A stretch of 64,000 bases of DNA, taken from contig CAJINV010000002.1 of NCBI GenBank assembly GCA_905178155.1, positions 372,376 through 436,375 of the forward strand. The letters are read 5' to 3'. The notes under the pieces were generated by a model. That model worked only from the letters and a program-made list of their open reading frames with translations, did not search any database and had not been told where the DNA came from. Shown piece by piece: positions 1 through 64,000 of the stretch; the first letter of the stretch is position 1, and every line of letters begins with the position of its first letter. The translations under genes were made by a program, and so were the position numbers. This DNA comes from Amoebophrya sp. A120. Lineage: Eukaryota > Protista > Dinoflagellata.

Positions 1-159
1 ATTTTGTGCAATCAACTTCAACTTGGTGCAACACAACTTTCATTCCTCAAGGCTAAAGGCACATCTGCACTTACAAATTTCGTTTCTGATGCTAAAAAAG
101 TTTGATGTCATGCAAAGATTTGTACGTAAAGTACGACTACGATGCTTTTGCAAAGGATA
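1..159. mobile_element. Introner family A (truncated by the window start)
   Basis: Ends GATGCTTTTGCAAAGGATA; near-identical to 1821-1979. Confidence 0.8.
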
Positions 160-3024
160 TGCTGCTTCAAAATTACGTCGCTCATGCTATCAAATGCGAA
201 TATATATGTCTGGATCTGGAAAGTTGTGATGCTAAAATGTGCCGGACGAAAACGCTTCCTCAGGATGCAGGAGAGCATGACAAGTTTGCAGAGCGCTTCC
301 TCACGACTCGCGGCGGCCCGCAGGAGAAAGTAGGTTTTTGTATGACACAAGAAGAGGCTGTGACTTTATATGTGGGTCATGCAGCAATACAGATCTCACA
401 GGACGACTGTAAGACCAGCACTACAAGTTCCACCAACTTTTCAGACCCAGATCGATATTTGCAACGCATACATGCCGGCATCCTTCAGCTTCATCATCTT
501 TAGCATCGAGGTCAAATGCTTCACATCCTGCTCAAAGCGTGCCGTGGGGTCGTCGTTCTTGCCCGTAGTTTCATCGGCGGGACCACGAGGAGAGGCGGCG
601 TTCTGTTCGTCTTCCGATCGGCGCTTCTCCTGTTGTACTTCTACTCGCGAGCCTTGACCACGTTCTATCCAAGGAAAAAAGTATTTACAGTTCCACAATC
701 GTTGTCAATTCAGCAACACAAATGTTTTCTGCATGGAAGAGAAAACTTGCAATGCAGAGATCATGATAAGGGAATAAAACACGTATGAAATGTTGAGTCT
801 TGAAAGCATTTTGTGCATGACAGAGCTTGTCTGTCTTGCTTGGCCTGCAACGCAATGTGTATTAACGGTAACACTTTTTTCTTTATTGCATACGTTCTTT
901 TTCTTCAGCAGTTCTGCTCGCATTAAGAACTGTTGCGTGCTGCTGACCACTATGCATTGGAAATATGTCTGGGTCTGGAAGATTCCGAGATTTGGCTGGT
1001 TGGTTGGATAGCGCCTGTCGCCGGTGCAGGTCCCGCCCTCCATCGATTGCGATCCGGAGTAGCCGGAACACAAGGCTCTAGTGGCGCAATCGAGATTTGT
1101 CATGCAATTTTTCCAAGCTCTGTCAAGTCTGGAATGCGGGGCCTAGCATGACAGGTTTTGCAGCCCCTTCGTGATGCCTATTCTGCATGAGAAATACCCT
1201 CTCAGAATGGCCAGAAGTGAGCACCTTTTGCCAGTCATGCAACACAGATCTTTGCATGATCCGCAGCTCGCATCACAAGTTCGGATCCTTCCAGACATCC
1301 AGGGATATTTGCATTTGATAACCACCTGCACGAGGACCTCCAATGCGGTCGAAAAGGTCCCAGTCAATCTGCTCAGACGGATTATGCTGTGTAAAAACGT
1401 CCCCAGCACCCCAGAGTTGTCATGCTACGCCGCAAGCCTACAATGTCTCTCATGCGCAGGAGCCCAATGAGAGCGATTTTTTTATGCTAGATGGGAGTTC
1501 TTTGTCATGCTAGAATCCGGATAAGATAAACCAAGAATTTGTCATGCGGCTGCACTAGCTATAACAGGACTTTTACACTACGAGCACAAAGAACTTGTCA
1601 TGCTCGATAGCCAAAAGTTGTGGATTTGTGTAGCAGATTCCCCATCTTGGCTGTTGGGTGGGGACGTTTTATTTAGTCGGGATACGGATCTGCCGCAAAT
1701 CTGGTGTGTAAGGCTCTCAGCACCTCGTATTTGTCCATGCCCTTGCTCCACAACAATTGGGACTTCACGTGCAATATGCACTGCAAAAGCTGATGTATCT
1801 ACTTCGCATTCGTACAATAAATTTTGTGCAATCAACTTCAACACGGTGCAACACAACTTTCATTCCTCAAGGCTAAAGGCACATCTGCACTTACAAATTT
1901 CGTTTCTGATGCTAAAAAAGTTTGATGTCATGCAAAGATTTGTACGTAAAGTACGACTACGATGCTTTTGCAAAGGATATGCTGCTTCAAAATTACGTCG
2001 CTCATGCTATCAAATGCGAATATATATGTCTGGATCTGGAAAGTTGTGATGCTAAAATGTGCATGTCGAAAACAAAAACGCTTGCTCATGCAGAAGAGCA
2101 TGACAAGTTTGCAGAGCGCTTCCTCACGACTCGCGCTCCGAAAGAGAAATAAATGCGTTCTTGTATGACGCGAAAGGCTGCGACTTTATTTGAATTTGTG
2201 GGTCATGCAATACAGATCTCCTTCTCACAGCAATTATGTAAGACCAGCATCACAAGTTCCAACTTTATTCCAGACCCAGATCGATATTTGCAATGCATAG
2301 ATGCTGGCATCCTTCAGCTTCGTCATCTTGAGCATCGAGAGCAAATGCTTCACATCCTGCTCAAAGCGCGCCGTGGGGTCGTCGTCGTTCCCTCCCGTTT
2401 GTTATTGTGAGGAAATCTACCTCCTCCCCATATACCAAAGCGGGATACTTCTGAAAATTTGTAATGCTGATCTGAGGCCACAGATGATCGCCTCTGTATT
2501 GCAAGAAGGCAAAGCCAAAAGCCTGGCCGCGCTCTGCGGGTCGTTTAGAATGCTGTATGGCCTACGGAAGATATTCCTGCCCTGCTAGGCGCCTACACCT
2601 CCAAAACGCCCCCACTCCGGCTCTGTAGCTGTCTGCAGTCCTCTACTGCAAGACAAATCCGATTTGTGTACACAAATCCCGCATCACATATTTCCATTCC
2701 GATATGGGGAGGGGGCATTTTTCATTTTGATATTTGTTCTGTGGGACCACGACGATCAGGTAGTTTTGCCGCAGTAGAAGTCGCCGTCTTGCTCTTCCCA
2801 GGAGTCGCGGGGCCCCCGCCGCTTTGTCCACTGCGAAGTTCGGACCTCCGCGCGGCAACACTTGTTGATACGGCCGCCAGGGTCGCTGTACATAAGCAAA
2901 CGTAGTAGAGTTTGTTCATCCTGGCATTTAGTACAGCAGCAGCCCGAGGAGGAACAGGCGTCGGTGGATCAGATGAATTAGAAGCCACGCGGCGCAGCTT
3001 ATGTTGCTTGTTCTGCTTCAACAT
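1..3024 (-). CDS. Hypothetical, probably secreted protein with an internally repeated domain; 8 introner introns; runs off the window start
   Basis: Removing elements at 2403, 2008, 1775, 1383, 951, 666 and 188 (plus one 5-bp DR each) gives a continuous frame: GPTEQ|TGGNDDDPTARFEQDVKHLLSMLKMTKLKDAS(I/M)|SDVILKQ|HVKSQLLWSKGMDKYEVLRALHTRFAADP|SEQIDWDLFDRIGGPRAGG|QQHATVLNASRTAEEKE|RGQGSR...DDPTARFEQDVKHLTSMLKMMKLKDAGM|SDVILKQ. Signal-like MNKLYYVCLCTATLAAVSTSVAA from the ATG at 2919. Confidence 0.8.
188..470. mobile_element. Introner family B
   Basis: TIR TATCAAATGC..TCTGGATCTGGA / TCAGACCCAGA..GCATA; DR CATGC/CATGC. Confidence 0.9.
666..892. mobile_element. Introner family H
   Basis: TATCCAAGGAAAAAAGT..ACTTTTTTCTTTATTGCATA; DR CGTTC/CGTTC. 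Confidence 0.85.
951..1320. mobile_element. Introner family B with a nested insertion
   Basis: DR ACCAC/ACCAC; family B TIRs. Confidence 0.9.
1383..1684. mobile_element. Introner family C
   Basis: TIR AAAAACGTCCCCA / TGGGGACGTTTT; DR CGGAT/CGGAT. Confidence 0.9.
1775..1979. mobile_element. Introner family A (diverged)
   Basis: TATGCACTGCAAAAG..CTTTTGCAAAGGATA; DR TGCAA/TGCTG. Confidence 0.85.
2008..2299. mobile_element. Introner family B
   Basis: DR CATGC/GATGC; positional paralogue of 188-470. Confidence 0.9.
2403..2732. mobile_element. Introner family F
   Basis: TIR CCTCCCCATAT / ATATGGGGAGG; DR TTTGT/TTTGT. Confidence 0.85.
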
Positions 3025-5425
3025 TTTCGTCCACAGATGTGCAGTTTAAATCTGATTCACAATCTATAAAAAAAATTTTCAAAATATTTATCCTAAGTAA
3101 TGTCGTGCAATGTATCCTACACAGTACAAATTTTCTAATATAAGTATTTTTTCTATATATCGGAAATGGAAATAAAGCAATTCATATTCAGTGTTGTCGC
3201 TTGGAGTAGTTGTTCTTCTTGTGAAGGGTGTAGAAGCTGCCAATACTAGCGAACGAGCAGTTCTTCTTGTCGAGTTTATAATACAAAAGCGGTCAGAATA
3301 AATGCTAAAGAATAAAGTAGGTTGTTCTCATGTTCAGTTCAGGAGTAAATCAAAATAGGAAATACGATAGTGTCGTCAATTCGATGTTCTTCCAAAGTCT
3401 TGTACAGCTACGTGTAGTGCGCTCATCAGATGATGATCTGAAGGTGAAACCAAGTGAAAGTGCAACCTTTTTTCACAAATCACGGCCTCGTGACATTATA
3501 GATACATAGACCACGAGTGGAGCCGGTGCTGACAAAGTGTCAGCCTGATCTCATTGCTGACCTGATCACGATCTTGCTGAGGCACATCCCCTTGCACTTG
3601 CTGAGAAGATAAAGATCGCCTTGAAGTTTATTCTGTCGCGACTGCTCTTGTCGCCGTGCAGATCGCCTTTTCTTGCCGCAGCAAGGGCTTGATGGCAATA
3701 AATTGCCGAAAAACACTGAAATAAAGCTAGACCCTTTCCTTCACTTCATCTGGTGGAAATAGCATTTGCGTTGGCCGTCGTCCTGACTATGGGACCTTGC
3801 CCTGCTTCGGATCTCAGTAGAATACTTAGATTTTTGTCCGGTAAGACGGACGCAACACTCTTATGATCTACGGCTACAAATACGTAGTACTTACAATATC
3901 GGACAATAGTACAACTTTGACAATACCAAAATCTCGGTCTGATCGTCGCGAAAAAATCCAGCTCCAACACGATGCGTCGGATACTTTTTTCCGAGTCTAC
4001 CAATGAGTTGCGGTGCTTGATCTTCCTTGGAGCATCTTCACACGTCACACGACATGAGTCAACAAGCAAAACGAACACGGTCGCGTCGTACGGTGACGGT
4101 AGTGGTTCACCACTAGCGCCGTTTGGGACATGCTTGGCATGAACCACTTACAACGACAGCAGTTTGCGTTCCAGTAATTGTGTTGAGAGCAAATAAGCAA
4201 CTCAGCCACCGCAATGTCAAGAATTGAATGGGCAGTTCTTGCAGAAGTTGTACTTCACATCATTTTCGTCTTCTCCCTGAAGAAATAAGCAGAGCCACCT
4301 TTCTACTGATTGTAGTTCCTACAACAGGACCACGACGCCATTTCTTTCTACGGCGGGCGTTCTCGTCTTTCAGAGGGCAAAGCAATGCAGCTTTGTTTTC
4401 CTTTTCTCGTTATTTGCTCGTCGGTCTACTTCCTTCGATAGCCGACGATTTCTTGTCCGTAGAAGTCTGCTTTTCATATAGAAGACGCAGTTTGACGTTC
4501 CCCACACACAATCGAATCAGTACTGTGCTGGCTCAGCTTATTTACCTAAAATTATACACTGAAAATAATCTTCGTGTAAAGAATCATCCAGCACTAGAAT
4601 TATACAACATCTTCGCACTTCTAAAAGTATTCTAGCATGCAGGCCGCTGCTGCTAAAATGAAATCCAAAAGTATCTTTCTAGAAATACTTGGTCACCGTG
4701 TCTCGAAAAAGAAAAACCCCAAAAAAAAAAGCGCTTCGCTCACGTTGTATGATCTTACATGTTGATGTCGTGCGAGGAAAAATTTCTCTAGTTTAGTAAG
4801 CGCCGCCTCCTCCTAAACGCCTTTATATTGAATTCCAAGGGATTTTTCTGTGTGGTATGGTCTTGCTCTTTCTTAATCTTATCTTGGTCTTGCAACGCCA
4901 ACGTATAAAAACTGCACATACCATACGTACCTTGGCGGGTCTACTTCTGTAGCGTCTTTCTGAAATCATTACTACACGGCAATGTAACAACTCCCGCACC
5001 ACGCGCCGACCAAGAACCAGTTGAAAAAAACAAAATCTCGCCACGACCGGTTTAAAATGAAAAAATAGCATATTATACAGCAATAGTGTACAACAACTAG
5101 CTGCTCCGCTTGGAGCCGAGTGCACTTCTACATGTTTGTCCTATTTCTAATGCATGCATGTGCATGTGATATCATATTCATATATCCATAAAGCGCGGCA
5201 CCTTACCACGACAATGCTCCTTCGGGGAAAAATTTTTGCTATGCAAATAGCTTTCTGGTGTTCTTCATGCTATACGTTTTAATTGTGTTGCAGGATCAGA
5301 ATGGTATAAAGCGTTCTATCTTCATCTTCGTTCCCATAGTACGTTGACCAAAGTTTTCTTCGTTGACCAAAGTTTGTTCGTTTCGGCGCGAGTTGTGCCT
5401 CCTTGTGGATTCTGCTTCTACAACT

Positions 5426-7923
5426 TCACACCTCCGGCAGGGGGCCTGACGGCCCGTTATTTCCTCCAGGGCCATCGTTCCCTCCATCACGTCGTCGCTG
5501 CTGCTGTTGATGTTGTATGCGCTGCAAATATAATATCTGGGTGCAGTCTGGAAAATTGCAACTGCTAAAAATGCTGCCTTTGGGTTCTAAAAAGTTCTGT
5601 ATTGCGTGAGCAGCAAGAGGAATCCAATTTTCGCTACGCGGAGGTGGCATTTCTCCTGCGAATTTTTAGGCACTTTGAAAAAAAAGGTCCTCAAAGTAGA
5701 ATCTGTGATGCTAAACCACACATCACAGATGATCTCCTCGTAGCTGAAGCAAGACGTGCATTTGACAGACGTTGCGCGACTTGTTTTCCAGACCTCCCAG
5801 ATCGATTAATTTGCATTTGATATGTTCTTCGTATGCTTGCGTCATTGCGTCATGGTCCAGTCGTGCGTGGTTTTGCGTGTTCCACCGCAGCAACCTTTGC
5901 AAATTCAAATACATGTATTGAAGGACTTGCCCGCCCCTTCCCTGTCTGTGGCCCGCCCGCCCGTGACGACCCAGCGCGTCGTCGAGCCAGCCGTAGAGGA
6001 TGTTCAGAGGCTCTCGGTGCTCTTCTTGCAGTTCCGGGAAACGACCGAGGGCTGTTACATCACCTTCCTGCGTTAAATTACATCCGACCCATATCCTGAG
6101 TAAAAACGTACCCACACCAGAGTCAGGATGGGGATTTTGCAACACAAACCTAGGAGTTTTGTGCGTCACGCATGACAAGTTGCGCTCTGCAGTGTAGTGC
6201 AGGTTAGCATGTGCAGCCGCATCACAGATCCATCTGCTCATCCTGTTCACAGCATCACAAATTCCAAAACACGATTGGAAATGGCTCTCATGGGGTTGCG
6301 CGTTACAAGTCTTCCTGTCTTTGCAAATCTGCATTACAACTCTGGTGTGGGTACGTTTTTACTCAGGATAAGCCAATAGGAGTTGTGATTGGGGAAGTAG
6401 TGAATGTAGGCTTGCCAGAGGGCTTCGTCGGTGCGAAAAGTTTCGTACAACACCTCCTGTATAGCATCGTCCGTCACGATAAAATCCGGCATGGGGGCGC
6501 CGACCGAGACAAAAGCGCCGCCGCCAACCTCAACATCTGCGCCACTGGGTCCTTCTGCCAACGGCCCCATGGAAGTAGAACTACCTGGAAGTTGTAGGCC
6601 TTGCTCTTGGCCCGGTCGGCATCCCAGTCCATCTCGCCATTTTGCGTTGCGATCGCGGTGGAGTCCTGGTATGATCATAGGCGTGGACGGATCTCGGACG
6701 TCGTTCCTCACCAACCTCTTTCTCGCTTGTCCGGTAGTTGTATCCTCGCCAGGGCTTCCAGGCGATCCCGGGGCCGGCCGGGTGGAGGTCGTGGTGGTGT
6801 TTTCTGGATGAAGAAAACTACTGTGAAATGGACGCCCTCCGGGGAAGTTATTTACCAGCGCGGCCCCGGAAGAAGATGAGGAAGAAAAGGACGAAGTTAT
6901 TATAGTGAAAAATGCTCCCACCCCGGAATTTGCAGAAGTTTGTCATGCAAATTTTCCAAATGAAAGCTTTTTGTCTTGCATAAAAGAATTGCGAGCGTTT
7001 CTGATGCAGAATCTGGGTGCGCAAGGTGCCTTGTGCATAACAGATCCGGCTGCTGTTGGGCTACTTCGCAACACAAATTTGACCTATTCAGAATGGAAAA
7101 TTTGTGATGCTGAGATATGCACGACGGGGAGTGTTTCTGTTGGAAAGGTTTGCAATACAGATGCTGCCAAGCTGGGGGTGGGGGCATTTTTCATTGTAAT
7201 AGAACTACCGGCTCCTGCGGGCATCATGTGCCAAGGGGTGGTGGATGAGGACGCTGCGCCGGAACTGGAGGAGGAAGAACCTGGACCACCTGCCCAGGAT
7301 GAGGAGCTCCTGCCGAAAAAATTCATCATGCCTGGAGGACCATGTTCTTGCGAGGAACTACTAGAAGAGGCCGCCGCGGGTCCTGAAGAAGCTCCTGCAC
7401 CAGCCCCAACAGCAGCACCGAATGATGATCCGCGGGGACCAAGTTGCGCCAAAGCTTCCTGCTGCTCTTCACGGTCAGCAGGCTGCGCCGCGACGCCCAA
7501 CATCGGAGCATCTTGATCTTGCTGGCCCCCTTGCTGTTGTTGCGCTGCGGCCGCTGCAGCAGCCTGCCAATCAGCGAAGTCTCCCCAATCGTCGTCAGTC
7601 CCGCTGGGAATGAAAAATTGGACCGGTGGCTGGTGCTGGATTGCCATTGCCGCGCCGTTTTCATCGTCGTCCCCTTGGTCGTTGTGTAGCTGGTTTATTG
7701 CCCCCTGCTCCTGGCCGTTGTTGTTTCCAGAATTGTAGTTGCGACGATTACTTCCTACGCGGCCGCGATTGGTGGAGGCTCCACGACCGCCTCCTCTGCC
7801 TACTCCGGACTGCAGCTGCAAGGCGTGGGAAACGTTGACTGCTCCCAGGAAGAAGGAACAATACCCTGCCGCGAAAAGGAACAGATTGCTCGCGAGATGT
7901 TGAGAACCCATTTTCAATTTCAT
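5426..7923 (-). CDS. Hypothetical secreted low-complexity protein; 3 introner introns
   Basis: ORFs 7084-7923, 6334-6921, 5723-6334 and 5426-5650 join in frame after removing elements 6898-7201, 6092-6370 and 5516-5822 plus one DR each. Hydrophobic N-terminus (NLFLFAAGYCSFFLGAVNVSHA); TGA at 5426-5428. Confidence 0.8.
5516..5822. mobile_element. Introner family B (diverged)
   Basis: DR TGTTG/TGTTC; ends TTTGCATTTGATA. Confidence 0.85.
6092..6370. mobile_element. Introner family C
   Basis: Long near-perfect TIR TATCCTGAGTAAAAACGTACCCACACCAGAGT; DR ACCCA/AGCCA. Confidence 0.92.
6898..7201. mobile_element. Introner family D
   Basis: TIR TATTATAGTGAAAAATGCTCCCACCCC / GGGGTGGGGGCATTTTTCATTGTAATA; DR GAAGT/GAACT. 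Confidence 0.9.
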
Positions 7924-10696
7924 CTCAGTTCGATTTCTCTACTCTGTCCTTCTTTTGAATCAAAATCGACACGAGTACTATATCAAGTGGCACTTTCGGT
8001 TTCGGTTTCGCTGGGTATACAACGATATAGAGACGAGAAGTCAGTATAAAGCGTTCTAAGTGCAAAAACGGTTCTTAGTTTTATTTTTGATCGGAAAGAA
8101 TAAAATAAATCGCGAAAAATAAAGAGAATGAAGGCGTTTTTTGGTATGCACGAGTGATAGATTCTAGTTGTACACGTCGTTCTCAAAAATACTAAAGCGG
8201 ATAGTTCATTTAAGATCAGTGGTAGAAAAATTGAGGAAAGTTGTAGTGATGCGTTTGATACTGGTAAAAAGGCTGGAGGTTTTATTTGTTGTTGATGTGC
8301 AATGACGAGGAGGAGGAACTCGCGCAGTTTTTTTTTCCACTGAAGAAATAAAGAAGTGTCACAAAGCTTCCTCTACGACCATCGTTGCAAGGTTGCCAAT
8401 GTTGAATCTCAGCAGGACCGGAGCCGGTTTCTTTTTCTTTCTGTGATTTTTGAAGAAGATCCCGGGCACGGACGCGAAAATTAGAAGCGCGCCACATGGA
8501 CATGATCAACCCATGCTTCATTACCATGACAGGATCGTCACAATTTGCACCATTTGATCTTGATCAAGACCTGCCTGCGCGAGGAGGTGGCGGATCTGAA
8601 CGTAATTTTCCTTCGTGTTCTTTCTCAGTTTGTACGACCGACGTCGAGTTGACGAGAGGGATCACGGCTTTTTGTGGAAAATTGGAAGCTGCACCATTTC
8701 GACGTGCCTTGATGTTGCGACCTTAGTATAATTTTTAAATACAGAAATTTATTGACAGAGAGGAGACGCGAGTCTGTCTCCGAGCCAAGGAGAACACGTT
8801 TTTTCTAAAAGCTCCTGTGGTGCGCCCGGGCAACTACAGGCTACAAGGTTTAGAAGCCCTCGCCCCTCTCGAGCTCTCTCGCCACCGTACTTTGGATATG
8901 ACAAACGAAGCAAAATTGTACAGCTCGGCTACATGATGTTCATCAGTTTCTACACAAACCCGGCGGTGCCTATAGCGCCTTGTGCTGTTCTACTCCTGTG
9001 GGGCTGCTTCTTCACGGAACCACTGTCCCGGAGGTGGAAGTACTTGCCCGTACTGGTACAGCTACAGGCACAGCTCCGAGTCGTGCTCATAAGTAGAGAA
9101 AAATAAAACGGAACATTTTTCATGCACTCTATCTTGTTACTAGTACTTACAGTAGTGCGCCTTCTTGAAAATTCTGGCGTAGACCGTATTTTTACCACAT
9201 TCCTACATCTAAACCGAAAGCTACATGGCCGGCATCGCCATAGAAGCTTTCGCTTCTTGCGCTCTTCGTCACAATACTTTGCGAGAAACGAATCAAAATT
9301 GTACGGCTCAGCTATAATTTATTGCTCATCAGTTTCATTCTGTTATACACGAGTTCGGCTGTGCCGTGGTGTTTCGTGTCCTGGTCCTGTCGTAGGAAAG
9401 ATTCACGGAACCAGTGTGTGTCCCCACACCGAAGGTACCACGATAATTATGCCCTTACTTATAAATATATTTGCTAAAAATCCGATCAAATGTCTTCGAT
9501 GAACGCGATCAAACTACTACGGCCGTGCGCATTCGTACTTCTAGTACCTAGGTCGATCATATCTTCGCACTCATAGACATCCACAGCCTCGGCCTATCGC
9601 TGTTCTTTTCACATAAAAAGTATTCATATCATCTTGTTTACACGTGGTTCTGCTGCAATCGCAGTAAATTCAGTTTCGCCTTTAACTTTATTTCGCTGGT
9701 TGCTTTCTTGGCTGTCTGAAGCAAAGCTAGCAAGGCAAACGGCGGCCTCAATATTTTTTCAAAAAAACTAGTTCCTGCAAGGACACACATATCATTTTCG
9801 CTGCGCTACTATGTGATCAATGAATGTCAATTAAGTATCCCCCGGCTCTTCCTATGCTCGTATTCGTATCCGACTGAAAGCACTTCCATACGACAGCTGC
9901 CCCATCAAAGAGAGGGTACAAAAACCACACGGCTACTTACTCCATCCATGCAGCACACTTACTGGCCCATCTACTAATGCACCTTGCTATCGCGCTCCTG
10001 CCACAAATTCTCATTTTGGCAAGAAGAAAAAGTCAAAAAGCGAAATGTTTGCTCGAAGCTGCAACGTCGAGAGCTGTCTTTTCATTTGAGGTCGCGACGC
10101 TGTGCCCGACGTACAGAACCGCTTTTGAGCAGCTGCCGGTTTGCAGAAGTAGCAGAGTGTAAAAATATCTGCAGCACTATTACCTTCTCATGGCAGCACG
10201 CTGTCGTGACAGGAAGTGGTGTCGAATCGATAGTCGAGCCACTCACGCTCCTCCTAGCCTGGCACGTCGAATTTGCGGTATAATCGAGGCCAAGTAATTC
10301 TGCGCAGGCTTCTTGAACAAGCTATATATCACACAGAGCCACCACGGTGGCGCTAATGCTTCTGGCTCATGCTCGTGCAGCATCAAACCTGCATGACAAA
10401 CTTCGTTTTTTTCAGAGCCACAGCCAGCAGTGTTTGCGCTTCCACTCCATGTTATTCATTTGCAAACTGCAGGCAACCACATGTCTTTATGCTTTTGCCA
10501 GTGCTAGAGGTAGACTCTGTAGTTGCGCCAACGACTCTCGTCGCAGAGGCAGAGATGCGGTCATGGCAAAACATACACATCTTCAGTTTCAGAGAAATAT
10601 ATATATAGCTATGTTGACGCAAGTTCGTTGTAGAAAAGACATACAACTGCAGCCCAGTTACATTGCAACCACTACGCAGCGGCCCTCCATGATCTG

Positions 10697-11025
10697 TATC
10701 AAAAGGAAAAATCCCTCCTCTCCATATCAAAACAAAATTTCTGGTGCTGGATTTGTATACACAAGGCAAATTTGTGCTGCAGTAGAGGAGTGCAGGCCCA
10801 CATCAAGCCGGAGCGGGGGAGGTTTTGGCCTAGGCGCTCGGCATGACCAAAGTCCATGCTGTAGGCCCAGCAGCATCTTCACAAACCGTCGGCATAATGC
10901 GGGGGGCCTTCTGGGTTTGCCTTCTTGCAAGACAGACACGATTTGCGACCACAAATCAGCATCACAAATTTCCGGCGAAAAGATACCTTTTCGGTATCGG
11001 GAGGGGGAATTTTTCCTATAATATA
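10697..11025. mobile_element. Introner family F (opposite orientation to 2403-2732)
   Basis: DR ATCTG/ATCTG. Confidence 0.85.
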
Positions 11026-11678
11026 ATCTGCCGCGTCAATTCATTGTTCACCTTGCTACCCAGAATTTCCTTGGCCTCGGATAAGGGCTCTCGCCGCGAA
11101 AAGTTCATTCGCTCTCTGTACCTCCGCAAGCGCTTCCGGCGGCGGGCCACGAGCGAGTGCTGCGAGCACGTCCTCTGCCGTCGGGCAGATGTGAAAATAA
11201 AGCATGCTTCTGCACTGAGCGCCGCAACCCTAACCCGCGACAGCGATTAGTACTTTTCGTGCTCATCCCCGACCACGATCCTTAGGCCTGAAGCCCCACT
11301 AAAACATCGCTAGCCTTTGGGGCCAAATGCAAATCATCCTACCACGGTGCTACCTTTCCGTTCCTGTACAGGATGCGCACACAGGTTCTTCTTGTCAACG
11401 GATCTTACCGCACATTATGTGTGTTCCAGTTAATAAGAAGGCATGCCCCTAGGGCGGTAAAGAAATTCGCCCTGACAATGCGGAAAGCAGATGAAAGGAC
11501 AAAAGGGGCGACAGCACTGCCTCCCGGCATTGTCGCTGTCATATAATTGTAGCTTCGCAAACATCTCACAAAAGAATGCGCCGCGCAATACTTTTTGTGC
11601 AGCAGCAGCTGCAGAGGGCATGGGCATGCTTTTCTGATGTCGTACAGTCGTGCAGCTGTATATTCGCGTCCTGGCCCT

Positions 11679-11931
11679 TATGGGGTTTTCAGCCGTTACA
11701 CTCCCAAGTGCTACATGATGCGCCAGGCAAAATTTCCAGAAGCCGCCACACGATCAACCTACTTCGCGTCACAAATACCCGAAGGGCCAAACAACATGGA
11801 AACCTGTGGCAAGTTTTTGGTGCGACAGCTGCATGAAGCCCCTCCCATTTCGGCTTTGGCTTTTGCATTTGCTGTTCTTGCGTCACAAATTCATGTAAGC
11901 AGCTGAGAATGTAACGTTTGAGAAGCCCATA
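11679..11931. mobile_element. Introner family G (DR not recognisable)
   Basis: TATGGGGTTTTCAGCCGTTACACTC..GAGAATGTAACGTTTGAGAAGCCCATA. Confidence 0.75.
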
Positions 11932-12121
11932 CTACACGACGATCGAAGAGCGCGCTCAGGTTCTTCCACATGGGTGCCAGAATATCCAATGCGACTTGTG
12001 TATTGTTTTTTGGATACTTATGTTGGTCGCCCTCGTCACAGGGTGGCGCAGAGATTTCTTCACATGTTCATAGTTATATAGGTGTAGCAGTAGGTCTCAG
12101 CCACTGCGACTGTCATCCATG

Positions 12122-12356
12122 TATGGCGTTCTCAAACGTTACATTCTGAACTGTTACATGATTTGTCATGCAGAATTGCCTTCAGAATCTACACCATCAA
12201 GCTGCTTCGCATGACAAATTCTCAGAGGGCCAAGCAGGACGATAATCGGCGCCAGATGTGTCATGCAAGACGCGCAAGATCTCTCCTATCACTTGTGCCA
12301 TTCTTCCATCACAAATTCACGTAACACTTGAGAATGTAACAGTTGAAAACGCCATA
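12122..12356. mobile_element. Introner family G
   Basis: TIR TATGGCGTTCTCAAACGTTACATTCT / AGAATGTAACAGTTGAAAACGCCATA; DR CCATG/CCATG. Confidence 0.9.
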
Positions 12357-12416
12357 CCATGTGCTAGGCAGGTACGATAAGAACACACACCTTGTCGCAT
12401 GGGTCACAGAACTGTC

Positions 12417-13397
12417 GCAAGAAAGTACGGCCATCATCCCCCACACCATTGCCCGGGGCGTTCCTTTTCACATCTACTTAGAGCGACCCAGGGGAATGAA
12501 AGGCCGGCGACTGCCGGCTTTTAAGGGCCACCAGGTAGCAGCACAGAAAGCTGGCAGATGTAGATTGCAAAGGTAGAGAGGAAGAACGTTGGCGGCCCGA
12601 AGGGCCGCCGAGCGAAAATTTTCGCCAGTGCCAGGCGCCCACCCAGTAAGCAAAATTCGAGACCGACCGAACGAGCAAGGAGAGAGTCCCGAAGAGAAAA
12701 AAAGCGCTTCTGTGATGACGCAACTTTTCAGATTTTGACGCCAAGCTTTTCAATTTCAAATGAAGGTCATAAACAGGTCCGAATTAGGTCAGAAATCCAG
12801 AATGTAATATAGGGACGGGATTTCTGACCTAATTCTGACCTAATTCGGACCTTTTTCTGACCTCCATTTCAAATTGAGCCGAAGACCATGATCTTCGTTC
12901 CAAATTGGGCCAGACCCACTGATCGCGATTTCAAATTGATGATCGCGATTTCAAATTGATGATCGCGATTTCAAATTGGTGATCGCGATTTCAAATTGGT
13001 GATCGCGATTTCAAATTGATGATCGCCATTTCAAATGCCTGATCGGCATTTCAAATGGGCGATCTCCATTTCAAATCGCTGACCGCAATTCCAACTTGAC
13101 GATCTTCATTCCAAAACCCACACCAGGCCACTCAAAGCTCTCTCCAGAGCTGTGCCGCCGTATGGGCGTAGCTTGTTTTGGTGCCACACCAAGGCGAGCT
13201 CTATCGCGGGGAACCATGGGAGTGCGCTGCGGGGCACAACGGTGGGCCTAATTTGCAATGCCAAAACGAGCTCTGGCTCCCGCAATGCCCGCGCGTGCTC
13301 TCGAAAGGGAGCGCTGCTTTTTCAAAAACCCTGTCCGTCCCAATATCGTCAACAATTGGCCAACATTCTATTCTGCGCCAGTTGGTACAGCGTTAAG
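12417..13397. mobile_element. ~980 bp insert flanked by a 36-bp direct repeat
   Basis: GAACACACACCTTGTCGCATGGGT(C/T)ACAGAACTGTC at 12381-12416 and 13398-13433. Confidence 0.55.
12921..13115. repeat. 20-bp minisatellite GATCGCGATTTCAAATTG(A/G)T, about 10 units decaying rightwards
   Basis: Directly visible; head-to-tail with no spacers. Confidence 0.92.
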
Positions 13398-15174
13398 GAA
13401 CACACACCTTGTCGCATGGGTTACAGAACTGTCTGGTCCCGCCACGTACGCGTGTCAATCGACGGAAACCAAGTAGTGAAGGCGGTGTAGAGATCGCGCA
13501 GCACTACGTAGTCCCTCTCGAGTCCTCGCTCGCGCGTTTGCTGCTGTTGTTCCAAGGTTTCTTCCTCTCGATGCTCCCCCGGGGTTTCTTCCTGCACTCC
13601 GAGGTTTCTTCCGGCACTCTGCAATGCGCGAACGTTCGCGATTTGGATTCGGACGGCGTCCGGTTCAAAATCAGGCGGGGCGAAGTTATGATCTCTGAGG
13701 TAGGGTTCCAAATCCAATTGCCCAAAAGCGTACGCGTTCGCATTCGCAAAATAAGTTTGGCATCGCTTGGAAAAAAACAACATCCCAGAGTACCCATTAC
13801 CAGCTAATAGACAATTTCTTCAGCGGAGCTGAAGAAAAGGCACATCAATCGCCTTCGGCTTTATTTGCACGCGCATCTAATACTTCTATTTTCTCGGCCT
13901 CGGCGGCTCCAGATCATAGAAATTTCGTACTTTGAGTTCTGCACGGACGATTCCGTTGTATCAAATGCATATAATCATTGAGGAAGAGCAGGAACTGTAA
14001 TGGATAAGTGTTAGGGCAAAGAGAGTATAACAAGAAGTGCTCGAATGCCTATCGCTACGTTTGTTGACACCCTTCGCGGCCGATGCACTTTACAGGCAAC
14101 AAAAACGGTTTGCGAGTGCAGGCGCTTTTTGTTTATCCAAGCAAACTCTAACTTGCGGGCGTACTTCAGACTCTTTGATGTGCCCTTGATGCGTGCTGCT
14201 GGGATGATTCATACGCAGCGTAGGTTGTAGACAAGGCGCATGCGGCTGTGTTGGGTATCATCCCCGGCGATGTTATAAATGTTATGCACCACAAAGGCAA
14301 ATGTCAGCACCAATAAAGCTTTTGCATGAAATACGGCCGACCACCACCCGCGCTGCCGCTTTGCAGCAGCAGCAGCAGCAACATCCAAGAAACCTCTCTG
14401 GAGTTGAGCTGGGCCGGCAGGGTAGCTGCGTAAAGCAGAGCGAGGGTGGTTTTGATGTAGATCCAATACATATGCCCACCCTCATCTCCGCAAGGGCATA
14501 GGCTCATCCCCCACAGAGAGGCCGCGTGGTTCTCGTACTTCTATACACTTACAGAGATATTACCCAGGCGGCAACACATATTAGCTTTCGAAATATATAA
14601 ACAGAGAAAACGCTTACAATTGCCACGGCGGCCGTGGGTGTGGTCTGTCAGGCAACCTGCGACAAAATGAATGAGCCACGAAAAAGATCATGCATGGCAA
14701 TAGCATCTAAATCTAATTGCCGACATTGACAAATTTTCGATTTGTACATCTGGGTCCTGTAAAATTCATCCTCGTCAAGAGATCCCGTGTCCGATATGCT
14801 GAACTCAAACGCACCCACCTAGATCAGCTATATCGTTTTTTCTGTAATCTGCAGACGCCTTCTGTAGTTCACATTCACGCCTTTGCTCACGCATTAGAGA
14901 AAGAATTTCTGCCAACGCTAGATCTAAAATAGAAAAAACTGCCTTCTCTGTACTGCAGCCACCCTCAAGATTCTATATTTCACACATCAGAAGTAACGCC
15001 ACACAAAAAAGGCTGTCGCCCTCTTTCCAGGGCCAGGCAAGGTCGTGCACAGTAGTAACAGCAATAAATGGCTACCATCTAGTGCTAGAGGTGGAGGCAA
15101 TTGTGTACTCTGATGGCCATAAGCATAACATGATACAATGCGTATGCGGGTGGTAGAAGTCAAATATTTATGAA

Positions 15175-15771
15175 CTACTTCTCATGCATAAGTATACCAA
15201 TGTTGGCTCGCCAATGGGCGTGCGTTTTTTCTAGTTTTTCCATTTGGATACCTAACTCATTTGGAAAACCACCTTCTGTGAGGAGGCCGCGCTGCCGCTG
15301 CCGACCGCGCCCTCCGCCACTAGTGACGGGCACTCGTGCTCCTTGCGTTGAGGCAGGCGGGGTAAAGGCACTTCTTGCTGCGGCGCGTGGGCCGGGAGGC
15401 GGAGAGCCCGGTGAAAGATCGCCAATACCAGCTGCTCCCCTGGGTCCGGGAGGCGGTGAATTTGGACGCGCGGCGGCCTTCTGTGGCGGAGAATCGAAGG
15501 CCCAGTTGTCCACGGCACGCGGACGCGGACCCGGTGGCGGGGAATCGGCGTTATGTGTGGAAGCCCTGCGCCCCTCGGCGGGAGAGCCCGAGCCCGCGCG
15601 GTTCGTGCTGCTCCCAGCACCGACCTGCACTTTCTTCTTACCAAACGAAACGGCCTCACAGAAACTCCACCCGACCTCCGTCTGGCTGCTGGTGCCGAGA
15701 AGCAAACCAGCCGGCGCACCGAGCCTCCGCAGCCCGCGGCGAGGACAGGTCGAGGCAGAGGACCGCGTCAT
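15175..15771 (-). CDS. Hypothetical Pro/Gly-rich protein, paralogue of 24437-24913
   Basis: 198-aa ORF whose N-terminal ~48 aa is clearly homologous to ORF 24437-24913; internal SPPPGPR repeats. Confidence 0.55.
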   Translation of the reverse strand: MTRSSASTCPRRGLRRLGAPAGLLLGTSSQTEVGWSFCEAVSFGKKKVQVGAGSSTNRAGSGSPAEGRRASTHNADSPPPGPRPRAVDNWAFDSPPQKAAARPNSPPPGPRGAAGIGDLSPGSPPPGPRAAARSAFTPPASTQGARVPVTSGGGRGRQRQRGLLTEGGFPNELGIQMEKLEKTHAHWRANIGILMHEK

Positions 15772-17067
15772 TCTTGATGTCGCTTGATATTTTATTCTTG
15801 CGAAAAGTTGCTGTTCCCTGTTCTTCCGGAAAAAGAAATTTCGTTTTTTTTGTCCCTCTTTGTTCGCGGATCCTCTACTTCAGGAACAGGGTCGGTCGTG
15901 TTGTATTGATGAAATTGTAGAAAGAGAACAAGAAAAAGTTTGTAAAAGTTAATTTTCTACTGAGTTCGTCTTCGTTGTAGTGCCGGTTCTTCTTGTTTTA
16001 CTTAGGGACGATAGCAGTAAAAGTATTGGTTTCTAGTCGGTTTAGAAGTACTACTAGGTTCCTTGGTTGTTTATTATTCTTGAGCGGCGGGTCTACTTTG
16101 CCCCCTAGAGGTGGACGCAGAGGCTGTAGGCTGTTACAACTTCAAAGGAAAACCACTGCAGCAGTTCGGACGGAGGATAATTTCTTATCTTTAAACCGTA
16201 TCAACCATGCTTGATCTTGATAGCGCAGCAAATTACGCTTGATATAGCATTGCGGATCATCACAGCCACGTATGTTGTTTGGTATCGATGACTGCCCCGG
16301 AAGAACGATGGCCTTTCGTTTCATGCAGGACTCCACACTTCTGATGGGACTATCAAGACTCTACGATTACTCGCACAACCATCCACCGACACTGTGTTCT
16401 TTTTCTGCAACAGAAATCCGAAATCCAAATTTTTGAAACCGAGTTTTCGTTTGCTCGGTCAGCACACTCTGGCCGGGTATACCTAGTCGTTGCGCATAGA
16501 TGTCTTGAGGCTGTGAAATGCAAATACTACCGAATTTTGTGTCGTGTTTAGAAGTACGCCTTTATTTTACACCAACATGGTCAGCTTCTGGTGCTGTCAA
16601 TTGTATGCAGCCCGACGATAAGACGACGACCACCACCGTCACCGACAGCTTCAACCGATCGTAGCTGCGGTCTTCAGAGGAGACCTGCAACTGCAGCATT
16701 TTCGTGCTCAATGGAAGAGTACGCCACGTCGCTGATGCGACTACACTTTTTTCAATCTTCCTCCCCGTCCCTGCAACTGCAGGCACAGAAAAGGTTTTTT
16801 ACCTTGCGGCCTACTTCGGGTTTGGAATATCTTTAAACGAAGCAAAATTGTCTGTGTCAGGAGGTACTTATCACGTACAGCTACAATACATACATACATA
16901 CATACATACAGATGCACTTTGCCCTGTGTCTGGGGTACGTGCCGCTCGATTTTTGATCGTGACACCGGGAAAGCGATCCACCCAAACGANTGCAGGCGAA
17001 GGAAAAACAAGTATGATGAAAACTGCACACGGTCGTGCCAGTTCGTACATCAGTCATCTGCCGTCCT

Positions 17068-17302
17068 TATGGCGTTCTCAAACGTTACATTCTGAACTGT
17101 TACATGATTTGTCATGCAGAATTGCCTTCAGAATCTACACCATCAAGCTGCTTCGCATGACAAATTCTCAGAGGGCCAAGCAGGACGATAATCGGCGCCA
17201 GATGTGTCATGCAAGACGCGCAAGATCTCTCCTATCACTTGTGCCATTCTTCCATCACAAATTCACGTAACACTTGAGAATGTAACAGTTGAAAACGCCA
17301 TA
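17068..17302. mobile_element. Introner family G (duplicate copy, left flank differs)
   Basis: Same sequence as 12122-12356; flanks GTCCT/CCATG do not match. Confidence 0.75.
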
Positions 17303-17866
17303 CCATGTGCTAGGCAGGTACGATAAGAACACACACCTTGTCGCATGGGTCACAGAACTGTCGCAAGAAAGTACGGCCATCATCCCCCACACCATTGCCC
17401 GGGGCGTTCCTTTTCACATCTACTTAGAGCGACCCAGGGGAATGAAAGGCCGGCGACTGCCGGCTTTTAAGGGCCACCAGGTAGCAGCACAGAAAGCTGG
17501 CAGATGTAGATTGCAAAGGTAGAGAGGAAGAACGTTGGCGGCCCGAAGGGCCGCCGAGCGAAAATTTTCGCCAGTGCCAGGCGCCCACCCAGTAAGCAAA
17601 ATTCGAGACCGACCGAACGAGCAAGGAGAGAGTCCCGAAGAGAAAAAAAGCGCTTCTGTGATGACGCAACTTTTCAGATTTTGACGCCAAGCTTTTCAAT
17701 TTCAAATGAAGGTCATAAACAGGTCCGAATTAGGTCAGAAATCCAGAATGTAATATAGGGACGGGATTTCTGACCTAATTCTGACCTAATTCGGACCTTT
17801 TTCTGACCTCCATTTCAAATTGAGCCGAAGACCATGATCTTCGTTCCAAATTGGGCCAGACCCACT

Positions 17867-18061
17867 GATCGCGATTTCAAATTGATGATCGCGATTTCAA
17901 ATTGATGATCGCGATTTCAAATTGGTGATCGCGATTTCAAATTGGTGATCGCGATTTCAAATTGATGATCGCCATTTCAAATGCCTGATCGGCATTTCAA
18001 ATGGGCGATCTCCATTTCAAATCGCTGACCGCAATTCCAACTTGACGATCTTCATTCCAAA
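17867..18061. repeat. Duplicate copy of the 20-bp minisatellite
   Basis: Offset +4946. Confidence 0.85.
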
Positions 18062-20120
18062 ACCCACACCAGGCCACTCAAAGCTCTCTCCAGAGCTGTG
18101 CCGCCGTATGGGCGTAGCTTGTTTTGGTGCCACACCAAGGCGAGCTCTATCGCGGGGAACCATGGGAGTGCGCTGCGGGGCACAACGGTGGGCCTAATTT
18201 GCAATGCCAAAACGAGCTCTGGCTCCCGCAATGCCCGCGCGTGCTCTCGAAAGGGAGCGCTGCTTTTTCAAAAACCCTGTCCGTCCCAATATCGTCAACA
18301 ATTGGCCAACATTCTATTCTGCGCCAGTTGGTACAGCGTTAAGGAACACACACCTTGTCGCATGGGTTACAGAACTGTCTGGTCCCGCCACGTACGCGTG
18401 TCAATCGACGGAAACCAAGTAGTGAAGGCGGTGTAGAGATCGCGCAGCACTACGTAGTCCCTCTCGAGTCCTCGCTCGCGCGTTTGCTGCTGTTGTTCCA
18501 AGGTTTCTTCCTCTCGATGCTCCCCCGGGGTTTCTTCCTGCACTCCGAGGTTTCTTCCGGCACTCTGCAATGCGCGAACGTTCGCGATTTGGATTCGGAC
18601 GGCGTCCGGTTCAAAATCAGGCGGGGCGAAGTTATGATCTCTGAGGTAGGGTTCCAAATCCAATTGCCCAAAAGCGTACGCGTTCGCATTCGCAAAATAA
18701 GTTTGGCATCGCTTGGAAAAAAACAACATCCCAGAGTACCCATTACCAGCTAATAGACAATTTCTTCAGCGGAGCTGAAGAAAAGGCACATCAATCGCCT
18801 TCGGCTTTATTTGCACGCGCATCTAATACTTCTATTTTCTCGGCCTCGGCGGCTCCAGATCATAGAAATTTCGTACTTTGAGTTCTGCACGGACGATTCC
18901 GTTGTATCAAATGCATATAATCATTGAGGAAGAGCAGGAACTGTAATGGATAAGTGTTAGGGCAAAGAGAGTATAACAAGAAGTGCTCGAATGCCTATCG
19001 CTACGTTTGTTGACACCCTTCGCGGCCGATGCACTTTACAGGCAACAAAAACGGTTTGCGAGTGCAGGCGCTTTTTGTTTATCCAAGCAAACTCTAACTT
19101 GCGGGCGTACTTCAGACTCTTTGATGTGCCCTTGATGCGTGCTGCTGGGATGATTCATACGCAGCGTAGGTTGTAGACAAGGCGCATGCGGCTGTGTTGG
19201 GTATCATCCCCGGCGATGTTATAAATGTTATGCACCACAAAGGCAAATGTCAGCACCAATAAAGCTTTTGCATGAAATACGGCCGACCACCACCCGCGCT
19301 GCCGCTTTGCAGCAGCAGCAGCAGCAACATCCAAGAAACCTCTCTGGAGTTGAGCTGGGCCGGCAGGGTAGCTGCGTAAAGCAGAGCGAGGGTGGTTTTG
19401 ATGTAGATCCAATACATATGCCCACCCTCATCTCCGCAAGGGCATAGGCTCATCCCCCACAGAGAGGCCGCGTGGTTCTCGTACTTCTATACACTTACAG
19501 AGATATTACCCAGGCGGCAACACATATTAGCTTTCGAAATATATAAACAGAGAAAACGCTTACAATTGCCACGGCGGCCGTGGGTGTGGTCTGTCAGGCA
19601 ACCTGCGACAAAATGAATGAGCCACGAAAAAGATCATGCATGGCAATAGCATCTAAATCTAATTGCCGACATTGACAAATTTTCGATTTGTACATCTGGG
19701 TCCTGTAAAATTCATCCTCGTCAAGAGATCCCGTGTCCGATATGCTGAACTCAAACGCACCCACCTAGATCAGCTATATCGTTTTTTCTGTAATCTGCAG
19801 ACGCCTTCTGTAGTTCACATTCACGCCTTTGCTCACGCATTAGAGAAAGAATTTCTGCCAACGCTAGATCTAAAATAGAAAAAACTGCCTTCTCTGTACT
19901 GCAGCCACCCTCAAGATTCTATATTTCACACATCAGAAGTAACGCCACACAAAAAAGGCTGTCGCCCTCTTTCCAGGGCCAGGCAAGGTCGTGCACAGTA
20001 GTAACAGCAATAAATGGCTACCATCTAGTGCTAGAGGTGGAGGCAATTGTGTACTCTGATGGCCATAAGCATAACATGATACAATGCGTATGCGGGTGGT
20101 AGAAGTCAAATATTTATGAA

Positions 20121-20717
20121 CTACTTCTCATGCATAAGTATACCAATGTTGGCTCGCCAATGGGCGTGCGTTTTTTCTAGTTTTTCCATTTGGATACCTA
20201 ACTCATTTGGAAAACCACCTTCTGTGAGGAGGCCGCGCTGCCGCTGCCGACCGCGCCCTCCGCCACTAGTGACGGGCACTCGTGCTCCTTGCGTTGAGGC
20301 AGGCGGGGTAAAGGCACTTCTTGCTGCGGCGCGTGGGCCGGGAGGCGGAGAGCCCGGTGAAAGATCGCCAATACCAGCTGCTCCCCTGGGTCCGGGAGGC
20401 GGTGAATTTGGACGCGCGGCGGCCTTCTGTGGCGGAGAATCGAAGGCCCAGTTGTCCACGGCACGCGGACGCGGACCCGGTGGCGGGGAATCGGCGTTAT
20501 GTGTGGAAGCCCTGCGCCCCTCGGCGGGAGAGCCCGAGCCCGCGCGGTTCGTGCTGCTCCCAGCACCGACCTGCACTTTCTTCTTACCAAACGAAACGGC
20601 CTCACAGAAACTCCACCCGACCTCCGTCTGGCTGCTGGTGCCGAGAAGCAAACCAGCCGGCGCACCGAGCCTCCGCAGCCCGCGGCGAGGACAGGTCGAG
20701 GCAGAGGACCGCGTCAT
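20121..20717 (-). CDS. Duplicate copy of 15175-15771 within the 4.9 kb duplication
   Basis: Identical translation at offset +4946. Confidence 0.4.
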   Translation of the reverse strand: MTRSSASTCPRRGLRRLGAPAGLLLGTSSQTEVGWSFCEAVSFGKKKVQVGAGSSTNRAGSGSPAEGRRASTHNADSPPPGPRPRAVDNWAFDSPPQKAAARPNSPPPGPRGAAGIGDLSPGSPPPGPRAAARSAFTPPASTQGARVPVTSGGGRGRQRQRGLLTEGGFPNELGIQMEKLEKTHAHWRANIGILMHEK

Positions 20718-21835
20718 TCTTGATGTCGCTTGATATTTTATTCTTGCGAAAAGTTGCTGTTCCCTGTTCTTCCGGAAAAAGAAATTTCGTTTTTTTTGTC
20801 CCTCTTTGTTCGCGGATCCTCTACTTCAGGAACAGGGTCGGTCGTGTTGTATTGATGAAATTGTAGAAAGAGAACAAGAAAAAGTTTGTAAAAGTTAATT
20901 TTCTACTGAGTTCGTCTTCGTTGTAGTGCCGGTTCTTCTTGTTTTACTTAGGGACGATAGCAGTAAAAGTATTGGTTTCTAGTCGGTTTAGAAGTACTAC
21001 TAGGTTCCTTGGTTGTTTATTATTCTTGAGCGGCGGGTCTACTTTGCCCCCTAGAGGTGGACGCAGAGGCTGTAGGCTGTTACAACTTCAAAGGAAAACC
21101 ACTGCAGCAGTTCGGACGGAGGATAATTTCTTATCTTTAAACCGTATCAACCATGCTTGATCTTGATAGCGCAGCAAATTACGCTTGATATAGCATTGCG
21201 GATCATCACAGCCACGTATGTTGTTTGGTATCGATGACTGCCCCGGAAGAACGATGGCCTTTCGTTTCATGCAGGACTCCACACTTCTGATGGGACTATC
21301 AAGACTCTACGATTACTCGCACAACCATCCACCGACACTGTGTTCTTTTTCTGCAACAGAAATCCGAAATCCAAATTTTTGAAACCGAGTTTTCGTTTGC
21401 TCGGTCAGCACACTCTGGCCGGGTATACCTAGTCGTTGCGCATAGATGTCTTGAGGCTGTGAAATGCAAATACTACCGAATTTTGTGTCGTGTTTAGAAG
21501 TACGCCTTTATTTTACACCAACATGGTCAGCTTCTGGTGCTGTCAATTGTATGCAGCCCGACGATAAGACGACGACCACCACCGTCACCGACAGCTTCAA
21601 CCGATCGTAGCTGCGGTCTTCAGAGGAGACCTGCAACTGCAGCATTTTCGTGCTCAATGGAAGAGTACGCCACGTCGCTGATGCGACTACACTTTTTTCA
21701 ATCTTCCTCCCCGTCCCTGCAACTGCAGGCACAGAAAAGGTTTTTTACCTTGCGGCCTACTTCGGGTTTGGAATATCTTTAAACGAAGCAAAATTGTCTG
21801 TGTCAGGAGGTACTTATCACGTACAGCTACAATAC

Positions 21836-22975
21836 ATACATACATACATACATACAGATGCACTTTGCCCTGTGTCTGGGGTACGTGCCGCTCGATTTTT
21901 GATCGTGACACCGGGAAAGCGATCCACCCAAACGATTTGTACGGACGAGCAAGGGTGTGAAGCTACCCTCTGCGTTCGCCATGGGGCTGGCTAGGCCCGG
22001 CGAACAGCACAAGAGGTGAACATCGGAGCCGGGAGGAGCCTATGCGACCCCTAGGGGGGCGGGCGTACTTAAACGCTCCGGCAATCTCTATTCCTTGTTC
22101 CTGACGGCCACATCAAGGCGATTCTCGCTGCTGGCGCCGTGTTGCTCGATTCTGCCGCGAAGTGCCGGCGCACATCGGTCACAAGCTACTGGCCTGTAGG
22201 TGATGCGGTCGGGGGGCATCCTGCGCTTTCGCGGATGCTTTGCGCCCTCCTCGTCTGCCCAGCTTCTTAGACAGAAGAGGAGGGGCGCCGCAATGCTCTC
22301 CCGTCTGGGCTCGGTCGCATTCCTCACAAGGCCCGCGCGATTCGAAAGACAGAGGGAAGACAAGCTACTAAAGATAACGGGTCCCCGGCGAAGCCGGTGC
22401 CACCACACACAGCAGTCCTGCCACGCGGGCGAAGAACTGGGGCAGCTCCCGGCTTCCTCTTGTTGGTTCTCGGCAGTCGCGGCCCTTCGTGCCGTCAGCG
22501 CCTGCGCTTGGCGTGCGTCCCTATTGCTGCAGAGGCCGCGTGCTCTGACGCGCCACCTCCGCCTCAGGGTTGCGCCGTTGCGCCTGGTGCTTGCGAGCGC
22601 TGAGGGGCGCGCGCGGTAGCTAGCTAGCTGCTGGCCAACCTAACTGCGTTGAGACCCGCACCCAGGAAGCCGGGGCCGGTGTGTCTAGCTCCCTGCGGGA
22701 AGCAGGCTGCGTCTCGCTCAATGTCTTCCGCTACGTGGTCGGCTATGCGAAGAGACTTTTGCACCAGCTGCGAGCTCGTGCTAGGCGCCCCTCCCTACAA
22801 GGGCGAGGCGTTTTGTTCTAATTAACTAGCATCCGATAGCTTCCCTTCCCCGCAAGGGCGGGCTGTTCGTTAGCAAGACTGACAGACTTTCTGTGTCCGA
22901 AGTCTGTGCTATGATGTAGTTCGCAGCCGAACAATTGACTACCTGCTGGTAGCCCCCCTTCCCTGCAAGGGCGGG
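21836..22975 (-). mobile_element. Probable 5'-truncated non-LTR retroelement remnant
   Basis: 15-bp DR GTACAGCTACAATAC at 21821-21835 and 22976-22990; (ATAC)n tail adjoining the left copy; GC-rich body; no intact RT recognised. Confidence 0.55.
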
Positions 22976-24436
22976 GTACAGCTACAATACGTACTAGTAC
23001 CTGTAGCAGGTACATGTAGCGTCTGTGGCACGACAAGATGCTAGCACCTGGCTACAGTGCGTTCTTGTTTCTCCAAACCATATATGCTTGGCGTCGTACC
23101 CAATGACGCACTGCTGTGTCTTACGGCATCAAGATCGCAACAGCTCACAATCTAAGAAACGACTGAACTAACAAAATTGCACGACTCAGGTACTACCTAA
23201 TGTCGTGCACTACTTGTTTCATGGGAAAAGAAAATGCGCAAACCCGGGCCCGGGAAATAATAAATATGCTCGATGCGACTTTGTTGTGTTTTGTGAGTTG
23301 CCCCTGCGGGGTCTGCTGTATTAATGCAAAAGCAAAAGATACGTTTCCTAGATAAGAACTGCTTCACAGGTTCACGTAAGCAAAAAGTTCTTGGCTCGTT
23401 CCAAAAGAGAATGAGAAAACTCGTCAAAGTAATATGCATACAACGCAAGGCCAAGGATGTGCTCGCGCCAAAGGCAATATCTGGACACACAGCACTCGGG
23501 CCAGAATGCTCAAACAATAGAGAAGAAGAGTTCTGACTTCCTTGGTGCTTCGAGAAGACTCCTCGGCGCCTTTTTTTTTTTCTAGATTTTCGCGCCGCCG
23601 GAGTGTCTGTCCTCACGGCCCGAGGGTTACTTACACGCGTAAGGGGGCCGGGCCTTTTATTTTGATGCATACCCACGCGCCCCCTGCGTAGCTCGGGCCG
23701 AAGTAGAGAAGAAGACAAATTTCGTGCGGCTTGTTGACCGTCCTGGGTGTTTCGTTCGAGCCGCAAACGCCATCGGCTACGGTGTAGAGCAATTTGAAAT
23801 ACAACACACAACCAGGAGAAGAATGCGGAAACCATAAATATACATCGCAGCGATATTGATGTAAACAGTGGACTTATAGTACGTTTTAATTATCGTTGCA
23901 ATAGCTAGTTCGTTAGAGATTCATCCCAAGTGGTAGTCCGTCGACTCTCTTGGCCTCCTTCTTATGCCGACTGCGTTGCTAATGGGGTCCGTGACTATAC
24001 ATCAAATAAAGTGGAATTAGTAATATTGCCGGTTATGATCATGGAGTGAACTGAGTCACTGCTTGTTCTATTTACCGAGAAGCTCAGTATCGCATCTACG
24101 TGTTCGACTTTCCATTCACTTTTGTTTTTCTACTCTTGATATACTTGCCACCACTCGGCACGGCAGTACACGTCGAGTACGCTTCTCCACGCTCCCATTT
24201 ACTTGCCTTCTCTACGCTTAATAATTTGTCTCCCAAAACCGCAACAGGTTTTTGAACATCGATTCCAGCAACATATTATTTTTCGGTCCCGTAGACCCGA
24301 AGGTGCGTTGGAACTGCAAGAAAAGCTGACGCAGCATGTAGTGCTGTTCTGTCTTGTCCAGCTCGTTCAGAAACACGGGCTCTGTACCTGAGGGCCGTAA
24401 ATAAAGGTCGTCGTAGAAAGCCCGTAGCTCGGATCT

Positions 24437-24913
24437 CTAGTTCTCGCATCCGTGTCCTCTCATCTCGCGACCAGTAGAATCATGCTGTATCGTCTCATCA
24501 TGAGGTCGTCTATCAATCATCACCCCGCCGATGTTTTCGTTGTAAAATTTTTCTGCCGGATCATCCCCAAAGTCCACCGTTTCCGGCAACTGGCCCTTCT
24601 CTTTCGCCGCGCGGAGTTCATCATCACCTTTGATTCTTCCCGGTCCGAGTTGCGGTTGCATCCATCCACGGGGCGTCGTCGGACCACCATTCCCCCCGGG
24701 AAAACCTGCTCCTTGCGTCCTCCCACTTACGCGGGGGGAACTGGGCGAGGAAGCGCGCGCCCCCGCTTTTTTCTTACCCAACGAGACGGCCCCACAGAAA
24801 GTCCACCCAACCTCCATCTGGCCGCTGGTGCCGGCGAGAAGCAAACCAGCCTGCGCACCGACGAGTTTCCCCAGCCCGCGGCGAGGACAAGCCAAGGCAG
24901 AGGCCCGTGTCAT
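24437..24913 (-). CDS. Hypothetical protein, paralogue of 15175-15771
   Basis: MTRASALACPRRGLGKLVGAQAGLLLAGTSGQMEVGWTFCGAVSLGKKK aligns with MTRSSASTCPRRGLRRLGAPAGLLLGTSSQTEVGWSFCEAVSFGKKK. Confidence 0.55.
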   Translation of the reverse strand: MTRASALACPRRGLGKLVGAQAGLLLAGTSGQMEVGWTFCGAVSLGKKKAGARASSPSSPRVSGRTQGAGFPGGNGGPTTPRGWMQPQLGPGRIKGDDELRAAKEKGQLPETVDFGDDPAEKFYNENIGGVMIDRRPHDETIQHDSTGREMRGHGCEN

Positions 24914-26328
24914 TCTTGATGTCGTTTGATAATTTCTTGCGAAAGTAGGACGCTTATTTTGCGCGGTCTTCCCGATGATTTATATATATGGTGCGCTGAC
25001 AGAGCTACAACTATTCTGTCGCTTCACAGTAGATTTGGTACAAATCCAAGCACAGCTGCACAGCACTGTCAGCTTGGAAATTTAAAAGTTAATTTTCCTT
25101 CGGTCCTCGAAGAAAGCCGAATGTCGACTACTGTCGATATTTGTTCTTGTGCAAAGAGGAAAAGTTAATTTCTTCAATCGCGTAGTTGTCTTTCCTACGT
25201 CGACAATTGTTTTTTATTCGAGCCGTATTTTATTTTGTGTTGTTTCGCTTCTGCTTCTGTAGCTAGTGTCTTCAAAGAGGAGGTCGTGTGCTAAGGAGAT
25301 AGAGTTTTTTTGCGGATTTGCGTCGTATACTATGCTCCCGCATAGAAGGACAAGCGCCAGAATTTCTCAGCGTAGCTGACAGATGTGGATAAATGCGAAT
25401 GTTTTTAAGTAAAACATTCTGATAATATTTTTTACGCCTCAATGCTGACATGAGGTCGAGGACACGACGTAATAATGATAAATTACTTGGTTCTGTCGCT
25501 GTTTGCAATATCAAAACTACAGCAGCACACGGCAGACCGAAGCTGAATGCGACAACATTGTAAATCATCTGCTCCGATGGTTCTGCTGCTTTTGCAAGTT
25601 CTTGCGGTTTCTGTTGCACCGACACCGTCACCGAGAAGCCTGTTTATTCAACACAAGCGTTTTCATGATCCCTGCTACCAAGGTCTGGTCGTGATATCTA
25701 GCTGCACTAGGCTTTGCAGAAATTTTTGCCTAGACTCACAAGAAGTAGAACCGAAGTGCTTTGCAGCTGTGAAGTAGTTGTACCGATCTTTAGTACTTTT
25801 TGCTGCAGCAGGCTGTTAGCGGAAAAAACCGACGAACCCATTCAAGTACCAGAATGCACCCTGTCCCTGACAAACACAACAGGCGGCATCAGGAATTGCA
25901 ACGAAGATAAATAAGCGTGTTCACATTTTTTGGCTCGGAGATGATCTAGAAGTACTCGATAACTGACCGAAATAAAAATTCACCGCTTGTTTTCCGTTTT
26001 TCACTACTACCTGGGAAAGCTGATGGTGATGGGTTCATCTATGTGGGTACATGCCCCTGCCGCTTTGCCAGTGTCAACAGCCACAAGAACACAACAGTCG
26101 GGCCTGCCTATCAGTTCGTCGTCCACAAAGAACTGCATTCATAATTTTAAGAAGCAAAATTTGAATTTGTGTTGCGAAAAATTGGAAATAAAGTACGAAC
26201 TTCTAATGCGCTGAACATTTTTACATAGAGCCAGATCTTCTGGTTGTATTTTTTTTGTCATGCTAAATCCAATGCGTTAGAGGTCGAGCATTTATTGTCA
26301 TGCTATGTATACTAACGTTTCAACATCA

Positions 26329-29300
26329 TCACCGCTTCTTTATGAACTGCAAAAGTATCGTACTCGTATAAACGCATGACAAATTCGTCCCTCAGCATGA
26401 GAAAGAAAATTTGTAATGCGTATTTACCTCAAGGAAAAGATTTGTAATGCATGATTGCAATACGTATACGAGTACGATACTTTTGCACAGGATATTCTTC
26501 CGGCCCGCTTGCTCCAAAAATGCGGTCCACTCGTCCACCCGGGCCAAACTTATCCTATGCAAAAACCTTCCCACGAGCCCATAGTTGTCATGCCAAACAG
26601 AAGTGCGCAAAAGGTTTCTCATGCGGAGCCCGATAAAAACAGGCTTTTTTTAGTCGTGATTCATCGGAATTTGTAATGCTCCAATCCGCATAATAGGCTA
26701 GACCTGTGATGCTGCTGAACAAGCTAAGTCGAAGACTTTACACTACGAGGATTCAGCAGACTTGTCATGCGCAACAACCAAAGCTGGCTGATTTGTCTAG
26801 CAGATTTCCCATCTTGATGACTATGGGGTGATGCGGGTCCCGTTTTTGCTCAGGATAAAGCCCCATCTTCCGCTATCGTGATCCACGTGGAAAACAAACA
26901 ACGGCGTACGCCTGTGAGAGTGCACAACCCCTCCTCTTCCCCCTCATTTGTCATGCGAAATCGGAATTCCAGCTGTTGTTCTCATCTTGTGTCACTATTC
27001 TGTATCACAAATTCCGAAAGTAGCTGCCCAAACAGTAAACACTCGGCGTATATAAAACCTGTCATGCACAGGCTCCACAAGTGCTGGTGTTCGTGTTTGT
27101 ATATGCTGTTTATGCATACATACCAATGAGGGGAACGGGGAGTATGCACTGTCATATCGCCTCGCTTCCGTCGAGAAAGCCGGGATTTTCTTCTGCTATC
27201 CTATGCAAAAACGGTCACGCCCCATAGTCAAGTTGGGAATTTTTTTTTTTTTTGCCCTGCCCCCAATTTTTTCATCATTCAGTTATTCTAGTCGGGGCGG
27301 TGGGCGTTTCCAAAAATGTGAAGAACCCCTCCCGCCCACCATGTTATTCACATGTAAGGAATTGCGCGGGTATACGGCTTTTTTTTCCCGATTTCTTACT
27401 TTTCCGCTCTTGTCCCCTGCTCCAGCATGTTGGTTCTCGATCCGTTTTCGTACTGAGCCCCTTGTTCTCGTTTCGCCTCCGTTTTCTCCCTCCTCCCCCG
27501 CGTGCGTATGCCCCGCGGCCTGGGCTTCCTCGTTCTGTGGCCCCGACAACGCGTGCAGATCTTCCAACCCCCCGCCGCCCTTCATGCGGTTCCGTCGAGC
27601 TCGGCGTCGTTTTCAATGTTTCCGACTCCGTGTGCCATTTTCCATGATGTTTTCTAAATACTTGTGCAATGAAGTGACGCGATACTAATCCAAAGACAAT
27701 GACAAAGAGCGTGACAAAAGGCCAAAAAAAAATAAAAAATGTTTGAAGCAGGATACTTAAGAGTAGAAACGCACCACTGCCATCATATTTGCATTTCTAA
27801 TCCCCGGCATTGCCCCAAGTCCCACAGCCAGCCTCTGCTGGAAAAAAAAGAAAATTCCCTGGCGTGTTTTATTCATAGGCGCAGCGCGTGGGGGGGACCA
27901 CATTGGCCCCCCCCGCACACTGCTAGTGTGTTGAAGTATCTGCCGCGTCGCTTTACATGACTACGTTTTGTTTTACGAAGTGCTTTTCTTTACGAAGTGC
28001 TTTTCATTTTCAAGATGTTTTTCTTTACGAAGTGCTTTCTTTACGAAGTGCTTTTCTTTACGAAGTGCTTTTCTTTACGAGTCAAGTTGGGAATTTAGCA
28101 ACACAAATCTCCATAGTGTTGGGAGCTGTGCATGACAAGTTTCCCTCTGCAGTGTAGTGTTGGTTGGCAAGGGAAGCCGCATGAGAAAGCCATTTTCTCA
28201 TCCTGTAGTTTATTACAGAATAAATGCAAAAACTCGACTCGAAATGCCTCTCGTGCAGCTGCGCATTACAACTGTTCCTGTCATTGCACATCTGCATGAC
28301 AACTCTGCGGTGGGGACGTTTTTACCAAAGATATCTGCTCACTAAGCCTTACCGCCTCGTCACTCGCCCACAGCGGGTTCAGGAGTGTCAGCAGCCCACC
28401 GTTTTGCAGCGAGTACGGTCTATGCATTGCAAAAGTATTAAATCGCACTACTCTGAAAAATCGCATGACAAAAAAAATTCTCAAAAAAAAAACTGCAACT
28501 TGTCATGCAGATTCAGGTCGGAACGAAAGCAGACTTGTCATGCATGACTGCAAGTTATCATGCGAGTACGATACTTACTTTTGCAGTGGATAGGTTCGGT
28601 TCTCAAACAAAACAGTGGCGTTGGGGTTGTTGCGCACGCCCGTATTTGGATCCGTACTCACGTCTAGGTTCGGCACCACGTCTTTTACCGTGATTTTGTG
28701 TCCCCTTCCCGTGGTCTGCCCCTCCTTAGCGGCCCGCGCCCCGCGGGTCTTTCGTCGTATCGTGCTGGTTTTGTCTTTTGGGGGAGAGATTAGCGGCTCC
28801 ACCGTTTCGCTGTCACCCGCGATGAGTTGGGGCGACTCGAGGTAGCTGCCCCACTGCGCCCGGCCCGTAATGTTGGTCACATCCTTATCCACAGCAAACT
28901 ATTTTTCCCATAATATAACACACAAGTGCGGAGGTTTCTGCATGACAAAATTTTCTTCAATCTCATTCAGCATGACAAGTAGCATGCTGCTCCAACAGAA
29001 GTTGATAAAATAATTTACGATGCATTTTGATGTGCGCCGTCGTGTAGTACAGGAAAAATAAATGGAAATTTCTACTGCATAATCCCGAATGCGGTAGCCG
29101 GCCACCAACATTGCGAAGGCGTGATAGGTGATCATCTCAAAGTTGGTGTGTTCCAAATTCCGTGCGATATGACAGTGCACAACTCCCCCTCCCCCTCATT
29201 TGTCATGCAAAATACCCAATTTCCCCTTTGCCTCTTAGCACTGTTCGCATGACAAGTTTTGGTAGCCCAAATAGCACTATACCCCAGTGCAAATTTGTCA

Positions 29301-32300
29301 TGCAAAACCGGCATTCTTGCTGATGCTTGTATTGCCGTTCATGCTAAACAAATGAGGGGGAGGGGGAGTTGTGCACTGTTATATGCGAGGGAACGGAATG
29401 AATAGGTGTTTGTCGCAGGTGGCGGAAGAATGGGGAGCTCGTTGTTCGTCGCACCCGCAACACTACTACTACTTCTTTCCTTGCTTCCCTTGTGGAGGTG
29501 CGATGCGGCTTGTTTTCCAGCGAGGTCCAGGTCCCCCGTGTCGTGTAATATTGTCTTGTGCCGACTATGACTAAACCGCCCCGCCGGGCGAGGCACAAGA
29601 TGAACAACTCCGGCGTTTTTTTCTTCCTCCTGCGCCGTCAGCAGCGCCACGCACTCCTTGCGCAGCTGTTGCTTAGAGACGAAAGCAGCTGCTCCCGTCG
29701 CGCCTGTAGAAGCTTTCAGCATGTTCGCGACCTCGGGCGCCAAGACAGTACTAGTTGACGCTTTTTTGTTCGTATCCTGTGCAAAAGTATCGCACTCGTA
29801 CTCTAATCATGCATTACAAATCTTTTTCTCGAGGGAAATCCACATGACAGATTTCATTCCTCATGCTGAGGAAATTTGTAATGCATCTATACGAGTACGA
29901 TACTTTTGCAGTTCATAGTTCGACGCCCCACCCTGTTGTTCTTCTTTGAGTACGAGTTCCTTTTGCAGCCTTTCCGCAACACAGAGCTCCAGTTTTTTGT
30001 TGTTTTTCTCCAAATATCAAATGCAAAAATGTCTGGGTCTGGAAAGAGGCAGCGAGTTTGTGATGCTGAGTCTTGCAAGGCAGAGCGAGGTTCTGTACGG
30101 CATACACGCATCACAAATTTTTCGCTTGGTATTGCGAGTTCGACCGTGTTTCGCATGATAAACTAGCTTCCAGCACGACAAAAAATCTGGCCCATCGCAT
30201 TCGTGCATTACAGAGCTCGTTGTCTTTCAAAAGTTGCATGACAAATCCAGACCCAGACGTATTTGCAATGCACACCAAAAAGACGAAATCTTGCTCGTTC
30301 TTCAGGGGGAGGATCGAGTTCGCCTTGTAGACCATGGATGGAAACGAGAACGAATTCATCTGTGGAGCAGCTCTACTTTGTTCTTCTGACGCTGTTCTGC
30401 TAGGACCACTGCGTGCGGATTCTTGCCCATTGTGCAGGTTTCCTGGAAGATAGCCACCACCTCGGCCGTACGGGTTGTACACATTTTTCCAGAACGCCCA
30501 ACCTTTCACAAACATGGGCGCAATCACGGTGAGATTCACCACCGGCAGATCCGCCCACCAGGAAAATAGTCTGCATTGCAAAAGTTGTATCGCACTCGTA
30601 TAAATGCATATGCATTGCAAATTTCCTCAGGATGAGAAGTAAAATTTGATAAAATTTGTAATGCGGATTTACCTTAAGAAAAGGATTTGTAACGCTAATG
30701 CATGATTGCAATTACCACGAGTACGATACTTTTGCACAGGATAAATAGCGTCCGGGTGCCAAACACGTCGGACAAATGTTCAGTGTTCTTCTGGAGAAAA
30801 GCGTCCAAGTTTTGCTTATCAAATGCAAAAATATCTGGGCAGGGAAGGACGCAAGGTTTGTCATGCGCAGTCTGCATGGCTCGTGACGTCTGTGATGCAT
30901 GCCGAAGCGTCACAGATTTTGTGAGGCCTTTCTGATGCCTATACCGCATCTCTCGTCGTGGCAAAAACTGGACCTCTTTTGCTGTTTATGCAATACAGAT
31001 TTTTGTAGTATCCAAATGCAGCATCACAAGTTGCAATCTCCCAGACCCAGACATGTTTGCGTTTGATATTGCTGCATGGAAAGCAAAGTTCCTCCTGCTT
31101 CTTCCACTTCACTCGGTACTTATCCTGTGCAAAAGTATCGCACTCGTAGTAATCCCATTCATGCATTACAAATTTCTTTCTCAATTTAAATCCGCATTAC
31201 AAATTTTATTTCTCATGCTGAGCAATTTTGTATTGCAATTCATACTAGTACGATACTTTTGCAATGCATAGTACTGGCGTGGGTACGTCCGTGACCACGA
31301 CCTTGTCGCCACCTATCGCGAGAAATAAACAGTGTTACAGTTACACACGACTCACTGATGCAAGAACAGCAAGATAGACAACCTCTGTCATGCAGGGAAT
31401 GCTTGCCAGCCTTGCCTGATTTCATCATGCGTGTTTTCCCTTATAGTCTGCGCATTACAAGTTTTCTTTGCTATGCACCAGAGCAACTTTGTAATGCTGA
31501 AATTCCAACAACAAATGCGTATTACTGTAACACATATTTTTTCCAGTGATACCACCCTTCGGGCTTGCATTCGGACTCTGAATCCACTGGAAGAATTGCC
31601 GGGGGATTGACGCTATGAATTGCAAAAGTATCGTACTCGTACCAATCGCATTTATGCATTACAAATTTCTTTGTCAAGCTAAACTTGCATTACAAATTTC
31701 GTTCGTCATGCTGAGGAAATTTGTCATGCGTTTTATACTAGCACGATACTTTTGCAGTACCTAGACGCTGAGGATTGGCCCGACTGGGATTTCGCTGGTG
31801 GATCATGTGGAGGGTCCCCTGGACGACCCGCGACGAGGTTGTGGCCTACCGTCTTATTTTGCATGATATTTAGCTGCAGCGCCCCGTTTGCCGCGTTCAC
31901 CGCAACTGGCATATCAAATGTAAAAATGTCTGGGTCTGGAAACTTGTAATGCTGTGTTGGGAATGGTGAATGCTCTGTAATGCACAGCCAAGCATGAGAA
32001 ATATATGCGCTTCTTTGTGTTGCGTTTTTCGCATGAGAAACTGCGTTTTTGCATGACAGGAAAAAGGGTCTCTTCTTGGACACGCATCACAAACTTTTTT
32101 GTCATGCCAGACAAGCATGACAAATCTCGCAATATTCCAGACCCAGACACTTTTACATTTGATATGGCAAAACCCTTCGCAATAGCGCCCGGTCGTAAGA
32201 GAGCCCGGTCCAGGAAGAGGTGGATGATAAGTTGTAAACCTCTATCCTGAGTGAAAACGTCCCCACCCCAGAGTCAAGTTGGAAAATCTGCTACACAAAT

Positions 32301-35300
32301 CTACCAGTGCTTTAGTTGTTGCGCATGACAAGTTTGGCGTCGTACTGTGATCCTGTTTAGCTAGTTCAGCAGCATCACAGATCTAGCTTAAAGTGGTGAT
32401 TCGAGCATAACAAATTGCAAAGCACGACTAGAAAAAGCTCCTCATGGGGCTGCGCATCAGAAACATTGTAGGCATGCAGATTTGCATGACAGCTCTGGGG
32501 TGGGGACGTTTTTGCGGAGGATAACCTCCAGGACATCGGACACCTCGGACGCGGGAAAGCGTATCCTGTGCAAAAGTATCGCACTCGTACCAAAAATTAT
32601 TGCGATCATGCATTACAAATCTCCTTCTTAAGCTGAAACAGCATATACAAATTTCGTTCTTCATGCTGAGGGGATTTGTCATGCGATTTGTACTAGGGCG
32701 ATACTTTTGCGATTCATAAAGCGTTTGGAACGGTCATTCCGGTAAACCCGATCGTAAAAATACGCCCAGGCATTGTCGTGCGGATCGTTTTTTTCATGCA
32801 CGACTTGTTGATGATGCACGGAAGAGGACGTCGTCGTGCCGCCCCCGCCTGTTGACCGTGTAGTTTTGTTGCTGCTCGACGTCCTAGCACTATGCGACGG
32901 TTGATGTTGTGCGAGAGCTGTACTTTCCTCGTTTACCGAGCCTCCTGGCACTACCGGTGATGCAGTACTTCTACTACTCCCCCTCATGCGGTTTTTGTTT
33001 GCGAGGCAGGTTTGAAAGTTGAGAATCAAATCCGCATCGAGCATCACGCCGTAGTCTGGACGTTCGGTTACGGGAAGGTCGAGTAATATGAACTGCAAAA
33101 GTATCGCACTCGTATCAATGCATTACAAATTCCCTCAGCATGAGAAATAGAATTTGTCATGCTGATTTGCCTTGCTAAGGAGATTTGTAATGCAGGATTT
33201 GCATTCATACGAGTACGATACTTTTGCACGGGATAAGTAAGTGCATCATGCCATACCACTTCTTCCAGCCACTGTAGCCCTGTATGTCCGCCGGGAGCTA
33301 TGCAAGAAAAAAACTGTGTAACCGTAAGTCTGTGATGCAGAAAGTGCAAAACTGTTGCGATTGTCATGCTGGATGTGCGTCATACGCCACTTTTATACGT
33401 GCTTCCGCGTACTAGCTGCGCATGACAGGTTTTCCCAGTAAATGCAAAAGGAACTTGTGATGCTGCTCTGCCTACAAAGTTAGTACACTCACACAGTTTT
33501 TTTCCCTGGATAGGAGCGGGTGAATGTGCAGAGGGGGGTTAGCAATAACCGCCTGCCAATAGCCTTTTATCGCAAAAGGATTCTTTCTTTTCCTTGGTCG
33601 TCCACGAGAGCCGGTAATTATCCCGCTGCTTGCGTCGCTCTCCCCACGTTGGGCCGCGTCTCGTTCTACTGCGTCGACCGGCAGCGCACCGGCACTGTTG
33701 TCTACTTCGCGGCTGGTGCTCTCAGGTTTATTTTTTTCAGCAGAGTTGTCGTTTGGTGTATTTCTATTTCCCACTCCTGCAGGATCTTTGTTCTCACCGC
33801 TGGAAGCTGCTGTCGTGCCATGCGCTGTTCCTGTGTGCTGTTCGTTTTCTTGTCCTGACCCTTGTTGCGTGTTCCCTCCTCCTGGCTCGTCTTCTTTTTC
33901 TACCTCGTCGGCCGATCGAATCGATGCGGCCTCGGAAAATTTATCTTCCTCTCGGATCGTATGGAAGCGTCAGGTTTAAAATCGACAAAGTTGAAATAAT
34001 TTGTCATGCATAAAATGGATGCCAGTTGGAAGACCAATTCCCAAGCGGCGCATGACAAATTTTCGGAGCACCGAAATCCAATTTGTCATGCTATTTGGGC
34101 ACAGAAGAGTGCTGTTGTCATGCTCCTTTAGCAGCTCTATCCCAAACCCTAAAAAGGCTCACAATCTGCCTCACTTGCCATCCCGGCAAGACAGGCACTT
34201 CATGCCTTGCATTTTATGCATGACAAACCATTTCAACTTTGACGATTTCAAACCTGACAGCTAGATAGATCGTTAAAAGATCATCCACATCGGGGACGGT
34301 TTTCCACAAGACACTCCTGTTCTTGTTGCCTGCTCTGGCAGCAGCAGACGTGGAAGCTGCAGGCGGGGATGAAAGAACTGCCCTTTGTGTAGTCCTGATC
34401 TCTTTATGCATTGCAACAGTATTGTTTTGTACTTCGAGTAGTGATTGCATGACAAATTTCATCAGCATGAGAAATGGAATTTGTCATGCTGATTTAGCTT
34501 GGGAAAGAAATTTGTAATGCATGACTGCAATCAGTATGAGTACGATACGTTTGCACAGGATACTCTTTCGTTTTCTCCAATTTCAGCACTTTTTCGTACT
34601 TCAGTGTTTTCAGACCCTGTTTTATCCAGGAAAAAAAGTGTGTAAGTGTAACTTTCTACTTTGAGGAACAGCATCACAAATTTGCTTTACATGACAGAGA
34701 AAACCTGTCATGCATAGCTTGTAAGGGAAAACACACATGAAAAGAGGACTTCATGGCTGTCTTTCATGACAGACGTAACTCTGTTGCATGTTCTGCAACA
34801 CAAATTTACACTATACACAGTTTTTTTCTTTCATATGCTTCCACAAATGATAGTCTTTTTTTGTGGAAAATACCAGGTGCACCGTCATCGCCTTCATAGC
34901 GGCCGGACATTGCGCGTACTGCTGCAGAAAGCGGGCCAGTAAATGGTACTTCGGCGGGTGCACGGCGATCGCCAGGCCGATGCGCTTGCGAGTCAGGGTG
35001 AGATTGGGAGGTGGGGGAAGCTGGTCGTGATCGGCATGAGTCTTCTCAATACCGTAGCTTTGACGCCCCGTTGTGCTGCTTTGCTGGTGCATGATTCGCT
35101 TGTACAGATCGAAGTCTTCGCCACGACTGCTTTCACGCAGGATATACTCCTCCGGCGAAATAGCTGCAGCGTCAGCTCCGAGGACTAAGCCATCTTGTGC
35201 GCCAGCACTGCCTCCGGCAACTACATCCACGCCGGAGGAGCCTCTCGTCCGCGTGTGGCCATTGTGTGAATAGAACGCGGCAAGCCTGCTAGTAACCGAT

Positions 35301-35974
35301 GTCGCAGTCTTCGCCTCACTGTGGCTGTCCACGCCAACACTACTGCCTTCATCCTCCTCCTTTTCCAGTTCCGTGTCAAAAATGGTGCCGATGCGGAAGA
35401 AAATTGGCAATTTAATCGGTTTTTTCTTGCTCCGCTGAAATGCGTGGTTGAGTCGCTCGGAACTGGAATTCAAGACCGCGTTAGACCGCGTGTAGGCGAT
35501 GGCTTTGTTGTATTACAATGAAAAATACCCCCACCCCCGAACTTGGGAGCATTTGCATTGCAAACCTTTCCAAAACCAAATGAAACATTCGCCCTCTTGC
35601 ATGCATCTATCAGCATCACAGATTTCTAATCGTAAATGGCAAAAATTTGTATTGCAAAAGATCCCAGCAAGAGCAGCGCTTGTCATGCAAGCGATGCGAT
35701 ACGCGCCTAGACTCTGCATCAGAAAGATTCATACTCCCTTCCTGCATGACAAAAAGTTCATTTGGAAACTTCGCATCACAAATTTCTGCAACTTTGGGGG
35801 TGGGGGCATTTTTCACTGCAATATGTTGTTCGTCAAGTTCTTCCGCCGGCGGAGGAGTGCGAATTGGATCCGCCTGATTTCCTCATAGTTCGTCGACTGG
35901 AAAAGCAGGAAGCAGAAAACAGAGGAGAAAAGGAACCCTGGAAACCAGGAGAAAAGCGCCGGGAGGAAGGCCAT
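26329..35974 (-). CDS. Putative type II membrane glycosyltransferase-like protein (DxD motif), split by 23 introner introns
   Basis: Manual removal of all 23 elements plus one DR each gives one open frame from ATG 35974 (MAFLPALFSWFPGFLFSSVFCFLLFQS, signal anchor) through RIGLAIAVHPPKYHLL, YSGWKKWYGMMHLLDLPVTERPDYGVMLDADLIL, LFSWWADLPVVNL, FEMITYHAF and PLFVFHVDH to TGA 26329-26331. Function is inferred from topology plus the DAD motif only. Confidence 0.8.
26341..26494. mobile_element. Introner family A
   Basis: TIR TGCAAAAGTATCGTACTCGTA / TACGAGTACGATACTTTTGCA; DR TTCTT/TTCTT. Confidence 0.92.
26551..26857. mobile_element. Introner family C (diverged)
   Basis: TATCCTATGCAAAAAC..GTTTTTGCTCAGGATA; DR AAACT/AAGCC. 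Confidence 0.85.
26913..27156. mobile_element. Introner family E
   Basis: TIR AGTGCACAACCCC..CCCCTCATTTG; DR ACGCC/TCGCC. Confidence 0.85.
27243..28079 (-). mobile_element. Retroposon-like (SINE/truncated LINE) insertion
   Basis: 17-bp DR AGTCAAGTTGGGAATTT at 27226-27242 and 28080-28096; T-run at the left end equals poly(A) on the minus strand. Confidence 0.75.
27965..28080. repeat. Tandem ~17-bp repeat TTTTCTTTACGAAGTGC, about 7 units
   Basis: Directly visible at the 5' end (minus strand) of the nested insert. Confidence 0.9.
28421..28592. mobile_element. Introner family A (diverged)
   Basis: TATGCATTGCAAAAGTA..TACTTTTGCAGTGGATA; DR CGGTC/GGTTC. Confidence 0.85.
28886..29081. mobile_element. 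Introner, unassigned family
   Basis: TATCCACAG..TATTTTTCC / GGAAAAATA..CTGCATA; DR ATCCT/ATCCC; removal joins YRIRD|VTNITG. Confidence 0.8.
29168..29383. mobile_element. Introner family E
   Basis: Near-perfect TIR TATGACAGTGCACAACTCCCCCTCCCCCTCATTTGT; DR TGCGA/TGCGA. Confidence 0.93.
29773..29917. mobile_element. Introner family A (reverse orientation)
   Basis: DR GTTCG/GTTCG. Confidence 0.92.
30015..30274. mobile_element. Introner family B
   Basis: DR CCAAA/CCAAA. Confidence 0.9.
30570..30743. mobile_element. Introner family A
   Basis: DR AATAG/AATAG. Confidence 0.9.
30817..31068. mobile_element. Introner family B
   Basis: DR TTGCT/TTGCT. Confidence 0.9.
31121..31270. mobile_element. 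Introner family A (reverse orientation)
   Basis: DR GTACT/GTACT. Confidence 0.92.
31314..31551. mobile_element. Introner family H
   Basis: DR CCACC/CCACC; TIR core TGTTACAGT/ACTGTAACA. Confidence 0.87.
31614..31763. mobile_element. Introner family A
   Basis: DR GACGC/GACGC. Confidence 0.9.
31912..32164. mobile_element. Introner family B
   Basis: TIR TATCAAATGTAAAAATGTCTGGGTCTGGAA; DR TGGCA/TGGCA. Confidence 0.93.
32243..32523. mobile_element. Introner family C
   Basis: DR ACCTC/ACCTC. Confidence 0.92.
32562..32718. mobile_element. Introner family A (reverse orientation)
   Basis: DR AAGCG/AAGCG. Confidence 0.92.
33087..33235. mobile_element. Introner family A
   Basis: DR AGTAA/AGTAA. Confidence 0.92.
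33299..33512. mobile_element. Introner family H
   Basis: DR GGAGC/GGAGC; TIR GAAAAAAACTGTGT. Confidence 0.9.
33960..34267. mobile_element. Introner family I (TIR about 55 bp)
   Basis: GTCAGGTTTAAAATCGACAAAGTTGAAAT / ATTTCAACTTTGACGATTTCAAACCTGAC; DR GATCG/GATCG. Confidence 0.9.
34405..34562. mobile_element. Introner family A
   Basis: DR CTCTT/CTCTT. Confidence 0.9.
34623..34835. mobile_element. Introner family H
   Basis: DR TGTTT/TGCTT. Confidence 0.87.
35511..35823. mobile_element. Introner family D
   Basis: DR TGTTG/TGTTG; opposite orientation to 6898-7201. Confidence 0.92.
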
Positions 35975-38260
35975 GCTTGATGGTGGGGGAATTTTTCGGT
36001 GAGGCTGTTGTTGACGAGTGTAGTTTTTATTCCCGACGGACAGAGATCAATATCTGGGACTAGTGACTTACCGTCAAAAAGAAGTAAAATCTACTCTCTG
36101 CAGATTACCACGAGCGGCCGATGGGCCTGAGTGTGATGGAGAAAAAATACCAGCGTACATAACAAGTAGACACGCACATTAGTACATTTCGTTCGCTCTT
36201 TATGGCCAGATGAAAATTTTGAACGAAAACAAAAGCAGCAAGAAAACGAAGCCGACACAAGGCTTACGGAATCATTGACGTCATGAAGATTCACTCTCTG
36301 TGCATGGTCCTCACTCCTTGTTTTCCATGCGGTTAAAAATTGTTATGTCATCCGATATTAAAGCGTTAGCCTTAGTGGTTCGTTGACAAAACAAAATGTA
36401 GTCCTGTGGGAACAGACTTCAAAAAATAACGATGGACAAAGCTGCAGCGCACCTTCTTCGCGGGATCTGAAGAGCTTCATGAAAACCGAGGCAAAGAACA
36501 ATCTAGCCCCCTGCGCCGAGCGCCGTAGAAGAAGGCATTTCGAAAACAGGAACATCCTTCGAGCCAGCTAAGGAGCAGCGGCAGGAGCGTGTAGAACGAC
36601 TCCCAACATTCTTGGTCGTTCTATGAAAAATCAGCATTCCAAGACCATCTGGATTTTGACCACTTAAAGACATGTTTGTTTGTACGGACTTGCTCAAGAA
36701 GGAATGAGAGAAATAAAACTTAAACTTTAAAAAACTATCGCTTGATATAAAGAGCATCACTACTACATCATCAGAATGTAATATGTTGGTACAACTCGCA
36801 AGCATGCCTTCACGAAAAAGAAATGACGATTTTTTCATCGCGAAAGCACAGCCTCCAACCGCTCTGGTCATGCTCTCCGAGCAGGAAGCGAGTTCTTACC
36901 TCGTTCGGTGCAGCCAAAACCCAACCATAGGGAGATTTCGGTGGGGATGGTGATCTGATGTGGTTTCATTTTAGAATTCATTCCAAACTACTGGAGAAGC
37001 ATTGTAGGCCTATTCACGGCTCAACATCACATGCAGGTATGCCGTATCCTCATCGCAGACTAGCACTTTTCAGGGAATAAAATATACTTGATATAAAAAT
37101 ACCTGAAGCGAAATCTCCTGTCAGCACCCTGCAATTGGGAACTCGAGGTCGCTCCACCATCGCGCGCGATCTGTTCGTGATACGAGCTCGTTGTACCTGT
37201 TACGTTTCTTGGGTGGCGGGGAGAAGAACACGATCAACTGAGTTTGAGTCTTGGCAAATCTTCAAAAGAAGCATGAATGCAAGAACAGCATGACAGACAG
37301 TGACCGCGGTAAATTATATCGATCACGTACGAAGTTCTTGTACCTGCAGGTTCAGACCCGGTGGTTTGGTCGCCGTGTGGTTGTCCGCGTGATAAAGAAA
37401 TCACTTCTTCGTCTGAAAGCACGCTTGTCTCATTGTTCTCATCGGGTTCTTGTAGTAGAAAACGTTCGTTAACTGGTGTCGTAGAGCAACAACACGTTAC
37501 CGGCGAAAACTTTGTTGCTGCGTTGCTCCGAGATCATGATGCAGCTTGTACGTAGGTTCCGAATTCTTAACGTAGAAGTAATTTCGCATCGATTGTCGGT
37601 CCAGATCAAAACCAGGTGTGTGTGCCGTGGTTCTGACGATAATCATCTGCAGGCAAAGCAGGACCTGGTGCAGGAGGTCAGGGAATAAAACCTGAGGTTA
37701 GTTTACAGATTCTTTGACTGATGCTAGATGCAGTGCCGCGATCTTCAGCTACATTCTTCTTGCGCGACCTACTTTGTATATCTGTTGCGTGTGGTTTCCC
37801 GAAAACACGTATTAGTACCGCTCGCGACAGCACCCCTTTCTGGTTCCGTTCGCCCACCGATTCATGAAACAACAACTCAGCTTTCGCCAGGATACTTGTC
37901 GCGTAAAAACAGAAACCACATGTCGCTCGTTCTTCTTGCAAAATATTACTGTACGCCGGTTGTTGTAACACTAGCACATCTTGTTCTCGCTCGATAACAA
38001 TATACTAAAATCCATGGTAGAAGTTTTCCATCCGGCTACGTCATCGATGGTAACAATACCTGTAGGTTTGTGGTTCGTTTTTTTTTGCAGACCTTCTTGA
38101 TTCTCATTTGTGCTTCTTTTGGTGGAAACTTGCTTGATGCGGCTCAGTTTCTGCTAAAAAAAAAAAAAATAACTATGTTATTATACTGAATCTCCTCCGA
38201 AATCCTTCTTGTTGCCCAACAAACAGTGGAACAAATCCTCACTTGTTCACCAGGCTTCCA

Positions 38261-38525
38261 TATCAAATGCAAATATCCCTGGATGTCTGGAAGGATGCGA
38301 ACTTGTCATGCTAAATCTGAAGCATGCAAAAATCTGTGTTGCATGATTACCAAATGTCGTCCAGTTTTGACCAAGTCGGAGGGGAGTTTCTCATGCAGGA
38401 CAGGCATGAGGGGGATCGCACAGATTCTGTCATGCCAGGTCCTGCATTCCAGACCTCATGGGTCATGTAAAAGCTGCATGACAAATCGCGCCTTCTTCCA
38501 GACCCAGACATTTTTACATTTGATA
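38261..38525. mobile_element. Introner family B (host frame unresolved)
   Basis: DR TTCCA/TTCCA. Confidence 0.88.
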
Positions 38526-38596
38526 TTCCAGAATGCATTCGGCAACTATCCACGGAGACGGTCAGACTGCTAGATCACTGCTTGTTCCACAGGCAT

Positions 38597-38858
38597 TATC
38601 AAATGTAAAAATGTCTGGGTCTGGAAGGATGCAAGGTTTGTCATGCACATTTTGCATGACTACTGATGTCTGCGATGCATGCCCTAGCATCACAGATCTT
38701 TTGAGGGCTTTCTCATGCGTATACCGCATGAGAAATGCCCTCTCGCCGCGGCCAAAACCAGACCTCTTTTGCTGTTCGTGCAATACAGATTTTTGGATAA
38801 TGCAGACGCAGCATCACAAGCAGCTTTCTTCCAGACCCAGACATTTTTACACTTGATA
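38597..38858. mobile_element. Introner family B (host frame unresolved)
   Basis: DR GGCAT/GGCAT. Confidence 0.88.
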
Positions 38859-39959
38859 GGCATCTAAAAAATAGTTTCGAACCCGTGGTGGTAAACTGTT
38901 GTGATTTTTACTAGTCTTCGTCTCGTTAAACCTGCTTGCAGCTACAACCACTGAAAGGCGTCTCGTCGTTGTAGAGAAAGCGGTACTACAGTGTGATGAT
39001 GGTACAAGTTCGGTACCTGTAGTGGAGGTTTATTTGTTAGGGTATCTTTGCTCTTCCATGAGAATCCACACTAATTCGGCTCTTTCATCACACAGACAAA
39101 AATGCTAAACACCAACACCAGCACCCAAAGGCGGGGCGTTACTCAGCAAAAGCAGCACAGTACTTACCTTACCTCGTTTTCTTGATGAAACTGATTCTAG
39201 GGCCGGTTGACCTTCACGGTGTTCTTGTACTTGAAGCACATCGTCATGTGAAATGAGAGGAACTTCTGACGCCGGTCGCATCATGCTGTTGAAGACTCGC
39301 AAAACGTAACTTGAACTTCAGCTTATTTCCCGACTCGCGCACTGCAGCTCCACTTCTTGTTTCACAACGCAATTTGTCATGATGATACTGCACTGGAGGT
39401 GCCGGTCGTCATGGACGTGCTTCTTTGTTCTTGTAAAAAAAATCTGTGCTGTCGGCGTCACATAGAGGAGGAAATAAACGCGGTCTTCAGAATATTTTTC
39501 GCCGGAACTAGTACTGTTGATGTGCTTCTGCAACTACGTCGACTACCGGTCAAGGACGGTACTTGATGTTGATCCTGATCGTCGTGACGAGGGCAGATCT
39601 GATAATATTTTGTGGTGTTTGTAGTCCACGCTACGTGTATGTGTATGCATGAGATCAGAAGTCAATCTGTTCTTGCATGACAATACTACGACGTTGAGAA
39701 AAACACCAGAAGCACAAAAAAAAATCTATAAATACCTCACTCTCATGTTGTCCATTGGTCAAAAAACCCAAATCCTGTAGCTACGTAGCACCGTCGATAT
39801 TTTTCCAAAAACTCCGCTAAAACTCCTCCGAAATTTTCGCCATTCATTTGTTACATGAAATCACGCTTAGTACAAAAGGATGTCTTGCTGATATAAAAGG
39901 TCTCGAAATACTAGAAGTACTCCAGGTTGTACTGCTGTTTCTCCTCCTCCTCTTCCTCT

Positions 39960-42083
39960 ACTGACACAAAGCGGCCGGTTTTGCTAGCGGCACGGTGATG
40001 CGATACAGCTCTTGGATTTTCGGAGACAGGCGGGTGATATCAAATGCAAAAGTATCGTACTCGTATAAATGCATTACAAATTTTCTCAGCATGAGAAATA
40101 AAATTTGTATATGCTGATTTGCCTTGACAAAGAAATTTGTAATGCAAGACCTGCATTTATACGAGTACGATACTTTTGCACAGCATAGGTTAAGTCAAAG
40201 CCCGCTTCGATGCCCTGCTGTTTGCTCCAGGTTACACGGAAAAAGACCTGCGGTTTAATAATTTGAACAAGTGCAATAAGTAGATGCATCACAACCTACT
40301 TGATGTAGTCCCTTTTTGTAGATGCAAATTTGTGGATGGGGCCACTTGTTCCATCGAAGCTTCACGCAAAAAAATCAAAACGAAGTTGTGAAAATAAATC
40401 ACACGACAGTTGTACCATGTCCCCCACTTCCAGGTCAATATCGCAGTACATCACTCTAACTCTTTCCTCCTCGACAGAAGTCTCCGGTAGCAGGTTGTGC
40501 TTCTTCAAAAACTGCTCATCCCGACTGGCAAATTTGTACCGTGCTAGCTGGTTGTGGTACAGCACCGCATAAGCTAGCGAGTCGACGTAAACTTCCTTCG
40601 AAGAAAGTCTCCCGCCGAGGGAATTTTCGTTTTTCCGGACGACTTTTCCGACGAAGGTGGTCGTAGTTTCGATGGAAAGGAAGATGTCGGGCTTGATCCG
40701 CAGAAGTTGCTTCATCTGGGGTGGTTGTAGGGTAGTACGAGATGAAGTGCAGAAAGGATGAGCTTGTTGTAGTTCCTTTTCGACCTGAAACTGCACAACC
40801 TGGACTTCGATTCCTCGTCCGCTTTGTTCGTCTACCGACAATGTAACACTGGTCGTTTTGTCAAATAAAATCGTCGAAAGCTGCAGGGCTTCTTCTTCGC
40901 TGCTACTTCTGTTGTGGTGAAAGTCGTCATTCACCGCGGTCGCACCTCCAGCAGCAGCAGCAACAGTCCCGTTGAATTCAAATTTCTTTTCTAAAAACAG
41001 ATTTTCCGTATCGTTCGAATAGATCGAGATAATTTCGTTTTTCTTCATGTTTATGTTTTCACCAGCAGCAAGAAGAGTGGTGGAAAATAACCCCCCGGCG
41101 TTCTCGGGTGTGGAAGTAGCTCTCGCAGAAGTAGAAGACGTCGCCGCTAATTGTGAAACAACTGGTGTTCTAATATCTGCTGCTTTCTCGGGAAGGTGTC
41201 CTCCTCTTGCTGCTGTTGATACAGCTGTCAATGTCGTTGTAAAAAAATTGTCGCTTGATGGTAGTTCATCTTCTGTGTAGTAGTTGTCCAGACTGCTCAG
41301 CTTCTTCTCCCCGAAGATGAACTTCGCACAGTTGTTCGAATTAGAATTATTCGAACTCCCGCCCGGCGGCCCGGGATGAACAAACCACCCGGAGAAATAC
41401 ACACTCGGGTCGAAACAACTAATAGTCTGGACGGGTAAGATTCTTTTCTCGATCGGGAAAAAATGCGCGGGGCGTGGGGGCGGCTTGACCGGGTTGTAGG
41501 TGGGTGGCGGCTGTTTAGTCGGCAACTGTTGTTTAGGTAGTTGTTCATCTCCTGCAGGGTTTATTTTGTGTTTTTTCCCCTGCTTGTCAGCTACACTGTG
41601 TGCAGCAGGCTCGAGAGTAGCATTTTCAACCACTGCAGTTGGTGACAGGGAGACGTCATGAGAGGAAGAGCGACGGGTCGTGTGAATTTTTGCTGGCGGT
41701 CGTCCACCTGGTGAAAACGCGGTGGGACGAGATGGAGAAGTTCGTGGTGATGAAACACGTTCAAATGCTCCTGATTGATGATGTACTAGTTTTGAATCAG
41801 AATCAGCACGCAATTTTTCGTCTCGTGTCGGTAGTGGTGCAGCGTCGTCCATGACAACGTCACCTTCGCTCGTGCTGATTCTTCTTCTATTCCTTTTCGA
41901 TTCTTTCTCATTTTCACAATTTATTTCGTCGAAAATAAATTCTTGACCCATCGGAGGATCTTCAGAAATTGTAGTTTCCCGGTCCGATCGGCGGCGCCGC
42001 GGGGTGCCACGGCTTCCCGGGGACCGCCCCCTTTGTTCCGGCGGCCTGCTGAGCAGCGTATTGCTGGTGCTGGTGTGCGGCAA
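39960..42083 (-). CDS. Hypothetical protein, long first exon; 3' structure unresolved
   Basis: 573-aa ORF 40362-42083 (first ATG near 41951, MGQEFIF). Downstream exon HLLIALVQIIKPQVFF...FDLT|RLSPKIQELYRITVP is joined across element 40038-40187. Confidence 0.55.
40038..40187. mobile_element. Introner family A
   Basis: DR GGTGA/GGTTA. Confidence 0.9.
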
Positions 42084-45000
42084 ACTGCTGCTGCTGCATG
42101 GCGACGGCCGCGGGGTTAACGACCGCTCCTTTTCCGGGCCAGAAGCCGGTTTTATTCCAAGAGAGAAGACCAGTCCTCCGGAAAATTATAATTTCATTTT
42201 AGACATGTACTAATGCAGCTCGTCCACCAAGTAAGAAAATTGTCATGCAACAAGGAACGGGGGTCTGTGCATGTGAAAAGAAAAACGTGAACGTCGTTCT
42301 CATGCCAAAAAAAGTTCATGGCCATGAAAATATCCGCATTAATATTTCCGCGATGAACTGCGATTTTCTTCCCTGCCGTAAGATACATGCCCGCTGCGCC
42401 CATCGCGGCCATTCCCTTCTGCGCCATAGCTGCTTGCTGCATGGCCATTTGCTGGTGCTGTTGGACCTGCATTTGCTGCTGGTACTGCATTTGTTGCTGA
42501 AACGCAGCCTGCTGCTCGGGACTCGGCATAGTAGTGTGCTGCGAAGCTTGGTTCGTGGTCCCTATCTTCTTACCGCTTTGGCTGTGTGGACCTGCAGCAC
42601 CTTTCTGCTCACCCTTCATCTTCTCGTTAATCAACCCTCGCAACGCGACCGCCCCGACACCGCCCCGGGTTCCATTGGCCGCGCCGTTGGAGGAACTGGC
42701 AGAGCTTGTCGCACTACTGCTAGACGCGGAGAGCTGCGAGGCGAGCTGTAGGAAGTAGATGAGGAGCTACTTTGTCATTCGCAATTTGGATTTGGTGCTG
42801 AAACTCAATGCGATAATTTTTCATGCAGATCACAATCATAGCCATAGCGTGAGTTTTATCATCTTCAACTTCAATATGAATCACACTACCTGTGCCTTGA
42901 AGTCCACCTTTCCGTCCTTTCGCCAGGCCGGGATGAATTCTTGTGCGTCTGGCGACATCGGAGTCCCGGGGCTCCCACACTTATCGATCGCCTTGCCAAT
43001 CGCCGTTTTGTGCCAGTCGCCTGGCAAACTCGCCGCGGTGTTCGGGTTGATTTTGGTTTTGTAGGCCCCGGTCCAGTCGGTTTCTACCTGTTTCGCGGCG
43101 TTATCATCCCCCTCGTCCACCATAAAACTCCCCGCTTTCGTGCGCATTTCGGTGATGTTTATGCTCGTGTTGGATTTTTGCGAGGTTGTCGTTTCCGCAC
43201 CGGTGGTGGCGGATAAGACTTGCTGCTGCAGCTGCTCGTCGTGGTTTATAATTTCTGCCTCAATTTCTGCAAAAATAATGTCGTTCTCAATACCACTGGT
43301 GTTGGCAACTGGAGTGGATTCGATAATTAACCTTTGCTCCTTTGGCCTGGCGTCAGAAGCTGTCTGTAGTTCTTCATGTAGTACATCGTCGGTCGTTAAG
43401 GGCAGTTCGAGTTTTGTCGTCTGCTTCACCGGACTAAATTCCAACAAATCTTGGTCTGGCGAAATACCTGGTGTAGGTGTGGTCTATGAGTTGCAAAAGT
43501 ATCGTATTCGTATAAATGCATTGCAAGAAATTTCCTCAGCGTGAGAAATGAAATTTGTAATGCGGATTTGCTTTCAGAAAAAAATTTGTAATGCATGATT
43601 GCAATACGAGTACGATACTTTTGCACAGGATATGGTCGTCGTTGTAACAATGTTCAACATCTCCATATTTTTGATAACTTCTTCCGTGGTCTGGTCAGCT
43701 GCATTTTGGTCATCATCGTCGGTGGCCCCCGCGATAATTTCCGGAGCTGCAAGATGAATTATCGGTTCCTCCGACTGGTTTTCATCCGGAACAGCAAGGA
43801 CTGCTTGCGGTTCTTGCTCTTTCATCATCTCTTTGTCCTTACTAGCTTTCGTCCTGCGAGCCGTTTTCGGTTTCAAATTGAAAAGGCCAAATCCTGCTGA
43901 CAATTGCTGCTGTGGTGCTGGAGAGGGGATTTCCGCTTCGGTTTCTTTCTGCTCGTCTTCCTGAACATTATGCTCTACTTCATTTTTCGTCGTTTCCTTG
44001 GGTTTTGAAAAAATTCCGTTTGTTGTAGTACTATTGTTTGCAGGAGCTGCTCCGTCTTCATCCAAATTGTTGTTGACAACTTCCTGCTCGGCGTCGGCCG
44101 TAACTAGTTCATCCGCGGCAGCAGCAGCAGCAGCCGCTGCGGCATCAATTGCCGCTTCGACGGTTTCGGTGGAGTGCTCTTCCTTCAAACCCTCTTCCTC
44201 GACAATTTCAGCGTCGGCCTTTATTTCCGCTACCGGAACTGCTTCCGTGGCTTCTTCTTGTGCCGCAACTTCATCTACTTCCGGAGTTTTATGCAATGCA
44301 AAAGCATTGCATCGTACTAGTATAAATTGCATTACAAATTGACTTCGCATTACAAATTGAATTTGTAATGCGGATTTGCCTTAAGAAAAAGATTTGTAAT
44401 GCATAAACGCAATTAGTACGAGTACGATACTTTTGCACAGGATAAGTTTTTTGGTTGATCAAATCCGGCGAAGCGTTCTGGGATAAAGAAGAGATGGAAC
44501 TTTCCTGTGTTGTTTTTATTTTGAATCTGTCATGCATATATTGCATTTGATGAATTATTGCGAGACTTATATGCTCATGCCGCACGTCCGCCGCAAAAAA
44601 ACGAACAGAATACTGATGTACCAAAGAAACCACAAGTACTTATATACCGCTGAGGATTGTTCCTTCCCCACAACTTTCTCATCTTCCTGCCCCATGATCC
44701 ATTCATCTTCTACAGAAGTCGTGATTTCCGGCGCAGCTCTGCTTCTACAGAAGTACGTGAGTCGTGCTTCGGCTTCCGCTGTAACATCACCGCCGTTGAT
44801 GAAAGTTTCCTCTTTGTTCTCAGCAATCGCATCACTGCTTTCCGCACCGTGTTCTTGATTTTCGTTTTCCTCGATGGAACCAGTTCCAATTGTGGCTTGC
44901 GGCTGCTCGCCCACTTCTTCTACGTTTGGCTCAGCAAGAACATTTTCAACTGCAACTGCTGTGGCAACCTATCAACAGCAAATATGTCGGGGTCTGGAAG

Positions 45001-48000
45001 GATGTGAAGTCGTGAGGCGCATTTCACAACACACACAAATCTCTCATGGATAGGCAGCAAAAGATGCCCACTTCCTGTCCCAAAAGGGAGAAATTTGTCA
45101 TGCGGATTAGCCATTGCAGAGCCTTCTCGAAGCCTGTGATGCCAGGGCTTCCATGCTAGACCTCCTGTGTGACACAGGAGGTCTAGCTGTTTTTGCATGA
45201 CACAGTGTCATGCAAAAACAGCATGACATCTTCCGGACCCAGACATATTTGCAATGCGTACAACTTCCTCGGCAACAATTTCCGCTTCCTTCACCACGGT
45301 TTCCAACGATGAATTAGCCGTGATGGGGGATACGCTCGGAATAGAGCGAGATGGGAAGCCGTGATGGGAAGCCGTGATGTCCCCGCCAGACGAGCGTATC
45401 CAACAGAAAAAAACCATCCCCATGCATTTTTTGCATGACAAACACAGGATACTTTATGCAGGTTTTGCATGACAAATTGGATGAGGATGGGTCTTTTTCT
45501 CTGGAATAGACCGAGACGCTTCCACGTTCCAGCCGTAATTGTAGGCGGAACTGCTGTTTTTGTCCGCATCAAAATCCTCCCCTCGTTCCCGCGCGAGGTC
45601 GTCGATGCCGGGGAGGTTGTAGTTCACGTCCGGGCTGGATAACAGACTTTCCGAGTATGCATTGCAAAAGCATCGTACTAGTAGAAATCGCATTACAAAT
45701 TCAGTCATCATGACAAATGGAATTTGTCATGCTGTTTTACCTTCGGATGGAAATTTGTAATGCACGATTGCGATATACTACGAGTACGATACTTTTGCAC
45801 AGGATACCGAGGCGGCAATCGCAATGTCCTTGTCCTCTTTTTCGAACTGGTCGTTAATGGACTGCTCCTGCGCGATTTGAAGTTCGATTTGCGCGAGTTT
45901 TTCCAGGTCGGACTCTTCAAGCTCGAACCCAGCTTCTTGTCCGTCTTGATCTTGTTCAACTTCTCCGTCTTCCAGAACCGCTTGTTCGCCTTTTCCCTCG
46001 TCCTGGTCATCATTATACTCCTGCAACTGAATCTGCTCCGCGTTCCATTGGGCCCATTCCTCCTCTGTGTACTCAGGCGCAACACTTCCGCTCAGTTCCG
46101 AAGCCGGTATCACCACCGCACACCCGTCACCCAACTCCTGCACAACGCCACCAGTGTCGGTCAAAGAGCCGGAAAGCAAAGAATTGTTGTTCCCTCCGGG
46201 CGCGTTGTTGAAGCTGTAGATGTAGAGAGGATTGATATTATTCTCCTGTTCTCCTTGACCTTCGGGATGATCTGCTGCTCGTTCCTGCTCTTCCAAGGCC
46301 TGTCTCTCTTCCTCCTCCTCCTTTTCCTCCCTTTGCGTTTATGCACATGGGGCAAATGGGTTCTAGTCGGACTAGTAGTTGTGCAAATCGCATGACAATT
46401 CTTTTACAAGAAAATTTGTAATGCTGTTTTAGGTTTGGACGGGTATTTCTCATGCGGTATTAGCACGAGTATAGTACGAGTCCGACGAGTAGACTTTTGC
46501 CATGCATAGCTTTGCTTCCTTCTCCATCTTGTTCATTTCGTTCCACTTTTCCTTTGCGGCTTTTGCCATCGACATCAGCATTTCTTGCTGCTCCTTGGTG
46601 GCTATCCTGTTCAAAAGTATCGTGCTCGTAGTAATCGCGATTATGCATCACAAATCTACTTTGTTAAGGTAAGTCCGCCTTTACAAATTCAATTTGTAAT
46701 CCTGAGCCAATTTGTATTGCAATTTATACTCGTACGATGCTTTTGCAATGCATAGTTGCTCCTTTAGTAGCCAGCTCCCTTGTGAGAAACTCCATAAACT
46801 CCATCTTATCGTCTTCGTCGTCAGTGGAAGTTGCGTCGCCCTTCGGATGATGCGCGGCAGATTGTGCAGCACTACTTGTCACGTGATGATCCTCGCTCGC
46901 TGCCGCCGTGGATTTCGTGCTCTTTGCACTTCTATCAAATGTAAAAACGTCTGGGTCTGGAAGAGTCATGCTGTTTTTGCATGACACAGAAGGGCTGGAA
47001 TGGAAGCTCTAGCATCACAGGTTTCGAGAAGCTTTCGCAATGCCGAATCCGCATGACAAATCCCCCATTTTGGTGACAGAAAGTGGAGAGCTTTTGCTGC
47101 CTATGCATGAGAGATTTTTCTGTGTTCTGAAATGCGCATCACAAGTTTGCATTCTTCCAGATCCAGACATTTTTGCATTTGATAACTTCCCCAACCCCGG
47201 TTTGCAGGAGCTCCTGTCATGTTTAGGATGTCTTCCTCATCTTCATCCTCGTCGGAGTCATTCAGACCGAAGTGATCCTTGGCGTAGGAAGAAGAGGATG
47301 TTTTTATGTGGTTTTTACTGCTAGAGGAACCTCGTGGTGTTGGATCCAGATTGTAAGCATCCCTCCGCTCCTTCCACTCCGAGCCCCAATCGGTATTAGA
47401 CGAAGAGGAAGGTTTATCGCAAGAAAAAACTGTTTCACTGTGATCGTGATGGTTTTGCAAGATCTGCATCACAAGTTTGCTACACCTACCACAGAAAATT
47501 TGTCATGCGCGTTTCCCAAGGGAAAACACGCCTAAAAATCCGTTTTGTTGCAGGTGTAGCAAGACAAACACTCTGGTGGTTCGCTCTCTGCATCACAGGT
47601 TCACAGTGAAATAGTTTTTTCTTGCGATAAGGTTGGTTCGAGGGCGTAGAAGAGGATGTGTTGTAATTTCGACTACTGCTACTGCTGCTGGTCATATTTT
47701 TGTTGTTGTCGTAGTTCCAAGATGAATTTTTATCGCTTTTGTCCTCCTTATTTTTCCAAGACGATCCCCAGTCATTATTCCAGGATGAAGAAGACGAGCT
47801 CCTTTCGCTTTTTCGGTCGCTGTTCCATATTACAATGAAAAATGCCTCCACGCCGGGCATTGCAAAAGCTTCTCATGCAAAGTTTCCAAGTGAAAGCTTT
47901 TTGTCTTGCAAGAAGGGACTACGAGCCTTTCTGATGCAGAATTTAGCTGCGCAACAAGGTATCTTTTGCATAACAGGCCCGGCTACTGTTGGGCTCCTTT

Positions 48001-49447
48001 GCAACACAGATTTGAGCTATGTATAAATTCAGCATGGAAAATTTGCGATGCTGATATATGCAAGACGGGGAATGTTTCTATTGGAAAGATTTGCAATACA
48101 AATGTTGCCAAGTTCTGGGGCGGGGGCGTTTTTCATTGGAATATCCCATTTCTTGTCATTATCCCAACTAGTACCCTTGTTGTCTTTCCACGAAGATGAC
48201 CAGTCGTCGTTTTTTTTCGAGCTGCTGTTCTTCTTACCCCAGTTATCCCAATCGTCATCGCTGTCCTTATTTCTGCTTTTCCAGGAGGAAGACTTCTTGG
48301 TGGAATTCCTATTCCCCCATCCATCGTCGTCGTCGTCTTCGTCCACAGCGGGTAATCTTCTCGGAGCGGTTCCTCTACTCGTGGTCCTTGCCGCGGCGGG
48401 AGTGGGCGTGGGTTCAGCCGCAGCAGCCTCAGGAGCCGGAGTCGGTGCCGCCGCGGGCTGCCTGTTGTTTGTTCCGGCTTCCTGCAACGCTCTTTGCGCT
48501 TCCGCGAGCGCGTTAGGGTCCGCGGGCCGCTTGCCGAAGGCGACTAATTTGGATATCATCTTCATTTTCTCGGCTTGGATTTCCCGCGCGGATTTAATCT
48601 TGTTCCCGTCCTCGTCCACCTTCGGTTTACCTGTTTCATTCAACGACCGCTGGTTCGGGTTGGGCTTTCCTCTTTTTAGTTATAAAAGTGCACAATTCCC
48701 CCTGCCCCTCATTTGTATGGCATGCACAGCAACATAAACACCAGTGCACATGGAGCCTATGCATGACAAATCTATGTACCGAGTGTAGTACAACTGTTTG
48801 GGCTTCGGGAATTCGTCATGTGAACAGTTGTGCCACAAGGGAGCGACTCGATTCGGGATTTTGCATGACAAATGAGGGGAAGTAGGGGGGGTTGTGCACT
48901 GTCATATCAGTTCCTCCCGAATTTGGACGCGCTCCGCCTTTTTTTTCGCGTCCATTGCCTGTTGCCGGAACTTCGGGTCGTTTTTATACTTCGGTTGGTC
49001 ATACCAGGGGATATCCGAAGATCCCTTGCCTTTTCCCTTATCCTTTTCGCCACTCGAGGTCTTGCTAGTACCCCCAGATGATGAAGATGAGCTTTTTCCT
49101 GCCGGGGCCTTCGCTTGTTTCCCCTTGGCTTTGCCGCTTGATTTACTTCCTTTAGAAGAAGAAGACGCGCTGTTCGCGACCACCGGGCGGAGCAACGTCC
49201 TGTCCACTTTTTTCGTTCCCGCCTCGCGCTTGGTCGCGGAAAGTCGCTTGATGTCCGCCATAATCCTGGCTCGCTCCGTCCACCCGAGGCCCGGGGCGTG
49301 GAGGCGCTCGTTTAAGAGGTCGAGCTCCGATCGACCCCGTCCGGGAATTCCAACCGTGCTGGTGGTCGGAGCGGAATTTGGAGTGGGGGGCTCCTCGCGG
49401 CCCCCCTCAGACGGGGAATTACTCCCGGTGTCGATGTGGAGTGCCAT
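41962..49447 (-). CDS. Large disordered protein with a Trp-rich region, two UIM-like motifs, a PAM2-like motif and a Gln-rich C-terminus; 11 introners plus 2-3 GT-AG introns
   Basis: All ORF fragments from 48902-49447 down to 42194-42643 join in frame on removing 11 elements plus DR and GT-AG introns 44505-44647 and 42746-42889. The last junction (42176-42386) and the stop at 41962 are tentative. Confidence 0.8.
42746..42889 (-). other. Canonical GT-AG intron
   Basis: CAG|GTAGTG..CCTACAG|CTC; joins two ORFs in frame. Confidence 0.75.
43485..43632. mobile_element. Introner family A
   Basis: DR TGGTC/TGGTC. Confidence 0.92.
44290..44444. mobile_element. Introner family A
   Basis: DR AGTTT/AGTTT; removing 160 nt restores INQKT|PEVDE. 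Confidence 0.92.
44505..44647 (-). other. Canonical GT-AG intron
   Basis: GCG|GTATAT..AACACAG|GAA; in-frame join. Confidence 0.7.
44970..45260. mobile_element. Introner family B
   Basis: DR CAACC/CAACT; removing 296 nt restores the frame. Confidence 0.9.
45397..45508. mobile_element. Short introner (H-like, 112 bp)
   Basis: TATCCAACAGAAAAAAACCATCC / GGATGGGTCTTTTTCTCTGGAATA; DR GAGCG/GACCG. Confidence 0.82.
45656..45806. mobile_element. Introner family A
   Basis: DR CCGAG/CCGAG. Confidence 0.92.
46340..46508. mobile_element. Introner, A-like and degenerate
   Basis: TATGCACATGGGGCAAA / TTTTGCCATGCATA; DR GCGTT/GCTTT; frame restored. Confidence 0.8.
46603..46754. mobile_element. Introner family A (reverse orientation)
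   Basis: DR GTGGC/GTTGC. Confidence 0.9.
46933..47184. mobile_element. Introner family B
   Basis: DR ACTTC/ACTTC. Confidence 0.92.
47415..47629. mobile_element. Introner family H
   Basis: TIR TATCGCAAGAAAAAACTGTTTCACTGTGA; DR AGGTT/AGGTT. Confidence 0.93.
47828..48143. mobile_element. Introner family D
   Basis: DR TTCCA/TCCCA. Confidence 0.9.
48681..48906. mobile_element. Introner family E
   Basis: DR TTAGT/TCAGT. Confidence 0.9.
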
Positions 49448-51827
49448 TTTTTTGTTCTTTCGCTGTTAAAGGATGTGCTTGTACAGCGGGTGGTTCTGCT
49501 GGCAACTGCTGTATCTGCCTGCGCGGCGGATGAAATAAAAGCCCTTGTTGGCGCCGTGGGTTTCTTTCTCCGAATAAAATCTACCTCTTCCCGCGATTCT
49601 TTCTGTAGTAGTTACAGACGAAGAAAGGAAAAATCAAAATCTTCGCTTTTTTTATCCACCGACCTTCTTTCTTGGTAGTTGTACGAAGTGGCACAAGACA
49701 ATGGTACTGCACGCGGAAGGGGTAGAAGTTGATGATGTTACCGGATTTTTGAGCTAGTATCGGTGGACGCAACTATGCCTCCAAGTCCAAGGAAGCTGCT
49801 GCTACAACTTCCACCGTGAACAAATGAAGGTCGTCTCCGGAGATGAATCGACGGCTCGCGCGTCGCGGTAAAGAAGTTCTCGGAAAACACAAAGACGCGA
49901 CGGCGAGTAGATTCAAAAATCTTATACGTTTGTGTCGTGGTTCCTCGGTTGGACAGAGACAATAGAGGCAGACCTCCACGACGTTGATTTGAAATTACTG
50001 GCAGATGAAGGGCTTGTTGTCGTAAACAACTCGCAGCACTACACGTGTCCCTACAGTTGCTGTTGTTGTCGTTGTTGTACACGTGGAACTCTATGGTATC
50101 CTTTCTTCAGGTTTATCGTGAGAGAAGTACAACAACAAGCATAGAAGCAAATTAACAGTTGCATACAGAAACCCTCTTTATTAATGACCTTTTCTATTTG
50201 AAATATGCGCAGCTTTGATTTTGAACGAAGAAAGTAAAAAAGAAGTTGTCTGGTCGACCATGATCTATGTTTGCGCACCCAGATGATAGTACATTAGCGT
50301 ACTCTCGATAGTGTAACCGAATAAGTAATGATAAATCAAGTGATAGTGAAAATTTTTATAGCAGAAGTACAACCACCTCCGCACGCGCACCTTGATTGGA
50401 AGGCTAAAATGCGTCAACTCTTTGTGAAGATATCAGGAGGTCATATCGCATTACAACAACTAACTAGGTGTTTACTGTTCTTGTCTCCACAGCTAGCTTG
50501 CTTGTTCGACGAAATAATATAAACAATATCAGCGTGCCACGAAACTGTGAAGGTACATATACAAGAGCCTACCTTTTTTTTCAGAAGCGGCTGAGATTGC
50601 GAAACATGACGGAGATAAACCTGGCCTATTCCAGCTATTCTTCAATACTACCCATTTGTGAAGACGGAAGATTGCCGCGCTGTTTCAACATAGTGAAAAA
50701 TTGATCTCAGCTTGTTTCATCGGGCGCAGTGGTTTGTGATGAAATGTTGACAGCATCAGGAAAGAATGTTGCGCTGCAGGTAGAAAAAAGCTTCTTCATA
50801 GTTCTGGCTAAAGCCATACACATACACCCCAGCATGCAAACCTGAAGAAGTCATGTTTTGTCCGCGGCAGAACTGATAGTTCTTGGTATGTTTATGTCGT
50901 GCTCGTCGGAGAAGTGACTAGAAAAGTGTTCGTGAGTCACTGACGTGCACCACCAGCGTGCTTTGTCAGGAAAGGATCGTTCTTCTTTCGCACTAGAGGC
51001 AAAATTGAAGAAGAAGTTTGCTCGATTAGTGTTGATGGTGGAATTTGTTGTGAGTACAACAGCAAGTATTGGTGCGCCAGCCGTCGGCATCTGTACCTAC
51101 CTCTGCTGCTGGAGCACTGGCAGCTCTAGGTCTTCGTCTAGTCAAGATTGTTGGTCCAGTAACTACCTGGTGAACAGTGCTTGCTAAGTAGCGCAATTGC
51201 GTTTTGTTCACGGAGAAAACTTCTATACGCGAAATCTACAGGAACACATCGAGCATTTTTTGCAAATGCTTTTGGACCTCCTGAGCGCTGACACAAGCAC
51301 AACAGTTCTCGCAAAATTGGTCAAGTATCGTCAAGTTTCGCTTCGATTTTCTGTTTCGTCGGTTCTTCCAACTCATTGCATATATAAACAGCAAATATTT
51401 CTTGTACATAATGTTTTGCGTCGCTGATGTAGTAAGGAGTTTGTGCAAAACGTAAACAGCAGAAGCGGTCGCTCCAAAAAAATAAAGCCATTAAATTAGC
51501 GAAGAACTAAAAAGGGTCGCACTTACGCCCAGGGGTTTTAGTTCTCTTTTACTTTAGGTTCCGCTTTTTGTTTCATTTTCACCAGGTTCGTTTATATTTT
51601 TTTCATACTCGAAAGGGGGTCAGTTCATTTGAAGAGACGGTAATACTGGAATGAAATCAAGCTAAAGCTACATATTCGATGAATTCGGTTTAGCTACGTC
51701 TCGAACCGCAATAAACCAGGACAAGGTAAAACTTAGTTTCAGCAAAACGGCAGCTCCAGGCGTGCCGAAAATTTCTGTAAAAGAATGCCAGAACCAGTGA
51801 TGGAAGCAAGGAATAACTCTTATTCCT

Positions 51828-54800
51828 TCACTCCTGGTGAGGAGATTTGTTTCGCGACGCACTGGTATCGTCCACTCGACGCACAGCACGCGGCGGCCTC
51901 CTCTTCTCTTTCAGGTTGAACAGTTGATTGCCAGCGGAGGTCAGGGGCGGCGTGGCGGAACGACGATGGTGAAGAGCCGGAGGTGGGTCGGGGACGGTGT
52001 GGCCTAGTACCTGTGGTTTTCTCTTAATATCATCTACTTCGCCAGGCATTTCAATGCCACTTCCGCCTGCAGCCACACCTCCTTGTTCCGCTGCATCTAA
52101 AGTTGTTGTTGTATTCGAAGAAGTGCTAGTGCTTGCCGCCGGGACCGAGGCGGGTTGTACAACGACGCTGCTAGAGGATGAAGCACCTGCTCCTGCTGCT
52201 TGTCTTTCACTTTCTGCAACAGTTGCAGGGCCTTTACTACCCACCACCATGGCAGAGCCTTCCCCACCTTCTGTGCCTTTGATCTCACCAACATCCCGAA
52301 GATTCGCAGCCTTCGCCGCTCTCGCTAATCTTTTCTCCCTTCTCTGTTGGGGGTCTTTCAGGGTGAACAGATTCGTTGGCGGGGCGACTACTACCGGATC
52401 ATTCTCTGCAGGATCAAGAAGTTCTCCTCCACCAGAGCCTCCATCGCCCGACATCAAATGTGCAGGCTGTGCACCTTGGTGCGCCGCAGAAGATGAATTG
52501 TTGCCTGAGAGAAGTTCTTGTAGGTCCTGCAGCTGAGAAGCCCCTGCCGTTGCAGACGACGATGACGCACTGCCTGCGTCTTGTCCACCACCGCCCATCA
52601 TCCCCGGCTGTTGCAAAATCATGTGCAACTCGTAAAAGCTTTTCCCGTATTCCGCCCCGTCGTCTAACCGGTTAAACCGCGGCGCTGCCCACTGCGACTC
52701 CCAGCTTCTCGTCACGTGTTTCGGCTTTCTGATTCCCAGCTTCACTTGCTGATCGATTTCCAACAATTCTTCCGGGACAAATTGCTCCGATTTCTTCAGA
52801 ATCTCAATCAATTCCGTCGCCGCCTCTGGTATGTTCTCCCAGTACTCGAAAAACGTGATCGCGTAGCCTCGACCAAATTCCCCCCTCGCGGTCCGCCCAA
52901 TCCTGTGGATGTACTCGGAAGTTTGCTGGGGAAAATCGAACAAAACAACGTGGGTGATCCCCGAAATATCCACCCCCCGGGCGATGACATCTGTCGCGAT
53001 CAAAATTTTCGTCTCGCCGGACCGAAATTGGTTGATGCAGTTGTCGCGCCTTTCCTGCAAATCGCCACCGTGAATCGAATCCGTTTGGTACCCGTAGTCG
53101 TGGTAAAGAGTGTGGGCGATCTCCACAGCGGATTTCTGGGTGTTGACGAAAACTAAGACCTTGCACTCGTTCGGCAAGAGTTGGGAAGTTGTTGTGGCTG
53201 ATGTTGAAGTTGAAGTACTAGATGCTTCTGGACCGAATCCGGAGAATGCAACAGTTCCGCCACCGTCTGGCGTTTTTGCTTCCTTCACTCTAGTACTATC
53301 CGCGATTATTTTCCTTTGCTTGTTCACCCACGCCCGCTCCTCTTCATCCGGAACGGCGCTCATCCCTAACTGCCATGCGATCTCTTCCAGCCTTTTCCGC
53401 GACTTCCACTGCTTGTTCTCTATTTTCCGCTTCGTCTGCGCCCAGTGTGTATCCTGTGCAAAAGTATCGTACTCGTATTGCAGTGATGCATTACAAATCT
53501 CATTTTTAAGGTAAATCGGTATTACAAATCTTATTTCTCATGCTAAGAAAATTTGTCATGCATTTATACGAGTACGATACTTTTGCACTTCATAGTGTGG
53601 GTCGGTTCGCGATCTTTGGAAATCTTGCTCCCACTTGAAATTCGCATAAGCTTGCTTCATGCGCTGACACTCCTCCCAAGAGCGCATTTCCATGTTGTGG
53701 CAGTGATTATGTAGTTCATTGCCGTCCATTTTTCCGTTTCCTTTATTGCTCATCCAGCCTTTACCTTTTTGAATCGCGGCGTTGCTCTCCTCAGTGGCTT
53801 TCTCGTAAAACCGGATCCTTTTGTTTTCTTTGTCTTTGTTCTCCTTCTCACCTTCCTCCTGCTCCGATTCGTTCTTTTGATTATTCACGATATCTTCTCC
53901 AAAAAAAATCTCCCGCACGATCTCCTGTAGCTTTCCCACCTTCACGTAGTGCGTTTCCTGGTTGATCGCGTTGACCGCTCTTCTGATCTGCGATTTTTCG
54001 ATTTCGTCCTCTTTTTCCCTCTTCGCCTGGCTGAAGCTGTCGTAGTCATTTTTCTGTCTTTTCAAATTCCACTTGTTCATGATTTTCGTGGTCTCGTGCT
54101 GGATTCGGTGAAAGGTGTCGAAAACCTATCAAGGAAAAAAGTGTCAACGTTCACGTTGGCACTTTTGCACTCATGCATAACAAACTTTCTGTATCATGCA
54201 TGCTAAGCAATACAAACTTGGGCACTCCGTTTCTATATGCATATACTGCACGGCAAATTCCGTTCACGTTAACGCTTTTATTTCCTGTGATACAACCAAA
54301 ATCTCCTGTTCCACGGAATTCCGTGCCTGCAGGTCCAGCCTAATCCCCCCTTGTTGGATCGTGGAGGCCAGGGAGGAGGTTATGAACTGCAAAAGTATCG
54401 CACTCGTATAAATGCATTACAAATTTCCTCAGCATGAGAAATAAAATTTTTAATGCGGATTTAGCTTAACACAAGGATTTGTAATGCATGATTGCAACAC
54501 GAGTGCGATACTTTTGCACAGGATAGAGGTCATGGTTTGTTGATCTTGGCGGAGGTTGCTGTCTTGCGCTCTAGCTTCTGAAATGTAAAAATGTCTGGGT
54601 CTGGAAGATTGCCAGATTTGTCATGCAGTTTTTTCATGATCCAGGAAGCCCGGAATGCAGGACCTAGCATGACAGATTCTGTGCGATCTCTCTCATGCCT
54701 ATCCTGCATGAGAAACTGCCTCTCGATTTTTAGGTCAAAAGTGTACAACTTTTGGCAAGCATGCAACACAGTTTTTTGCCTGCTTCGGATTTAGCATGAC

Positions 54801-57800
54801 AAGTTGCATTCTTCCAGACCCAGACATTTTTGCATTTGATATGGCTAGAGCGATGTTCGAGGTGAATGGGGTTTGAGAAGAGGAAGGAAGAGCGCTTTGC
54901 TGGTGTTGAGCACCGGCTTGTCCTCCCGTACCTGCAGTGCTAGTAGAGTTATTTTCGATCCCTAACCCGAGTTTCGCGCGAAATTGGTTCATCAACAACT
55001 CCTCATCATCCAACTCGTCCCCTTCGCCGATCGTTTTCAGCGTCTGCCCAATCATGAGACACGCTTGCTTCCGATAGCACAGCGTCGAAGCGAGTTTCTG
55101 CACGTCTAGCGGCCAGGTCGCAGTGAAGAGCATGGTGCGTCTTTCTGTGCTGGTACAACGGGTGATCTGTTTCACTTGGCCGTCGAAGCCCATATCTAGC
55201 ATCCGGTCCGCTTCGTCTAGGACGAGGAAGGTGACTGTGCCGATATAACCCGCTCAAGTGTTGCAATCTTAAACGTTTACAATAGAATATGGAAATCTGT
55301 GATGCAAGAAGTGCATTATCTAGCCCGCTGTCATAGGATTACGCAAGACAAGTTTCGGAGCCCCAAAACGCACTAGAAATCTGGCGAAATTTGTATCGCT
55401 GAAGCGGGACGCTCTGGGAGTCTGCCATGCTCATTATGCAATACAAAATCCAGACGCTATTGTAACGCGGCTTGAGATTGTAACACCTGAGCGGGTCATA
55501 GCCGATTTCGTCCGCAACGTCGTCTTCGTGAGACAGGTAGTCGATAAGGCGACCTGAGAATCGACATTATCATGTTTTCTAAGCAAAATTTGTTTTTGTT
55601 GTAGTTGGGTGTTGAGCATGAGAAAAGTTTTTGGAGGAATGGGTGGTGTGCATCACAACTGGCGAGAAGTACTACATCAAACATCTGTACCTGGTGTCGC
55701 CACCCAAATGTTCGCTTTTGCCATCTGATCTGGTATGGAAACGAAAAAACTTCTATGTGAAACGGTATTTGAATTTGCCATGCCAACAACAGATGTGAAG
55801 TAAAATCGTGCGATTTGCTAACGTTATTTCATCAATTGCAAAGATGTCCGCAACTACACGACAAATTATACCGTTCTAAATTTTTTAAGCGCATTTTCTT
55901 GCTTCCATACTCAGCTGTCCCTCTTTCAATTCTCCACCCACCGCAATAGCCGTCTTCAAGCCAAAGGCATTTTTCCCGAACCCCACAACCCGATTCGCAA
56001 CGCCCTCGATCTGCTTTGCCAGTTCTCTGGTGGGAGCGAGAACGAGCATCTTCTGGTTGTCGAGAGTGCAGGTGTTCAGCTTCGGTCGAAGAACTTCTGT
56101 TGCGGAGGCAGAAGCTGCAGAGGCGGTTCGCTCTAAAGCTTGACTATCGCCTTCGACATTCTCGGCTGCAGTAGTCGACGCTGCGGTTACGTCGGTCGGA
56201 GGTTCCTTTTCCTTCTTTTTCTTGCTCTTCTTGCTTGTTTTCACAACCGTGGTCTTCAAAACCCCGCCTTCCTCACCGATCATGCTGTCGAGCAGATGTA
56301 GAATCCCGGGCACAAGAAACGCTAAAGTTTTCCCGCTCCCCGTTTTCGCAATCCCTATCACGTCGAATCTTTCCCGTAAGATCATCGCAATACCGTATTT
56401 CTGCACCGGTAAGAGCTTTTGGTACTGCCAGTTGGAGTTGATGTTCTGCAGTAAGTATCCTGTGCAAAAGTATCGTACTCGTATTGTAATCATGCATTAC
56501 AAATCCTGTTCTTCGGGCAAATTAGCATTACAAATTTTATTTCTCATGCTGAGGAAATTTGTGATGCATTTAAATTTATACGAGTACGAATACGATACTT
56601 TTGCAGTTCATAACAAAAAGCCGTATTCCGGTCTCTCCTCTAAATACCCATCGAACTTGGATTCCACATTGTGCCGGATATGGAGAGAAAAAAGTTTGTC
56701 ACAGTCACTAACTTGCGGGTTTTGCATTACAAATTTTTTTAGCATCACAGCTTTCCCCTGTATTGCAGAAACACTAGGGAAATCCCTAATGAAGTTTGGC
56801 TGTGATGCATTTTTATGCATGACAAACAATTTTGTATTGCAAAAATGCGCATGAGTGATCGGGACGAACTTTTTTTCTTTGATACCGAATCCAGTGTTTG
56901 TAGTACTTGTGCAGTTTTTATCGCAAGAAAAAACTGTTTCACTGTAAACTTGTAATGCAGAAAATGTATCTCGGAAGTCTTTGTCTTGCTACACATGCAA
57001 GACAGGCGATTTTTAGCTGTGTTTTCCCCTATAGGACAACCTCGCATGGCAAGTTTTCCCTGTCGTGTAGAGCAAACTTGTGATGCAAAACTTGCAAAAT
57101 CCTTACAGTGAAACACTTTTTTCGTACGATAGCTTTTTCTCCGAGACTTTATTCGAAGAGCTCGCTTGTTTGGTAGTTGTTCCGGTCGTTCCGGTTGTCG
57201 CGCTGTTGTCCAAGGTCTCTGTAGTTACTGGTACGAAATCCCCGGGCCAGTAAATTTGCACTTGGTCTTCCTTCATCTTTTTCTCCACACCAGTGGCGTC
57301 CTGCGGCTGCGGGAACCACTTCGCTTCGAACTTCTTGTGGCTTTTGCTAGAGGAGGATGAAGAGCTACTGCTGGTGTTGCTCCCGAATTTGGAGCTTTTC
57401 ATCGACGCTATACCGTTATAATTGTTCTCCGTCGAGCCTGCTGTTGTACTATCTGGGTTTTTGTAAAACCCCTCGTTCTCCATCTCCTCGTCGTCTTCTT
57501 GTTCTTCTAAAAGCAGATTTTTCGGCTGGTTTTTCATCAAGCTCGTCGTCGCGTTTGCAATCCGGGTTTCCCACCAGTTTGCTGTTGACTCGTCTTTTTT
57601 TTTAATGGCAGAAGAAGTAGAAGAAGAAGAAGCTTTTTTCTCTCTTTTCACCTTGATGTCTTTGATATGATTCTCCTTCGAAGTAGACGGTGCCGTGGTC
57701 TCCTTGTCTTTCGCGTGGTCAACAACAGCTTTTGAAGAAGAAGATGAGGAAGACTTTGACGTCGACTTCGGTTTTTTGGAAGATAGTTTCTCGGGGGGAA

Positions 57801-59122
57801 TTATAGGGGGCTGCTGCTCGTGCTCGCCTTCGTCTTGTGGCAGATGACGATGACCTGAAGCTCGCGCGGAGGCCTGTGCGGATGAAATAACCCCGTTCAT
57901 CTCGGGGGCACCAGACATGCTGCAAATACCAGGTGCGCGTTCTGACGTTTCCTCGTCTTGCTGTTGGCCTTTCACAACTTCCCTCGCAGGCTCTGCAGCT
58001 GGTGGTCCTGCTACTATATGCGCCTCCTTCTTATCGCTTACCATGGCCTTGCTCGACTTCGAAGATTTAGTCCCGTGTAGTAGCAAGTTCTTGTCACCAG
58101 ATCGAGCAGCTTCGGTCGAGTTCGTCTGGTTTAATTCAGGTTCGCCTCCTACCTCTGTCACTGGAGGCACCTGAACTTCGCCTTGTTCTTCCCCTTGGCC
58201 CTCATCCACTTTCACGCTCTTCGACGTTTTATTTTCCCGGAGCTTACTTCGCTTGCTGGCCTTCTTCTTCTCCCCGCCGGGTTTCTTCAGTCCGAAGAGC
58301 AATGAGCCCGAACTTGGCACAAAGGTTGCTTGTGCAGGAGAAACAGTACTAGCAGCAGTAGGAGGATCAGGATCTTCTAGTACGACAGGAGCTGCTGCTG
58401 TGCCTGTGCCTATGCCTACTTCGTGCATGTTGATCGAGGTGCTGGGAAGATTATCAGCGAAATCAGCTACAGCTGCCTGAACTGGAGCCGCGTCATGATA
58501 AACTGCGGGACCACCCGGAGGAACTTCTCCGTCAAAAGGAACAGAACTGCTGGCGCAGCTCCACCAAAGAGGGTCTTGACCACCGTCGCCACCACTGCCA
58601 CCTTCGCCAGCGGTCATCTCAACATTTTCGGCATGGAAAGGTGCGGAACCAGTGTTGAAAGATGCACCTCCAACTGCTCCCCAGCTGCCATCGCCCCAGG
58701 ACGAGCCGTCTCCCCAGCTGCCATCGCCCCAACTGCCATCGCCCCAACTGCCATTGCCCCAGGAGCCATCTGCCCAGCTATAGCCCGAAATAAAACCACC
58801 TGGAGCAGCTGCGCCTGGAAATTGTTCGCATGCTGGGGCGAAATAACTACAGCTACCCGATGAATTACTTGTGCCACCATCTGGGGGATATGCAGTGCAA
58901 AAGTATCGCACTCGAATAACAATAAATGCATTACAAATTTTCCTCAGCATGAGAAATAAAATTTGTAATGCGGATTTACCTCAAGAAAATGATTTGTAAT
59001 GCATGATTGCAATACGAGTACGATACTTTTGCAGAGGATAGGGGAGTTGCACCCGCTTCGGCGGCGGACAAACGTGGTCGTGGTACAACCTCGTTCATCT
59101 CGGTTTCTACACAACTTTTCAT
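51828..59122 (-). CDS. DEAD-box ATP-dependent RNA helicase (DDX5/Dbp2-like group); 9 introners plus 2 GT-AG introns
   Basis: Reconstructed motifs: Q motif (YQKLLPVQ), AKTGSGKT, LAPTRELA, GG, VATPGRLID, LVLDEADRMLDMGF, FTATWP, LVFVNT, IHGG, ATDVIARGVD, YIHRIGRTAR. GT-AG introns at 55730-55910 and 55554-55690; ATG at 59122. Confidence 0.93.
53450..53594. mobile_element. Introner family A (reverse orientation)
   Basis: DR GTGTG/GTGTG; joins RTDPH|WAQTK. Confidence 0.92.
54127..54292. mobile_element. Introner family H
   Basis: DR AAACC/CAACC; joins VEQEILV|FDTFH. Confidence 0.85.
54381..54525. mobile_element. Introner family A
   Basis: DR GAGGT/GAGGT. Confidence 0.92.
54577..54841. mobile_element. 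Introner family B
   Basis: DR TAGCT/TGGCT. Confidence 0.9.
55244..55500. mobile_element. Introner family J
   Basis: TIR TATAACCCGCTCAAGTGTTGCAATCT / AGATTGTAACACCTGAGCGGGTCATA; DR GCCGA/GCCGA; joins DEIG|TVTFLVLDEAD. Confidence 0.93.
55554..55690 (-). other. Canonical GT-AG intron
   Basis: CCAG|GTACAG..TTCTCAG|GTCGC; rebuilds helicase motif TPGR. Confidence 0.9.
55730..55910 (-). other. Canonical GT-AG intron
   Basis: CTGA|GTATGG..ATACCAG|ATCAG; gives GQLNQMAKANIWVATPG. Confidence 0.75.
56456..56612. mobile_element. Introner family A (reverse orientation, DR largely mismatched)
   Basis: Intact TIRs; flanks GTAAG/ACAAA; removing element plus 5 nt keeps the frame YGFL|LQNIN. Confidence 0.88.
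56679..56884. mobile_element. Introner, H-like
   Basis: TIR AGAAAAAAGTTTGTC / GACGAACTTTTTTTCT; DR CCGGA/CCGAA. Confidence 0.85.
56919..57131. mobile_element. Introner family H
   Basis: DR GTTTT/GCTTT. Confidence 0.88.
58889..59040. mobile_element. Introner family A
   Basis: DR GGGGA/GGGGA; removing 157 nt joins the ATG exon to the long exon. Confidence 0.92.
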
Positions 59123-59759
59123 GATCGCCGCACTAAAATAATTGTCACCTACTTTGGTTGTCGTAGTAGTCGCTTTATGTTTTTACGGTATTTATCTGTA
59201 CTAGTTGCGATAGTAGCCTCCTGCTGGTTAACACGCATGGAAAGAACGGATAAACGAGGAGAAGGAGAAATAGAACTAGACCTATCGGCTCTTGTAGTGA
59301 GGACTCTACTTCTACTATGGTCGTCGCTTGGCAAAATTTGGTAGTTCGACCTTCTGATACTTTCTTGCGGAAAATTTGAGAAAGAGGAAGTAGACGTGGA
59401 ATTTCTAACAACTCTAGTTATTGTCCTTGTCGCTGTGGTAACAAGCAAATGTTGGAAAGTCATCCTTCACTTTGCTGCTGCAGCAGTTCTCTTCTACAAC
59501 GATGTTCGACCTTGCGCAGCTCGCGGTGAGCCTCGTTTTTGGTGTACAAATCATGGTCGTGGACCTCGTTCAATATTCTGGAGAACTGCAGGTCGTCCTC
59601 GCACTGATTAATATGGTCGCGTGTAGTAGTTCTAGTTCTAGTTCTTACGAGAAGTAGTATTTTTGAAGCAAAGTTTTGAGCAACAAACTCCAAATTTCAT
59701 CTGCGCATCTTCAAGCTCGTACCATGTTGTTCTGTGTACACAGCGCAGCTGCACCAGCA

Positions 59760-60965
59760 TAGGGCCCGTGTAGCGCTGCGATAATAGCGAAGGCAGCGAC
59801 AATACAAGGCGCCTACCCAGACGGCGGCTGGAGGGGCACTGGTGCACTCAGCTTCACTGCAGTTTGGCCCCGGGCGAACCCCGGAGCAGGGCAGCTTCGC
59901 ACGCGACGGCGCCTACCAATAGCGCGCTTTGCGGAGCAAATACATGCTCGGGTTCGGAGGTGTTTTCTGTGAACCTCCAACAGACTTTCCCACGAGAGCC
60001 TCGGACCCTTATAGGAGACCCCTATAAGGGGGGGGTGTTAATAGTTGAGAATTAGTCCACCATACCATGGCGAACTAAGTTCGGGAACGCACCACATGAG
60101 GCCTTATAGCCGACCCCCCTTGGGCACCCCCGTAATAGTTGAGATTCTTGGACGGGAACTGTCGAGAATCAGCTCAATTCCCATTCGGATTCTGGCCCCG
60201 TTAGGCGTAGGTCTTCTGCTGCTTTCTGAGCTTGGGGCGCATCGCTTTCGTGGAGTTGTGTGGCTGAGCGGCATCTGTTTAGGCGCGGCGCATCGAGCTT
60301 TCTGATCCAGCCCCCGTTCCGGCCGTTCTGAATATAGGGCCGAATAGCCGCGCCAGGGAGCTTTCCTACCGCGCCGCACACCATCTCTCATGCCCCCGAC
60401 TAATGGAGTGGGCTTCAAATCGTGCGCCCCCCCATCAAGATTCGGCAGCCCAGGGCGTGTGGGCTTCGTTGCCTGCGCCCGGTGGTTTGGGGTGCAAAAG
60501 TGATTTGGTGGTCTGTTCTTTGGTATTTGGGCGCGCTTTTTTGCCGTCCTACTTGGGGTTGGCTCACGTGAGCAAGTTTGCCGACGCGTCGGCTCCAAGC
60601 AATATGGGCGAAGCAGCCTAAAACCCAGAGGAGCGGCGATGGCGGAAGCGCTATGGCAGTCTCATTGGCGCTCTTGCCATCGCGCTCGGCAGCTTGTTAG
60701 CGTGGTGGCGCTGGCACGCCTCGCGGTGGTGGGGAGTTTGGTCACATGGGCGCCCGCCCGGAAAAAAAAGGCTTCTTCCTTTAATCAAGAAGCAATGCGG
60801 CCGACAAGGAGAGGCGGGCGCCTCGGTACCCAACGTCCGGTGGGGATTGCGGCTCCTCCTTCAAGTTACTGAAAAAGTTGGGCTGTCGCGGTGACTTCTT
60901 CACAGAAAGAGCGCACACTAGTACAGGTCGCGCGATTTTTAAATTTAATTGTTGAGCCCGTCATA
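59760..60965. mobile_element. ~1.2 kb GC-rich insert flanked by a perfect 41-bp direct repeat
   Basis: GTACCATGTTGTTCTGTGTACACAGCGCAGCTGCACCAGCA at 59719-59759 and 60966-61006. Confidence 0.6.
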
Positions 60966-61411
60966 GTACCATGTTGTTCTGTGTACACAGCGCAGCTGCA
61001 CCAGCAGAAACATCTCACTGACCAACTGCAACTTTTCTCCTTGACTAGAAGAACCGGTAGAGGAACGACGCCCTAGGACGATAAATAGTATAGCCTTCCA
61101 ATGTTCATCAGGATGCGGCTGGCGCCATCTATTACATAATTATAATTTCATCCCGCCGTGGCCCAACACCAGAACAGTAGTGCAGCTGCGTCGTACGATC
61201 GGGCGAAAAATTTCCCCTTGTAGTTTTGGTAATCATTGAACATCTGACGAGCCAAAAATGTTAAAAATCTGAGTCCTCTTCCAAAAGTTGTGGTCATACT
61301 TGAGTCCTTCAGCTTCTTCGATGCTTGTCACGAGCATCGATAGTTCTTGTTTTCGCACCTTGCGCAATAGATACAAAATAATTTACAGACCAAGACCTGT
61401 ACTGGAGTTAC

Positions 61412-64000
61412 TCAACGTTTTGCTTTCGCTTTCTTAGAGGAGGAAGAATTCTCGCTCGCATAATAAGAAGTCCGCTCTACTTTCGCTTTTCCCGGCGTAG
61501 TAGCTGTGCTGTCGCGGTAGGAAATAGATGTTGAATTGTTATAGTAGCCTCCTGCTCTCGCCGATCGATCCGACTTGCGGTTCCACTGTTGTTCCACCTG
61601 GCCGCGAGAATTATAGTGTGTGTCATAATCCTTGTTGTCCCACGCGTTCTTGTCTTCATACTTTTCCCCCCGACCGCGGCGGTCACGAGATGAATTGTAG
61701 TATTCGTTGTAATTCTCCCACTTCTTGCTGGTGCTGTCCCGCTTATCATACTGTGACTGCGACTGGTCCTTTTTGATGCTGATGTGCAGCTTTTGTTCAA
61801 CATCCGTAGTAGGAGCAGAAGCGCTCGAAGCAGAAGCTGATGTGCTGGCCGCAGCTGCAGCACTACTGTAGTTCTTATTCCACGCGCCTTGCGCTTGCCC
61901 CCCATACGAGTCGCGTTTATTTCCATCGGTTTGTCGCGGTTCACCAGAAGAGGATGTGGTTTTTTTCGTGTCATGCTCGTAGTCCGCTTCGCGATAATAA
62001 TATTCAACCTTCTGATTCTGTTTAGTTTCAGTGCGGTGAGGCACAGGCAGAACTTTGTGGTTACCACTCAAACCTCCTCCGTCAACTATCCGGGAGGAAT
62101 CTGCGGCTATCGCCCCTTGCGCGATTTGTTTCCCCTTGGAAAGCTCGTCTGCTTCCTTTTTTTCCCTTTCCTCATTGTCGTTCTTGTTTCCCTTTCCAGC
62201 AGAAGTAGTCGTACGAGCACAGTTTGACGAAGATGCATTTCTGTACACAACGGCCGTGTCTTCCCACTTCTCCGTTGTAATCATCCCCCGCTGGTTCTGG
62301 TTGTAATTCGAATATGAATAATCGCCCGAGCATGTTGAAATAGGCTGCTTTTCTCGCCCAGAAGTTTTTCCTTGCGACGACGTAGTATTCTCAACAGAAG
62401 AACGTTGCGCAGAAGAACGTGGACTGCGAGCAGCGGGCGCATAATTTGAGATACAATCCTCGACCTGCCGGCAATCATTATACGATCCTTTCTTGTTCTT
62501 GTCAGGCCTTTCCGCTGCTCTTCCTCCTTTGTTATAGCCGTCACCAGATTTAGAATTGTTTTTCGAGGTTTTACTTTTCGACGCCCCCTCGCCACCTTTG
62601 CTGAACCACACGGAATTTTTGTTGCGTGGATGATCTATTTTGTGGCTCTGATCATGTGTCGCGAGGACCGAAATGGAAGTAGGAATTATGTCCTTTTCAA
62701 CAACCAATTCGTCCGTTTGTCGGCGATCTTCTTGATATTGTTCCTTTCCATGGCGGCTAGTGCCACTGCCGCCTTGTTCCTTTCCGCTAGTACTTTTAGA
62801 CGAGGACATCTTCTTTGTGTTCGTGTTCAGGTGATCCGCGCCGCTTTTTTTGTCTTCAAGAATTTTTCCAGACGATGTTGAGGAACTGCAACTGGTGGTT
62901 ACAACTTGAACATCAGGAATTGTTGCTGGTTCTTGTCCCGCACAACGACCTGCTGTTGGTGGGTCTTGATGTCCCGCACAACGACCTGCTGTTGGTGTAC
63001 TACTGTACTAAGTGGAATTTTGCAGGAAACGGGAAAATTGAAAAAAATTGCCCCCTGTGCTGGATGGGATGACGGCGACGGCGGCTGGGAGCGGGGACAA
63101 CGCGGCGGTCTTTCTTACAGTTTGTTCTCATCAAAAACCATCTACACTACAGGTACAAGGAAAGTCCTTCATCAAAGTACATTCCACAGGTCCAAATAAG
63201 TCCACAAATAAGGTACAAGCAGCTTACCTCGCACAGGGACCCGCGTTTCCGCTCCACACACACACACTACGATACAAATCATCACAGAAAGAAGTGCTCT
63301 CATCTGTTATTGTTCAAAAAATCCTCTGCACTACTCACAAATAAATCCAAATAGCACATATACTACTAGGCGGCTACCACTACCTCACCGGGCTTTACCA
63401 CGTCCCATGGCGCGGCAAGATCCCCCAGTCCTCAACTCACTGCAGGCACTTGACCGTGACCAAGATGTGTTGCGCCAGGTGGTGCAACAGAGCTACAGCC
63501 TGGCGACAGACCCATTTTGCTCGTGGCCATGGTCCAAGGCATGGCGGCGTTGGTCGGGCGTTCTAGCGGTGGGTAAGTTTAACAATGGTGAGCCTGGCGA
63601 TATTTGAGATGGTTTGAAAGTATGAGTAGAGCTGTATTCGTTGATGGATTTTCAATCTCTTGATGTTTGTGCTAGTGTAGTTCCTCCGTAGTGTGTGTGT
63701 GTGTGTGTGTGGGGACCCGGCCCGACCAAGAGCGGCGAAAGGTACCTGTTAAAAGTGAGTGCTTTTTAGTATTTTCAGACGTGAATGACGCCGCCTTGAC
63801 TCCAGAAAAGGCGGAAGAGAGTGGATGAAGAAGTGCAGGGCCTGGATGCTTCTGGAAGGTCTGCTCAAGGTCGGAGCTGCGGCGACATTACCTTACCTGT
63901 CGAGCGGCTGGAGGGGAGCAATTTTTTTCAAAATTCCTGTTTCCTGCAAAATTCCCGTTAGTACTGGGTCTTGTCCCGCACAACGACCTGCTGCTGGTGT
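61412..64000 (-). CDS. Hypothetical low-complexity (Ser/Lys/Asn-rich) protein; 5' part runs off the window end
   Basis: 465-aa ORF 61412-62809 stays open upstream to ~63005 with repeats TPTAGRCAG(H)Q(D/E)P. The same repeat recurs at 63964-64000 on the far side of the foldback element. Confidence 0.6.
63006..63963. mobile_element. Large foldback / long-TIR non-autonomous element
   Basis: ~50-bp TIR TACTAAGTGGAATTTTGCAGGAAACGGGAAAATTGAAAAAAATTGC, plus mirrored (CA)n near 63255 and (TG)n near 63692. Confidence 0.8.

What the first reader, a model, noticed from the sequence alone, without database searches (positions are those of the whole stretch)
26341..59040. Removal appears orientation-independent
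Seen: family A has distinguishable ends (TATGAACTGC vs TATCCTGTGC). Within the same minus-strand genes it occurs both ways: 26341, 33087, 43485, 54381 versus 29773, 31121, 32562, 46603, 53450, 56456. Families D (6898 vs 35511) and F (2403 vs 10697) also flip. Established: spliceosomal donor, branch and acceptor signals are polar. Inference: the signal is symmetric, either a TIR hairpin in pre-mRNA or a DNA synapse.
Basis: partly seen in the sequence, partly recalled or inferred. Interest (0 to 1): 0.8.

Follow-up and report, generated by a model that had tools for sequence, protein, structure and literature searches.

The report
Either-way transposon introns, fixed cut
Small transposon-like inserts crowd the genes in this stretch, likely from the marine parasite Amoebophrya, and are missing to the base from likely-RNA assemblies whichever way round they sit, apparently cut at one fixed offset from their hairpin ends rather than at GT-AG, which narrows how these already known but unexplained introns would be spliced.

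Summary
Observation confirmed. The window holds 59 TAT...ATA elements with terminal inverted repeats and 5-bp direct repeats (DRs). They fit the published introner elements of Amoebophrya A120; no tool named the organism. Family A has 12 copies one way and 7 the other in co-oriented genes. Contigs of likely-RNA runs (one sample) lack element plus one DR in both orientations: 7 of 12 and 6 of 7 copies shown on both sides. A DNA-like run keeps the elements.

Added here: mismatched DRs locate the cut. One register fits all 11 informative junctions: intron = N + TAT...ATA + NNNN. It follows the gene's direction, not the element's, and the border dinucleotides are otherwise free. So the signal is symmetric but the cut is polar, which disfavours a DNA synapse. 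It does not exclude the spliceosome, because the repeats present the same ends either way.

Best reading: hairpin-guided, ruler-type RNA splicing, by a relaxed spliceosome (about 0.5) or a nuclease-ligase route (about 0.3). The elements are known; neither the orientation result nor the fixed register was found in the papers searched. The scan noted similar introns on other genomes, none on this DNA.

The parts
26341..26494 (.). Family A element, forward class (TATCC end 5' in the minus-strand transcript); perfect 5-bp DR
   Evidence: joint 26335>26495, skip 159 = 154+5, in X1-X4
28421..28592 (.). Family A, forward class; DR mismatched at sense positions 3 and 5, register 3-4
   Evidence: joint 28416>28594
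29773..29917 (.). Family A, reverse class
   Evidence: joint 29767>29918, skip 150
30570..30743 (.). Family A, forward class
   Evidence: joint 30563>30743, skip 179
31121..31270 (.). Family A, reverse class
   Evidence: joint 31115>31271, skip 155
31614..31763 (.). Family A, reverse class
   Evidence: joint 31608>31764, skip 155
32562..32718 (.). Family A, reverse class
   Evidence: contig offset arithmetic, X3 record 16
33087..33235 (.). Family A, forward class
   Evidence: contig offset arithmetic, X3 record 16
34405..34562 (.). Family A, forward class
   Evidence: contig offset arithmetic, X3 record 16
40038..40187 (.). Family A, forward class; outside both laid stretches, host frame not established
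43485..43632 (.). Family A, forward class
   Evidence: adjacent contig pieces 42890-43479 and 43633-44284 in X1 and X2
44290..44444 (.). Family A, forward class
   Evidence: contig piece stops at 44284, one side only; frame restoration
45656..45806 (.). Family A, forward class
   Evidence: contig piece starts at 45807, one side only; frame restoration
46340..46508 (.). Diverged family A copy, forward class
   Evidence: offset arithmetic X1 record 2
46603..46754 (.). Family A, reverse class
   Evidence: offset arithmetic X1 record 2: 1129 removed = sum of five elements+5
53450..53594 (.). Family A, reverse class, in DEAD-box helicase gene
   Evidence: adjacent pieces 51322-53443 and 53594-53976 in X2
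54381..54525 (.). Family A, forward class, in DEAD-box helicase gene
   Evidence: frame restoration only; no contig row shown
56456..56612 (.). Family A, reverse class; DR differs at 3 of 5 positions, register exactly 4
   Evidence: piece ends at 56451, one side only
58889..59040 (.). Family A, forward class
   Evidence: piece starts at 59041 with only 29 nt beyond; frame restoration
26332..36046 (-). Host gene of unknown family: 1253-codon open frame after removal of 23 elements
   Evidence: one 3676-nt contig spans most of it; no Pfam hit on the one exon scanned
44570..49465 (-). Host frame of 989 codons after removal of 9 elements (continues, probably over a GT-AG intron, into 42884-44639)
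51831..59182 (-). DEAD-box RNA helicase gene with 10 elements and one GT-AG intron (55690-55554)
   Evidence: PF00270 and PF00271 above cut-off on three exons
55734..55909 (.). Element whose excised intron reads GT...AG in the same register 4
   Evidence: piece starts at 55911, one side only
34623..34835 (.). Other family, mismatched DR, register 3-5; opposite orientation to 56919
56919..57131 (.). Same family as 34623, opposite orientation, register 4-6
   Evidence: one side only
47828..48143 (.). Family D element, register 4-5; same orientation as 6898, opposite to 35511-35823
42746..42889 (-). Canonical GT-AG intron; X1 and X2 pieces stop at its donor while X5 runs through, evidence that X1/X2 are spliced cDNA

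Best explanation
These inserts are likely non-autonomous DNA transposons (Amoebophrya-type introners) that are missing from likely-RNA contigs in both orientations, and they are likely spliced out of the pre-mRNA by a relaxed spliceosome that would measure from the predicted terminal hairpin instead of reading GT-AG. Shown: either orientation is removed as element plus one 5-bp DR; one register (intron = N + TAT...ATA + NNNN) fits every informative junction; the +1 base and the last four bases are free. Predicted: the inverted repeats fold into a stem of about 20 bp that starts 7-8 nt inside each element end, the same in both orientations. Inferred: the stem brings the ends together and sets the cuts by distance, so orientation does not matter while transcript direction does; the invariant U at +2 and usual A at +3 are what is left of a GU(A)-type donor. 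That the catalyst is the spliceosome is inferred and untested. Odds: RNA-level, orientation-blind removal about 0.88; one fixed transcript-polar register about 0.75; spliceosome as catalyst about 0.5 overall.
For: Removal both ways: 15 of 15 joints shown skip element+5, and five offset sums in X3 record 16 and one in X1 record 2 match exactly. Register: k=4 (4 nt kept from the 5' DR) fits 11 of 11 informative junctions; k=5 fits 7, k=3 fits 5, the mirror k=1 fits 2. The six junctions seen on both sides alone also intersect at k=4. Opposite-orientation pairs within a family (28421 versus 56456; 34623 versus 56919) exclude a k / 5-k rule. Free borders: 47 elements above 26 kb start CT 16, AT 13, TT 10, GT 8 and end in all 16 dinucleotides; 233 strand-called elements of another assembly give the same picture, GT...AG in 1 of 233. 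No orientation bias there: 62 versus 60 of 122 strand-called family-A copies (184 found). Hairpin in both orientations. For a spliceosomal heritage: all nine leading A120 non-canonical motifs in Table S4 of PMC7789003 start N-T and all nine A25 motifs start TT; with the IR starts given in that paper (TAT, TTA) both strains would read TA at +2/+3. That paper finds U2, U4, U5, U6 and nearly all proteins but no U1 in A120. One element is a GT...AG intron in the same register.
Against: No lariat, branch point or inhibitor data. Acceptor bases show no drift to AG and +1 none to G (G at +1 74 of 233, flank G 29%). CAG/TAG within the last 22 nt is passed over in 13 of 19 family-A introns, unlike ordinary scanning. 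The one GT...AG case is what chance gives (about 0.7 expected in 47). T at +2 may only reflect the transposon end. No sense-strand signature of selection on RNA pairing: 149 wobble-keeping versus 137 wobble-breaking changes, p=0.52; window 34 versus 26, p=0.37. All RNA evidence is contigs from one sample whose RNA label is a guess; 5 of the 11 register calls are one-sided and assume a skip of element+5; 6 further mismatched-DR elements in the laid stretches had no row shown. All host genes tested are on the minus strand, so transcript polarity is not separated from chromosome-strand polarity. PMC7789003 calls the splice position relative to the hairpin variable (Fig. 3 legend).
Confidence: 0.5

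Rival explanations
1. A non-spliceosomal nuclease-ligase route: a duplex- or structure-measuring endonuclease (RNase III-like or tRNA-splicing-like) cuts at fixed distances from the stem and an RNA ligase joins the exons, as proposed for euglenozoan nonconventional introns.
For: Borders carry no dinucleotide signal at the 3' end; nearby YAGs are ignored. The geometry (intron +4 opposite -7) equals the 6-nt-spacer variant of the Euglena code N3CDG / CH'G N5-6 (PMC12501133 abstract and section 8). Euglenid introns are reported to leave as circles, and RNase III or tRNA-type routes are proposed (PMC11282704 section 6; PMC12621601 passages). U1 was not found in A120. An 1137-nt element with a large internal insert is still removed exactly.
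Against: The implied 3-nt 3' overhang is not the 2-nt overhang of RNase III (recalled). The terminal 7 nt of family A are mostly predicted unpaired, so the cuts lie in single-stranded flanks. No bulge-helix-bulge can form from arbitrary exon ends (inference). No such enzyme was looked for; no genome was held.
Confidence: 0.32
2. Removal at DNA level: a transposase-like synapse of the inverted repeats excises the element from DNA (programmed or transient) before transcription.
For: The elements have every mark of DNA transposons, including a shared internal motif (175 hits in 10,587 nt inside versus 18 in 22,313 nt outside). X1-X4 are only guessed to be RNA. Only 15 of 621 joints were shown, so rare excision in the DNA-like run is not excluded.
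Against: Seven listed X5 pieces run from unique flank into or through elements at the same depth (about 40-46) as unique DNA. X1 and X2 also stop at a canonical GT donor (42889) where X5 runs through. A symmetric synapse gives no reason for a register tied to gene direction. Retained pieces occur in the RNA-like runs, as expected of pre-mRNA.
Confidence: 0.04
3. Reverse-transcriptase template switching: strong hairpins flanked by short direct repeats are skipped during cDNA synthesis, so the joints are library artefacts.
For: Hairpin plus direct repeat is the classic substrate for such jumps (recalled); all RNA evidence here is short-read cDNA contigs of one sample.
Against: Retention of 16 of 17 family-A copies tested shortens the longest open frame, including in a DEAD-box helicase; the exception, 26341, lies at the end of the stretch tested. 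One contig lacks a long run of elements in series. Junctions appear at the same register where the DR differs at 3-4 of 5 positions (56456, 55734; one-sided), with little microhomology to drive a jump.
Confidence: 0.05
4. RNA splicing with a flexible register: each element is cut somewhere within its DR, and k=4 is only the commonest position.
For: PMC7789003 describes variable splice positions and DRs of 3-5 nt; Polarella introners use several frames. Only 2 of 11 junctions pin k=4 on their own, both one-sided.
Against: 11 of 11 fit k=4 and no junction requires another value; the nine leading A120 motifs all start N-T.
Confidence: 0.09

Closest known systems
Introner elements (IEs) among the non-canonical introns of Amoebophrya sp. 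A120 (Farhat et al. 2021, PMC7789003)
   Same: IR begins TAT, then about seven variable bases, then a run of A; 5-bp DR example; hairpin model; MITE-like, many families; co-oriented genes; introns start N-T in Table S4. Very likely the same elements.
   Different: In the sections and supplement passages read, 'orientation' refers only to genes, and the border position is called variable or unknown. [quoted passage not shown] Figures were not seen.
Either-orientation introners of Polarella glacialis and Aureococcus anophagefferens (bioRxiv 2020.10.14.339549; Huff et al. 2016 not held, recalled)
   Same: TIR elements that make introns in both orientations and leave one TSD copy in the mRNA.
   Different: Those use GT/GC/GA donors and AG acceptors carried by the element or recruited from the TSD, so only some target sites work. 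Here G[TCA]...AG is possible in any register for only 8 of 47 elements and target sites look unrestricted.
Euglenid and diplonemid nonconventional introns (PMC12501133, PMC12621601, PMC11282704)
   Same: No GT-AG; inverted repeats pair the ends; fixed spacer at the donor side and a longer one at the acceptor side; MITE origin proposed; mechanism unknown.
   Different: Their core is CAG/CTG at +4 to +6 with a 3-nt and 5-6-nt spacer and a purine after the acceptor; here the element ends are TAT/ATA at +2 and -5 with a full 5-bp DR and large young families. Different eukaryotic supergroup.
Fritillaria borealis non-canonical introns (as reviewed in PMC11282704 section 6)
   Same: MITE-derived introns with TIR and TSD, removed by an adapted spliceosome.
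   Different: They have preferred borders (AG-AC, AG-AT) and a preferred exonic TAC; none is seen here.

Membership tests
Amoebophrya A120 introner elements | IR starting TAT, about seven variable nt, then at least three A | tested here: met
   position matrix of 80 element ends: T .98, A .96, T .98, variable 4-10, A .81-.91 at 11-14
Amoebophrya A120 introner elements | 3-5 nt direct repeat overlapping the exon/intron borders | tested here: met
   5-bp DR, perfect in 35 of 59 elements; a sixth base matches in only 14 and 21 of 59
Amoebophrya A120 introner elements | Removed from transcripts with non-GT-AG borders | tested here: met
   contigs of one sample, RNA label a guess
Amoebophrya A120 introner elements | Repeated families across the genome, no coding capacity | tested here: met
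   8 multi-copy families in the window; elements 112-370 nt, one of 1137; at least 140 family-A matches in another assembly
Amoebophrya A120 introner elements | Host organism is Amoebophrya A120 | not testable with these tools
   no genome held; run names are coded; identity inferred from the published description
Canonical U2 spliceosomal introns | GT/GC/GA donor and AG acceptor | tested here: not met
   GT...AG in 1 of 47 window elements and 1 of 233 in loci at register 4
Canonical U2 spliceosomal introns | Lariat with 2'-5' branch; dependence on U2/U5/U6 | not testable with these tools
   contigs only; the one raw-read RNA run laid (X9) gave 2 reads
Either-orientation introners of the Aureococcus/Polarella type | Introns made in both orientations | tested here: met
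Either-orientation introners of the Aureococcus/Polarella type | Splice dinucleotides carried by the element or recruited from the TSD | tested here: not met
   possible in any register for 8 of 47 only
Euglenid nonconventional introns | N3CDG ... CH'G N5-6 | R code | tested here: not met
   intron ends read NTAT ... ATANNNN; the base after the cut is unrestricted (DR position 5)
Euglenid nonconventional introns | Terminal pairing at fixed asymmetric spacing from the cuts | tested here: met
   register 1 nt / 4 nt; stem predicted, not probed
Euglenid nonconventional introns | Excised as full-length circles | not testable with these tools
   no raw reads of this strain were available
MITE (non-autonomous TIR DNA transposon) | TIR, fixed-length TSD, high copy number, random orientation | tested here: met
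   element depth in the DNA-like run hundreds of times that of flanks
MITE (non-autonomous TIR DNA transposon) | Cognate transposase and empty sites | not tested
   no autonomous partner was searched for; the loci shared no orthologous flank with the window. PMC12130899 reports a TIR family with integrase-like ORFs in A120; its link to these families was not tested
Group I/II introns, tRNA-type or other Rfam RNAs | Match to a curated RNA family | tested here: not met
   0 Rfam matches at gathering threshold in 64 kb

The most novel reading that the evidence does not exclude
An alveolate has evolved a second, non-spliceosomal mRNA splicing system that measures 1 nt and 4 nt from a transposon's ends and removes any such insert seamlessly, whatever its orientation, target sequence or inner length; it would be convergent with the unknown euglenozoan machinery and explain how tens of thousands of transposons sit harmlessly in exons.
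Probability: 0.3. Interest if true: 0.88.

Novelty: already known. Interest (0 to 1): 0.52.

Why it matters
How Amoebophrya removes about 40,000 non-canonical introns without a detectable U1 snRNA is stated as open in PMC7789003, and the border position as unknown. A fixed register tied to transcript direction and blind to element orientation gives exact intron ends for annotation. It also tells where to look for a branch point or circle junction and separates RNA from DNA models with existing data. If it holds genome-wide, it explains why these transposons can land at any 5-bp site in either direction without harm.

Tried and rejected
No whole genome was held, so nothing genome-wide could be run on this strain. 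No listed holder was on record as RNA. In one search the DNA-like run swamped the joint table, so that call is used only for its contig pieces.

Test for RNA-level selection on pairing: an ungapped count in the loci showed a G-U excess (222 versus 174, p=0.018; 175 versus 126 at positions 8-24), concentrated in one orientation class. It vanished in the alignment-based test (149 versus 137; unpaired 92 versus 94) and was absent in the window, so it was rejected. Sense versus antisense folding energy: sense lower in 30 of 45, p=0.085, not significant.

Hidden GT-AG or GC-AG in a shifted register: rejected (8 of 47 possible). A 6-bp duplication: rejected. Family-A repeat in viral contigs: 0 matches. 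Rfam: 0. Pfam on 9 further ORFs, including candidates for a transposase or reverse transcriptase: no hit above cut-off. No orthologous or empty site among 139 loci. Huff et al. 2016 was not held. Strand calls in the loci rest on a codon model trained on this window's restored frames; 105 of 338 elements got no call and were left out, and the finder recovered 42 of 59 curated window elements with no extras.
Full report
What is there. The window is eukaryotic DNA with co-oriented minus-strand genes interrupted by short elements that begin TAT, end ATA, carry imperfect terminal inverted repeats and sit between 5-bp direct repeats. I curated 59; 47 lie in 26.2-59.1 kb and fill 32% of it; the DR is perfect in 35 of 59. 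The end profile, TAT + about seven variable bases + a run of A, is the one given for introner elements of Amoebrophrya-type strain A120 in PMC7789003 (section 11). No tool named the organism, so this identity is inferred.

Orientation. Family A has 19 copies, 12 one way and 7 the other. Among the 18 first labelled, whole-length alignment agrees with the labels in 153 of 153 pairs, and 11 versus 7 is no departure from even (p=0.48). Seven of 8 multi-copy families have both orientations. These strand calls are inferred from a codon model trained on this window.

Both classes must go. Removing element plus one DR restores open frames of 1253 codons (23 elements), 989 (9), 911 (5) and 858 (5); the last two belong to a DEAD-box helicase. 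Keeping either orientation class breaks the frames, for example 1143 to 363 or 660. Frame alone allows element+2, +5 or +8.

Both classes do go. Runs X1-X4 are contigs from one sample, guessed to be RNA. All 15 joints shown for 26200-35900 skip exactly element+5; 8 more were not shown. Offsets inside a 3676-nt contig and a 2502-nt contig match the summed removals to the base in 6 of 6 intervals. Family A: 7 of 12 forward and 6 of 7 reverse copies are removed with both sides seen, 3 and 1 more with one side seen, and two forward copies have no data. X1 and X2 also stop at a canonical GT donor (42889) that the DNA-like run X5 reads through, and X5 pieces run into or through the elements. Some retained pieces exist in the RNA-like runs, for example 26884-27187 at depth 6.8 beside a joint at 39.2. 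Contigs cannot give efficiencies.

Where the cut lies. With a perfect DR the cut can be anywhere in it, which is presumably why PMC7789003 calls the border unknown (Fig. 3 legend). Seventeen elements in the laid stretches have mismatched DRs, and 11 had rows shown. Counting k, the bases kept from the 5' copy in transcript sense, k=4 fits 11 of 11, k=5 seven, k=3 five, k=1 and k=2 two each. Six junctions seen on both sides intersect at 4 by themselves; five are one-sided and assume a skip of element+5. Two pairs of opposite-orientation relatives (28421/56456, 34623/56919) exclude an element-polar k / 5-k rule. The intron is thus N + TAT...ATA + NNNN. All tested genes are on one strand, so 'transcript direction' is the natural but not the only reading. 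Independent support: the nine leading A120 non-canonical motifs in Table S4 all start N-T.

What the machine can see. In either orientation the RNA is predicted to form a stem of about 20 bp starting 7-8 nt inside the element (6 of 6 folded, z -5.4 to -11.0; for 45 elements). The bases that tell the two ends apart (positions 4-7) fall in the unpaired part. Position 1 of the repeat is complementary in 46 of 46 elements, positions 4-7 in 15-27. The +1 base and the last four bases are unrestricted, and nearby CAG/TAG are passed over in 13 of 19 family-A introns. An 1137-nt element with a large inner insert is removed exactly, so only the ends seem to matter. I found no sense-strand signature of selection on pairing, so the hairpin's role is predicted, not shown.

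Mechanism. I commit to hairpin-guided, distance-set splicing of pre-mRNA. For the catalyst I favour a relaxed spliceosome (0.5): intron +2/+3 read TA in both strains if Table S4 and the published repeat starts are combined, the spliceosome is present without a detectable U1, and an adapted spliceosome is the account given for Fritillaria. A nuclease-ligase route is a close rival (0.32): the geometry equals the 6-nt-spacer form of the Euglena code. DNA excision (0.04), template switching (0.05) and a flexible register (0.09) are less likely.

Literature seen. PMC7789003: abstract, sections 10, 11, 12 and 16 in full, keyword passages, and supplement passages (figure legends, Tables S4 and S7); figures not seen. 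bioRxiv 2020.10.14.339549, PMC12130899, PMC9860276, PMC12621601, PMC13326754: keyword passages only. PMC11282704: passages and section 6. PMC12501133: abstract, sections 8 and 12. Huff 2016: not held, recalled. Eight searches listed no paper that, by title, abstract start or the passages read, states orientation-independent removal or a fixed register for Amoebophrya. Subscription journals, the figures of PMC7789003 and the datasets of the two PNAS introner papers were not seen and could hold it.

Verdict. A real feature of an already known element class, with two additions not found in print: direct evidence of removal in both orientations, and a fixed, gene-polar cut register. Interest 0.52, because it makes an open splicing question testable with existing data, on evidence from one window and one sample.

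Noticed in passing
window 27197-28333: A 1137-nt element holds an inner insert of about 860 nt that starts with a T run, ends in a short tandem array and lies between two copies of a repeat of about 17 nt; it looks like a retroposed insert inside an introner. The whole is still skipped exactly (1142 nt) in X3 and X4.
   Followed up: partly
window 55734-55909: Element whose DR copies differ at 4 of 5 positions and whose intron reads GT...CAG in the common register; a possible conversion to a canonical intron, but one such case in 47 is expected by chance.
   Followed up: partly
window 12122-16989 and 17068-21935: Exact 4868-nt tandem duplicate that begins at the first base of an element, with the window's single N at 16990; probably an assembly artefact.
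   Followed up: partly
window 1-253 and 1821-2073: 98% identical duplicate covering the ends of two neighbouring elements and the exon between them; the restored frame repeats a peptide, suggesting an internal exon duplication.
   Followed up: no
all elements, 26200-59100: A short motif of the form T[GC]TVWTGC occurs 175 times in 10,587 nt of elements and 18 times in 22,313 nt outside, across families; candidate binding site of a shared transposase.
   Followed up: partly
window 12860-13174 and 17806-18120: Array of 20-nt tandem repeats inside the duplicated segment.
   Followed up: no
loci L001-L139: Another assembly carries family-A copies 82-94% identical to those of the window and many further elements, none with shared flanks. 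Long, possibly autonomous copies were not searched for.
   Followed up: partly
PMC7789003 Table S4 versus this window: Eight of the nine leading A120 motifs end in A-N, but no such excess is seen at register 4 here (12 of 47; 70 of 233 against 27% A in flanks); it may be aligner bias in the published table.
   Followed up: partly
window 28886-29081: Element missed by my first scan and revealed by a contig joint; it joins two frames into one gene, and its hairpin is weak (z -0.8) although it is removed exactly.
   Followed up: partly
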